DNA from: Candidatus Sulfomarinibacteraceae bacterium
GTDB lineage: Bacteria; Acidobacteriota; Thermoanaerobaculia; Thermoanaerobaculales; Sulfomarinibacteraceae
Direction of reading: 5' to 3'
Length of the DNA: 64,000 bases
Assembly (NCBI GenBank): GCA_963796455.1
Contig: CAWCLO010000007.1
Coordinates: forward strand, 32,001-96,000
Shown piece after piece: positions 1-64,000 of this stretch. The notes beneath the pieces were generated by a model. That model was given only the letters and a program-made list of their open reading frames with translations. It had not been told where the DNA came from and did not search any database. The translations under genes were made by a program, and so were the position numbers. Each line of letters begins with the position of its first letter. The stretch's first letter is position 1.

Positions 1-442
1 GCACCTGGGTGAACACCTGCGCTGCAAGCTGAATATCGGCACCTTGAGCGAGATGGCCGATACGGACCATGTGATCGATGAGAGCCGCCCGATGCCAGTA
101 CTCGGTCAAAGCCGTGGCGGCATCTTTGACCGCGAATATGTAGATGATCTTGCGCCAGATCCGGCGGAGGATGTACTTGATCACGGTAAATACAGCCACC
201 ACGCAACCTTGCAAGGAAAGCGGGCCGCTCAGGGATTTCACGAACTGCCGGCGCGCATCCGGCGCAATCGGAGCCTTCCGGTAGCGGGCAATCGATGACG
301 GGATTCTCCGTCTGAAGACCCCCTCGAAAACCAGATCGACCAAAGGGATGGGAATCAGGACCGAGAGCCCGGCACAGGTGGCATCGGCATAAACATGCCA
401 ATCGAACTCCGGCTCCAGGTTTTCATTTGTCAAGTCCGCCAC
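1..442 (-). CDS. Hypothetical protein, probably membrane-associated; 5' part only, runs off the window edge
   Basis: GTG at 442 with GGAGG upstream; frame stays open to the edge (MADLTNENLEPEFDWHVYADATCAGLSVLIPIPLVDLVFE...). Not in the ORF track. Confidence 0.7.
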   Translation of the reverse strand, partial: MADLTNENLEPEFDWHVYADATCAGLSVLIPIPLVDLVFEGVFRRRIPSSIARYRKAPIAPDARRQFVKSLSGPLSLQGCVVAVFTVIKYILRRIWRKIIYIFAVKDAATALTEYWHRAALIDHMVRIGHLAQGADIQLAAQVFTQV

Positions 443-828
443 GACTCCTCCGTTGACCTGATTGACGTTAGCACGCACCGAGAGACAGGCAGCAGAAGCG
501 GCTCAACGACGAGGTCATGAATCACAATCGCTCTCGTTGTTGGGTTCGGCAATCCGCGCCACTGCTGTCCAGAACAAATCACCAGGTTGAGTTCCCCTAT
601 AGAAAACACAGAGTCTACCGATCGGTAATTGGCATTCCCGGTTCGTGGTTGCCCCTTGCCCGAATTGCAGCGGCAGCGACAGTGCCCAGCGAAGCGACAG
701 CGACAGTGCCCAGCGACAGCGAACAGTGAGCAGCGACAGGAAACGGCGACAGGAAACGGCGACAGGGACAGCGGTCAGGGACGGCGGTCAGTATCCAGCG
801 ACAGCGGTCAGGAGTACAGGCGACGAAG

Positions 829-967
829 TGGCCACCTCCGGGTCGTTCCAAGGAAGGGGTAAGCCGGTGGGCGGCCGATGTCAAGGACAGGCAGGGTGCA
901 GGGCATCCTTGACATCGGCCACCACACCGGCTTGAGGGTATGGGCATGAACGACCCGGAGGTGACCA
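829..967 (+). promoter_or_regulatory. Long nested hairpin covering the RBS/start region of the four-helix-bundle gene
   Basis: 829-848 pairs with 948-967 (19/20); 861-869 with 925-933 (9/9); 873-887 with 906-920 (15/15). Confidence 0.8.
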
Positions 968-1320
968 TGTCCAACGCCGCCACTAACCCCAACCTCGTTG
1001 CCCACTCGAAAGCTCTCGAAGCAGCCGGGATCGCGATCAAGCTTGTTATGAGGGTTCCTGCTCCGCTGAAGTCCATAGCCGATCAGGTGATCCGGTCGGC
1101 AAGTTCTGTCCCTGCTAACTTGGCGGAAGGGCACGGCCGAGTCGGTAAAAACCGGTCGAACCACTGGAGAATCGCCTACGCCTCGGCAAAAGAGGTCGAC
1201 AGCCACTTGCTACTCCTCGCCCACGCCGGGGCAATCAGCCCGAACCGAGCCAGTGAAGCGATGATGGCCTTCGATCAGGTCCGTGCCATGACCTGGCGGC
1301 TGTTGAACCCGAAAGTGTGA
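967..1320 (+). CDS. Four helix bundle protein (23S rRNA intervening-sequence protein / Avd-like family)
   Basis: Family motif DQVIRSASSVPANLAEGHGR...HWRIAYASAKEVDSHL; GGAGG at 957-961 favours ATG 967 over 940. Confidence 0.9.
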   Translation: MSNAATNPNLVAHSKALEAAGIAIKLVMRVPAPLKSIADQVIRSASSVPANLAEGHGRVGKNRSNHWRIAYASAKEVDSHLLLLAHAGAISPNRASEAMMAFDQVRAMTWRLLNPKV

Positions 1321-1437
1321 GCGCTGTTCGCTGCCGCTGATGACTGAACGCTGCCCCTGACTACTGTTCGCTGTTGCTGTCGCTGTCCCTGAACGCTGTC
1401 AGAGATTCTGTCTTGGACTGGAGTGCATCTGGGTATC

Positions 1438-1468
1438 CGATACCGATAGCGATTGCGATAGCGATCGG
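1438..1468 (+). repeat. Degenerate hexamer tandem repeat (CGATAG)n
   Basis: cgatac cgatag cgattg cgatag cgatcg; the reverse-complement form occurs at 14418-14456. Confidence 0.75.
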
Positions 1469-1522
1469 AATTTGGGATTCAAAAAACTCTTCAGATTCGC
1501 CGCCTGTTACACTCGCTCCAAC

Positions 1523-2509
1523 GTGTACGAAGCTGAATACCAGGCCGCCATCGATATCGTCGCAGAAGTCTGTGGCATGACCCGAAGCGCCCAGGAGCGG
1601 ATTGTCAGCGCAGGAGAATCCATTGCGAAAGACGACCGTTCGCCGGTTACCGTGGCGGATCTCGCCGGTCAGGTCATCGTGAGCCACCGGCTCCGTGAGC
1701 TTTTTGCGGATGACCCACTATTGGCCGAGGAGAATTCCGACGCCCTCGCAGAATCGACCTTCATGGCGCAACGGGTCATCGCGCTTGCACAGATGGCCGT
1801 ACCCGACCTGAACGTCATGAGCATGATCGACGCACTCGACCGGGGCAATCACCAGGGCGGCGGTACGGGCCGGTACTGGGTGCTCGATCCGATCGACGGC
1901 ACCAAGGGCTTTTTACGCGGCGAACAATATGCCGTCGCGCTCGCACTGGTGGACGGCGGCGAGGTGGTCCTCGGAGTCCTCGGGTGCCCAAACCTGGAAC
2001 CTCTGCCGAGCGACGGCAATGACGGCAGTGGCCGTCTGTTTGCAGCCCTTCGCTCCCACGGAGCCACGTCGCTGAGCTTGAACCGGGACAGACAGCAAGC
2101 GATCGCGGTGGACCGGATCACCGATCCTTCGCAGGCGGTCGTCTGCGAATCGGTGGTGGCCGCCCATGCTGCGCACTCGGTTCAGGGAAAAATCGCCGCG
2201 CGACTCGGAATCACCGCCGAACCATACCGAATCGACAGCCAATGCAAATATGCGGTTGTCGCCCGGGGGCAGGCATCGATCTACCTCCGCCTACCACGAG
2301 ACACCAGCTATCGCGAAAAGGTATGGGACCACGCGGCGGGGTTGATCGTGGTCGAGGAGGCAGGCGGCCGAGTCAGCGATCTCCACGGAAAGCCGCTCGA
2401 TTTCTCCCAGGGCCGCCATCTCGGCCACGGCAGCGGCATCGTCTGTACCAACGGAGTCCTCCACGATCAGGTCCTTGAAGCCTGCCGGGCCGAACTCGGC
2501 CTCGACTGA
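1523..2509 (+). CDS. 3'(2'),5'-bisphosphate nucleotidase, HAL2/SAL1-like (inositol monophosphatase superfamily)
   Basis: Motifs KDDRSPVTVAD, WVLDPIDGTKGFLRG, DSQCKY, EKVWDHAAG; GTG 1523 chosen as the likely start. Confidence 0.9.
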   Translation: MYEAEYQAAIDIVAEVCGMTRSAQERIVSAGESIAKDDRSPVTVADLAGQVIVSHRLRELFADDPLLAEENSDALAESTFMAQRVIALAQMAVPDLNVMSMIDALDRGNHQGGGTGRYWVLDPIDGTKGFLRGEQYAVALALVDGGEVVLGVLGCPNLEPLPSDGNDGSGRLFAALRSHGATSLSLNRDRQQAIAVDRITDPSQAVVCESVVAAHAAHSVQGKIAARLGITAEPYRIDSQCKYAVVARGQASIYLRLPRDTSYREKVWDHAAGLIVVEEAGGRVSDLHGKPLDFSQGRHLGHGSGIVCTNGVLHDQVLEACRAELGLD

Positions 2510-2534
2510 CTCCCGACTGCCGCACGAATCCGCC

Positions 2535-3184
2535 CACGGATCACACAGAACGACCCACCGATTTTTTTTGATCTCTCAACAGAAGACCGGGGCCTTCCTG
2601 CCAACGTCGGTTGCCGTGGATTTTCAACGCAAAGGCGCAGAGGCGCAGAGATGCCTGAGACCATCTGGGTCCAGTTGATGCTTTCGTGACACGGGCCGGG
2701 CGACAGCGACAGAATTCAGCGGCAGCGGCAGGGAGCAGCAAACAGGGGAGAATCAGCAATCAGTGTGCAGCGGCAGCGATCAGGAGCACAGGCGACGAAG
2801 TAGCCACATCCGGGTCGTTCAACGGAAGGAATAGCCAGTGGGAGGCCGCTGATGACTGAACGCTGACGCTGCCCCTGAACACTGTCCGAGACACTGTCTT
2901 GGAAGAGGGTGTGAATAGATGAAGGTTGCGCTCCCGACGCGATAACACAACTGCAAGGCAGAATCGGTGTGCCGTAGGCGCACCGGTCGGTGGGAAGCGT
3001 GGCGGCGACGAGCGCTCGCGCTCGGAGACGGCACGCTTCTCACCGGCGACAGGCGATCGAACGATCGCCTGTTGTTCTGCCGCCAAGCATGTCAACACCG
3101 TAAAATCTCGCCAACCGCGCCTGTGCGACTTTGCGTTCTTGGCGTTCTTTGCGGTTCATTCTGTGTTCTTCTGTGTGTTCTGTG
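2535..3184. repeat. Nested inverted repeat arms between convergent genes
   Basis: 2535-2550 vs 3169-3184 (14/16); 2626-2646 vs 3117-3137 (19/21); together they enclose copy B. Confidence 0.7.
2700..2903 (+). mobile_element. Gene-less relative of the four-helix-bundle element (copy B)
   Basis: Core 2781-2820 is 37/40 identical to 809-848; joins the A-left and A-right sequences at GCCG; ends in CTGTCCGAGACACTGTCTTGGA. Confidence 0.7.
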
Positions 3185-3306
3185 TGTCCGGCTTCGTCGC
3201 TCCGCGGCAAAGCCGTGAGGAGCCAGCTTTGCGTAGTGGCTTGGTGCTTTGGCGCCTTCGTGGTTGCGACGCCAATTTATCTGCGACGATCTGCGGTCGT
3301 GAGATG

Positions 3307-4770
3307 TCAGACGATCGGCGGCAGGACCGGGCCCGAATGCTCGAATTTGACGGCCCGTTTTCCGGTCGCGCAGGCCATGCAGGCAGGCTGAGACTTCAGT
3401 ACGAGTTCGACAAAGACCTGTTCCGGCATGTAAAAAAGCGCATCAACCCCGAGCTCGACCCGAATCTCTTCCACATCTCCATTGAATCGGGCCCCGATGA
3501 GCTCGCTCTGTGTGGGGGTGTTGATGCCCTGGAAACACGAGTCGATGACCACCGGCCACAGGGTGCCGAAATAGATCTTCTTCGCCCCGGCCGCGCGCAA
3601 GGCGCGCACGATCCGGGTGGCGTTGGTGCCCCGGACGATGCTGTCGTCCACCAGAAAGATCGATCGCCCTTTGACCGAAATCGCATCGACCCGGAAATCG
3701 AGCATCGCCGCTTCGTCCCGTGCCTCCTGGGTTTCTTCCATGAAGATACGGCCGCCGTAGCGGTACTTCGAGACCGGTGTCGCATATTGCAGCGCCGATG
3801 AATCGAGTTCCTTTTCGAGCTTTTGAGCAAAAGCCTCGGCGCCCGGAATCGGCGAGTGCGGAATCGGCACCACCATATCGATCTCTCTGACCAGATCGGG
3901 AGCCGTTTCGAGCACATGCGTCGCCAGCGACCGTCCGGCACGCCAGCGATAACTGCGAATCTTGTCGCCCATCATCTTCGATTCCACATCGGCAAAGTAG
4001 ATGAGCTCGAAGGCGCACGGAAGCTGGTCCCGTTGCAGCAGCACGCGTCGGTCGATTTCGAGATTGCGGTTGATGAAGAGGGCGGCTCCGTGCTCGACCT
4101 CATCTTCGACCTCGTATCCGTTCTGCTCCAGAGCGAGTGTTTCGGACGCGATCATGAGTGCTTCGCGGCCTGAGCGACTCCTTCGTCCGAGAACCATCGG
4201 GCGGAAACCGTGTGGATCGCGAAATGCAAACAAGCCTTCCGGAGTCGCAAGGACGGCGGAATAGGCGCCGGTTATCGCGTGCTGGGTCTCTTTGATCGCC
4301 CGGAAGACGATTTCTTTTTCTTCAGCCGTCGGGTCGAGACGGCGGTAGTGTTCAACCCAAAGAGCGAGCACTCGCAACAGAGCTTCCGCGTCACAGTCGG
4401 CTGCCAGCGCCTGGGATCGGTTCGCCAGCTCGCTTTCGATCTGCGGAACATTCGTGATGTGTCCGTTGTGGGCCAGGGCCAGAGAAGCGTGCGCGTCGAA
4501 GAAAGGCTGGGCGTTGTTGGTGCCGCCACCGCCATATGTTTTGTATCGGGTGTGGGCGATGCCCACGTCGCCCGACACCTCTCCCAGCTGTTTGAATATG
4601 TCGTCAGCCAGGCCTTCGCCTTTTTCCAATGAAAAGCCCCGGTGAACGGGGTCGAAAACAAAGAGACCGGCGTATGCCGGCCCGCGGTGCTGGAGGAAAT
4701 GCGCCCCGTTTCCAAGGTCGCCGACCACCGAGCGTCCGTTTTTACTGATGACCCCGACGATGCCGCACAT
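3307..4770 (-). CDS. purF: Amidophosphoribosyltransferase
   Basis: N-terminal MCGIVG, LQHRG, HTRY, AHNG, VDDSIVRGT, C-terminal CMAC; GGAGG RBS. Confidence 0.93.
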   Translation of the reverse strand: MCGIVGVISKNGRSVVGDLGNGAHFLQHRGPAYAGLFVFDPVHRGFSLEKGEGLADDIFKQLGEVSGDVGIAHTRYKTYGGGGTNNAQPFFDAHASLALAHNGHITNVPQIESELANRSQALAADCDAEALLRVLALWVEHYRRLDPTAEEKEIVFRAIKETQHAITGAYSAVLATPEGLFAFRDPHGFRPMVLGRRSRSGREALMIASETLALEQNGYEVEDEVEHGAALFINRNLEIDRRVLLQRDQLPCAFELIYFADVESKMMGDKIRSYRWRAGRSLATHVLETAPDLVREIDMVVPIPHSPIPGAEAFAQKLEKELDSSALQYATPVSKYRYGGRIFMEETQEARDEAAMLDFRVDAISVKGRSIFLVDDSIVRGTNATRIVRALRAAGAKKIYFGTLWPVVIDSCFQGINTPTQSELIGARFNGDVEEIRVELGVDALFYMPEQVFVELVLKSQPACMACATGKRAVKFEHSGPVLPPIV

Positions 4771-5023
4771 GCAACCTCCTCAGACGGGCACACTATAGCC
4801 CAGCTACCCGCCCGATGCTCGTTTCTTCATTCTGGATGGCCGATTGATGGTGTTGATGCATTTCCGACCCAAAAAACCCGAATTTGACATCTCGACGGCC
4901 TCCCAGCAAAACAACGAATCCTCACCTCATCGCCTTCTTCGGGAGGCCCCATGAATCGCGGTGATAACCTTGAAGTTGGTTCTCTCGCTAACGACCTGTC
5001 AACCAATAACAAAGGATTTGGTT

Positions 5024-5518
5024 ATGAGACGTCCGCACGCCGCCTGCAATCGTTCAAACCTGAGTCCGGCGATTCCGTTGCTCGTCTGCGCGGTGATGAC
5101 AATCACGCTCGGTGGTACCAACGAAGGCATTGCGAAGGACCCTCCAATTGTAATTCGAGGTTCGAGCACCCTGCAACCTCTGGCTGAGGTATGGGCCGAC
5201 GCTATTCGACGCGATTCGCGGTCAATTCGCTTCGATATCAACGGCACCGGCACAAGCGAAGGTATCGGGGATCTGCTGGCGGGACAGGCGGACATCGCCA
5301 TGGCGTCCCGGCCGCTGGAAGGCGCCGATTTCTCACGCGATAGAAATTGTGATCGAAAGATTGGACGCGACCTCGCCGCCGATCGTGAGGGTGGGAGCGG
5401 GGATCTACAGCAATTTCCGCGGCTCCCTGCGTTTCGGAGAAACCGCGGAATCAATGATCAAAGAAACTGGGTTCTACCCCGGTGTTCAGGTGGATGTCAT
5501 CGACGACTGAATTTGTGA
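5024..5518 (+). pseudogene. Truncated PstS-like phosphate-binding protein
   Basis: Signal peptide, then IRGSSTLQPLAEVWA...GTGTSEGIGDLLAGQADIAMASRPL; similarity stops near 5325 and the ORF is far shorter than a full PstS. Confidence 0.65.
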
Positions 5519-5540
5519 GATGCGGTGGTAGTCCGGTCAG

Positions 5541-6290
5541 TTACTGCCTTTCGATTTCGCCGGTCATCGGCACAAAGCGTACCGGGATCACGGACCGTTC
5601 TTCGAATCCATCCCCGGTGCGGGTGATGACCTTGAGTTCCTGGTAGAAATCGCCGACCGGAATCACCATTTTCGCGCCCTCAGCCAGTTGCTCGAGCAAT
5701 GGATCTGGAATCCTCTCGGGAGCCGCAGTGACGATGATTCCGTCGAATGGTGCCTCGGTCGGCCACCCGCCATAACCGTCGCCACACCTCACTTCAACCG
5801 ATCGGAAGCCGAGCGCGGCAAGCGTGTCCGCCGCTCGTTCACACAATCGCTGGCGGATTTCGATGGACCGTACCTCGACCCCCATTTGTGCAAGCACCGC
5901 TGCCTGGTAGCCTGATCCAGTACCGATTTCGAGAACCTTTTGTCCCGCCTCGACTTCCAGGAGTTCGGACATGAGGGCCACGATATAAGGTTGGGAGATC
6001 GTCTGCGAGTCGCCGATCGGCAAGGGAGAATCGTTGTAGGCACCCTCGCGGTAGTTTTCCGGGACAAATAAATGCCGCGGGACGCTTCGCAGACTCGAAA
6101 GAACCGACGGGTCCTTGACCCCTCGGGCCTCGATCTGTTGGCTGACCATCTCTTCGCGCTGCATCGTCCAGTCAGGCTCCGTCAATCCCGGTTGGGTTCC
6201 ACCGTCCGAATTACAGCCGATGACGGCCAGAATCGCAATCGAGCCCGCGGCCGCGAAACGAAGCGGGATCACGCTGCCGCCGGGCTTCAT
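5541..6290 (-). CDS. pcm: Protein-L-isoaspartate O-methyltransferase with a putative lipoprotein signal
   Basis: VPRHLFV, QTISQPYIVA, VLEIGTGSGYQAA, APFDGIIVTAA, VRFVPM; N-terminal ...AILAVIGC. Confidence 0.93.
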   Translation of the reverse strand: MKPGGSVIPLRFAAAGSIAILAVIGCNSDGGTQPGLTEPDWTMQREEMVSQQIEARGVKDPSVLSSLRSVPRHLFVPENYREGAYNDSPLPIGDSQTISQPYIVALMSELLEVEAGQKVLEIGTGSGYQAAVLAQMGVEVRSIEIRQRLCERAADTLAALGFRSVEVRCGDGYGGWPTEAPFDGIIVTAAPERIPDPLLEQLAEGAKMVIPVGDFYQELKVITRTGDGFEERSVIPVRFVPMTGEIERQ

Positions 6291-6644
6291 CAGGATTCTC
6301 CACCTTTCGCCGCTGCAACCGGGGTCGATGGTTCATGCGGCTGCTTCGTTTCCGAGCTTCTCCGTTGATCACGACGGTCAACCGGCTCTGAGCCATCCAC
6401 CTTTTCCACATGGTAGAACACCTGACCGAGATACTCCATCGCACCGCTGACCATGCAGTTTACATGCCGGTCCGGAGCCCAAGCTACGTTCCAATGCCTG
6501 GCTCTGCAAAATGTCTCCGCGCTGGTGGCAGATGGAGCTTTGGGCGTCCTCGATTTGGGACAAACGACCTGCAGTTCGGACAGTCTCCCGCGGTATGACC
6601 GCGGTTTCTCTCTGTTATGGGTGCAGAAGACCGAACTGAAGCGC

Positions 6645-6660
6645 TGGCACGGGCTTTGCT
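6645..6660 (+). promoter_or_regulatory. Sigma54 (-24/-12) promoter
   Basis: TGGCACG-GGCT-TTGCT, about 50 bp upstream of ATG 6710. Confidence 0.75.
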
Positions 6661-6709
6661 CTTCCCCTGGTTGACGACGGCATCAATCATCACCGTCGGG
6701 GAGGCATCC

Positions 6710-8155
6710 ATGAGACACCAAAGAAAACTCGCGTATCTCGCAGCCGCAATCATCGTGATCGGCGCTGCCGCGGTCGTCGAGGCCGGCGGCCACTTCGGTC
6801 TCTACGTCGGTGGAGGGGGTTTTGGAGTCTCGGTGGGAGTCGGTGACTGGGGTGTTCACACCCGATCGTGGGCCGATCCCCACTGGTCGCTCAACTTCGA
6901 AGCCACCCTTTCCGGCTATGGCGAATGGGTTTGGGTCGGAGGCATCGGACGGGTGTGGCGTCCCTGGGTGGCCGCCGGTTGGCAGCCATATACCCACGGC
7001 CGCTGGGTCCACACCGTCCACGGATGGAACTGGGTCGCTTTCGAGCCCTGGGGATACGTCCCTCACCACTACGGAAACTGGGCCTATTCGTCCTTTGGCT
7101 GGGTCTGGGTCCCGGGTTATTCCTATGTCAGTGCCAACGTCGTCTGGGTCCGCGGTGGCGGCTACATCGGTTGGTATGCATGCCCTCCCCGCGGCTGGAG
7201 TCACGCCGCGCGAGGCTTCCACCACGGCTACCGGCATGGATTTCAGGACGGCTATGACACCGGCTACAGGGACGGTTGGCACGATGCTCGATACGCAAAC
7301 TATGTGGATTGGCGCCACTTCGGATCGGACAACGTCTCGCACCACGTGGTGGACCACTCTCGCGCCTCGAGATCAAGGATCGAGAATCACGCGGCCGCTC
7401 CCTCGACGTCGGAAATCCACAGTCGAGGTGGCGCTCGGATGCGTGATGTTCCGGTGTCGCGGCGCACCGTCAGCATGGCCGGCAGAGAGATCACCATCGC
7501 CCGGCCCGAGGGTGTCGCAGCAAGCATCGAGCGCCACGCGCGAGACACGGTCAGTCGGACGTTGACACCCGACGCACTCGAGAGAAGACAACCGATGGTC
7601 CGCTCGCGCCCATCTGAAGCAACTGCCGCTGCATCCTCGCGCGGAGAATCTCTCAGAAAACCGCAACGACAGACCGAACCTCGTCCTGAAAGCGCCGATC
7701 GCGCGACAAGCTCGAGTCGGACAAGACAGCATTCGAGTTCGCTCGCCGAAGGCCGGCAACCAATTTCCGCCTCGAGATCGATCCAGTCACGACAGCGTCA
7801 GTCTGAACCCTCGGAGACAGGCGGCAGCAGCGAGACCGGGGTGTCGCGTTCCAACTCGTCCGTTGCGTCCGGTCGTCGACTCTCTGCCACAAGCAGAAGC
7901 ACCTCGCGGACACCTTCGGAACGATCGCGAGCAATCGAACGAAGCACGACATCACAACGCGATCGAGCTAGTCGGTCGATTGACTCGCGACGGCAGAATT
8001 CCCCGTCCGCCAGATCCAAACCGGAGGGCACGAGATCCTCTGCGCGCCGGTCAGAGAAAAAGCCGGCCGCCGAAAACGCGACCACCGCTCGGGCACGAGG
8101 CTCGAAGCCACAGAGCAAAGAAAAACCAAAACCGGAGGCCAAACGTCGGCGTTGA
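6710..8155 (+). CDS. Secreted Trp/Gly-rich protein (DUF6600-like) with a long Ser/Arg-rich disordered tail
   Basis: Signal peptide; LSGYGEWVW...WQPYTHGRW...EPWGYVPHHYGNW...WVWVPG; GGAGG before ATG 6710. Confidence 0.75.
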   Translation: MRHQRKLAYLAAAIIVIGAAAVVEAGGHFGLYVGGGGFGVSVGVGDWGVHTRSWADPHWSLNFEATLSGYGEWVWVGGIGRVWRPWVAAGWQPYTHGRWVHTVHGWNWVAFEPWGYVPHHYGNWAYSSFGWVWVPGYSYVSANVVWVRGGGYIGWYACPPRGWSHAARGFHHGYRHGFQDGYDTGYRDGWHDARYANYVDWRHFGSDNVSHHVVDHSRASRSRIENHAAAPSTSEIHSRGGARMRDVPVSRRTVSMAGREITIARPEGVAASIERHARDTVSRTLTPDALERRQPMVRSRPSEATAAASSRGESLRKPQRQTEPRPESADRATSSSRTRQHSSSLAEGRQPISASRSIQSRQRQSEPSETGGSSETGVSRSNSSVASGRRLSATSRSTSRTPSERSRAIERSTTSQRDRASRSIDSRRQNSPSARSKPEGTRSSARRSEKKPAAENATTARARGSKPQSKEKPKPEAKRRR

Positions 8156-8183
8156 GGCTCGAAGGGAAAGGGACAAAGACACA

Positions 8184-8226
8184 GATGCTCGATACTCGAT
8201 GCTGGATGCTGGATGCTGGATGCTCT
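8184..8226 (+). repeat. Heptamer tandem repeat (GATGCTG/GATACTC)n
   Basis: About 6 units; the same family occurs at 14335-14357, 24645-24738 and 35366-35392. Confidence 0.8.
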
Positions 8227-8228
8227 GG

Positions 8229-8788
8229 ATCCATACGTCGATTCCATTTCGGATAGCGAACAGGGACAGCGAATGGGATGGAGGGGTCGAGAGGCGGAAA
8301 TCAGCCATCAGCGTAGTGATTTCAGCGGCCATGGGACAGCGACCAGCATGTCACTTCTGGCGGAGCTCCGGCCTTTGTGGTGCGGCCGTCTCGGCCTGAA
8401 CGGTGAAGCCGGAAGGGGCGCAGCCACAACGGCTGTTCCTATGAGATGAACCACCCGGAGGAGGCTACTTCAGGTCGCCAGGACTCCTGATCGCTGCCGC
8501 CGAGCAGCGCGAGTCGCTGAACCGGGTCGCTGCTCCACTGTCGCTGCCGAAGGACGCTGTCGCCGCAGGATGACAATTCTGGAAAGGGAGCGGAATCGGG
8601 TCAAAGAGCCAACCGCGGCAACAGGATCATGTCAGAGCGGTGCGATTCGAAAACCACGAGATGCAGTTGCAACTAACATCAGGTGACGATCTGTTATGGA
8701 CTAGCAGTAATGCTGGAGATGAACAGTGGAATCCATACGTCGATTCCATTTCCGATCCCGATCCCGTTCCCGAATGGGCGGAGGGGCG
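8229..8788 (+). repeat. Direct repeat pair with an identical 22-mer ATCCATACGTCGATTCCATTTC (8229-8250, 8731-8752)
   Basis: Exact match, each followed by GAT, about three hexamers, CGAATGGG and GGAGGGG; the pair brackets copy C. Confidence 0.8.
8300..8617 (-). mobile_element. Gene-less relative of the four-helix-bundle element with a REP-like palindrome (copy C)
   Basis: Core at 8448-8489 (2-nt insertion); palindrome at 8375-8429; same junction sequences as copy D. Confidence 0.6.
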
Positions 8789-8834
8789 AAAGGGAGAACC
8801 GCACCTGAAGCCGCGTTCGTAATAAGGAGCGGGT

Positions 8835-8861
8835 ATTCCTAATTCCTAATTCCTAATTCCT
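8835..8861 (+). repeat. Heptamer tandem repeat (ATTCCTA)n
   Basis: About 4 units, ending about 20 bp before ATG 8883. Confidence 0.75.
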
Positions 8862-8882
8862 CCCGCGTGTTAGCATTCATCC

Positions 8883-9965
8883 ATGAGTGACGGCAACCAT
8901 GACAGCTCCAAAAGCACGAGAGTACGCGTTGACAAAGCCCTGAAGCGTTGTCAGGAATGGAGCCGGCACGGTCAGCACCGACAGATCATCAATGAGGTCG
9001 AAAAGCTCCTGACCCTGGTGGAAGACCACGATCATTTACGGGCAGCTCTTCTGACCTGGATGGCGCAAGCCCACCTCGCGATGGGGAATGCTGAAGCTGC
9101 GTTGCCGTCAGCATCGCAGTCATGGGAACTCGAGCCTTCACCCCACGCCTGCCACCTCACCTCGAACGCCCTCGAAGCACTCGGTGATGTTGACGAATCG
9201 GAAAAACATCTCCGCTTGGGATGGCGGCTTTTCCCGCAAGCGATCCACCTCCCCATCCAGCTGGCGGTCGTGCTTTCTGATCAGGCCCGAATGCCCGAGG
9301 CCCTCGACATCCTCGATGAAATCGATATCGACGAAAAGGTACCGGATGACTTCCAGATCTTTTTGGCTGGAATGCGCGCCAATCTCCTCAGTGCGATGGG
9401 GCGTTGGGCAGAGGCCGAAGAAGTCCTTCGCGACGGTCTCGCCTTTTTTCCGAATTCGCGGCTTCTCAAAGATGCCCACGAGGGGCTCCGGCGGACGAGA
9501 AAACGTCTCCGTGCCGAGGATTCTCTCGCCACGTCCTGGCGTGATGGTCTCTCCGCACTCGACGGGGTTTCCGGCGAGGTCGACGATGCGATCGTTCGCT
9601 GCTGTGCGGTCAACGAATATTCGGATCTTGTCGGTCTCGCCGCGCGACGGCTGTGGCGAAGCTTTCTCGACAGCCGCGGCGTACGGCCCCAATCTCCCGA
9701 CCCGTGGGGAGTGGCCCTTGTCCTGGCCACCCTCGAGATCGACGGCGCCGGACCATCCATCGCCGCCACCGCCCGTTCATTTGGAGCCAGTCCATCGAGC
9801 GTGCGATCGATTCTGAGCCGAATCCGTTCATTTCTCGAGTCTCTCGACCCGGAGTTCAGGGCTCGAGCATTTGCCGCTCACAGCAATCCACGGCTCGATG
9901 GCAAGGCGATACCATCCCACGGCATCGTCCGTTCGGCCAATGTCGTGCCGTTCCCCAGTACATGA
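8883..9965 (+). CDS. TPR-repeat protein with a possible C-terminal helix-turn-helix
   Basis: TPR-like helices (LAMGNAEAALP, MGRWAEAEEVLRDGL); C-terminal PSIAATARSFGASPSSVRSILSRI. Confidence 0.65.
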   Translation: MSDGNHDSSKSTRVRVDKALKRCQEWSRHGQHRQIINEVEKLLTLVEDHDHLRAALLTWMAQAHLAMGNAEAALPSASQSWELEPSPHACHLTSNALEALGDVDESEKHLRLGWRLFPQAIHLPIQLAVVLSDQARMPEALDILDEIDIDEKVPDDFQIFLAGMRANLLSAMGRWAEAEEVLRDGLAFFPNSRLLKDAHEGLRRTRKRLRAEDSLATSWRDGLSALDGVSGEVDDAIVRCCAVNEYSDLVGLAARRLWRSFLDSRGVRPQSPDPWGVALVLATLEIDGAGPSIAATARSFGASPSSVRSILSRIRSFLESLDPEFRARAFAAHSNPRLDGKAIPSHGIVRSANVVPFPST

Positions 9966-9978
9966 TTGGAGATTACCG

Positions 9979-10935
9979 ATGATCTCGAAATCCCGTGTGA
10001 CGCGATATGCGACGATCGCTGTGCTGTGCGTCTCGATGACCGTCTGGGCCGCCCAACGAGACCTCAACAAGACCGAGGTCTTTCCCTCCGAAGCCGGCAA
10101 GGTCCTCATGACGGACGTCGCAAATCTCGATCTTCGCGTCCAAAATTCTGACGTCGACCGGATCGAGGCCGATGTCGAGCTCCACATCGGCGGAACCGGA
10201 GAGGAAAAGGCGAAACGGTGGATCGAAAACCACACCCCTGAGTTCAGCGACAGTGAAGACAGCCTCAAGGTCACGGTGGAGCCGGCAAAGTCCGGTTTCC
10301 TCGGCTTTGGCCGCCTTTCGGCCAAGGCGCGGTTGGCGTTCAGGGTCCCGGGAGAGATCAATCCCGATCTCACGACGTCGACTGGAAACATCCAGGTACG
10401 GGGAGATTTCCCAAATGCTCAGCCCCTGAGGCTCCGTTCCCTTGCGGGCGACATCACACTGATCGGCGCCACCAGGTCTCTGCACATCAATGGTGGTGAA
10501 GGGGAAATTCAGATCGAGGTTTTTCGGCCGCTGGATGAATTTTTCGCACGCTCGTCATCCGGTTCCATCAACCTCACCGGAGGAGCCCGAGAAGCTCGGG
10601 CCGGCACCGGTTCGGGTGCGATTCGGCTCGAAAACATCAGCGGCAACGTCGAGGCCAGCACATCCAACGGAAGAGTCACGGTCATCTGGGATCGCATCGG
10701 CGAGGACGCGCAGGTCCGAATCCGATCGGCATCGGGCCGGGTCATCCTTCAGCTCCCCGGAAACACCCGCCCCCAGGGGCGGCTGAGTACCACGACCGGC
10801 AACGTTCGTAGTGAATTTCCAGGAACCGTGACCGCCGACGGCGGGACCCTGCAGTTGAGCGGTGACGGCCCGACCTTTGACGTCGAGACCGCATCCGGCG
10901 AAATCCAACTCACCATTCGCGAGGTTTGGAACTGA
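9979..10935 (+). CDS. DUF4097 family beta-strand repeat exported protein
   Basis: Signal peptide; repeated TSTGNI, SSSGSI, TSNGRV, TASGEI motifs; GGAG RBS. Confidence 0.8.
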   Translation: MISKSRVTRYATIAVLCVSMTVWAAQRDLNKTEVFPSEAGKVLMTDVANLDLRVQNSDVDRIEADVELHIGGTGEEKAKRWIENHTPEFSDSEDSLKVTVEPAKSGFLGFGRLSAKARLAFRVPGEINPDLTTSTGNIQVRGDFPNAQPLRLRSLAGDITLIGATRSLHINGGEGEIQIEVFRPLDEFFARSSSGSINLTGGAREARAGTGSGAIRLENISGNVEASTSNGRVTVIWDRIGEDAQVRIRSASGRVILQLPGNTRPQGRLSTTTGNVRSEFPGTVTADGGTLQLSGDGPTFDVETASGEIQLTIREVWN

Positions 10936-10977
10936 CCCGGATTTTTGGTGCCGCGGCATCACACTGATCCGACGATC

Positions 10978-11002
10978 GGAACTTTTTCGACTGATTCTCG
11001 TT
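10978..11002 (+). promoter_or_regulatory. Putative ECF sigma promoter
   Basis: GGAAC-N16-CGTT, about 25 bp upstream of ATG 11027. Confidence 0.5.
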
Positions 11003-11026
11003 GTACCTTCAGTAAGGAGCAGGAGA

Positions 11027-11725
11027 ATGCGAAAGACTGTCCTCGCCACCGTCATCATCCTGGTGATCGCCTTTGGAGCCGACGCCGGATCACGAACCAT
11101 GACCCATACACGAGCGGCCGATGGAATCGACGCGGTGGTCCTCGACAGCGGCATCGGTGATGTCAAGATCACCGCCCGCCAGGGCCTCGATGAGGTGACG
11201 ATAGAAGTCGTTCTGACGCCCAGGCGGGGCGGCATCTTCTCATCCAAACGCAAAGCCGAACTCGATGTGGAATCCGCTTCGCTCAAAGTGGATTCTGAGG
11301 GCTCGCGCCTCGTGCTCGGAATCAACCCTCCCGCCGACGATGAACGCCGTTTCGAAGAACGGTGGACGGTTCTGGTACCGGCCCGTCTCGAGGTCGCCCT
11401 CGATCACGGAGTGGGCGACATCCATATCCAGGGCGTGTTATCCGGGATCGAGGTCGATTCAGGGGTCGGTGATGTCCACGTCGAAACCACCGGAGGCGAC
11501 GTCACTATCGATCTCGGGGTTGGTACCGCGGTGGTGAATGCCCCGGCGTCCTCCTACAAAACGGCCGAAGGCGCGGGCGGAATCGGCGACGTGCAATTGA
11601 CCGTTCTCGGCGAGACAATCGAGAGCGGCGGATTCGTCAGTCACGCGGCGTCCTGGAAGGGCGACGGCAAGTACCGCATCGAGGTCGCCATCGGCGTCGG
11701 CGATGCGGTGATCACGCTCGAGTAG
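11027..11725 (+). CDS. DUF4097-like beta-strand repeat exported protein
   Basis: Signal peptide; repeated GIGDV/GVGDI motifs; AGGAG RBS. Confidence 0.75.
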   Translation: MRKTVLATVIILVIAFGADAGSRTMTHTRAADGIDAVVLDSGIGDVKITARQGLDEVTIEVVLTPRRGGIFSSKRKAELDVESASLKVDSEGSRLVLGINPPADDERRFEERWTVLVPARLEVALDHGVGDIHIQGVLSGIEVDSGVGDVHVETTGGDVTIDLGVGTAVVNAPASSYKTAEGAGGIGDVQLTVLGETIESGGFVSHAASWKGDGKYRIEVAIGVGDAVITLE

Positions 11726-11750
11726 CTTCCCCCGCCTGTCCCGTTCCCGA

Positions 11751-11808
11751 AAGGGAGAAGAGGGAGAAAGGGAGAAAGGGGGAAAGGGGGAAAGGGAGAA
11801 AGGGAGAA
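11751..11808 (+). repeat. Polypurine octamer tandem repeat (AAGGGAGA/AAGGGGGA)n
   Basis: About 7 units; reverse-complement form near 56533-56560. Confidence 0.8.
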
Positions 11809-11844
11809 CCGTACTTGATGCATGGTTCGTGATAAGGAACGGGT

Positions 11845-11956
11845 CTCCTCTGCTCCTCTGCTCCTCTGCTCCTCTGCTCCTCTGCTCCTCTGCTCCTCTG
11901 CTCCTCTGCTCCTCTGCTCCTCTGCTCCTCTGCTCCTCTGCTCCTCTGCTCCTCTG
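11845..11956 (+). repeat. (CTCCTCTG)x14 tandem array
   Basis: 14 perfect units ending about 50 bp before the OPT start; preceded by AGAACCGTAC-N10-GTTCGTGATAAGG. Confidence 0.97.
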
Positions 11957-12004
11957 CTCCTGATACACTCCCATCGTCCAAAAAGTCCACATGGGGGGGT
12001 ACCG

Positions 12005-14083
12005 ATGGAAGATACGGGCAAATCCAGCAAAATCCTGCCGGCGAACGCTTTTCGTGAGTTGGAACCGGGTGAGAGCTACACCCCGGTTGTTCCTGCCGAC
12101 GACCCTCGCGCGGAGGTTTCTGCGCGGTCGCTGATCATCGGCGTCGTCATGGTGGTGATCTTCACCTTTGCGGCTGCCTATATCGGGTTGAAGACCGGCA
12201 ATGTGATCGAAACCTCGATCCCGATCGCCATCCTGGCAGTCTTTTTGGGGACACTTTTCGCCGAACGCAACACCCTGCTGGAAAACGTCATCATCCAGTC
12301 CATCGGCCAGGCTGCGGGCGTCGTCGTCGCGGGCGCGATCTTCACCATCCCGGCGCTTTATATTCTCGATCTCAATCCATCCTTTCTGCAAATCTTTTTA
12401 TCCTGTCTGGTGGGCGGATACCTCGGTGTCGTGCTTCTGATCCCACTGCGAAGGTATTTCGTCAAGGATCTGCACGGACAACTCCCCTTCCCCGAAGGCA
12501 CAGCCATCGCCAACGTGCTCGCGACGGGAGAAAAATCAAAGGGTTCCGCCGGCAAGGTCCTGTTGATGGCCTTCGGCCTCGGCTTCTTCTATGACCTGAT
12601 CGTCGAGTTCCTCCACCTGTGGAATCACCATCTCAACTCCAAGATCCTGTTCGGCGAGTTCGGCCAACGCATGGCCGACATGCGTTTCGAGATCAAGCTC
12701 AACGCGACCGCCGTGTACTTCGGGCTCGGCTACATCATCGGCGTGCGCTACGCCGGGGTCATTGCCGCCGGATCGGTTCTCTCAGTGATGGTGCTGGTGC
12801 CCTTGATCTTTTTTGCGGGCCACGGCCTGACGGTGCCGCTCTCACCGCCAGAAGTCGAGGCGCTGGTCTCCGAGATGGACGCCGCCCAGATCTTTGCGAA
12901 TTACGTCCGACCAATGGGCATCGGCTGCATCGCGGTTGCCGGGATCATCGGCATCCTCAAGATGTGGAAGATCATCGTCTCGTCGCTCTCGTTGGCCTTC
13001 AAGGGCCTGGTCGGCGGCGGCGACAACACCGAGGTCGAGCGGACCGATCGCGACATGGCGCCGCGCAATACCTTCCTGATCCAACTCAGCGCAGTCGTCG
13101 GTATGTTCGTGCTTTTCTGGTTCATCAGCGGCAAGATTTCAACAGCCGCCGTCGGCACCGTCATCACCTTCATTCTCACTTTCCTCTTCACGCCGGTGGC
13201 GGCCCGGGCAATTGCCATCGTCGGCGTCAACCCGGTTTCCGGCATGACCATGTTGACCCTCATCATTGCCTGCCTCGCGTTGGTGGCAACCGGGCTCAGC
13301 GGCGACGCTCTCGGCATGTCGGTGGCCCTGGTCGTCGGGTGTGCGGTCTGCACGGCGCTTTCGACCTCGGGAGCCTTCATCACCGACCTTAAAGTCGGCT
13401 ATTGGCTCGGTGCAAGCCCCTTCCAACAGGAACGTTGGAAATTCCTCGGTATCTTCGTCGCCTCGCTTTGTGTCGGTGCGGTGATCTGGGTGCTCGCGAC
13501 GTCCTATGGTTTCATGATTGAAGATGCGAGCGGGCAGATGATCGTCAACCCCGATCTCCCGGCTCCCCAGGGCAATCTGATGGCGACGATCGTCTCATCG
13601 GTCATGGGCGGCGAACAACAGGCGGTGATTCTCTTCCTGCTCGGTGGAATCGTGGCTGTGATGCTCGAGATGGCCAGGGTTCCGGCACTCGCCTTCGGTC
13701 TCGGCATGTACCTCCCGATCGAGATCAATATGGCGGTGTTCTTTGGTGCCGCCGTCGGCCACTTCATCGGCAAGAGCGGCAAGACCGAAGAGGAACGGGA
13801 AGCGCGGAAGGAGCAGGGAACTCTCATCGCCTCCGGTCTGATGGCCGGTGCCGCGATCATCGGCACCATCGGAGCCATCCTCCTGTTACCGCAGGTCGGC
13901 GAACCAATGCTGATGATCGATATCCACCACGTCTCCGAGCAGGGCGCCGGCGCGTTCGCCGTGTGGTACGAGGGCTTCTGGGGCCAGATGGTCAGCGTTC
14001 TCGGTCTCGCGGCCCTGGTAGCGGGTTGTTTCATCCTGGCCAAGAAGGGCGCCAGGTGGCAGAAGGAGGAAGAGAGCGAGTAG
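12005..14083 (+). CDS. OPT family oligopeptide transporter
   Basis: AYIGLKTG, LENVIIQSIG, GAIFTIPAL, LPFPEGTA, NPVSGMT, DLKVGYWLGA, APQGNLMA; many TM helices. Confidence 0.93.
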   Translation: MEDTGKSSKILPANAFRELEPGESYTPVVPADDPRAEVSARSLIIGVVMVVIFTFAAAYIGLKTGNVIETSIPIAILAVFLGTLFAERNTLLENVIIQSIGQAAGVVVAGAIFTIPALYILDLNPSFLQIFLSCLVGGYLGVVLLIPLRRYFVKDLHGQLPFPEGTAIANVLATGEKSKGSAGKVLLMAFGLGFFYDLIVEFLHLWNHHLNSKILFGEFGQRMADMRFEIKLNATAVYFGLGYIIGVRYAGVIAAGSVLSVMVLVPLIFFAGHGLTVPLSPPEVEALVSEMDAAQIFANYVRPMGIGCIAVAGIIGILKMWKIIVSSLSLAFKGLVGGGDNTEVERTDRDMAPRNTFLIQLSAVVGMFVLFWFISGKISTAAVGTVITFILTFLFTPVAARAIAIVGVNPVSGMTMLTLIIACLALVATGLSGDALGMSVALVVGCAVCTALSTSGAFITDLKVGYWLGASPFQQERWKFLGIFVASLCVGAVIWVLATSYGFMIEDASGQMIVNPDLPAPQGNLMATIVSSVMGGEQQAVILFLLGGIVAVMLEMARVPALAFGLGMYLPIEINMAVFFGAAVGHFIGKSGKTEEEREARKEQGTLIASGLMAGAAIIGTIGAILLLPQVGEPMLMIDIHHVSEQGAGAFAVWYEGFWGQMVSVLGLAALVAGCFILAKKGARWQKEEESE

Positions 14084-14154
14084 CGGCCCGGGCTGCAAGG
14101 AAAAAGGGAGAATCACTCGGCACCGATTTCTCCTGTATGGGAATGTCGCCTCCC

Positions 14155-14277
14155 GATGTCATCCTGAGCGCAGCCCCGCAGGGGCGTAGTCGAAGGATCT
14201 ATGGGATGGCCTGCTAAGACCTCGCGACCGCAGATCCTTCGACTTCGCGCCAAAGGCGCTTCGCTCAGGATGACATC
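14155..14277. repeat. REP-like palindromic element
   Basis: GATGTCATCCTGAGCG...GTCGAAGGATCT paired with AGATCCTTCGAC...CGCTCAGGATGACATC. Confidence 0.85.
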
Positions 14278-14543
14278 TTGAAAAGGCCCACCTCTACAGT
14301 TCCGGATGGCGCTAAAGGAAGAACGCCCAACACAATACTCGATACTGGATGCTGGATTCCGAACCAGGATGGCAGATGGGACCGGGGGTGGAGGGGCAGA
14401 GCACTGCTCGACATCCTCGCTATCGCTATCGCTATCGCTATCGGGATCGCTATCGAACGGCTGCGGTAGATACGGATCCGGAACTGGCGACAGGGGGACG
14501 AGCAGAACCGTACCCGAAACGTCGTTCGTGATAAGGGCAGAGT

Positions 14544-14699
14544 CTCCTCTGCTCCTCTGCTCCTCTGCTCCTCTGCTCCTCTGCTCCTCTGCTCCTCTGC
14601 TCCTCTGCTCCTCTGCTCCTCTGCTCCTCTGCTCCTCTGCTCCTCTGCTCCTCTCTCTGCTCCTCTGCTCCTCTGCTCCTCTGCTCCTCTGCTCCTCTG
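14544..14699 (+). repeat. (CTCCTCTG) tandem array, 19 units
   Basis: 13 perfect units, one 12-nt variant, then 5 perfect units; same upstream leader as the 11845 array. Confidence 0.97.
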
Positions 14700-14700
14700 C

Positions 14701-15207
14701 TCAGTCGGAAAGCGCCTCGCGCAATTCCATCAACAGTTCATCCGCCGTATCAAATACCCGGGGCATCGCGGTCGCCGTACCGGGTGGTGCCTCGAGGGAC
14801 CAGCTTTTCCAGCACCACACCTCTCTGCCGGTCTTGAGCGCCAGACCGATTTCTGAGAGCGTTCCAGGTCCTCCACCGAGGGCAACGCACAAGGTGGCCG
14901 AAAGCACGTTGATGGCATTCCGGGCATTCGCCATGCCGGTGTAGATCGGGAGGATGATCCAAGGGTTCGGATAGCCGGCCGCCGGATCCGAGTTCGGCAG
15001 GACTCCGATGGTGAGCCCTCCGGCCTCCACCGCGCCCCGTGCCGCCGCAGCCATGACTCCGCTGCCTCCACCGGTCAAGACCACCCACCCGGCCCGGGCC
15101 GCAATCGCTCCCACACCTTCCGCCAAAGCCATTTCTTCCTTGGATGCGGCGGCTGGACCGAGAACCGCGAGAATCGGGCTCGAAGTCACAGCGGATCGGA
15201 CGTTCAT
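14701..15207 (-). CDS. LOG family / TIGR00725-type Rossmann-fold protein
   Basis: VLTGGGSGVMAAAARGA, TIGVLP, TGMANARN, GGGPGTLSEI. Confidence 0.88.
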   Translation of the reverse strand: MNVRSAVTSSPILAVLGPAAASKEEMALAEGVGAIAARAGWVVLTGGGSGVMAAAARGAVEAGGLTIGVLPNSDPAAGYPNPWIILPIYTGMANARNAINVLSATLCVALGGGPGTLSEIGLALKTGREVWCWKSWSLEAPPGTATAMPRVFDTADELLMELREALSD

Positions 15208-15327
15208 GTCGCCTCCTGCCGAAAAGGTGACTTGGAGTTTCCCGGAAGAAGCTCGAGAAGTAAAGGGTGCAGAGTGAAGGGTAGCTTCGGAATACCTGTG
15301 TGGCGTTCGTCGTCACTCTATTCACAC

Positions 15328-15357
15328 AAAAAAACGCCCGGGCCGAGGCCCGGGCGT
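15328..15357 (-). terminator. Intrinsic terminator after the OmpA gene
   Basis: 10-bp GC stem followed by T7 on the minus strand. Confidence 0.85.
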
Positions 15358-15378
15358 CGATTATTGTTGATTCAACAA

Positions 15379-16023
15379 TTACTGCATTGCAACCAGGGTC
15401 ACGCGACGGTTCTGTCCGCGGCCCTCTTTGGTCGAGTTGTCGGCGATGGGCTTGTACTCACCATAGGAGATGACGTTCATGCGGAACAGCGGAATGCCCT
15501 GCTCCATATTCAGATAACGCATCGCCTGCTCAGCACGCTGGTGGCCGAGCTTGAGGTTGTAGCTTTCGCTACCGATGTTGTCGGTGTGGCCCTGAACCTC
15601 GATGAACGCATGGCCCTCGACAGCCTTGACAACTTCAGCAAAGGCATCGAGCGAAGCCTTGGCCTCGTCCGACAGATTGTATTTGTCAAAACCGAAATTG
15701 ACATCGTTGTCAGTGATGGTGACCTCGAGCAGGAAGCTGCCCATGGCAAGCACACCGGCCTCGTTGGCGCGATTGAGGGCGTCCTTGGCAGTCGCCGAAA
15801 TCTTGGCCATGTCACTCTCGAGCTTGGCCTGTCCGGCCTCGAGATCAGAAATCTGCTTCTGGTTGACCTCGATATTGTCATCGAGCTCACTCATCCTTGT
15901 CGACGTCACCTGGCCGAATTCCGAGATCTGCTCGTCGACCCATTTTTTGGTCGCACAACCGGACAATCCGACTGTCACCACCAAAAGCATCACCAAAACC
16001 GGCGAAAACGTTCTCCTCATCAT
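15379..16023 (-). CDS. OmpA family lipoprotein
   Basis: Lipobox LSGC; coiled-coil segment; FGFDKYNL...GHTDNIGS...N.KLGHQRA...SYGE...NRRV. Confidence 0.9.
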   Translation of the reverse strand: MMRRTFSPVLVMLLVVTVGLSGCATKKWVDEQISEFGQVTSTRMSELDDNIEVNQKQISDLEAGQAKLESDMAKISATAKDALNRANEAGVLAMGSFLLEVTITDNDVNFGFDKYNLSDEAKASLDAFAEVVKAVEGHAFIEVQGHTDNIGSESYNLKLGHQRAEQAMRYLNMEQGIPLFRMNVISYGEYKPIADNSTKEGRGQNRRVTLVAMQ

Positions 16024-16115
16024 CCACCTCCTAGATATTTGACGTTTCATATTTATTCTCTCAAGAACACCGCGACACTATAACACACACACATAGCCGT
16101 TGAGATCAATAAAGT

Positions 16116-17111
16116 CTACCAGACAAGGCATTCCGGGGCCGTCGGGTCGACCTCTGCCGCACACTCGACGATTCCATCGCCGAGGCGAATCAGAACCGGT
16201 GTGGCGAAGAACCAATCGATGCCCGCCGGCAGTTCGGCCAAACGGCATTCAGCGCACGGAAAGGGCTGGATGTTTTCAGTCGGCCAACCGCTTCGTTCGG
16301 GAACGGCTATCGCGGTGGTCGGCCACTCCAGGGACTCGCTGAAGTACAGCGCGAGCAGTTCGTGGCAGTGCTCGCAATCCTTGCGGTACAGAATCACATA
16401 TTGTTGACCTGCAGTGAGATCGCTTGGCAATCCACGGCTCCATGCCGCAACTTCGAGGTCCGCGAAAGGGCGCCCGATCCAACTCTCGTAGTCGGGCAGA
16501 TAATAGCCATCCGACGGCAACGACCCGGCACCGGAGACGATCGATTCGGATCCTTCAGATTGTTCTGGAGAAGGTGATGCAGGGGACGGAAGACCGAAGG
16601 CGAGAGCGACGCTCAGCAGGCTCCATATTCCGGCCACAACCACCCTGCTGGTCGGAATCGTTGCACCCAGCGCAAGCCGCGGCTCCCGCCGTCCGCAAAT
16701 CAACAGCAGGACGAAAAATGTGACGTCCATCACAAGCGTGATCCACGGATTGACCTGGATCGCACCAAAACAGCCGCAACTGGAGGCCCCCAAAACCAGA
16801 TCGCCCACCAGAATCGGTATGAAGGAACCCAACACGATGATTCCGGTCCAACGGGCGAGCGGAGGCAAGAGAACCATCACCCCGACCACGACCAGCTCGG
16901 CGGCGATGCTGAAGCGCAGCACGAAATTCAGATCCATCCCGAGAGCGCCACACCACTGGATCAGAGCCGCCGGCAAGTGAGTCGGACTCAGATCGGCGAG
17001 TTTGAGCACCGCACCCAAAAAAAGCCACAGGGGAACCACCACCCGTGCCACGACGACGGCGACGGTGCCCGATGGGTTGGTCGAACCTGTATTGATATCA
17101 CGATCTGTCAT
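16116..17111 (-). CDS. MauE/DoxX-like membrane protein with a thioredoxin-like C-terminal domain
   Basis: About 5 TM segments with SCGCFG; later CEHC and ATP (cis-Pro-like) motif. Confidence 0.7.
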   Translation of the reverse strand: MTDRDINTGSTNPSGTVAVVVARVVVPLWLFLGAVLKLADLSPTHLPAALIQWCGALGMDLNFVLRFSIAAELVVVGVMVLLPPLARWTGIIVLGSFIPILVGDLVLGASSCGCFGAIQVNPWITLVMDVTFFVLLLICGRREPRLALGATIPTSRVVVAGIWSLLSVALAFGLPSPASPSPEQSEGSESIVSGAGSLPSDGYYLPDYESWIGRPFADLEVAAWSRGLPSDLTAGQQYVILYRKDCEHCHELLALYFSESLEWPTTAIAVPERSGWPTENIQPFPCAECRLAELPAGIDWFFATPVLIRLGDGIVECAAEVDPTAPECLVW

Positions 17112-17267
17112 TCGAACTCCGTCTGATGAAATCGAGCTTCGGGCTGAAGTCTGCACCGTAGGATTCAAGAATCCCCGGACTCTTGTCCCTGATCCCTTCT
17201 CTCCGGGATCGCCTCGCTTATTTGTATCGCTGAAACGTCGGTTTCTGCCCCGAGCACCCTGCAGATT

Positions 17268-18911
17268 TTACAAATCGCTGACGTCTCCGCCGAGCCCACT
17301 CCAAACCGACGCCTCGACCTCGGCCGCTCGGGCTCGCGTCGCCGCGACGGCGCGATCCGCTCGAGCAAGGAGATCGATCGCATCGGCATCCGTTGGGATG
17401 TCCAGAAGATTGATCCGGACATTCATGGCGGCCCCGAGAACAGCGGCACTCGCCATACCGGCTCCGACCCCGGCGTCCGAGGCCGAGGCCTGCATCCCCA
17501 GATCGCGGGCACGGGCACAGAGCTCCACCACCTCGAGGCAGGCTTCAGCCACCCCGAGTGGCACCCGAGCCGCACCAAGAGTCGCTTCACGGACCGCAGC
17601 TTCGCGCCCGTCACCGGAGACCTTGTTCGCATCCATCAGCGCCTGGAACGACCAGGTGTCCGCATCGATCGCATCGAGAAACTTCTGTTTGAGTCCTTGC
17701 GCGCGAACCGCGACCTCTTCGAGTTCGTCCCGCACCTCGACAAAGTCAGCTTTCGGGTGCGGTAGATTGGCGACCATTGCGGCCAGAGCCGCAGCCAAAG
17801 CACCGGCCAACGCAGCGACCGAACCACCACCGGGAGCGGCGGAATCCCTTGAAGTCTCATCGGCGAATTCCTGCAAGGTCATCGAGGCCAGAGGCCGTTC
17901 GGGAGCCAGAATGTCCTCGATGATCTTTTCCCCCGGATCGAAGGTCGAGACCTCGGACAAACCCAGGGATCGGGAAGCCGCGTGCACGATGTCGGCCTCA
18001 GGTACTCCGGACGTCCGGTCCATCCGTTTGAGATAATGGAGGCCGGCATCGAGAATCGACTTTTTGGGGATCAAACCGACGAGTTCCGAACCGGTGACCC
18101 GGATGCCCCGTTGGCGGGCGCTCTCATCACAGGCGTCAAAGGCCGCATGAACCGGCGTCACATCAAGATCGATGAGGTTCATCGAAACCTGGGCGCACCC
18201 GTACTCCGGGATATACCATCCGACTCCCCGCACGGCCTTGAGCATTCCCGGTTGTTCGACTTGCTGTCCATCCGACCCGGTCACCATCCGACCCGTCTCG
18301 CGGACGTCGAAGGCGACTCGATTGGCCCACCTCTTGTCGCTGACATTGAGGTTGACGTTGTAGGCAACAAGAAACTTCCGTGCACCCGTGGTCATGACCC
18401 CGAACTCGGGAACAAATGTCGCGGGCCCGAAATCGGGTGCGAAATCAGGATCCTTCAACTTGCTCTGCAGGGCCTCGTATTCACCCTTTCGAATATCGGC
18501 CAATGAACGCCTTTCGGGTCGGGTGGCGGCAAACTCATACAAATAAACCGGTAGTCCGAGCTCTTCTCCGACCCGGGCGGCAAGCCGGTTGGCGAGTTCG
18601 ACACACTCGTCCATTGTGATCTCGGCAACGGGCACGAAGGGACACACGTCGACCGCACCCTGCCGGGGGTGGGCGCCATGGTGGCCACGCATATCGATCA
18701 GCCGGCGTGCCGCAGCGACCAATTGAAATGCGGCCTCCAGGACCGCCTCCGGTTCTCCGACGAAGGTGATCACCGTCCGGTTGGTTTCCGCTCCGGGGTC
18801 CACATCGAGCAACTTGACACCTGGCACCAGAGTGACGGTCTGAGCGACTTCGTTATAGACCTCGGGCTGCCGGCCTTCAGAGATATTCGGTACGCATTCG
18901 ACGATTTTCAT
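17268..18911 (-). CDS. ftcD: Bifunctional glutamate formiminotransferase / formiminotetrahydrofolate cyclodeaminase
   Basis: IVECVPNISEGR, HHGAHPRQGAVDVCPFVP, QVSMNL, SELVGLIP, APGGGSVAAL, NVRINL. Confidence 0.93.
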   Translation of the reverse strand: MKIVECVPNISEGRQPEVYNEVAQTVTLVPGVKLLDVDPGAETNRTVITFVGEPEAVLEAAFQLVAAARRLIDMRGHHGAHPRQGAVDVCPFVPVAEITMDECVELANRLAARVGEELGLPVYLYEFAATRPERRSLADIRKGEYEALQSKLKDPDFAPDFGPATFVPEFGVMTTGARKFLVAYNVNLNVSDKRWANRVAFDVRETGRMVTGSDGQQVEQPGMLKAVRGVGWYIPEYGCAQVSMNLIDLDVTPVHAAFDACDESARQRGIRVTGSELVGLIPKKSILDAGLHYLKRMDRTSGVPEADIVHAASRSLGLSEVSTFDPGEKIIEDILAPERPLASMTLQEFADETSRDSAAPGGGSVAALAGALAAALAAMVANLPHPKADFVEVRDELEEVAVRAQGLKQKFLDAIDADTWSFQALMDANKVSGDGREAAVREATLGAARVPLGVAEACLEVVELCARARDLGMQASASDAGVGAGMASAAVLGAAMNVRINLLDIPTDADAIDLLARADRAVAATRARAAEVEASVWSGLGGDVSDL

Positions 18912-19046
18912 CGGAGTCCTCCAAACCAAAATCCTGATACAACACTCGCGCGCTACCCGGTCAGTTTCTTCTCATGCTCTGCGGCCGCCGCATCTGCGCC
19001 CGGCACAAAAAACTGAAATCGATTTGAGGACTGACTCGGTCGCATC

Positions 19047-20078
19047 TCACGGATGACCGATATCCTCGACATCCGCATCAACCATCATCTTGACCAGTTC
19101 CTCGAATCCAACTTTGGGCTCCCAACCCAGTTGAGTGCGAACTTTGGTCGGATCTGCGAGCAACTCGTCCACCTCCGCCGGTCGGAAGTATCTGGGGTTG
19201 ACCACAACCCGTTTCGCACCATTTGTCCGATCGCGGCCGACCTCATCGATCCCGGCACCGGACCACTCGAGATCGATCCCGACACGGGCAAAGGCAGACT
19301 CGCAGAATTCGCGCACCGAATGGTGTTCACCGGTTCCCACCACCCAATCATCCGGTTCATCGGCCTGCAGGATGCGCCACATGGAATCGACAAAATCTCC
19401 GGCAAATCCCCAATCGCGTTTCGCTTCGAGGTTTCCCAAGGAAAGGTAATCACGCAGACCCGCCGCAATCTCGGCTACCGCACGGGTGATCTTTCGGGTT
19501 ACGAAGTTTTCTCCCCGGCGCGGCGACTCGTGGTTGAAGAGGATTCCGTTGGCGGCAAAGATACCGTGGGCCTCGCGAAAATTGATGGCCGTCCAGTATG
19601 CGAAAAGCTTGGCCACCGCGTAGGGTGAACGTGGGTGGAATGGGGTCCGCTCGTTTTGAGGAACCTCTTCGGCCTTGCCGAAGAGCTCCGACGAGGAAGC
19701 CTGGTAGAAGCGGGCATCGGGAGTGACCTGGCGCACCGCTTCGAGGAGACGGACAACACCGAGCCCCGACACATCGCCGGTATAGGTCGGCATGGTGAAA
19801 GAAATCCCGACGTGGGATTGGGCCGCGAGATTGTAGATCTCGTCCGGTCCCACTTCGACCAGAATCGTGGTCAAACTCTCGGTATCGCCGAGATCGCCGT
19901 AATGAAGATGAACGTGTTGTCTCCCAAGCGAGCTTTTTCGCAGATGATCGATCCGACCTCGGTTGAAGGTAGAGGACCGCCGAACGATGCCGTGAACCTC
20001 ATAGCCCTTTTCAAGCAGGTGTTCCGCCAGATAGGAACCGTCCTGCCCGGTAATGCCGGTGATCAATGCTCTTTTCAT
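19047..20078 (-). CDS. gmd: GDP-mannose 4,6-dehydratase
   Basis: [56 protein letters not shown]. Confidence 0.96.
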
Positions 20079-20213
20079 GCGGGGGAGGATAGCAGAGGGC
20101 CTGATGGCTCTCAATTGTCAGTTGGGAGTTATCGGGTTTGAGGTTTGAGTTACCGGACAGCTCTCTCAACACGGCGCTGTTCTTGTTGACAACTCAAAAT
20201 TCGAGAATCAAAC

Positions 20214-21683
20214 CTAATCGACGCTGTAGTTCGGCGCTTCCTTTGTCACCACGATATCGTGGGCGTGGGATTCCTTGAGACCCGCACCCGTGACGCGGAC
20301 AAAGCGTGAATCCGAATGCAGTTGGCCGATGTTCGAACACCCCGACAGGCCCATTCCAGCGCGCAGCCCACCAACCAGCTGGGTGAGCTGGTCGGCCAAG
20401 GGGCCTTTGAACGGAACCATGCCCTCGATTCCTTCCGGAACCAGCTTCGACTGTTGGCTCGGGCTCTGGAAATAACGATCTCCAGAACCTTCGGCACCCT
20501 TCATCGCGCCGATTGAACCCATACCCCGGTAGGCCTTGAAGGTCCGCCCCTGATACAAAATCTGTTCGCCCGGAGACTCCTCGACACCCGCAAAGAGCGA
20601 ACCGATCATGACCACGTCAGCTCCTGCCGCCAGTGCCTTTGTGATGTCGCCCGAAAAACGGATCCCACCATCGGCAATCACGGGTATCCCATGCTCCGCA
20701 GCTGCCCGAGAGCACGCGAGGATCGCCGTGATCTGAGGCATTCCGGCACCGGTCACGACCCGGGTGGTACAGATGGACCCCGGGCCGATTCCAACCTTCA
20801 GCGCGTCGGCGCCGAGTTCGATCAGATCGCGAGCCGCCTTTTCGGTGGCAATGTTGCCGACGATCAGAGGCGTGTCCGGGAACCCTTTCTTGATCTGTCT
20901 GGTCGCATCCATGACGCCGCGGGAATGGGCATGGGAACTGTCGAGAAACAACAGATCGACGTGGCGCTCGATGAGGGCCGCACAGCGTTCGCTGACGTCG
21001 CCGGTGACACCTACCCCGGCGGCCACCCGCAACCGCCCCAGTTCGTCCTTGCACGCGGATGGATAGTCCTGAGCCTTTTTGATGTCCTTGACGGTGATCA
21101 ACCCTTTCAGGTTGCCGTCACCATCAACCACCAACAATTTCTCGATCCGGTTTTTGTGGAGAAGGGTTTTCGCCTCTTCGAGGGTGGTGCCGATCGACGC
21201 AGTCACCAGGTTGTCTTTGGTCATGAAGTCGGTGATCGGACGATCGAACTCGGAGCAGAACCTCAGGTCGCGATTGGTGAGGATGCCCTTGAGCTGACCC
21301 TGCGCATCAACCACCGGCAATCCCGATATCCGGTACCTCGCCATCACGTCCAATGCCTGCCGTACCGACTGGTCCGGGTGCACGGTGACAGGATCCACGA
21401 TCATTCCGGATTCCGACCTTTTGACCCTGTCCACCTCTTCAGCCTGCCGCTCGATCGACATGTTCTTGTGGATGACCCCGACACCACCGTACTGAGCCAT
21501 GGCAATAGCCATATTGGCCTCGGTGACCGTGTCCATCGCTGCCGAAACGATCGGCAGATTGAGGGAAATACCGCTCTTGGTAAGGCGGGCTGTGACATCG
21601 ATTTCATTCGGATGGACTTCGGATCGCCAGGGCACCAACAGAACATCATCAAAGGTCAGGCCGACGGGGATTTCCTGATTCAT
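20214..21683 (-). CDS. guaB: IMP dehydrogenase
   Basis: [19 protein letters not shown] pair, [24 protein letters not shown]. Confidence 0.97.
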
Positions 21684-21686
21684 GAG

Positions 21687-24476
<2,790 letters not shown>

Positions 24477-24644
24477 CCGATCTACCTCGCCGGATCATAA
24501 AATGCCGGGGCGTCCCCCCGGCGCTTTCGATCGATCCTTGGACCGACCATAAGTGCGCCGGTTCCCGGCAGACTAGAGCATGCAAGCCGGGATTGCAACG
24601 TTCATAGTCACCGATACCACCCCATATACAGGCGGTGTTGACTT

Positions 24645-24738
24645 CGATGCTGGATGCTCGATTCTCGATGCTGGATGCTGGTCCGTCGAGCATGAAAACC
24701 GACGGGCCGGCCAATCTAGCATCGAGCATCGAGCATCC
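24645..24738. repeat. Inverted pair of heptamer arrays (GATGCTG)n...(CGAGCAT)n
   Basis: Left arm 24645-24680; right arm about 24716-24738. Confidence 0.8.
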
Positions 24739-24751
24739 GGCCATCGCAACG

Positions 24752-24776
24752 AAAAACGCGCCCTCGCGGGCGCGTT
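24752..24776 (-). terminator. Intrinsic terminator after the M23 peptidase gene
   Basis: CGCGCCC/GGGCGCG stem followed by T5 on the minus strand. Confidence 0.7.
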
Positions 24777-24800
24777 CGAAAATGAATGAATCTTGCCGGC

Positions 24801-25682
24801 CTAAAATGCGTCCAGGATGTAATACAGCGGATTCTTGGCTACGCCCTCTTCGTGCACTTCGTAGTGGAGATGGGGGCCTGTGGAACGCCCGGAATTTCCG
24901 AGGAGACCAACTTCCTGACCGCGAATGATCTCGTCACCCGGCTCGACCGAGATCTTGTCGAGATGGCCGTAAACGGTGGTAAAACCAAAATCATGGGAGA
25001 CGCGAACAGTCTTCCCCAAACCGCCATTGCGGCCCGCAAAGACCACGATGCCGTCGGCCGGAGCGTGGATCGGCGTTCCCCGCCGCGCCGAGATATCGAG
25101 CCCGCGATGGAAGGCGAGACGTCCGGTAAATGGATCCTTCCGCCGACCAAAACCGTCAGTGATCAATCCCAGAACCGGTGCCACGGTGGGAGTCGAGGCC
25201 AGAACCTCGCCCTGCTTGGCGATCTGCCCTTCGACAATATTGAGTTGATCCCGAATCCAGCGCCCCTGCATGAGAAGCGCATCCGGTGATTCCGGAAGCC
25301 GATCGTAGGGACCACCGCTGCCGACCCTCGTCGTGGAGGTGCCGCCGCCTGAGAATCCGACCGCTTCCGCTTCCATACCCGCGGCCAGTGCCAGACGGGC
25401 GGTACGTTCTTCAAACTCATCGAGCCGGCCCTGGACCTCGGCGATGGTTACTTCGAGTTGTTGATTGACGCCGGTCAGCTCTGTGTTCTCGGTTTTCAGC
25501 CGCTGCATTTCAACCCGACGGTTGACAGCGCTGCCAGTGAAAGCGATCGCTATGACGGATAGAACCAGTGCAATGGCGGCGGCGCTGGCCGCAACTGCGA
25601 AAGTTCTCGTCGAGAACGAGAACTTGAGAAAACGTGCCTTACTATGCGGCACGATGATGATCGTGTTCAGCCGTTTCGGCAT
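24801..25682 (-). CDS. M23 family metallopeptidase, membrane-anchored with a coiled coil
   Basis: FHRGLDIS, YGHL, GNSGRSTGPHLHYEV. Confidence 0.92.
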   Translation of the reverse strand: MPKRLNTIIIVPHSKARFLKFSFSTRTFAVAASAAAIALVLSVIAIAFTGSAVNRRVEMQRLKTENTELTGVNQQLEVTIAEVQGRLDEFEERTARLALAAGMEAEAVGFSGGGTSTTRVGSGGPYDRLPESPDALLMQGRWIRDQLNIVEGQIAKQGEVLASTPTVAPVLGLITDGFGRRKDPFTGRLAFHRGLDISARRGTPIHAPADGIVVFAGRNGGLGKTVRVSHDFGFTTVYGHLDKISVEPGDEIIRGQEVGLLGNSGRSTGPHLHYEVHEEGVAKNPLYYILDAF

Positions 25683-25843
25683 GCCCCCCCCTCCTTGCAT
25701 CGAGACCCGAGACAACCGCAGCTACGATGTCGCCCGCAGATTGTCCCATCACCAAATTGAGGTGTCAAACTCAAATTGGACATGCCTCCAAGAAAACGAT
25801 ATCACAAGGTGGGTCAAGAGTCGCTTGAATTCGCGAACTTATC

Positions 25844-28261
25844 TCAAGAAGATCTTTCCTTGTCATTCGTTCCTTTTCCCTTCGCAGCCTTTCTCATCAG
25901 GCTCACCATCTCCTCGAGGCGTTCTTGACAGGCCTCGTAGAGGGATCCCTTCGTCCATCCCCTGGAGGCACTCCATCTGCCGGCCGCCGTACCGGTGAGA
26001 AGCTCGATCCCGTCGTTAATCGAATCCACGGCCCAGACGTTGAAGTTTCCCTCCTCGACCACCTGCACGACCTCGTCGTCGAGGTGAAGATCACCGACGT
26101 TTGAAAGCGGAATCATGACACCCTGTTCACCGGTCAGACCCGCGCTCTTACAAACCTTGAAAAAACCCTCGATCTTGGCGTTGACTCCGCCGATCGCCTG
26201 CACGTTGCCGTATTGATCCACCGACCCTGTGACCGCGATGTCCTGTCGCAACGGGCGGCCCGACAGGCTGGAGAGAATGGCGTAGACCTCAGTGGAGGAC
26301 GCCGAATCACCGTCAATCCCCCCATAGGATTGTTCGAAGGTCACCGAACAACCCATGGTCAGGGGCGAGGTATGGGCGAAGGTCCCGCGCAGGAAACCGG
26401 TCAGAATGCTCACCCCTTTGTCATAACTGGGCCCCGACAGACCCGCCTGCCGTTCGATGTTGATCACGCCTTCGCGCCCCAATCCGACCCGCGCGGTGAT
26501 ACGCGAAGGTTTTCCGAAACGGTGGTGTCCGAGGTCGTAGACCGCCAGACCGTTGACCTGGCCGACCACCGATCCACGGGTGTCGATGCGAACCACCCCT
26601 TCGCTGATCACCTCCTGCGAACGATCCTCACTCAAGGAGTGGCGCCGCCGCCTCGCATCCCTCGCCTCGGTCACATGCTCTTTGGTGATGAGTTTGTCGC
26701 CCTGCGTCTCGGCCTGGTAGGACGACTCTCTCAAAACGTCGGAGAGATCGGAGAATCGGCTGGAGAACTTCCGTCTCCACCCACCCATCCGCACCGCCTC
26801 CTCGAGCATGGCCGCCATTCCGCTGCGATCGAGGTCGAGCAGCCCCTCCTCCACCAACACCTTTTTCAGAACCGACAACACGTCTTTGGCATGGTCCTGG
26901 CTTTTCTTGAGTACGGTGTCGAAATCCGCCAGAACCTTGAAGATCTTGGAAAAGTCACGGTCGTGGCGAAACAAGAGGTCGTACACAGCCTTGCTGCCGA
27001 TGATGACCACCTTGACATCGAGCGGCACCGGTTCCGGTTTGAGCAGGGCGGCGCCGTAAAACAGACTCTCCATCGACTGGATCTGGACGCGACGATATTT
27101 GAGAGCCCGTTTGAGCCCCGGCCAGACCCGGGGCTCCATCAACACGTCATCGGCGTTCAGAATCAGGAACCCGCCGTTGGCCCGCAGTAGTGACCCGGCC
27201 CGAATTCGCATGAAGGAAGTGGTCGATTCTCCGCCCTGGGTCAAGGTCCGTTCGACCGTACCGAAGAGGTTGGTGTAGCTGGGCTCTGTTTCCATGACCA
27301 CCGGTCGGCCCCTGACATCGGTGTTGTCCACCACGAGATTCACCCGCCATCGCAGAAACTGATCCACATCGCCCGGGACCTCTTCCTCATTGATCATGAA
27401 GAGTCCCAGGTTTTCGCCGAGATCGTTCGCCACCTCGTCAAGGTATTTCCCGCCGCGCGGATCGCCGACACTCCTGCGAATCCGGTCGACCGCCTCGTCA
27501 AAAGCAGGCTGGAGCAGCCTCCTCCTGACATCCTCGACCCGCGTCTGAACTTCCCGTCGAATCTCGGAGACCTGTTCGAAAACGTCACGAAAGCGTTCGG
27601 TCAAACCGCCGTGGACCTCCCGCATCCGTTCGACCTCGGACAGAGCGACCGTTCCCGCCTCGACCAGTTCGCCGAGCTTTTCGAGCGGCGTCGGCTGTTC
27701 ATCGACCACCGGAAGAATTTCCGGCCGGGTCACCATGCCGGCCTGGACCTGAACCAAAACAAAGCCGGCATCGGAGACCTCTTTTTCGAAGCCTTCGACG
27801 AGCTTCCGTTCCTGTTTTTGCAGCGGCTCCACCGCTCGCTCGATTCGTGACCGGAAGTCGCGATCGTTGAGTATCGCCGGAAGGTTGTGCGACAGCTCCT
27901 CGATCAGGTCCTCCATGCCGGTCCTGAGGCGTTGACCGGCACCGGCCTTGAGAAAGACCGCACAGGGCTCTTCAGGCTGTCTGAAATTGAAAACGAAACA
28001 GATATCGTCCGGGCTCTCGTCGGCTTCGGTGAGTTTCTTGACGAAGCTCTTGATCGTCGTCAAACGCCCGGTTCCCGACATTCCGGTGACGAACACGTTG
28101 AAACCGATGCCTCGCATCGCCAGCCCGAAGGCAATCGCATCGGCCGCCCTGTCCTGGGCCACGATGGTTGCGGCCGGTTTGACTGATTTGGAGCTCTTGC
28201 TCGGCAGCCAGCTCTTCGGACATCGCCATGAAAGGTCCTTTGCGCGGAGCGATCGAATCAT
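25844..28261 (-). CDS. Lon-like protease (LonC/AAA_32 type)
   Basis: GSLLRANGG, GQVNGLAVY, FEQSYGGIDGDSAS, AIGGVNAKIEGFF; start placed at ATG 28261 (ATGA overlap, GGAGG RBS). Confidence 0.9.
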   Translation of the reverse strand: MIRSLRAKDLSWRCPKSWLPSKSSKSVKPAATIVAQDRAADAIAFGLAMRGIGFNVFVTGMSGTGRLTTIKSFVKKLTEADESPDDICFVFNFRQPEEPCAVFLKAGAGQRLRTGMEDLIEELSHNLPAILNDRDFRSRIERAVEPLQKQERKLVEGFEKEVSDAGFVLVQVQAGMVTRPEILPVVDEQPTPLEKLGELVEAGTVALSEVERMREVHGGLTERFRDVFEQVSEIRREVQTRVEDVRRRLLQPAFDEAVDRIRRSVGDPRGGKYLDEVANDLGENLGLFMINEEEVPGDVDQFLRWRVNLVVDNTDVRGRPVVMETEPSYTNLFGTVERTLTQGGESTTSFMRIRAGSLLRANGGFLILNADDVLMEPRVWPGLKRALKYRRVQIQSMESLFYGAALLKPEPVPLDVKVVIIGSKAVYDLLFRHDRDFSKIFKVLADFDTVLKKSQDHAKDVLSVLKKVLVEEGLLDLDRSGMAAMLEEAVRMGGWRRKFSSRFSDLSDVLRESSYQAETQGDKLITKEHVTEARDARRRRHSLSEDRSQEVISEGVVRIDTRGSVVGQVNGLAVYDLGHHRFGKPSRITARVGLGREGVINIERQAGLSGPSYDKGVSILTGFLRGTFAHTSPLTMGCSVTFEQSYGGIDGDSASSTEVYAILSSLSGRPLRQDIAVTGSVDQYGNVQAIGGVNAKIEGFFKVCKSAGLTGEQGVMIPLSNVGDLHLDDEVVQVVEEGNFNVWAVDSINDGIELLTGTAAGRWSASRGWTKGSLYEACQERLEEMVSLMRKAAKGKGTNDKERSS

Positions 28262-30768
28262 GAGTCCTCCTTGAGAAACAGCAATGCGGGCAGCAACGTG
28301 ATCCCGAGCAACGCCGTCGCGAGCGCACCCAGAATCGCTGCGGCGCCCACCGAACGCAAGCCCGGATAATGCGAGAGCACCAACGAACCAAATCCCACCA
28401 TGGTCGTCAGCGCCGCCACGGCGATCGCCTTGGCGGTTTCGGTCACCTGGCCGACATCGCCCGCGGTCTCGTAGAAACGGTGAAGAAAGTGAATACCGTA
28501 ATCCACACCGATGCCGACGATCATGGTCAAAACAAAAATGTTGAAGAAATTCAATCGAAGCCCGAGGAAGGCCATGCCTCCAAGCATCCAGACCATCCCG
28601 AGAAAAAGCGGCAGAAGCGCCAACAAGGCGCGGAGCGGGCCACCCAGATCCCACCACATGAGAATGAAAACAGCCACGATCCCGACCAGTGAGGCCTTGA
28701 TGACGTCGCCCCACACGATCTTGCGTAACTCGGCAGAGATGACGTTCGGCCCGGCAAGAATCGCCCCCGGGTGGCGGGCCACCACTTCGTGCAGGGCTGG
28801 TGAGGCGCCTCGCCGCCATTCTCCGACCGGAGGGTAGAGATACATTGCGGCCGAAACCTCATCATCGGCCGCCGCCACATAGCGGTCGACGACCCTGGCC
28901 AGAGGGGTGCCGGCAAGATCATCGAGCGAAAGTGGGTTTCTGCGACCAAGGGCGGTCGTCAGATGCTGGATCCCCTCGCTGAATGCGGCCGGGTTGAGAC
29001 CGCTCGAAACCAGAGCCTCGGCAAAACGATCCTCAAGCCCTTCGACCTCCGGTTCGGCCGCACGCAGGCGATCGATCAACTGTTGCTGCACATCGATTGG
29101 CGGGATGACTCCGGCAATGGTGTCGATCCCAACCAGATTCACACCATCGACCAGCTCTTCGAGTTCGGGCAGGATCGCGCGACACCGCGCCAACGCGTCG
29201 ACCTCGTCGGAACCGTCGAGCCGCAGGACCATCGGCGTGAATCGCAATTCGAATGCATCCATGATTTCCTGGCGAAGCTGGATCGCTCTGTTGTCGCCTG
29301 ACCTCATGTTGCGAAAATCGTCGTCCCACTCGAGCCCGCGAATGCCGTACGCAAAGACGAGGGTCACGACTGCCGCGAGAAAAACCGTGACCCGGGGCCG
29401 CCGCACGCTGGCCCTGCAGATCCCCTCGGCCCCGAATGAGTGGAGCCGGTGCGGCCTCACGTGGCCCTTCCAATTGGAGACGAAGGTCAACAGCGCGGGC
29501 AGCAGCACATAGACTGTGACGACGAGCAGGAGAATCCCGGTGCCGGTGAGCAATCCGAGTTCCCAGAGACCGGCAAAATCGGTCACCAGGAACGAAAAGA
29601 AAGTGGCCGAGGTCGTGACCGCGCCGAGCAGAACCCCAACACCGGTGTATCGCCCCATCGCGTCGACTGCGTCTTCATGAGACGCCCCGGACTGGCGTTC
29701 CTCGAGATAACGGGCATACAAAACGATGATGAAATCGATTCCGAGACCGATGACGAGACCACCGAATGCCGAGGTGAGCGAGTTGATCCGACCGAGGGTC
29801 ACGGCGGCAAAACTGAAGGTCAACGCGATGCCAGTCACCAGCGGAAAAAATGCATAGATCAGCGCCGCTCGGCTCCTGAAAGCGAGCAGGAAGAGCAGCA
29901 TCACCCCCGCCAACGACGAAACCAGCCCTACCACCATGTCCGAAGTGATCAACCTCGCGTCGTCGAGAGCTACGAGATAGCCACCGGTGAATTCGACTCG
30001 CGGCGCGGACCGCTCACCTGTCTCTTCGATCCACTCGGCCTGCAGTTCAGCCATTCGGATCAAGAGGCCAGCCGCCAACCGGCGGTCGAAGGCCAGATCC
30101 TGGGCCGGCCGTATGGGCTTGGCCATCATCAGCAGGAACTGACGGTTTTTGTCGATCAAACAACCGGTTTCGGGGTCGACCCGGACACCAACGCCGCCAA
30201 ACCGGACCCTGGCCAGGATGCGCGGCAGCAGCCCCATCGGATCGAGTCGGATGAGATCTTTTGTCACCAGGCTCTGAGGAGTCATGATCTGAGCCCGCAG
30301 CTTTGCAGCCGTCTCCTGGAGACCTTCTTCGTCGAGCCCTGCGAGGATCTCTTCGAGTTCCGCCGGTTCCAGGAAGAGCGTGGCTCGATCGAGGAGCGGC
30401 ACCGCCGCGTCGGCGGCGCTGTCGACCCGATACTCTACCCAGTCGATCATTTCCCAATCACGGAATGAGGAGGCGACCAGTTCGGCGAAATCGAGGGTGG
30501 TTTCGGTTGCGCGCTCCGGGTCGAGGTGGACAACGACCAGCAGGGTATCCACTGATCCAAAGCGCTCGACGGTCGTCCTGAATCCATCCACCACCGGGTT
30601 GTTTCGCGGCACCAGGGACAGGATGTCGGTTTCGATTTTGACCTGGAAGGCCAGGAGACCGGCCGCCAGCCAGGCAATTATGGCGGCAATCGCGGCGATC
30701 CGTGGGTGGAGGCGACCAAAACGAACCAGGAAGAGAGGCAGCCGCCGTGGCAGCAAGCCACGCCTCAC
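28258..30768 (-). CDS. MMPL/RND family exporter
   Basis: Two repeats with GLGIDFII and GIGVDYGIH; AALTTMVGFGSL; start placed at GTG 30768 overlapping the pgsA stop. Confidence 0.88.
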   Translation of the reverse strand: MRRGLLPRRLPLFLVRFGRLHPRIAAIAAIIAWLAAGLLAFQVKIETDILSLVPRNNPVVDGFRTTVERFGSVDTLLVVVHLDPERATETTLDFAELVASSFRDWEMIDWVEYRVDSAADAAVPLLDRATLFLEPAELEEILAGLDEEGLQETAAKLRAQIMTPQSLVTKDLIRLDPMGLLPRILARVRFGGVGVRVDPETGCLIDKNRQFLLMMAKPIRPAQDLAFDRRLAAGLLIRMAELQAEWIEETGERSAPRVEFTGGYLVALDDARLITSDMVVGLVSSLAGVMLLFLLAFRSRAALIYAFFPLVTGIALTFSFAAVTLGRINSLTSAFGGLVIGLGIDFIIVLYARYLEERQSGASHEDAVDAMGRYTGVGVLLGAVTTSATFFSFLVTDFAGLWELGLLTGTGILLLVVTVYVLLPALLTFVSNWKGHVRPHRLHSFGAEGICRASVRRPRVTVFLAAVVTLVFAYGIRGLEWDDDFRNMRSGDNRAIQLRQEIMDAFELRFTPMVLRLDGSDEVDALARCRAILPELEELVDGVNLVGIDTIAGVIPPIDVQQQLIDRLRAAEPEVEGLEDRFAEALVSSGLNPAAFSEGIQHLTTALGRRNPLSLDDLAGTPLARVVDRYVAAADDEVSAAMYLYPPVGEWRRGASPALHEVVARHPGAILAGPNVISAELRKIVWGDVIKASLVGIVAVFILMWWDLGGPLRALLALLPLFLGMVWMLGGMAFLGLRLNFFNIFVLTMIVGIGVDYGIHFLHRFYETAGDVGQVTETAKAIAVAALTTMVGFGSLVLSHYPGLRSVGAAAILGALATALLGITLLPALLFLKEDS

Positions 30769-31331
30769 TGCTCGTCCTCCAGTACAACGCTGCGGTTCTG
30801 CCAAAAATAAACAACCATCGAGGCGACGGTGAACATCACCGTCAGCCACAGGGCCAACAACCCGATCACATCCCACGTGTGGGAACTGAGCTTGAAGATG
30901 ACGTCCGGATTCAAACTGTAGATCAGGATCGAAACCGTGATGATCTGGATCGTGGTCTTGGCCTTTCCGAGCCAGTTCGCGGAAATGGCGATTCCCTTCT
31001 CGAGGGCGATCATCCGCAGCGCCGTCACCGCGAACTCGCGACCAACCACCAGGGTGACCATCCACGCCGGCGCCTGGTCAAGCTCGACCAGGGAAATAAA
31101 TGCGGCGCTCATCAACAGCTTGTCGGCAATCGGATCGAGCATTGCACCGGTGGTCGTGATGGTCTCGGTCCGGCGGGCTATAATTCCGTCAAGGGCATCG
31201 GTCAAGGCCGCCAACAAGAAAATGCCAAGACCCCAGTACTCCTTGTCAGGAACTTCGGTCAACAACACAACCACGAGGAGCGGCACGAGAAAGATGCGAA
31301 ACAATGTCAGCAAATTTGGAATATTCCACAT
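30765..31331 (-). CDS. pgsA: CDP-diacylglycerol--glycerol-3-phosphate 3-phosphatidyltransferase
   Basis: NIPNLLTLFRI, TDALDGIIAR, GAMLDPIADK, GREFAVTALR, GKAKT. Confidence 0.92.
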   Translation of the reverse strand: MWNIPNLLTLFRIFLVPLLVVVLLTEVPDKEYWGLGIFLLAALTDALDGIIARRTETITTTGAMLDPIADKLLMSAAFISLVELDQAPAWMVTLVVGREFAVTALRMIALEKGIAISANWLGKAKTTIQIITVSILIYSLNPDVIFKLSSHTWDVIGLLALWLTVMFTVASMVVYFWQNRSVVLEDEQ

Positions 31332-31469
31332 CTTCAACTCCCTCGGGGCCCGAATGACATCGGACGCCCTGCATCATACCGTTCGCCAGATAATTGTGGG
31401 CGCGATCTCGGGGTCCGATGATTCTAGCCGGGAAAGGGCCGGCCGTCACCTGGAGTCGAGAATCTCTCG

Positions 31470-32885
31470 ATGAGGGTCACCTCCCACTGCATCAATCATC
31501 CCTCGAAGGATGCCTCCACCCGCTGCCGAAGCTGCGGCAAATGGTTGTGCGACCAGTGTTTCCAAAGGTTCGGGACCCGCGTCTACTGCGATCGAAAATG
31601 CCACGTCCGAGGTCTGCTTCACGACTCACTCGGGAAAGCTCTCGATATTGCTCGCGGACCGGTACACGCCGCCTGGGTGATCGCGGTTGTCGCTTCGGCC
31701 TCCGCCCTGCTCCTGACCGTCGTCGGGATCATGGTCGCCGACCTTGCCGAGGTTCGGGCCGGGCTCGGACGGATCGAGGCGGCCCGTACTCAGCTCGATC
31801 CCGAGCTCTCCGCATCCTTTCAGCAGGACGAAAACGGCGTCAGGGTCGACATCGGCGGGCGGGCCGAATCCCGGGTCCTCGTCTTGGTTGACGATCGCCC
31901 TCTCGAGGTGGTGAACGTCGACGACAGTGGTCGCGCCTCTTCGTCGGTACTCGACCCATCGACCCCGACCGAGTCCATTCGAATCGTGCAACTGGCAGGT
32001 GACGGTCTCGATCTCGGCCGCCCGCCACTGCCCTCTCCGACCTCGACGGCGACAGCCACGGCGACCGTGGTTCCGACCGCCACGCGGCGAGCCACGGCGG
32101 TGCGGCAGGCGCGCACCGAACCAACACCTGCAAGTGCACCGCCGGTCCTGCAGATCGTCGGGGACGCGGGAGCCAGAATCGCCATCACATTTGACGGAAA
32201 CGCTTCGTCGAAGCGGACCGACGAACTCCTCGATATGCTCCAGGATCTCGATCTCCAGGTCACATTGTTCGTGACCGGGCAGTTTATCGAGAAGTACCCG
32301 GCTGTGATCCGGAGGACGGTGCTCGCCGGTCACGAGATCGGCAACCACACCTATTCGCATCCCCACCTGACGACCTATGCGGAAAACCGACGGCACGCTC
32401 TCAAACCAGGGATGACCCGGGAGAGGCTGCAACGGGAGCTCCGCAGAACCGAGGAAGCCTTCGAGGCCGTCACCGGCAGATCCATGGCGCCTCTCTGGCG
32501 ATCACCCTATGGTGAGGAAAACCGGACCCTGCGGGGCTGGGCACTGGAAATGGGATACCTCCACGTCCGCTGGAGTTCACTCCAGGGCGCATCACTCGAT
32601 ACCCGGGACTGGGTCGACGACGAACACTCCTCTCTGTACCAGAATTCGAACTCCATCATGGAACGGCTGCTCAAGTTCCCCAAGCTCGAGGGCGGTCTGA
32701 TCCTGATGCACCTGGCCACCGAACGGCAGGAGGCGCCATGGACCGAATTGCCGTCCTTCGTGAAGGCACTCAGGGATCGTGGTCTCGAACCGGTAGAGGT
32801 CACAACAATTCTCGAAGCCTCGCCCACCTGGCGATCATGGCTGCAACGCGCCCGGCAAAATCATGCCGCGAGGAACGGAGAATAG
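31470..32885 (+). CDS. Polysaccharide deacetylase (NodB/CE4) with an N-terminal Cys-rich zinc finger and TM anchor
   Basis: CINH...CRSCGKWLCDQC...C..KC; IAITFD, HEIGNHTYSH, WRSPYG, ILMH. Confidence 0.85.
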   Translation: MRVTSHCINHPSKDASTRCRSCGKWLCDQCFQRFGTRVYCDRKCHVRGLLHDSLGKALDIARGPVHAAWVIAVVASASALLLTVVGIMVADLAEVRAGLGRIEAARTQLDPELSASFQQDENGVRVDIGGRAESRVLVLVDDRPLEVVNVDDSGRASSSVLDPSTPTESIRIVQLAGDGLDLGRPPLPSPTSTATATATVVPTATRRATAVRQARTEPTPASAPPVLQIVGDAGARIAITFDGNASSKRTDELLDMLQDLDLQVTLFVTGQFIEKYPAVIRRTVLAGHEIGNHTYSHPHLTTYAENRRHALKPGMTRERLQRELRRTEEAFEAVTGRSMAPLWRSPYGEENRTLRGWALEMGYLHVRWSSLQGASLDTRDWVDDEHSSLYQNSNSIMERLLKFPKLEGGLILMHLATERQEAPWTELPSFVKALRDRGLEPVEVTTILEASPTWRSWLQRARQNHAARNGE

Positions 32886-32895
32886 GCTTGGGACC

Positions 32896-33370
32896 TGGGG
32901 TTTGAGGCTTGAGGCTTGGATCACTCGTGTCCAAGACAGTGTCTCGGACAGGATTCAGGGACAGCGACGGGGACCGGCTGGCAGCGTCAGGGTTCAGGGA
33001 CAGCGACAGCGAACGGTAGTCAGCGTCAGAGTTCAGTCGGCAGCGTCAGCAATCAGCGATCAGCGACCGGGACAGCGAACAGCACTCACATCTTCGGGGC
33101 TCCGGCCTTTGTGGTGCGGCCGTCTCGGCCGCACGGTGTGCGGGCGAGACGCCTACACCACAACGGCTGTTCCTTCCGCTGAATGACCCGGAGGTGGCCA
33201 CTTCGCCGACTGGAATCCTGATCGCTGCCGCCGCCGCTGTCCTCTGTCGCTGTTCCCTGTCGCTGCCCCTGATCGCTGTTGCCTGTCGCTGACGCTGCAA
33301 ATCGGGAGCGCGATCGGGTGTGGGCCGTTCGCGAACATCTCAAGCGGCAAGCCTCAAGCCTCAAGCCCCA
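32896..33370. repeat. Inverted heptamer arms (CTTGAGG)n...(CCTCAAG)n enclosing copy D
   Basis: 32896-32918 vs 33348-33370: 22/23 complementary. Confidence 0.85.
32930..33320 (-). mobile_element. Gene-less relative of the four-helix-bundle element with a REP-like palindrome (copy D)
   Basis: Core 33181-33220 (35/40); palindrome 33109-33163; gene-end remnant CCGAAGATGTGAGTGCTGTTCGCTG; right-end motif at 32930-32951. Confidence 0.7.
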
Positions 33371-34241
33371 AAAACTCGAGCGCTGCCTGCCGCCCCGCAT
33401 CGACAAAGTCGTCAAAGTGCTGCCACTCGGCCCACCGGGCACCTCCGACGTCGGGCCGGATCACGTGGGTCGCAGATCTGAGTTGGCGCCGCCGCAGGAG
33501 CCGAGCCGTCATCATCTGGGTCCGCATCATGGTATCGAGGACGAGATCATCATCGCGGAGCGGTGCCACATCCATCGAGACATCGACCGCAATCACAGGC
33601 CATCCCTCGTCGCGCGCCGCCACCGCGGGAACTTCGGCCACGACTCCGCCGTCCACCAGCAGCCGCCCGTCGACCCTGGTCGGAGGCACCATTCCGGGAA
33701 TCGCGCTGGACGCAGCCATTGCAGGCCGCAACGAACCTTGACGCAGCCTGACTTCCTCACCGCTCTCGAGATCGGTGGCGACCACCACAAAGGGTTTCGG
33801 AAGCTCCGAAAACTGGAGGTCCGGAATCAGGAAATCGAGGGCCTGCGCCAACGCCTGTTCGTCGAGCACGCTGCTGCGGTTCATCGCAAAGGAAACCACA
33901 ACCCGGTTTCTGATCTTGCGAGCGACCTGAATCAAAGGATGCTCGGTGGACGCCGTATGGGGAAGCCTCCCGATCGGCCGCACGGTGGGGATCAGCTCCC
34001 TCTCGAGCGCCTCTTTCCACAAATCGATGGCACGGGCCGCAGATCGATGAGCCAGGAACATCCCGCCGGCGATAGCGCCCATACTGGTCCCGACAATGGC
34101 TCGCACATCGAGACCCACCTCTTCAAAGACCTGGAGGACCCCAAAATGGGCAAAGCCGCGCGCTCCGCCGCCGCCGAGCGCCAGCACAGGTGGCCGCAGG
34201 CGCCAGGATGCCCTTTTGATCGAATGCCTGAATTTGCTCAC
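33354..34241 (-). CDS. Patatin-like phospholipase
   Basis: LALGGGGARGFAH, GTSMG, ASSAIPG, VDGG; start placed at GTG 34241 to avoid overlapping yqeB. Confidence 0.9.
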   Translation of the reverse strand: MSKFRHSIKRASWRLRPPVLALGGGGARGFAHFGVLQVFEEVGLDVRAIVGTSMGAIAGGMFLAHRSAARAIDLWKEALERELIPTVRPIGRLPHTASTEHPLIQVARKIRNRVVVSFAMNRSSVLDEQALAQALDFLIPDLQFSELPKPFVVVATDLESGEEVRLRQGSLRPAMAASSAIPGMVPPTRVDGRLLVDGGVVAEVPAVAARDEGWPVIAVDVSMDVAPLRDDDLVLDTMMRTQMMTARLLRRRQLRSATHVIRPDVGGARWAEWQHFDDFVDAGRQAALEFLGLEA

Positions 34242-34296
34242 AGGTTTCCGATCTCGTCGATTCAGCTCGGGTCGGCCCGTTTCGGCTGAATCGGGC

Positions 34297-35223
34297 TCAT
34301 TTCGCGGACTTCCGTTTCTTTGCCCCTTTCGCAGTCTTTGCAGCACTTTTGCGCTTTCGACTGCGCTGAGCATCTTCGGCCATCAACCCGAGCACCGCCT
34401 CCAACACACCCTCGGCCACCCGGCGTGACTTGTCCGAGATATGGTCGAGGTCATCGGTCCTGCCACGCGGATCCACATCGGCGATGCGGTCTCCCTTTTT
34501 CACCGGAACTCCGTCTCGGAGAAGGCCCCGAATGACTCCGGAGATCCGGGCCGTGACCGGGTAGGACGCATCAACCGGAACTCCCTCACGGAAATCCTCG
34601 ACGCCATAGACCGAAACGACCGTACCTATGCGTTCACCGCGCTGAACTTCCTGGCCGATTGTGTTCTGGGTGAAGAAGATCCCGTCGCGCACCGCCTTGA
34701 CGGCGCGTTCGTCGGCATATCCCATGATCTGAGCCGGAGGCTCGTCGGCGAGCCGCTCCCCGGTGTCTTCGAGCACCGCACCGACCTGCGGACCGCGGAC
34801 TGTGTCGACCACAGCATCACAGTCCTTTCGGGCCACGTATCCCGGCCCGAGTGCGATGACCACGGGAGCAATGCCCCGCTTGAGACCCCAGTTCTTTCGC
34901 AGCATGGCGGCCTCGATAAAGATCTTTGGCTGCCAGTCGAGCAGCACGTCTTCGAGATCGAGAGCGGCAACTGCGATCGCTCCTGAAGCGTTTGCTTCTC
35001 TGATCTCGTCGACGTCACGGGCAAATTTCCCTTTGACGCCTTGGACCGTGGTCGTGCCGTCGAGGATCGCTTCCGAAAAACAAACCTGACGTCGCACAGC
35101 CTTCGGGTACCGTCGTTCGAGCATGAGAATGTTGACGAACCCCTGCGTGTAGAGATGGTACGCAGTTCCGGATGCAAGCTCGCCCGCACCCCGGATCAAC
35201 ACTCGGTATTCGCTCGGCTTCAT
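34297..35223 (-). CDS. yqeB: Selenium-dependent molybdenum hydroxylase system protein, YqeB family
   Basis: VLIRGAGELASG, AVRRQVCFSEA, IALGPGY, GVIRGLLRDG, ADVDPR, ISDK. Confidence 0.85.
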   Translation of the reverse strand: MKPSEYRVLIRGAGELASGTAYHLYTQGFVNILMLERRYPKAVRRQVCFSEAILDGTTTVQGVKGKFARDVDEIREANASGAIAVAALDLEDVLLDWQPKIFIEAAMLRKNWGLKRGIAPVVIALGPGYVARKDCDAVVDTVRGPQVGAVLEDTGERLADEPPAQIMGYADERAVKAVRDGIFFTQNTIGQEVQRGERIGTVVSVYGVEDFREGVPVDASYPVTARISGVIRGLLRDGVPVKKGDRIADVDPRGRTDDLDHISDKSRRVAEGVLEAVLGLMAEDAQRSRKRKSAAKTAKGAKKRKSAK

Positions 35224-35410
35224 CCATCCTCCGTCAGACTTCGGAAACGGACCCGCTAGATCACGAAGCGCGATGTTCGGACGAGCTGGCCTGCGTTGGC
35301 ACATTCTAGCGTGGGGAAATCAACCTGTCACGTGAAGGATTGGAATACATGGTTTTTGATACATGATGCTCGATACTCGATACTCGATATTTGATGCGAA
35401 ATTCAGGATT

Positions 35411-35623
35411 CAGCACTCATTTCGCCGGGTTCAACAGGCGCCAGATCGTGGCACGGTCCTGATCGAAGGTATTCATCGTGTCACGGGCGGCCGCCCACCG
35501 GCTACCCATTCTGTTGAACGACCCGGAGGCGGCCACTTCGTCGCCTCGACTCCTGACCGCTGCCGCTGGACGCTGCCGCTGTGGCTGCAATCCGGGCACG
35601 GGCATGGGGCAACCGCGAACCGG
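35411..35623 (-). mobile_element. Internally deleted four-helix-bundle element keeping the 3' end of the gene (copy E)
   Basis: Core 35516-35555 (37/40); encodes ...MNTFDQDRATIWRLLNPAK* versus ...MMAFDQVRAMTWRLLNPKV* in copy A. Confidence 0.8.
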
Positions 35624-35637
35624 TATAGGCCAAAAGG

Positions 35638-36168
35638 TCAGGCCTCGTCGCCCTCTAATTCGAGCACATGAATATCCGGCAGGTTTCGGTAGACCTCGCC
35701 ATAATCCAGTCCGTAGCCCACCACGAAGAGATCCTCGATTTCGGTTCCCAGGAAGGCAATATCGATTTCGACTTGACGCCGCGATGGTTTGGATAAAAGA
35801 GAAACCACCTGAATCGATTTCGGGTGGCGCGCCCCGATCAACTGGATAACGTCGGTCAAGGTGATCCCTGTATCGACGATGTCTTCAACCAGATACACAT
35901 CCCGGTCGCGAACATCGACCGTAATGTCCTTGACCAATACCACCGAACCTGCCGAGGTCGTGCTCGCTCCATAGCTCGAAACCTGGATGAAATCCATTTC
36001 GATCGCGCGATTGATCTGCCGTGTGAGATCGGTGAAAAAAAAGACGCAGCCTTTCAACACGCCGATGAACACCGGTGACCGGCCCTCGAGATCGGTATTG
36101 ATCTCAGCTGCCACCCTCGCAGTCATTGCCTCGATCTCCTGCTTGCTCACTACAATTCGTCCAAGCAT
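35638..36168 (-). CDS. hpt: Hypoxanthine phosphoribosyltransferase
   Basis: GVLKG, VSSYG, LVEDIVDTGITL, FVVGYGLDY, YRNLP. Confidence 0.96.
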   Translation of the reverse strand: MLGRIVVSKQEIEAMTARVAAEINTDLEGRSPVFIGVLKGCVFFFTDLTRQINRAIEMDFIQVSSYGASTTSAGSVVLVKDITVDVRDRDVYLVEDIVDTGITLTDVIQLIGARHPKSIQVVSLLSKPSRRQVEIDIAFLGTEIEDLFVVGYGLDYGEVYRNLPDIHVLELEGDEA

Positions 36169-36287
36169 TTTGCCTCCTGACCCTCAGAATAACCAGGCCC
36201 TCGATCCAATCGGCCTCGCATACGGGATTCGCGATCTCTGCCGACTCAATTGCTACACCAACGCTGGTCGGTGTATCCTCAAATATC

Positions 36288-37937
36288 ATGGAATCTTCCA
36301 GCCAGACCACCATGAGCGTTCGGTATACCACAATGTCCGATCGCTTTCGATCTTTGTGGACCTTCTATCAATTCCTGGGCGGCGTTCTCAAACACCTCGG
36401 CGAAGGCCCGATGCCCTACAGCTACGATTTCCAGGGGCTCCATCGCAGAATGAAGGATCTGATCCACAAAATCGGCGTCGAGAACTCGGGCGACGCATCA
36501 CCCGAATTGGATCAACTGGAACGCGAACTCGATCGAATATGGGTCGATCTCGCGCGGATCGAAAAAGAGTTCCCGCCGTCGACGATGCGGAAATTCTTCG
36601 ACCACATCAAGCGCCAGGACGAAAAGGTACTGAGCGCCCTCCTCAAGTTCTATCTGCAATCGAGCCATTTCGAACAGGACACCCTCGACAAGCTGGACAT
36701 CCTCTTCACCCGCCTCGCGGAGGTTCCCCTGGAGGACGGTCTGGTCGGCGCGAAGGATCCGAACGACATTCTCCCTACCTTCATACGTCTCTGCGAATTT
36801 ACCGACATACCGGATCTACCTCCCGCTGAAGCGCAATCGCTGGTCCAGTCCGTGATCGCGATTCGCGATGAACTCGAGTCGATCGCGGACTACGGAACTC
36901 TGGTGGACTCGCGGGTATTCGACCGCTACCGCCGCCTGAAACAAAGGCTCGGAACCTCAGGGCTGCAACCTGCCATGCTGGTCGAGATCACTGCCACGAA
37001 CATCGTTGCAAAAAATCGTTTCGAAGAGCTCTTTCGAGCCGAGGAGGCAAAGGTCGCGGAGAATACGAACCGGATCTACGACATCGAGCGCTATCTGGCC
37101 CGGCACCCCGAACTCGCCAGCAGCGATATCAAGCGACAGATCGAGGAGTTCCGGCACAGCCGCATTCGTTATGAATCGAGCCTGCGGCGGAATAATGTCA
37201 AACGCGACGACATCAACGACATGACCCAGGCCATGCACAGCGTCCTGGCACAATTCGACCCAGCATCAAAGCGTCAGGTGAATCCGGCCACCGAATCGGA
37301 GCAAGTTTTTCCAAAACAGACCGGCGGCACTCCCGAGGCCCGCGGAACCGGTTCAAAGGGCGCGGACGAGCCGGATCTTCTGGTCGAAGAACTGGATGAC
37401 GAGGGCCGCCCGAAGGCTGCCACTTTGAACGATGTGCTCCCTCTCGATCCACTGCTCAACGAATCGCTCCACAAAATCATGTTTGCGCTCGAAATGGTGG
37501 TGTGGGATCGCCTCCCCACCCAGGTCACCGAAGCGCCGGAGATCAAAAACCTCGATCTCGAGGTCTGGGAAGTCGACACCTACCGCAAGCTGGCCGAGGG
37601 CAAAGTTGCTCGCGGCACCGCCGAATGGGAACTGGACAGCTTCTTTCTGACCAGCGCCGCACTCCGGGTCAAGATGGATGACGAGCGCAAGGAGATCACC
37701 CGTCTCGAGGACGGAGAAAACCCGGAACGGCTATTCGAAGTTCTGGAAAGGTCGGCGCAGAGTCTGGAGCGCGCACGTGACGCCGAACGTCGGTTTCAGT
37801 GGTTCGTCGACGACATGCTCTTTCGCAACGATACCAACCAACTGGAGCACATCTATCGTTCTCGTTTCCGGTTTCTACACGCCTACTCGGGTCTGTGGCT
37901 GACCCATCAACGCAGCGGCGGCCTGACACCGCTGTAG
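36288..37937 (+). CDS. Hypothetical alpha-helical cytoplasmic protein
   Basis: Long ORF with coding-like composition; no motif recognised; start uncertain (36288, 36312 or 36333). Confidence 0.75.
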   Translation: MESSSQTTMSVRYTTMSDRFRSLWTFYQFLGGVLKHLGEGPMPYSYDFQGLHRRMKDLIHKIGVENSGDASPELDQLERELDRIWVDLARIEKEFPPSTMRKFFDHIKRQDEKVLSALLKFYLQSSHFEQDTLDKLDILFTRLAEVPLEDGLVGAKDPNDILPTFIRLCEFTDIPDLPPAEAQSLVQSVIAIRDELESIADYGTLVDSRVFDRYRRLKQRLGTSGLQPAMLVEITATNIVAKNRFEELFRAEEAKVAENTNRIYDIERYLARHPELASSDIKRQIEEFRHSRIRYESSLRRNNVKRDDINDMTQAMHSVLAQFDPASKRQVNPATESEQVFPKQTGGTPEARGTGSKGADEPDLLVEELDDEGRPKAATLNDVLPLDPLLNESLHKIMFALEMVVWDRLPTQVTEAPEIKNLDLEVWEVDTYRKLAEGKVARGTAEWELDSFFLTSAALRVKMDDERKEITRLEDGENPERLFEVLERSAQSLERARDAERRFQWFVDDMLFRNDTNQLEHIYRSRFRFLHAYSGLWLTHQRSGGLTPL

Positions 37938-38012
37938 GAGCGGCCCCGGCATCAGCAGGATCCTCACCTCGACTGAAGCCCGGCCGCCGATGAAACGGAG
38001 AGATCAGCCAGA

Positions 38013-38606
38013 ATGAGGAATCGACGACTCGATATCGAAGACGGATGGCGGCCGGTCGGTGCCTCGTGGCGACTGGCGGCGACCGTGATCGATATGGCCG
38101 TTTATTGCGGATTGTGCCTGGTGGTCGCGGTTCCGGTGAGCCAGTCCTTTGACTGGAGCGCCATCTGGGGAGGCATCGACGAGATGGCCCTGGCAGCGTC
38201 CGAACCCGCATGGCTCGGCCATGCGTCGTCAATTCTCGGTCTCTGGATCGCGATGTGGTTGTGCTACTTCGTCGTCGGTTGGGGACTGCTCGGAGCGACC
38301 CCCGGGAAGTGGGCGCTCGGTCTCAGAATCATGGACTACCGGCAACGCAGTCCGATCGGAGCCTCACGTTCCGTTCTTCGTTTGGCAGCCTACTGCGTCA
38401 GTTCGGTCACCTTCGAGTGGGGTCATCTCCTGATGCTGATTCGCAGCGACCGCCGAGCCCTGCACGACGTGCTCGCCGGCACCAGGGTGGTCCGTAAATC
38501 GCGCCGCCCGATTCCGGCAGTGTTCGAAGCAGAATCCGAGGCCGTACTCGAAGAAGAGGACGAAACCGAAGCCGACGAACCAACCGAAGTTATCGATCAG
38601 TTCTGA
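38013..38606 (+). CDS. RDD family membrane protein
   Basis: WRLAATVID, GATPGKWALGLRI, RRALHDVLAGTRVV. Confidence 0.88.
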   Translation: MRNRRLDIEDGWRPVGASWRLAATVIDMAVYCGLCLVVAVPVSQSFDWSAIWGGIDEMALAASEPAWLGHASSILGLWIAMWLCYFVVGWGLLGATPGKWALGLRIMDYRQRSPIGASRSVLRLAAYCVSSVTFEWGHLLMLIRSDRRALHDVLAGTRVVRKSRRPIPAVFEAESEAVLEEEDETEADEPTEVIDQF

Positions 38607-38609
38607 GGA

Positions 38610-38718
38610 GGCTTGGGGCTTGGGGCTTGGGGCTTGGGGCTTGGGGCTTGGGGCTTCTAGGAATTCACTGCTCTTCCGACACTGTCAAGCCTCAAGCCCA
38701 AGGTCCCAGGCCTCAAGC
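38610..38718. repeat. (GGGGCTT)x6 array with an inverted heptamer arm, between convergent genes
   Basis: Six GGGG runs at 38615-38653; complementary arm at 38686-38718. Confidence 0.9.
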
Positions 38719-38728
38719 TTTTTGCGCT

Positions 38729-39595
38729 TCAGCGCAAAAACCCCGCAAGTGAGTGCTTCTTGTGCGATCGGCGGAGCTTGTTGAGCGCTCGGCTTTCGAT
38801 CTGCCGCACCCGTTCCCTGGAGAGGTTCATGAATTCACCGATCTCGCGCAGGGTCTTGGGCTGATCGTCGATGAGACCAAATCGTAGCTTGAGTACGCGG
38901 CGCTCTCTTTCGGGTAGCTCGGCGAGGGCGTCTCGAAGGGCCCGGGCAAAGGATTCACGCAACAACAACTCGTCGGTGTCCGGCAGCCCGGTCTGTTCCA
39001 GAAGATCGCCAAGTTCCGAATCGCCCTCTGCATCGATCGGTTCGTTGAGTGACAGCGAGGAACGGGAGGCCCTGGTCAGCACACGAACATCCTCGACTGA
39101 AATCCCGAGTTCTTCCGACAATTCCTCATCTGTTGGGGAACGACCGAATCGTTCGCTGAGCAGCGATCGGATCCTTTCCAGCCGGTAAAGCGTGTTGGCC
39201 TGCTTCTGCGGCAATCGGAACGATCCTGCATGCTCGGCGAGGGCATGGAGAATTGCCTGGCGAACCCACCACACTGCATAGGTGATGAACTTGACGTCAT
39301 GGCCCTCGTTTGACGGATCGTATTTTTTTGCCGCCTGGATGAGGCCGAGATTGCCCTCGTGAATCAGATCGAGGAAGGGGACGTTGGGGTTTCGATACTT
39401 CTTAGCGTAAGCAACTACGAAACGGAGGTTGGATTCGACCAGTTCGCGCACCGCATTCTCATCACCTTCGTGAACCCGGCGGGCAAGTTCGATCTCCTGA
39501 TCGTGGTCGAGAGGGCGGTACCGGCCGATTTCTTTGAGGTAGCGGCGGAGTGTCGCCACTTCGGTGTCCGGCGAGGAACCGCCGCGACGTTTCAT
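38729..39595 (-). CDS. Sigma-70 family alternative sigma factor (regions 1.2-4, no region 1.1)
   Basis: YLKEIGR, LVESNLRFVV, DLIHEGNLGL, KFITYAVWWVRQAI, LSRERVRQIE. Confidence 0.93.
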   Translation of the reverse strand: MKRRGGSSPDTEVATLRRYLKEIGRYRPLDHDQEIELARRVHEGDENAVRELVESNLRFVVAYAKKYRNPNVPFLDLIHEGNLGLIQAAKKYDPSNEGHDVKFITYAVWWVRQAILHALAEHAGSFRLPQKQANTLYRLERIRSLLSERFGRSPTDEELSEELGISVEDVRVLTRASRSSLSLNEPIDAEGDSELGDLLEQTGLPDTDELLLRESFARALRDALAELPERERRVLKLRFGLIDDQPKTLREIGEFMNLSRERVRQIESRALNKLRRSHKKHSLAGFLR

Positions 39596-39966
39596 TCTTC
39601 GTCCACGACCTTGAGAGTCGTCGATTCGACCTTCACCAATGCGTGATATCTGGGGACCGCACCATGCTCTTGGATCGTCCGGCGGATCATCGCGGCCAGG
39701 GCCTCGTTATCCCGCTGTAGGCGACGTATCTGCTGTTTCAGGTTGAGAATGATATCAACGCCCGCCAGGTTGACGCCAAGATCGCGGGTCAAGGCGAGAA
39801 TCACTTCGAGCCTTTCACAACTCTCTTCATCATAGAGCCTGGTATTGCCTCGAGATCGGGTGGGCTGCAGGAGACCTTCGCGTTCCCACAACCGAAGGGT
39901 CTGCGGGTGGACATCGTATTTCTCAGCCACCCACGAGATCATCCGATATTTCGGTTCTGGTTTCAC
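39592..39966 (-). CDS. hspR: MerR-family heat-shock repressor HspR
   Basis: ISWVAEKYDVHPQTLRLWEREGLLQPTRSRGNTRLY, LTRDLGVNLAGV; GTG 39966 with AGGAGG; next to dnaK. Confidence 0.88.
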   Translation of the reverse strand: MKPEPKYRMISWVAEKYDVHPQTLRLWEREGLLQPTRSRGNTRLYDEESCERLEVILALTRDLGVNLAGVDIILNLKQQIRRLQRDNEALAAMIRRTIQEHGAVPRYHALVKVESTTLKVVDEE

Positions 39967-40144
39967 GATCCCTCCTGACCAACGATGCCGGCATTCTCGA
40001 GCAGCGTCACTTGACACGACCGTGAGTCATCTCGACTCGTAGCGGCCCGTCTATCCGGCTGGTGATCTGGTGATTACTCTATCACCACCTGGATCTGCGG
40101 ACTTTTGTGACGACACGCTCCCGCAGCTTATTGCGCCTGTGACC

Positions 40145-40180
40145 AAAAAACCGGGGGCGCCGCGACTGCGGCACCCCCGG
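40145..40180 (-). terminator. Intrinsic terminator after dnaK
   Basis: 13-bp GC-rich stem followed by T6 on the minus strand. Confidence 0.85.
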
Positions 40181-40196
40181 CGGCTTCTTTCAGATT

Positions 40197-42119
40197 TCAG
40201 TTCTGCTCTTCAGCGTCGACGTCAACATATTCGGCATCGATCACGTCGTCGTCAGCAGCGGCCTCGCCACCACCAGGCGCAGGACCGCCGTCGGCGCCGG
40301 CAGCAGCCTCACCCTCGGCCGAAGCGCTCTGATAGAGCACCGCCGCCACCTTGTGGCTCGCCTGGGTCAGCTTCTCATGGGCCTGTTCCATAGCTCCCGC
40401 GTCGCCTTCCTCGAGCACCTTCTTGGCTTCGGTAATCGCCTCGTCGATGGCGCCCGCATCAGTCTCAGCGAGCTTTTCGCGATTGTCGTTGACCAGCTTC
40501 TCGGTTGCGTACACGAGTCCGTCGAGTTTGTTGCGGGTCTCGATCTCGTTCCGTCGATTCTCGTCATCCCCAGCGTGGGTCTTGGCCTCATCCACCATAC
40601 GGTTGATCTCATCGCCGGACAAACCGGAAGAACTCGTGATCTCGATCTTCTGTTCTTGTCCGGTGCCGCGGTCCTTCGCCGCCACATGGAGGATGCCGTT
40701 GGCATCGATATCAAAGGTGACCTCGATCTGCGGTACACCGCGGGGCGCAGGCGGAATTCCAACCAGGTGGAATCGACCGAGCGGTCGGTTATCAGCCGCC
40801 ATCGGCCGTTCACCCTGGAGCACGTGAATCTCGACCTGGTTCTGATTGTCGTCGGCAGTCGAATAGACCTTCGACTTGTTCACCGGAATCGTCGTATTGC
40901 GCTCGATCACGACATCGGTCACGCCGCCAAGAGTCTCGACTCCAAGGGACAAGGGGGTGACGTCGAGCAGCACCACGTCCTTGACGTCGCCCGCCAGTAC
41001 GCCGGCCTGAACGGCGGCGCCGATCGCGACCACCTCGTCAGGATTGACGCCCTTGTTGGGCTCTTTGCCAAAGAAATCGGTCACCAATTTCTGAACCATC
41101 GGGATCCGGGTGGAGCCGCCCACCAGGACAACCTCGTCCACATCCTTGGCCTCGAGCCCCGCATCCTTGAGCGCCTGGCGCGAGGGAGCGAGGGTGCGTT
41201 GGATCAACGGCTCGATCATCTGCTCGAACTTCGACCGCGAGAGCCGAATATTGAGATGTTTGGGCCCCTCGGAGTCGGCGGTGATAAACGGCAGGTTGAC
41301 GTCGGTCTCCATCGTCGAGGAGAGCTCCATTTTGGCCTTTTCCGCCGCTTCCTTGAGCCGCTGAACGGCCATGCGGTCCTTGGACAGATCAACACCCTGG
41401 TCCTTTTTGAACTCTTCTTCCATCCACTCGATGATCACCTGGTCGATATCGTCGCCACCGAGATGGGTGTCACCGTTTGTCGATTTGACCTCGACAACGC
41501 CTGCACCCACTTCGAGGATCGAAATATCAAAGGTGCCGCCACCGAAGTCGAAGACGGCGATCGTCTCGTCATCTTTGTTTTCGAGACCATAGGCCAGGGC
41601 CGCGGCGGTTGGTTCGTTTACCAAACGCAAGACCTCGAGGCCGGCAATCTGTCCGGCATCTTTGGTGGCCTGTCTCTGAGAATCGTTGAAATAGGCGGGA
41701 ACGGTAATGACCGCCTGGGTCACCGGGGAACCGAGATAGTCCTCGGCCGCGGTCTTCAGTTTCTGCAGAATCATCGCCGAGATTTCCGGCGGTGAATGAA
41801 CCTTGCCGTCAACCTCGATCCGCGCGGTGTCGTTTTCCCCTTTGACGACCTTGTAGGGGATCGTCTTTATCTCTTCACCGACCTCGTTGAACAACCGGCC
41901 CATGAATCGTTTGATCGATGAAACGGTGTTCTCCGGGTTGGTGACGGCCTGGCGTTTCGCCACCTGGCCCACCAGCCGTTCTCCATTTTTCGAAAAACCC
42001 ACGACCGACGGGGTCGTGCGATTGCCCTCTTGATTTGGAATGACGACTGGTTTGCCGCCTTCCATTGCGGCGACAACCGAGTTGGTCGTGCCGAGATCAA
42101 TTCCTATAACATGAGACAT
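40197..42119 (-). CDS. dnaK: Chaperone DnaK
   Basis: [49 protein letters not shown]. Confidence 0.99.
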
Positions 42120-42154
42120 GATTCTATCCTCCTCAACTTTCGCATCCGGGCTTA

Positions 42155-42184
42155 AATATAAAACCTGAGCGTTCGTTTGTCAAG
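42155..42184 (-). promoter_or_regulatory. Sigma70 promoter of dnaK overlapped by a HAIR-like HspR operator
   Basis: TTGACA-N17-TATATT; CTTGACA-N7-GCTCAGG (42164-42184) versus the HAIR consensus CTTGAGT-N7-ACTCAAG. Confidence 0.75.
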
Positions 42185-42278
42185 TCTTTTATATTGTTTC
42201 TCCAAATTGGAGTTTTGAATCACCGAAAAGCCTGCGAGGGAACACAACGGCGGCCTCGGAGTCCCGCCCCGCGATTGT

Positions 42279-43568
42279 TCAAGGCAGGAGCTGGACCCCC
42301 GGTCCGGTCGGCCTCTCGATCCTCTCGCCGGTGGCCTCCCAGGCGAGGTGGCGGCTGAGAATCAGGCTTTGAATCGGTTGGCCGTGGGCATCCGATCCGC
42401 TGACGAGCAACTTTTCCCCGCGCGTCACCAGGCGATAGGGCCGACCCCACGGATCCTCCGAAACCGGGCTCGAAATGCTGGCCGCAAGCTCGGGGATGTC
42501 TTGCGGATAGATTCCCGTCAGGTAAAACGCTGTTTCGGCCTGGTGGGAAACGCGATCCAGACTGATCCATGAGAGGCTCTGCAGAACATATCTGTTCCAT
42601 ACGCTCTCGCGAATCTGAAATCCAGGATTGAGCGGGTTTTTCGGCACGATCATCAACGAAAAACCGAGCAGAACAAGGAAAGGAATCGCCAACCACGGCA
42701 ACGAACCAATACTGATTCGCTGAGTCCTCGCGGCCTCGATCCCACGCCGCATCTCGCGGGCGATCTCCTCCTGAGTTGCCTCACGAATGAGCCCTCTTTC
42801 GAGGAGCTCCGCAATCGCTTTGCATGTTTCGAACTCGATCAGGCTGCTCTCGAGGATGATCTCGCTGACCGAGTCCTTCCCGTTGATCAGCGGATAAACA
42901 GCCATCTGATCTTCCGAAACCTGGTTGTCGCGCATCGATCCGTTCTTGGCCGGTTCGTCACCATCAAAGCTGAATTCCAGGTCGCCTACGAACTCACCAT
43001 TTGACTCGGCGACTTCGAGATGCAAGCTCGGATTGACCTTTCGAAAGACCGTATTTCGATCCGGAATCCGTTGATCGATAAACGGCCACTCGTCCGTCAT
43101 CCTCGCGCCTTCCATGATGATGGAATCCGCCGCCATCGGCTGCAAGAGGTCGCGGTCGTAGTCGATATCGGTTTCCTGCGAGAAGTGGTAATCACCATCG
43201 GCCCAGCGAAAGACCCGGTAGACGATCTGCAGAATCTGTTGTTGCAGCGCCACCCGGACCGTCTCGATCGGCACGACATGATGATCAATCAGAATCCGAC
43301 CGAGACGCTGCAAGGTCTCTTCCTGGCGGCGAAGCGCGCCGTCCAGTTCCTGCTGGCTCACCTCACCCCTTTTCAGAAGAATGAGGCCGATCATGTCCTC
43401 AGTATGCTGATTGAGGGTTGAAGCCCCGACGATACAACCGTCCTGGAACGACACCGTGACCAGGTTCTCCTCGGTTCTGAGGGTCAGGACTCCCGTTTTA
43501 CGCTGCAACGAGATCAGCTGCAGGATATCGGCGAAGGAAAAGTCTCGGAGGGTGCCTTCGAGCGCCAT
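42279..43568 (-). CDS. DUF4388 domain membrane protein
   Basis: MALEGTLRDFSFADILQLISLQRKTGVL, VFRWADGDYHF, IMEGAR..DEW; one TM; DPWGRPY motif. Confidence 0.85.
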   Translation of the reverse strand: MALEGTLRDFSFADILQLISLQRKTGVLTLRTEENLVTVSFQDGCIVGASTLNQHTEDMIGLILLKRGEVSQQELDGALRRQEETLQRLGRILIDHHVVPIETVRVALQQQILQIVYRVFRWADGDYHFSQETDIDYDRDLLQPMAADSIIMEGARMTDEWPFIDQRIPDRNTVFRKVNPSLHLEVAESNGEFVGDLEFSFDGDEPAKNGSMRDNQVSEDQMAVYPLINGKDSVSEIILESSLIEFETCKAIAELLERGLIREATQEEIAREMRRGIEAARTQRISIGSLPWLAIPFLVLLGFSLMIVPKNPLNPGFQIRESVWNRYVLQSLSWISLDRVSHQAETAFYLTGIYPQDIPELAASISSPVSEDPWGRPYRLVTRGEKLLVSGSDAHGQPIQSLILSRHLAWEATGERIERPTGPGVQLLP

Positions 43569-43569
43569 C

Positions 43570-45378
43570 TTATCTCCGGTTCCAGCCGGCCACGCCCGAC
43601 TTCAGCACGATCAGGCCGAAAAGAACGAAGCACGCGGGTCGAAAATAACTGATGAGAGCCAGCGGTTCGATCTGCTCGAGGTATAGAGGAATCCAGATCA
43701 GAGCGCCGGTCAAAAAGAACCAGGCAAAGAAGCCGGTGATGAGGCCGCGAACCACCTCGCCATCCAAAAGACTCGGACTGCCGGGAATGACAAAGGCGCC
43801 AACCCGTCGCACGAGCGAGGTCACGGTCTCCCAGTGCCGGATCTGTCTCAGTTTCGCGGTCTGTTGCTCAATCGAAACCACATCACGTTTTTGAAAGACC
43901 GAAACGCACTGAGAACAGTAGACGCTACTCTCTCCGAAGCCCTGGGCCATACGGTAGAGCTTGCCGCACTTTGTGCATTCGCGCGCGGGTGGATAAGTTC
44001 GGAGACGAACCAGGAGCACGATCAAACCGAGGATGGCGCCGACGATGAAAACCGCCGAAAGCTCCGTCCCGATCTTTTTGAAGGGGTCGAGTGAAAAGCT
44101 GGAGTGACCCATGCTGAGTCGCTGGTCAGGGTCGAGCTCATCGATCAAATGATCCACATCCCTGGACGTGAGCCAGGGATAACGAATCCTTGGATCCAGG
44201 CCACGGAGACCGTTTTCCGCCGAATCACGACCGGCGATCTCTCGAGCGCGGGCCCGCGCCTCATCGCCCTCTTGGAACCTCCGGGTCAGATCGAATGCCA
44301 GGGAAAGATTGTGATACGCAAACGAATTTCGTTCGTTGATTTCGAGTGCCTGGTTGAAGAGTTGAATGGCACGTTTGGTGTTGCCCTCTTCCAACTCGAG
44401 GTTGCCGACAAAAATCAAGGGCCGGGCCTGGCCCTCGTCGAGCAACGCCGCCTTTTGAAACTGCACCTTGGCCCGTGCGGGCTCACCATGCATGCGCAGG
44501 AGTTCGCCATAGATGAGATGGTAGAGCGCGATCTCATCGAGCTCAGTTGCCAATTGGTCGGTCTCTCGAAGGCTCGAGAAATCCAGCTGCCGCTCATCCA
44601 GCATGACCGCGACTCGGTCGCTCAAGGTCCTTGCCTGGAGTTTGTTCTCCTGAATCCACTCCAGTGTCGGTACGAACAGGGAGAGAGAAAGACACGCCAC
44701 AAACGCCCAGATCCTGAGCCTCTGACCGAGATAGATCCAACTCAGGCTGAAGAGATAGACCAGAAGCCAGATGGGGCCGAGGCCGGCGAAAATAGGCAAC
44801 AACAAGATGACGACCCCGAAAACCCACGCGTTGGCCGACCGGAACATCTTGCCGCCCAACTCCCGCGCATCGTGGAGGGAGGAGCGCAAATAACGAAAGG
44901 TCACCACGACAATCATTGCCAAAAAGGCCAGCGCCAAGGAGAAGATGCTCCAATATGCCAGCCAGGCCCCGACAATTCGACGGGTCGGCTCGAAGCGGAT
45001 CAGACTGACCCAGCCGGATGCATAGCCTCGAATGGCTGCCACCGGTGTCCCTCGCTGCCAGGCCCAACGCGCCTCTAAAAAGTAACTGGTTGGATAGTCG
45101 GGATCGAGCCGCTGCGCAATGCGAACCGCCGTCTCTCCTGCAGTTCCCGGCCGTCCCTCAGCCCACCGCACCAGGGCCGTGGCAAAGGCCGTCATCCGCC
45201 GGACATCGAGCTCTCCCGCCCTCTCTTCCAGAACCTGCGCCGCCCGTTCGGCACCCGCCGCATTCCCCGATGCCAGATTCGCCTGAACCTCATGCCACGC
45301 GTCCATCAGGTTCGCCTGCACCGGAGTTGCTGCGGCGACCAACAATGAAAAAATGAAAAATAAGCGCCGAATCATCAT
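43570..45378 (-). CDS. TPR-containing membrane protein with a CxxC-CxxC motif
   Basis: Signal peptide, several TMs, TPRs, CTKCG...YCSQC. Confidence 0.75.
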   Translation of the reverse strand: MMIRRLFFIFSLLVAAATPVQANLMDAWHEVQANLASGNAAGAERAAQVLEERAGELDVRRMTAFATALVRWAEGRPGTAGETAVRIAQRLDPDYPTSYFLEARWAWQRGTPVAAIRGYASGWVSLIRFEPTRRIVGAWLAYWSIFSLALAFLAMIVVVTFRYLRSSLHDARELGGKMFRSANAWVFGVVILLLPIFAGLGPIWLLVYLFSLSWIYLGQRLRIWAFVACLSLSLFVPTLEWIQENKLQARTLSDRVAVMLDERQLDFSSLRETDQLATELDEIALYHLIYGELLRMHGEPARAKVQFQKAALLDEGQARPLIFVGNLELEEGNTKRAIQLFNQALEINERNSFAYHNLSLAFDLTRRFQEGDEARARAREIAGRDSAENGLRGLDPRIRYPWLTSRDVDHLIDELDPDQRLSMGHSSFSLDPFKKIGTELSAVFIVGAILGLIVLLVRLRTYPPARECTKCGKLYRMAQGFGESSVYCSQCVSVFQKRDVVSIEQQTAKLRQIRHWETVTSLVRRVGAFVIPGSPSLLDGEVVRGLITGFFAWFFLTGALIWIPLYLEQIEPLALISYFRPACFVLFGLIVLKSGVAGWNRR

Positions 45379-45809
45379 TTATTGGTGTTCTGGATAAAAA
45401 GGGTACGAAGCTGGAATACGAGGTTTTCGAGTATTTGCCCCTCCTCCGGGGAGAGATTTCCAGCGGTCTTTTCCTCGAGGGCCCCAAGATAGTCGATGAC
45501 CCGCTGCGCCTCTGCCGGTTGCGCGGGAAGATCCTCAGCTCCCACCATCAGGATTTCCGCCTGGTGGGCAAGCATCGCCACCAACTCCAGGAACTTAACG
45601 GAAGTCTCGGCATTCGCCGGACCGGGCTCGTCATTGCGAACATCCGTCCGCCCGGGCTGCTTCATTTCCGGCGGCGGTTCCTCGACCGGTTGCCTCGCTG
45701 GAACCGGCTCGGGAGCATCGACACCTCGATCGCGCGGATCACCCGCAGTAGTGAACTTCCTGCGGTCAACAACCTTGACCTTGCGCGGCGGTGTTTTGTT
45801 CTCGTCCAC
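45375..45809 (-). CDS. DUF1844 domain protein
   Basis: KVVDRRKF, IDYLGALEEKTAGNLSPEE...LRTLF. Confidence 0.82.
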   Translation of the reverse strand: MDENKTPPRKVKVVDRRKFTTAGDPRDRGVDAPEPVPARQPVEEPPPEMKQPGRTDVRNDEPGPANAETSVKFLELVAMLAHQAEILMVGAEDLPAQPAEAQRVIDYLGALEEKTAGNLSPEEGQILENLVFQLRTLFIQNTNK

Positions 45810-45928
45810 TCATGTCCTCCTGAAACGCAACTCTCCCGTTCCAAGGATACTACGTAGGCGGCCAACCGCGATCAAGCGGCAACATCCCGGTGGTCCAGCG
45901 AGGTCGATATCAGAACGATATCGGAAGC

Positions 45929-46708
45929 TCAGGAGCGAAAATCAGGCTTGCGTTTTTCAAGAAACGCCGCCGTCCCCTCGCGCATTTGATCGCTCGCCGC
46001 TCCGACCCCGAAGAGTGTCGCCTCCAACAGACAACCATCATCGAAAGGAAGATCGAGGCCGTGGTTGACCGCTTCGATACAGTGGCTGACTGCCAGTGGT
46101 CCATTACCGAGAATCCTTCGCAGCAATCCCTCGACACATTCGATCAGGTCCTCCTGTCCACAAACGAGGTTGACCAGCCCGATGCGCTCCGCTTCCTCGG
46201 CAGTGACGTTGTTCCCGGTCAGAATGATTTCGAGGGCGCGACCGCGACCGACCAATCTAGGAAGCCTCTGGGTACCGGCGTAGCCTGGAATCAAACCGAG
46301 CTTGACTTCCGGCTGACCAAATATGGCATTCGAGGAGGCCACACGGAGGTGGCACGCCATGGCCAACTCGCATCCTCCGCCCAGGGCGAAACCGTTGACC
46401 GCCGCGACAACCGGTTTGGAAGACCGCTCCAGGCGGTTGAAAATCGCCTGTCCGCGCAACGAGAACTCCTTTGCCTCGACCGGACCAAGGGAATTCAATT
46501 CGCTGATATCCGCTCCAGCCACGAATGCCTTTTCGCCCGAACCCGTGACGACAATCGCAAAAGCTTCGTCGTCCGCTTCGGCCGCCACGATCGCCGTCTC
46601 GAGTTCATCGAGAATCGATCGATTCAGCGCGTTCAGTTTGTCCGGGCGGTTGATCGTGATCCACAGAATACCGTCGCGATTCTCAGTGAGCAGATTTTCA
46701 AAAGCCAT
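45929..46708 (-). CDS. Enoyl-CoA hydratase (crotonase)
   Basis: NRPDKLNAL, AFVAGADI, VNGFALGGGCELA, GQPEVKLGLIPG. Confidence 0.93.
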   Translation of the reverse strand: MAFENLLTENRDGILWITINRPDKLNALNRSILDELETAIVAAEADDEAFAIVVTGSGEKAFVAGADISELNSLGPVEAKEFSLRGQAIFNRLERSSKPVVAAVNGFALGGGCELAMACHLRVASSNAIFGQPEVKLGLIPGYAGTQRLPRLVGRGRALEIILTGNNVTAEEAERIGLVNLVCGQEDLIECVEGLLRRILGNGPLAVSHCIEAVNHGLDLPFDDGCLLEATLFGVGAASDQMREGTAAFLEKRKPDFRS

Positions 46709-46749
46709 CTTCACCTCCGTGCGTTTCGCGGGTCAGTCTACAACGGCGG

Positions 46750-46864
46750 TGGGGCTATGGGGCATGTGAGGCTATGGGCCTGAGTCTTTGAACCTGTCTG
46801 AGGCAACAAAAAAACCCATTGCCTCATAGCCAGGCCTTGGCCGGTCATAGCCCCATAGCCTCAT
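46750..46864. repeat. Inverted octamer arms (GGCTATGG)n...(CATAGCCY)n
   Basis: Left arm 46750-46778; right arm about 46822-46864. Confidence 0.65.
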
Positions 46865-46913
46865 TCTGGAAAATCGAAAAATCTTCTGGTCTTGCGCGCA
46901 AGCCCCTGAAGGA

Positions 46914-47789
46914 CTACTTGAAGTCCGACGGCGAGACAGCTCCACCCACGGTATAGTTGAGGACGTTGGTCTGATCGAAACACGGCACGCATTGGCGGCA
47001 CGCACCATCAGAACGCTTGATCCCGTCAGCCCCGACCCGAGCGACCACTCCGGCACACATCCAGTGGAAAGCCGGTTTGCCCTCCTGCCAGGGGGCCGTC
47101 TCTCCGACGACCAGGTTCGCCGCCTCACCAAGCTGTTTGGGGGTCAACTCAACATCGCAGGAGTCGGCGCTGCGGACCTCGCCGGCCATCATCGGAGATC
47201 TGGCGACCACTTCGCCCTGCGCGCCGACGACCGCCACAAAGTACTCGACCGGTTCGAACTCGAGGCCGTTGATCCAACTCTCGAACTCTTCGTCACTCAT
47301 CTGGGCCAGCCAGCTTCGGTCCTCGGTCTTGCCCACGCTGGCTCGTTCGCGGATGGTTTCGTCGTCGAGATCCTGATTGGGATTGCGGTGATCAGAGTCT
47401 TCCTTGTCGCGCCACCACGCAGCCTGGAGATAACGTTCTTCCTCGCGCCGCCGACTATCTTCGATCTCGTGGCGATCGAGCTTGCGTTTTTCAGCCTTTG
47501 GCATCACACCCCAGAATCGGCCTTCGCCTTCGGGGTACATATCAACGAAATACAGATCCTCCACGGTGTCGTGCAGCCGCCTGAAATACAGTTTGACCGA
47601 GGTCTCTGGCTGATTGTCTTCGACGGTCGCCCAGATGGCTCCGTTGCCGCCCACTGGAATACACTTCACCTGATCCGGCGCGACCGAAGTCGGCCCGGCC
47701 GCCCAACTCGTTGCCGCACCGCCCGCGGCGCCGGCAAACCCGGCGATGAAAGCGATTGATACGATCCATCGTCTGGATATGTCCAACAT
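46914..47789 (-). CDS. Hypothetical secreted protein with a Cys-rich C-terminus
   Basis: Signal peptide; GAGGAG RBS; ...WMCAG...ACRQCVPC. Confidence 0.7.
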   Translation of the reverse strand: MLDISRRWIVSIAFIAGFAGAAGGAATSWAAGPTSVAPDQVKCIPVGGNGAIWATVEDNQPETSVKLYFRRLHDTVEDLYFVDMYPEGEGRFWGVMPKAEKRKLDRHEIEDSRRREEERYLQAAWWRDKEDSDHRNPNQDLDDETIRERASVGKTEDRSWLAQMSDEEFESWINGLEFEPVEYFVAVVGAQGEVVARSPMMAGEVRSADSCDVELTPKQLGEAANLVVGETAPWQEGKPAFHWMCAGVVARVGADGIKRSDGACRQCVPCFDQTNVLNYTVGGAVSPSDFK

Positions 47790-47934
47790 ATCGACTCCTC
47801 AAAAGTGCGTCGGAGGGATGGAAACCACTTGGTGTCCTCATTCGAGTCTACGAAGCAGGCAAAATATTGTCAACCTATTGGATGACAAATAGATACAACT
47901 CTGTGGCGGGTCCAGGCAGCGACCGACAAAAGGG

Positions 47935-48777
47935 TCAGAAGAACCGTCTCTTCACAAAAACCACGTCACCCGCAAGGACGGCCGGATCGCCGAGACGACC
48001 CTTGCGAATATGCGCCAGGTCAAAGCTGGCGATCTCTTTCTCACCATCTACGAAGCGGTGGATCTCGATCTCTTGCGAGGCGAATTTTCCCACCCCACCG
48101 GCCTGGGATATGGCCTGCATCAGCGTCAGGCCGAGCGAAATCTCATATTGTCCGGGGCGGGCGACCTCTCCGGTGATGAAAAAGAGCTTTTTGGGAGAAA
48201 CGAAGAGCACATCTCCGGAGCGAATCAGCACATCCGGACCGACCTCCCCAGTCAGCAGCTTGGCGGTTTGAAATGTCATCGGCGGCGGTGGGCCTTCGCC
48301 ATCGACCGCCTCCGGAGCAGTGCGCCGAAGTTCAAGAACATCGCCCGCGGTCGGTTTCAGCCCGCCCGCGCGCGAGAGCAACTCGGTCAGGGTGGTCCGC
48401 CCCTGAAGATAGTAGGTCCCTGGCTTCTGGATTTCTCCGAGCAAGGTCACCGGTTGCGACACAAAGAGCTTGACGGCGACCTTGAGCTGCACATCAACGT
48501 AATAGTCCTTTTCGAGGAGCTCTTCGAGGGCAACCACGATTTCAGCCGCGGTTTTGCCCGCAACGGGCACCGAACCAAGCAGAGGGAACGTGATGGATCC
48601 GGTCGGTTCGACTGTGAAATCGCCCGATATCTCATCCTGGTCGAATGCCATGATCTCGATGACATCACCGACGCCGACGCGATAGTTCTCCTCCAGGGGT
48701 GGCTGGGTCTCCTGGGCAACCGCAAAAACCAGTGGAGCGCAGGCAAGCACAAACGATAAAACGCGAGACAAGCTCAT
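47935..48777 (-). CDS. Polysaccharide export protein (Wza/OPX-like: Poly_export plus 2 SLBB domains)
   Basis: YRVGVGDVIEI, GSITFPLLGSV, GEIQKPG, GEVARPG, QAISQAGG. Confidence 0.9.
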   Translation of the reverse strand: MSLSRVLSFVLACAPLVFAVAQETQPPLEENYRVGVGDVIEIMAFDQDEISGDFTVEPTGSITFPLLGSVPVAGKTAAEIVVALEELLEKDYYVDVQLKVAVKLFVSQPVTLLGEIQKPGTYYLQGRTTLTELLSRAGGLKPTAGDVLELRRTAPEAVDGEGPPPPMTFQTAKLLTGEVGPDVLIRSGDVLFVSPKKLFFITGEVARPGQYEISLGLTLMQAISQAGGVGKFASQEIEIHRFVDGEKEIASFDLAHIRKGRLGDPAVLAGDVVFVKRRFF

Positions 48778-48811
48778 CTTCGCACCCTAGCACACGGTTG
48801 GGCGATGAGTT

Positions 48812-50113
48812 CTAGAAGCCATAGGTCAGACCGATTGTAATGATATCGGTTGTGTAGGAAAACCTTTGCAGCGACTCGCGGTCTTCATAGACAAAAGAAC
48901 CCCACAACGAAAAGCGTGGGGTGAACCTGTATCCGAGTCCGAGCCCGAGTGTGATGATGTCATCCGATCGGGGCAGTCCCGTGATCGGGTCCGGCAACTG
49001 ATAATCATTGTTCTGGAACCTGCCGCTGGCCTGACCGAAGATCGAACCGCGATCGAGGCTGTAGAGAAGCCCTGCGCCGGTCGCCAGATAATTTGCGTTG
49101 AAGGCAAAATTCGAGGGATAGGGCATCCTCAGCGCGTCAACTCTTATGACCGAACCGTGGGCGAGATCCCAACTGAGAAATCCCTGCGTAATGAACCCGG
49201 AAAAGTCTTCGACCGGGGGATCACCGGGCTGGAGGTCATAGCTGATGACCCGATAGCCCACCCGAAGCTCCGTTCCGACGACCGGGCCAAGTTGACCCTG
49301 GATGCCCACGGTCACGTCGTTGGAGACCGAATCCCTGAAGTCATTACTCAGGAACTCGTTGTCGTGGGCGTCGAAATCCGCAACTCCGTAGCGGACATCC
49401 ATCGTGAGCGATGAATTCAGGAGATGCATCCAACCGATGCCGCCCGAAACCACCGTGTAATCGTAGAAGAATCTCGGATCCGAGTGGTCGAGATCGGCCC
49501 AATCGAAGTCCACAAATATCCCGTCCCGGTGTGTCAACCAGTATTCGACGCCCACCCGTGCGGAATTCTTGACGAAACCCGGGTCCCCAAATACCAGCTC
49601 ACCCCCCGGATCGACCAGCCGTGTCTGCAGATTTCCGAAGACGTAGTTGTAGGCGGCGTCAATAATCAGACCGGATGAAAAAACGAAACGCCCTCCGAGT
49701 TCGAAAAAGTGGGACCACTTGTCGCTCAGCTCATAGTTCTGATAGGAGGTGTATTGCGGCGAATACGAGAAGCGAATGTGTGACTGATTGATCGGCATGC
49801 GAAAAAGAAAGCGTGCACTCGCCTGGAGTACCTGGTCGCGGACAGGATTTTCCGCGGTAAAGAAGATATTGTCGCGATCCTGCCAGGTCAGCTGCACTGC
49901 GGGGCTGAATAGAAATGGACCGACGGGAATCGCATCATCGACGACACCGCCCGCCAGGGAAGTCGACTGAGCCGTCATTGGCGCCGTTTCCTGTGCCCAA
50001 AGCGGCGCCGAAACCGAGAGCATATAGGCGAGAATCGCGGTGAATAAACACCCATCCTTCAACCTACAAGCTCCCCGCATACAGGTCATTTTCTCATTGT
50101 CCAATTTCTTCAA
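48812..50113 (-). CDS. Outer membrane beta-barrel protein associated with polysaccharide export
   Basis: Signal peptide, amphipathic beta strands, C-terminal Phe, adjacent to the OPX gene; start uncertain (50113 or 50089). Confidence 0.75.
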   Translation of the reverse strand: MKKLDNEKMTCMRGACRLKDGCLFTAILAYMLSVSAPLWAQETAPMTAQSTSLAGGVVDDAIPVGPFLFSPAVQLTWQDRDNIFFTAENPVRDQVLQASARFLFRMPINQSHIRFSYSPQYTSYQNYELSDKWSHFFELGGRFVFSSGLIIDAAYNYVFGNLQTRLVDPGGELVFGDPGFVKNSARVGVEYWLTHRDGIFVDFDWADLDHSDPRFFYDYTVVSGGIGWMHLLNSSLTMDVRYGVADFDAHDNEFLSNDFRDSVSNDVTVGIQGQLGPVVGTELRVGYRVISYDLQPGDPPVEDFSGFITQGFLSWDLAHGSVIRVDALRMPYPSNFAFNANYLATGAGLLYSLDRGSIFGQASGRFQNNDYQLPDPITGLPRSDDIITLGLGLGYRFTPRFSLWGSFVYEDRESLQRFSYTTDIITIGLTYGF

Positions 50114-50617
50114 TTCAAAGGGTCAGCCAGCCGGCGCACAAAAAATCATCTAAACCACTGCTCCCAATGACTATACCATATTGGGAATCGATTCCAATTG
50201 ATCCTCGTTCAGACTGCGAGGAGGGCCGGTTTTTAAATCACAATGAGCGGATCAAAGACTGTTGAATTTTTGATCTCTCGTTTTATTTTCCTTGAATCGT
50301 TCCTCGATACATTGACAGGAACGACGCGCAAAAGTCACGTCGGTTTCTGATTCTTTCGCCACGATCCGAAAACCGAGATCCAGGCATCTCTCAGAGTGAA
50401 ATCCAAGCTGCCTGAGCCGACAACCAGGGCGATGGCGAAGGGCTGGATCACAACTCGATTGTAACCCATACACCCGTCTGATGCCGCATCTCGTCAACAA
50501 TCGATACCGAGCGAATGAACGGGCCGTCGAAAAGGATGCAACCCCTTCTATTCCGTGACTTGGAATCTGCCAGACCACATCCAACTCGAAACCCGGACGC
50601 GGAAATCCTCAAAATCC

Positions 50618-50663
50618 TTGCCAACCTGCGGCGAAACGTGCAAAATGAATGAGTGTTCATTCA
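50618..50663 (+). promoter_or_regulatory. fad operon promoter with a TetR/FadR(YsiA)-type palindrome
   Basis: TTGCCA-N17-CAAAAT, directly followed by TGAATGA-GTGT-TCATTCA (50646-50663). Confidence 0.75.
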
Positions 50664-50730
50664 CCACAGAGCATCACACGGTCCCCCGGCGCAACGCCGA
50701 TGGACCCAAATCAAGGTTGGAGGTTGATCC

Positions 50731-53157
50731 ATGGGCACTGAGATTCGCAGGGCCGCAGTTCTGGGGGCCGGGGTAATGGGTTCCGGCATTGCCGCCCACC
50801 TCGCCAACGCCGGTATTCCGGTTCTGCTCCTGGACATCGTGCCGCCGGAATTCGGCGATGACGACAAGAAAAAGGGGCTCACCGAGACCGACTCACGGTT
50901 CCGCAACAAGTTTTCGCTCGCCGGCCTCGAGGGCATCAAAAAGTCGAAACCGGCAGCCCTCTATTCGAAACGATATCTTCCGCTGATCGAAATCGGCAAT
51001 TTCGAGGACGATTGGGGCAAGCTCGCCGAGTGTGACTGGATCGTCGAGGTGGTGGTCGAGCGCCTCGACATCAAACAGAAGATCTTCGCCCGGGTCGACG
51101 AGATCCGCAAACCGGGAAGCATCATCTCCTCGAACACCTCCGGTCTCTCCATCAAAGGCATGACCGAGGGACGCTCGGATGATTTTCGACAGCACTTCCT
51201 CGTCACCCACTTTTTTAATCCGGTGCGTTACATGCGCCTTCTGGAACTTGTGGCCGGCGAGGAGACAAAAGGCGAGATTCTCGACTTTTTCACCGACTTC
51301 GGTCGCTTCCGTCTCGGTAAGGGCATCGTGTTCGGCAAGGACACTCCGAACTTCATCGGCAACCGAATCGGAACCTACGGGATCGCCGCCACCTTCAAGG
51401 CCATGATGGAAATGGACTACCAGGTGGATGAGGTCGACGCCATCACCGGCCCGGCCATGGGTCACCCCGGCAGCGCCTCCTTCGGCACCATCGACCTCGT
51501 GGGGCTCGACGTACTCGCCCACGTGACCAACACCATTTACGAGGGTTGCGCCGATGACGAACAACGTGAAGTGTTCAAGGTGCCCGATTTCCTCACCAGG
51601 ATGATCGACGCCGGTTCGCTCGGCCGCAAGACCAAAGCCAAAGGCGGCTTCTATCGGATCCAAAAAGAGGAAGACGGATCGAAAACCAAACTGGTTGTCG
51701 ACTGGAAGACCGGAGAATACCGGCCCAAGGCACGACCGAAACTCGATTCCCTCAAAAAGGCCAAGGCGACCCACGATGTCAAGAAGCGCATTCACGACGT
51801 GGTCTATTCGGATGACCGCGCCGGTGCCTTCGCCTGGCGGCTGATGCGCGATACCCTCGCATACAGCTCGATCCGGTTCGGCGAGATTTCGGATTCCATC
51901 GTCGACATCGACAACGCCATGCGCTGGGGCTACAACTGGGATCTCGGCCCCTTCGAGACATGGGATGTCCTCGGTGTGGCAAAGGTCGTCGAGAAAATGC
52001 AGTCCGAAGGCATCGAGCCCGCACCTTGGGTCAACGAAATGTTGGCCGCGGGCAACGAGACCTTCTATATCGAGTCCGCAACCGGACGCGAGTACTACGA
52101 CCCGGCGACAAAATCCTATCTCTCCGAGCCCAGACCCGAGACCTTCCTCTTCTTGCCCGAGATCAAGCGCGATGAGAAAAAGATCGTCTACGGCAACAAG
52201 AGCGCGTCCCTGGTGGATCTGGGCGACGGAATCGCCTGCGTCGAATTCCACTCGGCGCTGCAGCCGCGAATGAACCCCATCGACGACAAGATCATGGACG
52301 TCATGTACAAGGGCCTGGAGATCGCGGAACGAGACTTCCGGGGTCTGGTCATCCACCACCAGGGTGAGAACTTCTCGGCCGGTGCAAACCTCCTGATGGT
52401 CCTCGAAGGCATCCACGCCAACCAGTGGGGGGCGATCAGCGAGATGATCGAACACTTCCAGGGGATGACACGGAACCTGCTCAAGGCGCGAATCCCGGTC
52501 GTGACCGCACCCTTTGCCTATACCTTCGGCGGTGGCTGTGAAATCACCATGGGAGGAGACCGCGTCTGCGCCGCCGCCGAGACCTATATGGGTCTGGTGG
52601 AGGTCGGTGTCGGTCTGATCCCCGCGGGCGGCGGTTGCTGGGCCATGCTCGAGCGGGTGCTCGAGGGTGTCGACGAACCGGTTCTATCGAACCTCCCGTT
52701 TATCCGAACCGCCTTCGAGAACATCGGCATGGCCAAGGTGGCCACTTCCGGTGAAGAGGCCCGCGACCGCAAATTCCTGCGGCCATCGGACAAGGTGGAG
52801 ATCAACCGCGACCAACAACTGTGGACCGCCAAACGAATGGCGATCGGTCTCGCAGAAGAGGGTTACACTCCGCCGCTGCCAAAGAAGCTCAACCTTCCCG
52901 GCAAAGAAGGACTGGCCACTCTGGAGATGATGCTCCACAACATGAAACTCACCCACTGGGTCTCGTCCCACGACGAAAAGATCGGACGGCACCTCGGAAG
53001 GATCTTGACCGGCGGCGACACCACCATCAACGATCCCGTCGATGAGCAGACGATCCTCGATCTCGAACGCGAGGCCTTCCTCTCGCTCTGCGGCGAACCA
53101 AAGACCCAGGACCGCATCTCATACATGCTGGTCAACAACAAGCCGCTGCGGAACTGA
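50731..53157 (+). CDS. fadN: 3-hydroxyacyl-CoA dehydrogenase / enoyl-CoA hydratase (FadN-type domain order)
   Basis: [31 protein letters not shown]-terminal crotonase domain ([18 protein letters not shown]), KPLRN end. Confidence 0.9.
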
Positions 53158-53171
53158 AAAGGAGCCAGGAA

Positions 53172-54335
53172 ATGAGAGAAGCCGTCATTGTTTCCCGCGC
53201 CCGCACGGCCATCGGCCGCGCCAAGAAGGGCAGCCTGCGAGACACACGCCCCGAATATTTCGCCTCTGAATTGATCAAGGCGCTGGTCGAACGCACCCCC
53301 GGGATCGAGCCCGAAATGGTGTCCGATGTCTTCCTCGGGTGTGCCATGCCCGAGGGCGAACAGGGCATGAACATCGCCCGGATGATCACCCTCGCCGCCG
53401 GGTTTCCGACATCGGTCCCCGCCATCACGATCAACCGCTTCTGCAGTTCAGGATCGCAGACTATCGCGATGGCCGCCGACTCCATTCGGGCCGGTAACGC
53501 CGACATCGTCATAGCCGGCGGTGTGGAGTCGATGTCGATGGTCGCCATGGGTGGCAACAAACCGATCGCCTACCCCGGTCTGATGAAGACCATGCCCAAC
53601 GCCTATGCCGCCATGGGAACTACCGCCGAAATGGTGGCGAAACGCTACGGCATCACCCGCTCCATGCAGGATGAGTTCGCCTATAACTCCCACAGGAAAG
53701 CGGTGGCCGCTCTCGAGAGCGGAAAATTCAATGAAGAGATCGTGCCCCTCGAGGTCAGGACCCGTGAAAACGGCTCCTGGCGCAACTTCACCTTCGACAC
53801 CGACGAGGGCCCACGGGCCGACACGACGGTGGAGGGTCTGGCCAGGCTCAAGCCGGTTTTCGACCCCATGGGCACCGTCACCGCCGGCAACGCATCGCAG
53901 ATCAACGACGGTGCTGCGGCGGTCGTCATCATGGGCTCGGACGTGGCCGAAACCCTCGGGCTGGAACCCATCGCCTACGTCCGCCACTGGGCGGTTGCCG
54001 GAGTCGATCCGGACGTCATGGGCATCGGGCCGGCCTTTGCGGTGCCCAAACTTCTCGACCGGGTCGGTAAAAAACTCGAGGACATCGACCTGATCGAAAT
54101 CAACGAGGCCTTCGCGAGCCAATCGGTCTACTGCGTCAACGAACTCGGTCTCGATCCTGAAAAAACCAACGTCAACGGCGGCGCCATCGCCACCGGCCAC
54201 CCACTCGGTGCCACCGGCGGCGTGCTCACCGTCAAGATTCTGGGTGAGCTCGAACGGACCGGCGGCAAACTCGGCATCGTCACCATGTGTATCGGTGGCG
54301 GAATGGGATTCGCCTACCTGCTCGAAATGGCGTAG
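53172..54335 (+). CDS. fadA: Acetyl-CoA C-acyltransferase (thiolase)
   Basis: [31 protein letters not shown]. Confidence 0.95.
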
Positions 54336-54355
54336 CCACAGTCAACAGACCGCAC

Positions 54356-54386
54356 AACCCCCGGACCCCGGTTCGGGGGTTTTTTT
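54356..54386 (+). terminator. Intrinsic terminator after fadA
   Basis: AACCCCCGGACC/GGTTCGGGGGTT stem followed by a T-tract. Confidence 0.85.
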
Positions 54387-54789
54387 ATGAGTTTTTGACC
54401 GGCGCCTCTAGCGTGCCCAGGCGCTTTTCAATATTGCGCAGGATCTGGAGCGAGATTGAACGATCGCCAAAGGTCCCCACCTTGATCCGGATCGAGGTGC
54501 TTTCGAAATCCACCGACTGCAGATTGATGCCCACCTTCTTGCCGACCGCCATCCGGGCCGTGATTCGGCCTTTGAGCTGGTCGACGTTGCTGTCGATGGC
54601 CACCAACTCGAGATCTTTGAGGGTCTCCGTCGTGGCATTGACCACGTCGGTCATTGAAGCGCCGAGAGTCGAACGAAGCAGACCTTCCGCCGTGCTGTAA
54701 GTCGCCTCGGTCCCCTCCGGCGTAACGACCGAAGATTTGCATCCGAGAAGGACCCCGAAACACACCGCGACAATCAATATTTTCTTCAT
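54385..54789 (-). CDS. DUF3568-like lipoprotein
   Basis: Lipobox LLGC; TSIRIKVGTFGDRSISLQIL. Confidence 0.75.
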   Translation of the reverse strand: MKKILIVAVCFGVLLGCKSSVVTPEGTEATYSTAEGLLRSTLGASMTDVVNATTETLKDLELVAIDSNVDQLKGRITARMAVGKKVGINLQSVDFESTSIRIKVGTFGDRSISLQILRNIEKRLGTLEAPVKNS

Positions 54790-54892
54790 ATTGGGAACCC
54801 TACCCGCTTGACTCAGAAAAGTCGAGTGACCCGCACCACATGAACTTGTCGGGCGACCCGAACAGAGGTACTCTCACCGACGGAGGTGTCGG

Positions 54893-56209
54893 ATGGCAGG
54901 GAAGGTCGGTGTGCGGCGCGAAACCAAGAGCACGTGGGAGCGGCGCACTGCTCTGACGCCCGAACTCGCGCGTAAACTCATTCTCCAGAATGACATCGAG
55001 GTTCATGTGCAACCATCCTCCCGACGCGTGTTCCGCGACAATGAATACGTCCGGGTGGGGGCCCGGATGACCGAAAACCTGTCCGACGTGCCGATTGTCC
55101 TCGGTGTCAAAGAGATTCCTTCTGAACTGCTGGAAAAAGAAACCGCCTATGTCTTTTTCTCACACGTCGTCAAGGGCCAGCCCTACAACATGCCGATGTT
55201 GCAGAAAATCCTCGACCTCCGCTGCACCTTGATCGACTATGAAAAGATCGCCGACGACTCCGGCCGCAGGTTGATTTTCTTTGGTCGCTTTGCCGGTCTC
55301 GCCGGGATGATCGACTCGTTGTGGGCCCTCGGTCGACGCCTCCAGGTCGAGAGAATTCGCACACCGCTGGCCGACCTCGAGCCGACCCACAGCTATCCGA
55401 GCCTGCACGACGCCAAACTCGCCATCCGGGCCGCCGGAGAACGCATCGCCTCCGAAGGCCTGCCCCCCGAACTGACCCCGTTCACCATCGGAATCGCCGG
55501 TTACGGCAACGTCGCCGCGGGAGTGCGCGAGATCCTGGCAGAACTGCCGACCCGGGAAGTGGCGCCCGAGGGTCTGGCCGATACCTTTGCGGATCCGAGC
55601 CCACACTGCATCTACCAGACCACCTTTCGCGAGGAACATCTCGTCGAGCCGATCGATGAGGACCGGCCCTTCGTTCTCCAGGACTACTACGATCACCCGG
55701 AAGGATATCGCTCGGTTTTCAGCGCCTATCTACCGCATCTGACCGTGCTCATGAACTGCAACTATTGGGATGAACGGTATCCGCGGCTGGTGACCAAAGA
55801 ACATCTCAAAACCCTCTTCGCACCCGGTGCCGAGCACCGCCCCAAGATCATCGGCGACCTCGGTTGTGATGTTGAAGGTGCCATCGAATGCACCCTCAAA
55901 TGCACCGAACCGGCCGATCCGATCTACGTCTATGATCCGGCCACGGGCACCATCGAGAGCGGAATCGATGGCAAGGGTCCGGTGATCCTCGCGGTGGATA
56001 TTCTGCCTGCCGAGCTGCCGCGTGAAGCATCCGAGGAGTTCTCCAGCGCCCTGGCTAAATTTTTGCCCGCCCTGGCCCGGGCGGATTACAGCCTCCCCTT
56101 CAATGATCTCGACCTGCCCCCGGAAATCCACCGCGCGGTGATCGCCCATCGCGGCCGCCTGACCCCGGACTACACCTACCTCGAGGACCATCTGCAAAAA
56201 ATTGGTTGA
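54893..56209 (+). CDS. Lysine-ketoglutarate reductase-like protein (AlaDh/PNT fold; LKR half of LKR/SDH)
   Basis: RRE.K..WERRTALTP, VQPSSRRVF, FFSHVVKGQPYNM, LIDYEKI, FGRFAG.AG, YWDERYPRL, VDILPAELPREAS. Confidence 0.85.
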   Translation: MAGKVGVRRETKSTWERRTALTPELARKLILQNDIEVHVQPSSRRVFRDNEYVRVGARMTENLSDVPIVLGVKEIPSELLEKETAYVFFSHVVKGQPYNMPMLQKILDLRCTLIDYEKIADDSGRRLIFFGRFAGLAGMIDSLWALGRRLQVERIRTPLADLEPTHSYPSLHDAKLAIRAAGERIASEGLPPELTPFTIGIAGYGNVAAGVREILAELPTREVAPEGLADTFADPSPHCIYQTTFREEHLVEPIDEDRPFVLQDYYDHPEGYRSVFSAYLPHLTVLMNCNYWDERYPRLVTKEHLKTLFAPGAEHRPKIIGDLGCDVEGAIECTLKCTEPADPIYVYDPATGTIESGIDGKGPVILAVDILPAELPREASEEFSSALAKFLPALARADYSLPFNDLDLPPEIHRAVIAHRGRLTPDYTYLEDHLQKIG

Positions 56210-56240
56210 TTTGCGCAACAGGACAGGTTAACGTCGTGAC

Positions 56241-56367
56241 CGTTCCGCAGTGCCGGGCCTTCGGGTCCAACGCCACGGACATTCAATTCATTCGTCGAGA
56301 GCTCCGGCTCTCCGCGACAAAATCCATTTATCCCTGATCTCTCCGGGTCTCCCGACCCGGTTTTTTT
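56241..56367 (+). ncRNA. Candidate ~125-nt small RNA
   Basis: TTGATT-N17-TAACGT (56206-56234); UUCG hairpin; second hairpin; terminator at 56343-56367. Confidence 0.35.
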
Positions 56368-56403
56368 GTGTCTGGCGCGCAGCGCCAGACACAAAAAAAC
56401 CGG
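56357..56403. repeat. Perfect 22-bp inverted repeat overlapping a terminator
   Basis: CCGGTTTTTTTGTGTCTGGCGC-gca-GCGCCAGACACAAAAAAACCGG. Confidence 0.9.
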
Positions 56404-56469
56404 GGCTTGAGGCTTGGGACCTGGGGCTTGGGGATCGAACCCGCGTCCGAACCACCTCTGGTGCCCAGA

Positions 56470-56522
56470 TTGTGGTGCAGGCGTCCCGCCTGCATTCTGT
56501 GCGGCCGGGACGGCCGCACCAC
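56470..56522. repeat. REP-like doublet palindrome, same family as those inside copies C and D
   Basis: GTGGTGCAGGCGTCCCGCCTGC...GCGGCCGGGACGGCCGCACCAC. Confidence 0.8.
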
Positions 56523-56645
56523 CATGAGTTCCTCTCCCCTTCCCCCTTTCTCCCTTTCTCCTCTGCCCCTCTGCCCCTCTGCCTGATCCGGACGCGGGTG
56601 GATGCAACCGCGATGCCTGCTACGATCGGAGACGAGGGGGCTGCC

Positions 56646-57707
56646 ATGCAGTTCATTGAGAGATTCTCCCGCTGGGAAGGCATCATCTTCGGCTTCGTCG
56701 TGGGAGTTGCAGCGACAATCGTCGGCTCCATGGCCTACAACGAGGTCAACGGTCTGCTCGCGGTGTCACAGTTCAAACGCAGCCTCCACAATCAGCAACT
56801 CGATCGTCTTTCGGTACTGATGGAAGCGGAACTCGCGACGGCGACCAACGCCATGATCGACGGCGTCCCCCTCGAACTCAGCCACTACCTCGCCACCCAG
56901 TACATGCCAAAGCTCTATGCCCACCACATGACCTACGCGATGACGCTCCTCAAAAACGAGGACGTGCTCAAGTTCAACGCCCTCCGCCGTAACTCGCCTT
57001 TCCTGACCTTCAATCTGGTGCAACGGGACTTCACCGGACTCGATCTTCAGGGGGCCGATTTCTCGGGCGCCGAATTGACCGGCACGAAATTCACCGAGTG
57101 TAATCTCGAGGACGCCTCGTTCTGGGTCGCCGAAATGCCACGGGCCAATCTCACCCGAGCCAACATCACCAACGCTAATTTCAGCAACGCGATTCTGTCC
57201 AGTGCGATCCTCAGCGGGATCCGTGGCGAGAACGCGAACTTCGAAGGCGCCGTACTCGTTGACGCCTCCATGGTCAATGTGGACGGTCTCAGAACCGCCA
57301 ACTTCTCGGGTGCCGAACTGTCCCAGGCCAATCTTTTCGACTCGAGTTTTCCCGATGCACGTTTCGACGGTGCCGACTTCACTCTCGCTTCCGCCGTCGG
57401 TTCCGATTTCGAAAGGGTCCAGAGCATGAATGACGTCAACCTCACCGGCGCCAATCTCACCGGGGCACGGCTCGATCCGGAGCGGGTCGAACGTGCCTGG
57501 TTCGTGAACGCCGACGGCATTCAACCCAGCGTCGCCAACGGACTCCGACGCGCCGGCGGCGTCGCCCGTCCCGAAGAGGTCCTGCAACATGTCGACGACC
57601 GAATTATCGCCGGCTTCCGAGCCCAGATCGAGGAGGACGACTCGATTCGCCCGCAGGATCGAGAGGCGGTTTTGTTATTGATGCTCCAGGAGTATTACCT
57701 CCGCTGA
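56646..57707 (+). CDS. Pentapeptide repeat protein with an N-terminal TM helix
   Basis: A(D/N)(L/F)xx repeats; GAGGGGG RBS before ATG 56646. Confidence 0.88.
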   Translation: MQFIERFSRWEGIIFGFVVGVAATIVGSMAYNEVNGLLAVSQFKRSLHNQQLDRLSVLMEAELATATNAMIDGVPLELSHYLATQYMPKLYAHHMTYAMTLLKNEDVLKFNALRRNSPFLTFNLVQRDFTGLDLQGADFSGAELTGTKFTECNLEDASFWVAEMPRANLTRANITNANFSNAILSSAILSGIRGENANFEGAVLVDASMVNVDGLRTANFSGAELSQANLFDSSFPDARFDGADFTLASAVGSDFERVQSMNDVNLTGANLTGARLDPERVERAWFVNADGIQPSVANGLRRAGGVARPEEVLQHVDDRIIAGFRAQIEEDDSIRPQDREAVLLLMLQEYYLR

Positions 57708-57737
57708 CCTGATCTGAGAACAAAGGCTCCTGATTTC

Positions 57738-58622
57738 ATGCGCTACGAAGGCACCGTCTACAGACCACCGAGCGAAGCGGGCTCGCTGATCATCCAGGCC
57801 ACGATCGGGTGCCCCCACAACCTTTGTGCTTTTTGTTCGATGTATTCGGACAAGGAGTTCCGCGCCAGGCCGACGGCGGAGGTGATCGAAGATCTCGACG
57901 AAGCCGTCAGAATCTGTGGTCAGGATGTTCGGACGATTTTCCTTGCCGACGGCAACACGGCAGCCCTTTCCACCAATCGGCTGGTGTCGATCGGCAAGGC
58001 CGCCTGCGAGAGATTTCCCGACCTGCAGCGGATCACCGTTTACGGCTCGGCCCGTTTCCTGGCAAAAAAGAGCCGCGAGGAATGGCAGCAGATCTCCGCA
58101 GCCGGCATCACCCGGATACACACCGGTCTCGAGTCGGGTGACCCGGTCACCCTCGAGGACATCCGGAAGGGTGTCACTCCGAAGCAGGCTGTGGCGGCCT
58201 TCAACCATGTCAGAGCAGCCGGTATCGAGCTTTCCGTGTACCTGATGATCGGCGTGGCCGGCACCGAGCGGTCAGAAGAACACGCACTGGGTTCGGCGAC
58301 GGTCCTCAATCAGGCCTCGCCCGATTTCATTCGGCTGCGGACCTTCGTTCCGGCACTGGGAACCGAGTGGTGCGAGCGTTGGAAGCGCGGCGATCTGACC
58401 CTGCTCGACGCCTACCAGGCGCTGGCGGAGACCCGTCTACTCATTGAAAGCCTGCATGGACCAAGCTCGTTGCTATCCGATCACATCTCGAATTTTCTCG
58501 ACGTCAAAGGTCTTGTTCCCGATGACAAAGCGGCGATGCTCGAGCACATCGACGAGGCCCTCACCTGGCCGCTCTCGGCGTTCCGGCCACCGACCGAAAG
58601 GCTGATTCGCCTGACTCTGTAG
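57738..58622 (+). CDS. Radical SAM protein
   Basis: YRPPSEA.S..IQATIGCPHNLCAFCSMY; FLADGN; GLESG. Confidence 0.92.
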   Translation: MRYEGTVYRPPSEAGSLIIQATIGCPHNLCAFCSMYSDKEFRARPTAEVIEDLDEAVRICGQDVRTIFLADGNTAALSTNRLVSIGKAACERFPDLQRITVYGSARFLAKKSREEWQQISAAGITRIHTGLESGDPVTLEDIRKGVTPKQAVAAFNHVRAAGIELSVYLMIGVAGTERSEEHALGSATVLNQASPDFIRLRTFVPALGTEWCERWKRGDLTLLDAYQALAETRLLIESLHGPSSLLSDHISNFLDVKGLVPDDKAAMLEHIDEALTWPLSAFRPPTERLIRLTL

Positions 58623-58674
58623 CTGGGTGCCGCACCGTGATACCTTCTACTATCGAGACTGTCGAGGGGGTTCC

Positions 58675-59655
58675 ATGGCGCAGGTTTTCAAGACGAGAGT
58701 GACCGAAGATTTCGGCATCGATCATCCGATCATCCAGGGCGGGATGATGTGGGTTTCGCAGCCCGAACTCGTGGCTGCAGTCTCCGAAGCCGGTGGGCTC
58801 GGTATTCTGACCGCGCTCACCTTCGAAACGGCAGAGGGCGTGGCAGACGCCATCGCCAGAACCCGCGCCCTCACCGACAAACCTTTCGGAATCAATCTCA
58901 CCTTTCTTCCGACCCTGGTCCCCAAAGATTACGGCAGCCTCATCGATGCCTTTGTCGATGCCGGAATCGAGATCGTGGAGACCGCCGGCCGCAACCCCGA
59001 GCCCTATCTGGAACGCATCAAAAAGGGCGGCGCCAAAGTCATCCACAAGTGCACCTCGGTTCGGTTTGCGCGCAAGGCGGAGGCTATTGGTTGCGACTAC
59101 GTCAGCATCGATGGCTGCGAGTGCGCCGGACATCCAGGGGAAGAGGACATCACGTCCCTGGTGCTCATCCCCGTGACCGTCGATGCCATCAAGATCCCCG
59201 TCATCGCTTCGGGAGGATTTGCCGACGCCCGGGGTCTCGTCGCCGCCCTGGCCCTCGGTGCGGAGGCCATGAACATGGGCACCCGTTTTGTCGCGACTCA
59301 GGAAGCGCCGGCTCATGACAATGTCAAACAGTGGATCGTGGATGCCTCCGAAACCGACACCATGTATGTCATGCGTTCACTGCGAAATACCGAACGGGTG
59401 CTGCGCAACGAGATCTCTGAAAAGGTGGTCGAACTGGAAAGCCAGGGCGCCGGCATTCAGCAACTCGCACCACTGGTCACCGGCCAGAATGGTCTCCGGG
59501 TCCTCAAAGACGGGGAAACAGATGTCGGACTCATGGCCGCCGGCCAATCGGTTGGTCTGGTGCACGACGTCCCGACCGTTCAGGCATTGATCGACACCAT
59601 TATCTCCGAGGCCCGGGAAATCGTCGGCGACCGTCTCGCTGGGATGACCCCCTGA
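58675..59655 (+). CDS. Nitronate monooxygenase / FabK-like flavin oxidoreductase
   Basis: PIIQGGM, AVSEAGGLG, DGCECAGHPG, IASGG, MGTRF. Confidence 0.9.
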   Translation: MAQVFKTRVTEDFGIDHPIIQGGMMWVSQPELVAAVSEAGGLGILTALTFETAEGVADAIARTRALTDKPFGINLTFLPTLVPKDYGSLIDAFVDAGIEIVETAGRNPEPYLERIKKGGAKVIHKCTSVRFARKAEAIGCDYVSIDGCECAGHPGEEDITSLVLIPVTVDAIKIPVIASGGFADARGLVAALALGAEAMNMGTRFVATQEAPAHDNVKQWIVDASETDTMYVMRSLRNTERVLRNEISEKVVELESQGAGIQQLAPLVTGQNGLRVLKDGETDVGLMAAGQSVGLVHDVPTVQALIDTIISEAREIVGDRLAGMTP

Positions 59656-59658
59656 GTC

Positions 59659-62238
59659 ATGACCGACTCTATTCATAATCTGGGATCCCGAGTCCCCAAA
59701 GGTGGGGTCTCGGGTCCTGACCAGGTTTTCGATATCTTCCTCGATTGGGCGACGGAGGTTGGATTCGATCTTTACCCTGCCCAGGAAGAGGCGCTGCTCG
59801 AGCTGATGGCCGATCGCCACGTAGTGCTCGACACACCGACCGGGTCCGGAAAGTCGCTCGTCGCTCTCGGGCTGCAGTTCCGGGGTCTGTGTGAAGGCCG
59901 CAGGAGCTATTACACGACACCGATCAAGGCCCTCGCAAGCGAAAAGTTTTTTTCCCTCTGTTCGGAACTCGGGGCCGACAACGTGGGCATGTTGACCGGC
60001 GATGCCAGCATCAACCCCGATGCATCGGTCATCTGCTGCACCGCCGAGGTGCTGGCGAATCTGGCGCTCCGCAAGGGGGAAAGCCTCGACGCCCCCTACG
60101 TGATCATGGATGAGTTCCACTACTACGCGGATCGCGACCGCGGGTGGGCGTGGCAGGTACCGCTGATCAGCCTGCCAAAGACCCAGTTCCTCCTGATGTC
60201 GGCCACCCTCGGCGATATGAGCGTGATCATCGAAAAGATCGAGGAAAATACCGGCCGCGAGGCATCCCTCGTCCATTCCGACGTGCGACCCGTGCCGCTC
60301 GATTTTCTCTACCGGGAGACCCCGATTCACGAGACCATCGAGCATCTGATGGAGGTCGACAAGGCGCCGATTTATCTGGTCAATTTCACCCAGCGCGAGT
60401 GTGCCGAGACCGCCCAGAAGCTGACCAGCATGAAGCTCACGACCAAGGAGGAGAAAGCCGCCATTCGCGACGCCGTCGGCGACACCCGCTTCGACACTCC
60501 TTACGGCAAGGAGTTCAAACGATTCCTCGGTTTCGGCATCGGCGTTCACCACGCCGGGCTGCTGCCGAAATACCGCCTCCAGGTCGAACAGCTCGCCCAG
60601 AAGGGCATGCTCAAAGTGATCTCCGGCACCGACACGCTGGGCGTCGGCATCAACATCCCGCTCCGAACCGTGCTCTTCACGAAGCTCGCCAAGTACGACG
60701 GCCGCAAGGTGGGACGGCTCAAGGTTCGCGAGTTCAAACAGATCGCCGGCCGGGCCGGGCGCAAGGGCTTCGATGACGAGGGCAGCGTCGTGGTCCAGGC
60801 ACCGGAAGAGACGATCGAGCGACTCAAGGAGCAACGCAAGGCCGCAGCTGATCCCAAAAGGAAACGTAAAAGTCCACGAAAACAGCCCAAAGCAGGCGAG
60901 GTCTCGTGGTCGGAAGACACCTTCAAGAAACTTGTCGCCGATCCTCCGGAGCGGCTCGTCTCACGATTTCGAATCACTCCCGGGATGTTGGTCGATCTGC
61001 TGCAGAAGGATGCCGCCACCAACGATCCCGAGGCCGGGAATTTTCACTCGGTTCGTGAGTTGATCAGGGGCTGCCACGATGACGAAGCCGGGAAAATGAG
61101 CCATCTCGAGCGCGCCGCCCAACTCGCCCGATCGCTCTACCGGGCCGACATCATCCGAATGGAACGCGATACCACCGGCCGCTACCTTTGGGTCACGGTG
61201 GATGAGGACCTCCAGGTCGACTTCTCTCTCTTTCACAATCTATCGCTCTTTCTGATCGGGGCCATCGAAGGGCTGGACCCCGAAAACCCGGAGCACTCCC
61301 TCGACCTGCTCAGCCTGGTGGAGTCGGTCCTCGAAGACCCGGTGATCATCCTCCGCCGCCAGGTCGACCGTTTGAAGACCGAGCTCATCAATCGCCTCAA
61401 GGCCGAGGGGGTGTCCTACGACGAGCGAATGAACCGGCTCGACGAGGTGACCCACCCGCAACCAATCGCCGATTACATCCACGCCGCCTTCGATCATTTC
61501 TGCCGCGACCACCCGTGGGTCGGCGGTGATCTGGTGCGGCCAAAGTCGGTGGCGCGCGAGATGGTGGAGGAATATCTCAGTTTTACCGACTACGTCCGCA
61601 AATACGGGCTCCAGCGTTCCGAAGGGGTCCTCCTCCGCTATCTGTCGCAGGTCTACAAGACCCTCGACCAGAACGTGCCGGATCAGATCAAGACCGAGGA
61701 CGTCAACGACCTCATCGCCTTCCTGCGCGCCATGCTCGAACGGGTGGACACCAGTCTCATCGAGGAGTGGGAATCGCTACGCCACCCCGAACTCATCCTC
61801 GAAGGCGAAGGAGACGCCAAAACAGTTCATCGGCTACTTGCCGCCAGAGAGCTTCGATCGGACCCGCAGCGCCTGGCCTCGAGACTGCGGGCCGAGATGC
61901 ACCTGCTGGTGGCCGCCCTCAGCCACCGCGATTGGGAGGAGGCTTCGGCCTGCGTTCGTAGGAGCGGCGACCATCCTTCAGCCCTGACCACGCCCGAAGA
62001 TTTCGCCGAAGCGCTGGCTCCGTTTTATGAGGAATTTGATCAGCTGAGGTTTGATCACCAGGCCCGTTTGACCGAACACACTCAAATCAGTGAAACCGGC
62101 AACAACAGATGGAAGGTGGTTCAGATCCTGGTCGATCCCGAAGACGACAATCTGTGGCACATCGAGGGCGAGGTGGATCTTTCGGACGAGGCGAGCATCG
62201 AAGGGCCGCTTGTCGCGGTGAAGCGAATCGGGACATAG
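59659..62238 (+). CDS. Ski2-like DEAD/DEAH helicase with DUF3516
   Basis: PTGSGKS, PIKALASEK, MDEFH, MSAT, HHAGLLP, QIAGRAGRKG, RSEGVLLRYLS, DTSLIEEWE. Confidence 0.9.
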   Translation: MTDSIHNLGSRVPKGGVSGPDQVFDIFLDWATEVGFDLYPAQEEALLELMADRHVVLDTPTGSGKSLVALGLQFRGLCEGRRSYYTTPIKALASEKFFSLCSELGADNVGMLTGDASINPDASVICCTAEVLANLALRKGESLDAPYVIMDEFHYYADRDRGWAWQVPLISLPKTQFLLMSATLGDMSVIIEKIEENTGREASLVHSDVRPVPLDFLYRETPIHETIEHLMEVDKAPIYLVNFTQRECAETAQKLTSMKLTTKEEKAAIRDAVGDTRFDTPYGKEFKRFLGFGIGVHHAGLLPKYRLQVEQLAQKGMLKVISGTDTLGVGINIPLRTVLFTKLAKYDGRKVGRLKVREFKQIAGRAGRKGFDDEGSVVVQAPEETIERLKEQRKAAADPKRKRKSPRKQPKAGEVSWSEDTFKKLVADPPERLVSRFRITPGMLVDLLQKDAATNDPEAGNFHSVRELIRGCHDDEAGKMSHLERAAQLARSLYRADIIRMERDTTGRYLWVTVDEDLQVDFSLFHNLSLFLIGAIEGLDPENPEHSLDLLSLVESVLEDPVIILRRQVDRLKTELINRLKAEGVSYDERMNRLDEVTHPQPIADYIHAAFDHFCRDHPWVGGDLVRPKSVAREMVEEYLSFTDYVRKYGLQRSEGVLLRYLSQVYKTLDQNVPDQIKTEDVNDLIAFLRAMLERVDTSLIEEWESLRHPELILEGEGDAKTVHRLLAARELRSDPQRLASRLRAEMHLLVAALSHRDWEEASACVRRSGDHPSALTTPEDFAEALAPFYEEFDQLRFDHQARLTEHTQISETGNNRWKVVQILVDPEDDNLWHIEGEVDLSDEASIEGPLVAVKRIGT

Positions 62239-62241
62239 GGA

Positions 62242-62325
<84 letters not shown>

Positions 62326-62334
62326 GGGCCGAGT

Positions 62335-62838
62335 TCAGTCCGTTTTCACAAACGCCAAGACTTTGCGGTCTTTTGTAACTCCCGGAAACTGCAACACCCG
62401 ATTGTGCATCGCCACAAAGACCCCCCGGCCGACGAGCCGCGCGGCGAGGAGCGCTTCGATCACGTTCTGCTTGGCATCGGTGTCGCGAAATTCGTAGGGA
62501 CGCATCGCGCCGGTCAGAACCACCGGGATTTCGAGATCGCCGCACTCTCGGCACAACAACTCCCCGGTGTCCTCGAGGGTGTCGGTTCCGTGCAGGATGA
62601 CGATTGCGTCTGATTCGGGAGCGGCATCAAGCACTGCCTGAGCCACGATTTCTCGATCCTCTTCGGTCATATCGAGAGAGTCCTTGTGCATGACATCGAC
62701 ATGGCTGATCACGAGGTCGGGAAGCCGCAAACCGTCCAGGATCACATCCAGGACCGTGTGCTCGTTGCGCAAGCGCCCCTGGAATTCATCATAGGTTTTG
62801 TCGATTGTGCCACCGGTCGTCAGGATCGTCAGTCGCAT
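62335..62838 (-). CDS. Asparaginase N-terminal domain protein (167 aa)
   Basis: TTGGTIDK, KDSLDM, HGTDT, VVLTGAMRP; GAGG RBS before ATG 62838. Confidence 0.88.
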   Translation of the reverse strand: MRLTILTTGGTIDKTYDEFQGRLRNEHTVLDVILDGLRLPDLVISHVDVMHKDSLDMTEEDREIVAQAVLDAAPESDAIVILHGTDTLEDTGELLCRECGDLEIPVVLTGAMRPYEFRDTDAKQNVIEALLAARLVGRGVFVAMHNRVLQFPGVTKDRKVLAFVKTD

Positions 62839-62955
62839 ATCTTCCTCACTGAAGCACTCCGAGTTCGGAGTTCGGAATTCCCGGTCACCAATTGGTGCGA
62901 GCCGGCAACCCAGAATCAAGAGACAATTCCGAACTCCGAACTCCGAACTCCGAAC

Positions 62956-63912
62956 TCAAAATAGTCCAACCCCCCACAAATCGTGCACGTGAAGCACCCC
63001 TTTCACCGGGGCCTCGCCATCACAGACCATGAGGGAGGTGATGCGTTTTTCTTCGAGCAGCTTGAGGGCTGCCGTCGCCAACTCACCCGGAGGGATACAC
63101 ACCCCGCCGCGATGCATCACCTCACCGGCCGTCCGCGCCATCGGGTTCTCGTCACGCTCCATCAAGCGCCGGAGGTCACCATCCGTGACGATCCCGAGCA
63201 ACCGCCCCTCGTCATCTTGGACCGTGGTCAGACCGAGACCCTTGCGGCTCATCTCGTAGATCACGTCCTTCATGGTGGTGCCTTCAGCTACGCGCGGAAT
63301 ATCGTCGCCTGAATGCATCAGGTCTGCGACCGTGAGGAATTTTTTCCCCAATTTGCCACCGGGATGCAGACGGGCAAAATCTTCTTCTTTGAAGCCCTTT
63401 GTGACCGATACCGCCATCGCCAACGCATCGCCGAGCGCGAGACTGGCGGTGGTGGAGGCGGTCGGCGCAAGATTCATCGGACATGCTTCGCGCCGCACCC
63501 CCACATCGAGGTGGAGATCGGCGGCGGTGGCCAGCGCGGAACCGGGGCTCGAGGTCACGGTGATGAGCGAGACTCCAATACGACGCAGAACGGCCAACAA
63601 ATTGAGGATCTCCTCGGTGGTACCCGAGTTGGAAACCGCCACAACCAGATCTTCTTCGGTCACCATCCCGAGATCGCCGTGAATTGCCTCCGCCGGGTGC
63701 ATGAAGAGCGCCGGGGTCCCGGTCGATCGCATCGTGGCCGCGATCTTGCGGCAGATGATCCCCGACTTGCCCATCCCGGTCCAGATGACGCGGCCCCGGC
63801 ACTCGGTGATCATCTCCACCGCCCGGTCGAATTCTTCGCCCAGGCTCTCCATCAGGTTTCTGATGGCGTTGGCCTCGGTCTCGAGCACCTGGCGGGCGAC
63901 ATCCCGGTTCAC
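62956..63912 (-). CDS. kdsD: Arabinose 5-phosphate isomerase (KpsF/GutQ family, SIS plus CBS domains)
   Basis: GMGKSG, HPAEAIHGDLG, APTASTT, HPGGKLG, TDGDLRR; GTG 63912 overlaps the upstream stop (63918 also possible). Confidence 0.93.
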   Translation of the reverse strand: MNRDVARQVLETEANAIRNLMESLGEEFDRAVEMITECRGRVIWTGMGKSGIICRKIAATMRSTGTPALFMHPAEAIHGDLGMVTEEDLVVAVSNSGTTEEILNLLAVLRRIGVSLITVTSSPGSALATAADLHLDVGVRREACPMNLAPTASTTASLALGDALAMAVSVTKGFKEEDFARLHPGGKLGKKFLTVADLMHSGDDIPRVAEGTTMKDVIYEMSRKGLGLTTVQDDEGRLLGIVTDGDLRRLMERDENPMARTAGEVMHRGGVCIPPGELATAALKLLEEKRITSLMVCDGEAPVKGVLHVHDLWGVGLF

Positions 63913-64000
63913 CGGCACACCTCACGGACGGTGTAGGACACCGCCTCGAGCTGGCCGATCAATCGGTCGAATTCGGCGAAGGAGAGCTGGGTCGTGGCAT
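63909..64000 (-). CDS. 3' end of an upstream gene, possibly KDO8P synthase
   Basis: ...ATTQLSFAEFDRLIGQLEAVSYTVREVCR*; GTGA overlap with kdsD. The identity is a guess from context. Confidence 0.5.
   Translation of the reverse strand, partial: ATTQLSFAEFDRLIGQLEAVSYTVREVCR

What the first reader, a model, noticed from the sequence alone, without database searches (positions are those of the whole stretch)
638..35623. Dispersed element family built around a four-helix-bundle (IVP/Avd-like) gene: one intact and four deleted copies in 35 kb, with no transposase in the window
Seen: copy A (638-1417) has a left motif, a (CAGCGA)-like arm, the 40-nt core CAGGAGTACAGGCGACGAAGTGGCCACCTCCGGGTCGTTC, a hairpin, the gene, a (TCGCTG)-like arm and a right motif. 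The core recurs at 2781-2820 (+, 37/40), 8448-8489 (-), 33181-33220 (-, 35/40) and 35516-35555 (-, 37/40), each with other modules of A in the same order. Copy E still encodes the protein's C-terminus. Known: this protein family occurs in 23S rRNA intervening sequences and is related to Avd, the RNA-binding accessory protein of diversity-generating retroelements. Inference: a self-propagating or helper-mobilised element with non-autonomous derivatives and no visible TIR or TSD. This is my best candidate for an undescribed system here.
Basis: partly seen in the sequence, partly recalled or inferred. Interest (0 to 1): 0.9.

Follow-up and report, generated by a model that had tools for sequence, protein, structure and literature searches.

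The report
Insertion-sequence shell carrying four-helix-bundle gene
This is a roughly 870-base element, present at about 230 places in one sediment bacterium, whose ends match known IS4-type transposons and which carries a small four-helix-bundle gene of unknown function; it is likely moved by a borrowed transposase, and the same gene cassette sits inside the ends of a second, unrelated transposon family in sister species.

Summary
Copy A spans 560-1425. It has 18-bp imperfect terminal inverted repeats and a 9-bp target duplication (77 elements; z=17, and z=11 away from repeat arrays). The same end pair bounds intact IS4-family insertion sequences, one in a congener. So the outer layer is a known kind: a non-autonomous IS4 derivative with a passenger gene (MIC/MITE). 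The genome holds about 230 loci and 58 intact genes; no cognate transposase or reverse transcriptase was found in the 90.5%-complete assembly. Most orthologous spacers in relatives are empty.

The inner layer is less ordinary. The cassette is repeat arm, covarying stem over the ribosome-binding site, IVP gene, inverted arm. In other congeners it sits inside ISL3 ends with 8-bp duplications. Its gene is conserved (pairwise dN/dS 0.14) and mosaic between copies. Unrelated IVP genes are also flanked by inverted 7-9-base arrays (17 of 29 in the phylum, 16 of 34 on viral contigs, 2 of 400 control genes); I found no description of this. Verdict: new variant of a known kind; the cassette's own role is open.

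The parts
560..1425 (+). Copy A, complete element (866 bp), end to end
551..559 (+). Copy A left 9-bp target copy (decayed, 5 of 9 match to the right copy)
560..577 (+). Left terminal inverted repeat, IS4-type (18 bp)
578..659 (+). Left-end module, weakly similar to the matching end of the congener's IS4 (score 47.5; shuffle mean 27, maximum 50.5 of 300)
660..811 (+). Left degenerate 6-7-base repeat arm
829..848 (+). 3' half of the 'core': strand complementary to 948-967 (predicted to cover the ribosome-binding site)
864..935 (+). Inner hairpin with compensatory changes across congeners
967..1320 (+). IVP / four-helix-bundle gene, 117 aa from the likely start (GGAGGT just upstream); in-frame ATGs also at 940 and 946
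1324..1400 (+). Right repeat arm, inverted to the left arm
1408..1425 (+). Right terminal inverted repeat, IS4-type
1426..1434 (+). Copy A right 9-bp target copy
2700..2911 (+). Copy B: arm, core, deletion of hairpin and gene, right arm, right TIR (2894-2911); no left TIR found; lies inside a second repeat family
8255..8709 (-). Copy C: decayed left TIR and left module, arm, core (8448-8489), REP-type insert, right arm; right TIR lost
32922..33320 (-). Copy D: arm, core (33181-33220), REP doublet (33105-33167), right arm, right TIR (32922-32939); no left TIR found; flanked by inverted heptamer arrays
35410..35623 (-). Copy E: end of left module, arm, core (35516-35555), deletion, last 19 codons of the gene (35417-35476); no TIRs found

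Best explanation
The element is a non-autonomous IS4-family derivative with 18-bp inverted ends and 9-bp target duplications that carries an older IVP gene cassette as cargo, and it is likely moved by an IS4 transposase supplied in trans. Shown: ends, duplication, target preference (AT-N5-AT, often inside intergenic heptamer arrays), the same ends on intact IS4 elements, empty orthologous spacers and per-species expansions. Inferred: the transposase binds the ends and makes a 9-bp staggered cut, and copy number rises through repair or replication. Internal deletions and REP insertions then give gene-less subfamilies, recombination between copies shuffles variants, and recombination between the inverted arms flips the interior. 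The cassette was likely carried by ISL3 ends first and recaptured by IS4 ends in the lineage of G000 and G006. The IVP protein is likely a passenger not needed for each jump; its most probable activity is binding the cassette's own structured 5' RNA (by analogy with Avd; untested).
For: TIR consensus 15 of 18 complementary. Only a 9-base register peaks in non-array flanks: 0.70 identity vs 0.31 shuffled, z=11, 25 elements; all 77 elements 0.79 vs 0.51, z=17. An exact search for the right end returned loci where the same end pair bounds 1.41-1.58-kb elements, six with 9 of 9 duplications. 5 of 9 ORFs submitted from them are DUF4372 + DDE_Tnp_1; the 3 of these tested pass the IS4 model NF033592. 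Congener G017 holds an intact IS4 (L170, 1411 bp) with one end identical at 18 of 18 to the left TIR. G034 has a 388-bp element with the same ends and unrelated cargo. Spacers at A, B, D and E in the congeners fetched lack gene, core and ends. Of 42 syntenic sites filled in G006 or G034, 25 are empty in G000; the 17 shared ones split 8 same, 9 opposite in orientation. Genes cluster by species: G000, G008 and G014 one clade each, 18 of 20 G006 rows one clade. Second shell: 16 of 20 copies in G008/G014 have both GG-type ends with an 8-bp duplication, and an intact ISL3 with those ends lies next to such a copy in G017.
Against: No cognate transposase was found in G000; its single DDE_Tnp_1 gene has different ends. 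None was found in G006 either, despite near-identical copies there; only 1 of 25 genus genomes has one. About 40% of relatives' sites are also filled in G000 against a 9.6% background; I read this as hot spots, but inherited shells with swapped cargo would also give it. Only 32 of 59 full genes have both ends in the standard order; 21 have one end and 3 none. The congener's IS4 in L170 has inverted rather than duplicated flanks. A pure passenger should decay, yet 58 of 65 near-full-length genes are intact and pairwise dN/dS is 0.14. No precise empty allele from a close strain was obtained.
Confidence: 0.72

Rival explanations
1. The inner cassette (arms, stem, IVP gene) is itself a selfish unit, and the IVP protein actively helps its own spread, for example by binding the folded transcript or single-stranded DNA. 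IS ends are vehicles it captures repeatedly.
For: The same cassette occurs in IS4 and ISL3 ends. 18 of 44 stem pairs show compensatory change, 0 of 500 shuffles as high. Pairwise dN/dS is 0.14. Inverted short-repeat arms flank 17 of 29 phylum IVP genes (mispaired control 0.8), 16 of 34 on viral contigs and 3 of 6 on plasmids, against 2 of 400 ordinary genes. Multi-copy cassettes without evident ends occur in G003, G013 and G018.
Against: Gene-less derivatives outnumber intact copies and have their own duplications. Changes private to one copy are nearly neutral (ratio 0.63). The end-less copies are old (63-80% identity in G013 and G018), and three keep ISL3-end remnants, so they may be decayed shells. 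No catalytic function for the family turned up in the papers read.
Confidence: 0.15
2. The shells are old residents and the cargo spreads mainly by gene conversion between shells and between repeat arrays, with little current transposition.
For: Linkage among 65 common sites falls from r2 0.17 to 0.03 within about 60 bp, and about 80% of site pairs fail the four-gamete test. 17 of 42 sites are shared with relatives that carry different cargo. No transposase was found in G000 or G006.
Against: Shared sites have random orientation, and ISL3-shell sites coincide just as often (4 of 10), which fits hot spots. Many G006 copies have perfect 9-bp duplications and nearly identical whole elements.
Confidence: 0.09
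3. The element is spread by the genome's REP-associated tyrosine transposase, or as a DGR-like retroelement.
For: A RAYT-like gene (L027) is flanked by the same REP hairpins found inside 70 of 228 loci. The protein family is related to Avd (PMC10053308, passages; weak fold match).
Against: REPs are internal and absent from gene-bearing copy A. None of the six Y1 transposase loci has the element's ends. No RVT_1 was found in the genome. There is no adenine bias (singletons per site A 0.27, C 0.38, G 0.28, T 0.34). No RT hit was found within 3 kb of 34 viral IVP loci, using one intron-RT query. A 9-bp duplication fits DDE chemistry.
Confidence: 0.04

Closest known systems
Mobile insertion cassettes (MIC231, IS4 family, Bacillus cereus group)
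   Same: Two IS4-type inverted repeats, no transposase, a passenger gene, size within 0.7-3 kb, a conserved stretch next to one end; trans-mobilisation is shown for MIC231 (PMC6199540, passages).
   Different: Ends fit the IS4Sa rule, not IS231. About 230 loci per genome. The cargo is an IVP cassette with its own inverted arms and stem, and the same cargo also occurs in ISL3 ends.
IS4 family, subgroup IS4Sa-like, DUF4372 + DDE_Tnp_1 (e.g. L076, L105, L170)
   Same: Same 18-bp end pair and 9-bp duplication; ends CA------T and 8-10-bp repeats as tabulated in PMC2266710 (passages).
   Different: No transposase; interior unrelated.
Prokaryotic MITEs, including BrickBuilt of Porphyromonas gingivalis
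   Same: High-copy intergenic non-autonomous element with internal tandem repeats (PMC4596501, abstract and outline).
   Different: Carries an intact, conserved protein gene.
23S rRNA intervening sequences with S23/IVP ORF
   Same: Same protein family. Terminal inverted repeats fold into a long stem around the ORF, and heptamer repeats lie upstream of the ORF in Coxiella (PMC4990558, passages).
   Different: The window copies lie between protein genes, in high copy and inside IS ends.
DGR Avd
   Same: Related four-helix fold; Avd is a pentamer that binds a structured RNA (10.1101/2023.10.23.563531, passages).
   Different: No reverse transcriptase found and no adenine-biased change.
IS elements that target REPs; REPINs and RAYT
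   Same: Insertion into abundant intergenic repeats (PMC1525189, PMC3116915, search listing and start of abstract only); a REP doublet is the cargo of 70 loci.
   Different: The target here is a heptamer array, and the REPs are passengers rather than ends.

Membership tests
IS4-derived MIC/MITE | Terminal inverted repeats | tested here: met
   18 bp, 15 of 18 complementary in the consensus
IS4-derived MIC/MITE | Target duplication of about 8-13 bp | tested here: met
   9 bp; z=11 in 25 non-array flanks
IS4-derived MIC/MITE | Ends shared with an autonomous IS4 | tested here: met
   L170 end identical 18 of 18
IS4-derived MIC/MITE | No transposase inside; passenger CDS present | tested here: met
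IS4-derived MIC/MITE | Cognate transposase available in the same cell | tested here: inconclusive
   Not found in the 90.5%-complete assembly; present in 1 of 25 genus genomes
IS4-derived MIC/MITE | Mobilisation in trans | not testable with these tools
   needs an assay
IS4Sa subgroup (partner IS) | Ends CA------T, 8-10-bp repeat, YREK motif | tested here: met
   Rule from PMC2266710; ends; Y-2-R-3-E-6-K read by eye in the L170 protein
IS4Sa subgroup (partner IS) | Transposase groups with IS4Sa references | not tested
   no reference set at hand
Diversity-generating retroelement | Reverse transcriptase | tested here: not met
   PF00078: 0 hits in G000, control rang in 3 of 14
Diversity-generating retroelement | Adenine-specific mutagenesis | tested here: not met
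Diversity-generating retroelement | Template and variable repeat pair | not tested
   not searched
23S rRNA IVS | Located inside an rRNA gene | tested here: not met
   The five window copies lie between protein ORFs; other loci were not checked against rRNA
23S rRNA IVS | IVP ORF enclosed by a long terminal stem | tested here: met
   Predicted fold z=-9.4 against 20 shuffles; arms
REPIN / RAYT | Element bounded by REPs | tested here: not met
   REPs are internal in 70 of 228 loci

The most novel reading that the evidence does not exclude
IVP genes flanked by inverted 7-9-base arrays are a widespread, undescribed class of minimal selfish cassette. The Avd-like protein binds the cassette's folded RNA or single-stranded DNA and promotes its spread, and the many solo heptamer arrays in bacterial genomes are its landing pads or remains. 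In this genus one such cassette has twice captured transposon ends and expanded to dozens of intact copies. The 23S rRNA IVS and perhaps DGR avd would be special cases of it.
Probability: 0.25. Interest if true: 0.85.

Novelty: new variant of a known kind. Interest (0 to 1): 0.56.

Why it matters
The shell is ordinary, but it gives a tractable handle on two old questions: what the S23/IVP protein does, and why heptamer repeats are over-represented in bacterial spacers (PMC4692102, from 2015, says no detailed literature on them was available and found no link to mobile elements). Here the gene, its RNA stem, its arms and a matching transposase are all defined, so a with/without-IVP transposition assay and a binding assay become direct. 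One cassette amplified in two unrelated IS shells, while staying in frame, is unusual for a passenger gene.

Tried and rejected
Retroelement: no RVT_1, no adenine bias. HUH mobilisation: six Y1 loci lack the ends. Two- or 16-bp duplication: these registers peak only where 7-base arrays create them; they are not significant in non-array flanks. Arrays made by the element: the heptamer pattern is abundant in congeners with no IS4-type ends (371, 233 and 164 matches in G015, G031, G004), and the AACGTT arrays are abundant in congeners with few ISL3-type ends; so the arrays pre-exist. An autonomous copy in G000: the four left-right pairs over 1 kb (1964, 2172, 5502, 5503 bp) each reuse the end of a shorter pair and were not examined further. 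Rfam: only a sub-threshold miRNA hit, taken as chance. Sequencing runs: no RNA holder listed. In one search depth over the gene was 131-300 against about 1-6 on unique flanks in four runs, which fits many copies, but the best run may be the source sample and others may include relatives; no joint bridged an empty site. Single-sequence fold: pLDDT 70, best matches 2GSC and 2RLD at E about 0.004-0.03, DGR Avd weaker; confirmatory only. Rows dropped: L197 (short flank) from the 30 phylum loci; 12 of 46 viral loci left out as near-duplicates or for short flanks; 6 of 23 plasmid hits fetched; L221 left out of alignment A2, 28 of 80 loci had no anchor or were not syntenic. The G003 mean identity is spoiled by indels and was not used.
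Full report
Observation. The five window copies exist where stated, and the gene is TIGR02436 / PF05635. The window is a small sample of a large family: a BLASTN of copy A gives 234 loci in the 5.0-Mb genome, and end, core and gene profiles give 228. There are 59 full-length genes (one with an internal stop) and 6 more with frameshifts. Named records carrying the same element are titled Candidatus Sulfomarinibacteraceae, so the host is likely an acidobacterium of that family.

True ends. Aligning flanks moves copy A's limits to 560-1425. The ends are 18-bp imperfect inverted repeats. Across the 77 of 93 end pairs where both termini were reached, the last 9 bases on the left match the first 9 on the right at 0.79 against 0.51 for shuffled pairs. 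In the 25 pairs away from repeat arrays the values are 0.70 against 0.31, and no other length from 2 to 18 is significant. The target is AT-N5-AT; 35 of 77 elements have a heptamer array at an end and 87 of 162 such arrays touch an end. Loci fall between genes, enriched in convergent gaps (26 of 68 against 454 of 1997, using a crude gene call).

Origin of the ends. In several, the same end pair bounds 1.41-1.58-kb elements, six with perfect 9-bp duplications. Five of nine ORFs submitted are DUF4372 + DDE transposases, and the three of these tested pass the IS4 model. Congener G017 has an intact one whose end equals the left TIR at 18 of 18. The end pattern and repeat length fit subgroup IS4Sa (PMC2266710, passages). 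The structure, IS4 ends around a passenger gene, is that of a mobile insertion cassette (PMC6199540, passages). Against this: the partner transposase was not found in G000 or G006, and in only 1 of 25 genus genomes.

Mobility. The spacers of A, B, D and E in the five congeners fetched hold no gene, core or end. In the reverse test, 25 of 42 syntenic sites filled in G006 or G034 are empty in G000. The 17 shared sites split 8 to 9 in orientation, and ISL3-shell sites coincide as often (4 of 10), against a 9.6% background. An earlier, smaller sample gave 3 of 6 shared for G034, all in the same orientation, and one remnant in 5 for G006. I read this as independent insertion into hot-spot spacers. 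Genes cluster by species, with near-identical copies in G006 and seven identical ones in G008 (relatives' copies were the best-scoring hits, which favours similarity). No strain was close enough to show a precise empty allele.

Derivatives. Recurrent deletion junctions occur (reference positions 280 to 536 and 279 to about 651). Seventy of 228 loci, including C and D, carry a REP doublet of the type flanking a RAYT-like gene in the genome. One of 59 genes is inverted relative to both ends and two have right-type ends on both sides. G034 has a 388-bp element with the same ends and unrelated cargo. Cargo is thus exchangeable, and the gene is not needed in cis for a copy to have duplications.

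The inner cassette. The 'core' pairs with the Shine-Dalgarno/ATG region at 948-967, which makes 967 the likely start. With the inner hairpin it forms a nested stem: 96.6% of cells pair and 18 of 44 pairs show compensatory change over 20 sequences, above all 500 shuffles and all slid controls. The structure was derived from this alignment and the sequences are related, so this overstates somewhat. Pairwise dN/dS is 0.14, but private changes give 0.63: selection is strong in the shared history and weak in individual copies. Copies are mosaics, with linkage lost within tens of bases. In G008, G014 and G017 the same cassette lies in different ends with an 8-bp duplication (16 of 20 copies examined). 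These ends belong to ISL3: an intact 1303-bp ISL3 with them sits beside such a copy. ISL3-type ends are common in ten congeners and at background level in G000 and G006, so that shell is likely the older one; this order was not tested with a rooted tree.

Wider pattern. The four other IVP genes of G000 each have their own inverted short-repeat arms. So do 17 of 29 top IVP hits across the phylum by a strict test (26 by a loose one; mispaired controls 0.8 and 4.7), 16 of 34 on viral contigs and 3 of 6 on plasmids, against 2 of 400 ordinary ORFs. Ten literature searches found no description of this link or of this element. The nearest are heptamers upstream of the Coxiella IVS ORF (PMC4990558, passages), inverted heptamer pairs in Xanthomonas with no gene link (PMC4692102, passages), and scattered IVP insertions in CPR rRNA genes (10.1101/2024.02.27.582315, passages). 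A 2026 non-coding survey has no mention in its main text (10.64898/2026.10.21.760802, term search). The library lacks most subscription papers, ISfinder was not available, and no supplements were read; MITE catalogues in supplements could list these ends. I also saw passages of PMC10053308, PMC8700078, PMC9330008 and 10.1101/2023.10.23.563531.

Mechanism and verdict. Most likely (0.72) an IS4 transposase, missing from the assembly or since lost, moves the shell in trans into heptamer arrays, with deletion, REP insertion and recombination acting afterwards. An active role of IVP in spread is possible (0.15) and is the open question. The shell is a known kind. The cargo, its capture by two IS families, and the general IVP-plus-arms architecture appear undescribed. 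Novelty: new variant of a known kind. Interest 0.56; novel case probability 0.25, interest 0.85 if true.

Noticed in passing
window 2940-3260: A second dispersed composite repeat family (33 and 28 loci for its two parts, about 80% identity) surrounds copy B; no clear protein was found in it.
   Followed up: partly
window 14090-14703: Composite of a TGTCATCCTGAGCG-type palindrome with hexamer and octamer arrays; parts match 119 loci genome-wide.
   Followed up: partly
window 11845-11956, 38610-38651, 62266-62321, 62928-62955, 8835-8855, 35369-35389: Solo 7-8-base arrays; some units match arms of other IVP genes in this genome.
   Followed up: partly
window 8230-8255 and 8730-8755: A direct repeat of about 24 bases flanks copy C on both sides, where the right TIR is missing; unexplained.
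   Followed up: no
L090:962-2257: A group II intron reverse transcriptase gene lies inside an element with the same IS4-type ends, whose other copies in that genome are about 300 bp.
   Followed up: no
L300, L301, L303: On three cyanobacterial plasmids the IVP gene with its arrays sits between cas genes (cas6-cas4, cas10-cmr3).
   Followed up: no
G000 C7:285081-286809, C7:279901-281564, C6:37096-38825: Three copies of a 1.7-kb element with a long ORF that looks like an IS91-type transposase (label recalled, not tested).
   Followed up: no
L027, L028 (G000 C4:210157, C1:952748): RAYT-like genes flanked by REP hairpins; 240 such hairpins genome-wide, 121 inside this element's loci.
   Followed up: partly
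L230 (G000 C7:291107-291601): The genome's only DDE_Tnp_1 gene, in a 1.39-kb element with perfect inverted ends unrelated to this family.
   Followed up: partly
G008, 22 sites: G008 also holds IS4-type right ends, although the IVP copies examined there use ISL3 ends; their cargo was not examined.
   Followed up: no

Follow-up and report, generated by a model that had tools for sequence, protein, structure and literature searches.

The closest described counterparts of the leader analyzed here are the Frpo and ssi elements, single-stranded DNA promoters in the leading regions of F, ColIb-P9, and pESBL (PMC9849209, PMC11541004, PMC12672017). In these papers, whose supplements list further candidate promoters, such promoters have so far been shown on conjugative plasmids only, and Frpo rebuilds canonical promoter boxes (PMC9849209). 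As for the carrier, Table 1 of PMC2266710 gives the IS4Sa subgroup of insertion sequences CA-6-T ends and 8-10-bp target duplications, which the cassette described below fits. The protein family concerned is represented in the Coxiella 23S rRNA intervening sequence, in the account of which (PMC4990558) the Shine-Dalgarno (SD) sequence is lost upon excision by RNase III and the gene is decaying.

Our locus lies in a window of 64,000 nucleotides, that is, the whole stretch of DNA that was analyzed, in which a gene encoding a four-helix-bundle protein is preceded by a nested hairpin. The explanation that we find best, with a probability of roughly 55%, is that this hairpin is a fold-back promoter located on the template (minus) strand of the gene. 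Leader and gene belong to a cassette located between protein-coding genes, whose parts are given in Table 1 together with gene-less and deleted copies from the window.

Table 1. Features of the leader, the cassette, and its deleted copies, in window coordinates
Feature	Position	Strand	Remarks
Whole cassette, 866 bp, transposase-less, with IS4-type terminal inverted repeats	560..1425	+	No target duplication at this copy
Left terminal inverted repeat	560..576	+	Matched, in a same-genus genome, by the end of an IS4-family element on the downstream side of its transposase
Left arm, degenerate 6-7-nt CAG-type repeats	660..826 (approximate limits)	+	
Outer 5' arm	829..848	+	Partner of 948-967; covers the SD in read-through RNA; would supply the non-template strand of the downstream duplex in the proposed fold-back promoter
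Unpaired loop, predicted non-template strand of bubble	850..860	-	
-10-like hexamer TACCCC	856..861	-	T-12 and A-11 conserved; no -7T
17-nt spacer arm (16 in most copies)	862..878	-	Covaries with 915-932
-35 hexamer TTGACA, predicted non-template arm	879..884	-	
Hairpin tip	888..905	.	Branched in relatives, where many of the mini-hairpins have GNA triloops; this copy has no such triloop
Opposed TTGACA	909..914	+	Complement pairs with the minus-arm -35; TA never after it
Unpaired loop, predicted template strand of bubble	934..946	-	Predicted start at 944-946
In-frame upstream ATG, at bubble edge	946..948	+	In 55/56 intact copies; candidate leaderless start
Outer 3' arm	948..967	+	Contains SD 957-961; extends to second ATG
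Four-helix-bundle gene (PF05635, TIGR02436)	967..1320	+	117 aa counted from second ATG
Right repeat arm, inverted relative to left arm	1322..1400 (approximate limits)	+	
Right terminal inverted repeat	1409..1425	+	
Gene-less copy with outer arm and right end	2760..2911 (approximate left limit)	+	
Degenerate gene-less copy, palindrome-replaced subfamily	8361..8502 (approximate)	-	
Gene-less copy, palindrome-replaced subfamily	32922..33297 (approximate left limit)	-	
Internally deleted copy, inner stem fused to gene 3' end	35411..35575 (approximate)	-	

Genome-wide, the left core of the cassette is present in 194 copies; the gene is intact in 56 of them, another 40 copies are partial or broken, and 98 are gene-less. 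Among the 73 copies with both ends, 38 are flanked by a 9-bp target duplication with at most one mismatch, a count to be read with the proviso that many targets are 7-nt tandem repeats able to mimic duplications. Such repeats are frequent insertion sites of the cassette throughout the genome. A 1411-bp element that has the same ends and encodes a transposase (DUF4372 and DDE_Tnp_1) occurs in a genome of the same genus. In our assembly, which is 90.5% complete, that transposase has no tblastn match, and the sole DDE_Tnp_1 gene is without cassette ends. Judged from its ends, the carrier is a MIC-like, IS4-derived non-autonomous cassette, MIC231 being reportedly a mobile insertion cassette. We rejected retro-mobility, since RVT_1 has no match in the same 90.5% complete assembly and the ends and duplications point to DDE transposition. 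Linkage among the copies falls to background within ~50 bp, and the copies are mosaic.

Several other observations concern the cassette and its distribution. The close relatives are labeled Ca. Sulfomarinibacteraceae and Thermoanaerobaculia. Same-genus genomes contain miniature elements of 300-390 bp that have the same IS4 ends and are without the hairpin tip (eleven loci), and in other species the leader and gene core apparently lie within different, GGYTCATCCG-like ends (flanks of five loci), which suggests that this core recruits the ends of different insertion sequences. Of the 56 intact cassettes, 37 point against the gene that follows them. Pairing is predicted between the two repeat arms, left and right, which would allow the whole cassette to fold as DNA with the gene in the loop, at about -195 kcal/mol. 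The window contains further simple-repeat arrays (11848-11959, 14547-14694, 38601-38723, and 62228-62962), some of which are inverted pairs flanking unrelated genes or nothing. In a sample of 200 other genomes of the phylum, a single one gave a match at E 1e-15, and plasmid searches returned 1, 2, and 2 records. On viral contigs, we found no relative of the four-helix-bundle protein, and none of 240 pattern matches adjoins one. A literature search over titles and abstract openings, with most subscription papers outside its coverage, found no paper on the leader or the cassette.

The hairpin itself had been noticed in a preliminary description of the window, with an outer stem of 19/20 pairs, inner stems of 9/9 and 15/15 pairs, and two opposed TTGACA hexamers, and this stood when we rechecked it, the inner stems lying at 861-869 with 925-933 (9/9) and 873-887 with 906-920 (15/15). 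As RNA, it folds with -97 kcal/mol (z -8.7), which was equaled by none of 200 shuffled sequences; the minus strand folded as DNA has a z of -11.7. Paired positions diverge by 1.2% among the 56 intact copies and unpaired positions by 9.2%. Across 25 leaders, chosen to span the available genomes, 96.8% of the cells pair, and 23 of 44 pairs have changed on both sides. This covariation, which had been suggested as a check across homologous loci, was matched by 0/500 shuffles, with slid controls at 25-44%. Compensatory change is found mostly in the spacer stem (15 of 24 pairs), the TTGAC columns are nearly invariant, and the changes in the outer stem come largely from two sequences. The hairpin is thus a real conserved structure, far above chance and covarying across relatives. 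Masking of the SD, the central claim of the preliminary description, agrees with prediction, since in the folded RNA the SD has an unpaired probability of ~0.04 and the GGAGG region is ~96% paired. We consider this masking true yet probably secondary.

The downstream protein scores above the curated cut-off of the PF05635/TIGR02436 profile, and its predicted structure resembles Xcc0516, BT_0352, and Avd, with a TM of ~0.8. The 55 genes compared have a mean identity of 89.7% and a dN/dS of 0.14 (0.43 for private changes), which together with the decay of linkage argues that the protein matters and that the copies recombine. The gene is under purifying selection although its start is predicted to be locked, and we found no promoter facing it. 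Of the 58 open full-length ORFs, 57 have the masking arm in cis. The lone open ORF without it (G000 C3, near 167000 on the minus strand) has also lost the inner 5' stem and has several private amino acid changes. Among distant PF05635 genes (<45% identity), 18 of 18 are without the TTGAC palindrome. That a read-through mRNA would be translationally silent, as had been proposed, is consistent with the predicted burial of SD and start, with the selected stems, and with the arm being in cis. The aside that the gene might be expressed from a start inside the hairpin was probably the key point.

Evidence for such a start comes from comparing the two arms, both scored by one rule: TTGACA, 16-17 nt, and then TA. 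The minus arm has TA at -12/-11 in 53/54 own copies and 60/63 relatives (113/117), while the plus arm has it in 0/56 and 0/64 (0/120), counts that, like all those given here, overstate independence since copies and genomes are related. In other genera, TA is found in the minus arm in 8/14 and in the plus arm in 0/14. Neither arm has a canonical -10, as the preliminary description had observed in finding none convincing; what it had overlooked is this near-invariant TA, 16-17 nt past the minus-strand TTGACA. A T at -7, which 17 of 20 host tRNA promoters have, is found in 0/54 own copies and 7/63 relatives, and in duplex DNA the minus-arm TTGACA/TA points away from the gene. Two candidates were rejected here: a conventional promoter on either arm, given that there is no canonical -10 and -7T is absent, and an invertible switch that would place TA before the gene, which is found so in none of the intact copies (0/56 and 0/64).

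In the folded minus strand, T-12 is paired and A-11 is mismatched. The loop on the template side measures 12-15 nt and the other mostly 11-12 nt, both being G/A-rich on the plus strand. Of 93 loci from 30 genome labels, 85 have an ATG at +1 to +4, and it is in frame in 84. This set was selected for a paired minus-arm -35 and an A at -11 (28 rows were dropped, 15 for an unpaired -35 and 13 for other reasons) and so cannot test either. The stem is without an SD in 7/93 loci, including five of the six loci of one genome from another family, where the ATG persists. Judged from these seven loci of other lineages, which keep the fold, SD masking is not the deepest conserved feature; an SD that has gone from the stem while the ATG is kept fits a leaderless mRNA.

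The strands differ in other respects as well. When the loci are anchored in a strand-neutral manner, seven genomes have CTGAC or GTGAC in the plus arm and keep TT in the minus arm, and the minus-arm -35 is altered elsewhere in four; such changes are often G.T wobbles on the minus strand. In a separate count of mismatches, A.C on plus (G.T on minus) exceeds the reverse by 33:16 per genome, or by 21:13 in a hand count in which each column-type is counted once. The minus strand is the better DNA folder in 47/54 own copies and 55/63 relatives. GNA loops are stable in DNA; GNA or complementary triloops make up 31 of 93 distinct tip loops (12.5% expected), the GNA loops being on minus in 15 genomes and on plus in 7. 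The intact copies show no bias in replication orientation (31/56), on which ground we rejected lagging-strand activation. Of 16 RNA runs listed, 7 contained 4-6% of the sequence words, and the four inspected are contigs of related elements, uninformative on strand and start. ComEC and DprA are present in the genome, which is weak support since they were also matched in 10 and 11 of 14 control genomes. In one subfamily (L030, L035, L043, and L048, 1330-1503), the outer stem is kept but the inner stem is entirely different and has no TTGAC, so that the promoter module may have been swapped.

We propose that, when the minus strand folds on itself, the arm with the TA would become the non-template strand, and the template strand of the gene would serve as template. 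In this fold, RNA polymerase would meet a duplex -35, followed by a spacer of 16-17 bp, an -11A left unpaired, and an already open bubble, with the outer stem as downstream duplex. Open complexes of RNA polymerase have this overall shape. Polymerase would bind and start at ~944-946, producing an mRNA without the masking arm, which could be translated either leaderless from ATG 946 or SD-led from ATG 967. Duplex DNA would be silent, since neither arm has a -7T, and the same outer stem would, as a second effect, silence read-through RNA. Candidate triggers are DNA uptake, repair gaps, and hairpin extrusion or a transposition intermediate.

The alternative that survives best, although we consider it unlikely, is that the hairpin acts as RNA, in a leader keeping read-through transcripts silent in cis, and that the gene is expressed upon RNA refolding, processing, or protein binding. 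Insertion sequences such as IS10, IS50, and IS200 shield the start of their transposase in a comparable manner. The almost always paired SD, the conserved and covarying stems, and the arm accompanying all but one of the open ORFs would suit this as well; moreover, 28 of the 56 intact copies have an upstream gene reading into them, RNase III is encoded in the genome, and the outer stem of relatives often stops exactly at the second ATG. An RNA leader leaves unexplained why TTGAC is fixed in both arms, why the spacing is 16-17, why TA is one-sided, why wobbles are biased to minus, and why some lineages have lost the SD from the stem. In addition, RNA fold energies do not favor the plus strand (7/56 own copies, 28/72 relatives), and, were the inner stem cut, the SD would still be covered by the outer duplex.

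Similar modules in other, unrelated mobile DNA count in favor of the fold-back promoter and also bear on a second alternative. A tip-only pattern matched at least 120 metagenome loci, 3 of which adjoin a four-helix-bundle gene among the matches listed, and among the matches listed 46 of 93 distinct ones have the spacer stem. Examples that share the stem-bubble-stem fold adjoin NikA/MobC, DUF961/YdcP, DUF7768, and ParB-like genes; another stands after an IS110 transposase. In these folded examples, the outer stem is not over the start codon and contains no SD, which argues for a role at the DNA level. In 22 unrelated metagenome clusters, TA is on the left in 5, on the right in 2, on both sides in 4, and on neither in 11; since it is not consistently one-sided, the module may serve more than one purpose.

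Conjugative-type elements have the TTGAC module near NikA/MobC, YdcP/DUF961, MobT, ParB-like, and DUF7768 genes (L291, L298, L249, L321, and L424, ~700-750; L536, 5001-5149). In L424, one arm is a canonical TTGACA-17-TAGAAT and the other is without a -10, and L298 and L249 have the module in opposite orientations relative to the same genes. After IS110-type transposases (L535, 3980-4090; L302, 650-800), the module stands just before a non-coding region that we take, from its resemblance, to be bridge-RNA-like, and it may act there as a promoter for that RNA.

The folded DNA might serve in binding or recombination, or as a decoy or primer-making site for polymerase, and in this way aid spread or copying of the cassette without making the mRNA. 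Modules close to NikA/MobC, YdcP, and MobT genes in conjugative elements, and one after an IS110 transposase, would be in keeping with this, as would the mosaic copies with their rapid loss of linkage, the deletions that begin in the stem, and the priming of replication by Frpo described in PMC12672017. We nevertheless regard it as improbable, since an ATG at +1 to +4 points to mRNA synthesis and gene-less copies without the hairpin have reached at least 70, so the hairpin is not needed for transposition.

Less probable still is that an antisense read-through RNA folds in a 6S-like manner and is itself a template or decoy for polymerase. The leader resembles 6S RNA in its stem-bubble-stem shape, the minus wobble bias suits RNA equally to DNA, and the intact copies between tandem genes are antisense in 16 cases vs. 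sense in 7. However, sequence-specific reading of TTGACA is not expected in an RNA helix, DNA-type triloops are enriched, and Rfam returned only three weak matches, to miRNA precursors, all under the gathering score.

The remaining alternative concerns the deleted copies, all of which had been thought to keep the masking strand. This is true for the four in the window, but not genome-wide: when deleted copies were sought by the two ends instead of the arm, the 101 elements of <1 kb included 60 deleted ones, of which 46 have the arm in sense, 2 have it inverted, and 12 have none. Of the 46, 29 are members of a single subfamily, whose copies have another palindrome in place of hairpin and gene. 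Left deletion breakpoints fall at 876-879, inside the inner stem, in 19/53, and this clustering indicates that retention of the outer arm is mostly a matter of geometry. For the 15-nt core of the arm, divergence per site is 0.017 among intact copies but 0.066 within the large gene-less subfamily; the ends diverge alike (0.092/0.130 intact vs. 0.105/0.133 gene-less), and perfect arms are found in 43/56 intact vs. 27/70 gene-less copies. Since the arm decays faster without the gene, it is held mainly by its partner in cis. Weak selection may still act on the gene-less arm, judging from a divergence that remains below that of the flanks (0.066 vs. 0.105-0.133). By rough gene calls, 35/70 gene-less copies are sense to the upstream gene. 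A 53-nt palindrome (33111-33163 and 56470-56522) replaces hairpin and gene in ~70 copies and is also found alone.

That antisense RNA from gene-less copies represses intact copies in trans, as proposed in the preliminary description, is the least probable main function of all and is unsupported by these data: an mRNA from 944-946 would expose exactly the target of the arm, pairing is physically possible (predicted duplex ~-32 kcal/mol), and the arm is partly unpaired in gene-less copies (0.28-0.34 vs. 0.03) and kept by most deleted ones, but it decays ~4x faster without the gene, is missing in sense from 14/60, shows no sense bias, and owes its retention mostly to the breakpoints.

The fold-back promoter may have wider implications. 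We advance more tentatively, at somewhat less than even odds, that there is a widespread class of pre-melted fold-back promoters beyond plasmid leading regions, in which a paired TTGAC, a spacer of 16-17 bp, a lone -11A, and a bubble replace the -10, and that expression of the Avd-like nucleic-acid-binding gene is confined to times when the cassette DNA is single-stranded or extruded, by way of a leaderless mRNA begun within the very hairpin that keeps all other transcripts silent. If true, this would explain how such genes look silent yet stay selected and would provide a testable handle on the standalone function of the S23p/Avd-like four-helix-bundle family. Dozens of natural variants already show which bases matter.

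Known systems share one or another of these features. IS10 RNA-OUT and type I antitoxins exert antisense control; as in these, a strand of our leader is complementary to the region of the translation start, but the two complementary parts sit in cis on one strand, and we found neither a promoter nor selection for a separate antisense RNA, the arm decaying in gene-less copies and showing no orientation bias. The S23p intervening sequences of 23S rRNA, as described for Coxiella (PMC4990558), have the same protein family, a long terminal stem at the SD region, and an apparently silenced gene. In contrast, the gene of our cassette is intergenic, mobile, and under purifying selection, not within a 23S rRNA gene, and the masking stem does not enclose it but lies wholly on its upstream side and across its start. 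With MICs and other non-autonomous IS4-family elements, with ends of the IS4Sa type (PMC2266710), the cassette shares CA-6-T ends, 9-bp duplications, and a passenger in place of a transposase. It differs from MICs in its four-helix-bundle passenger, folded leader, inverted repeat arms, and >150 copies, and in that the cognate transposase is seen in a relative and not in this assembly.

It is to Frpo/ssi that the leader comes closest, and by analogy it likely works as these promoters do. As in Frpo/ssi, a long imperfect stem-loop stands upstream of a small gene, one strand would rebuild by folding a duplex -35 with a 16-18-bp spacer, and duplex DNA is predicted to be silent. Unlike in Frpo/ssi, there is no canonical -10 but T-12/A-11 only, with a fixed bubble of 11-15 nt instead, the start region of the gene itself forms the downstream duplex, and the setting is a dispersed chromosomal IS-derived cassette with no conjugative phase seen. 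Since it differs from Frpo/ssi in two defining features, the -10 and the setting, we do not class the leader, whose promoter activity is a prediction, as a member of Frpo/ssi. If the prediction is true, it would be a chromosomal, multicopy version in which a bubble replaces the -10, and a new link of gene expression to the state of the DNA.
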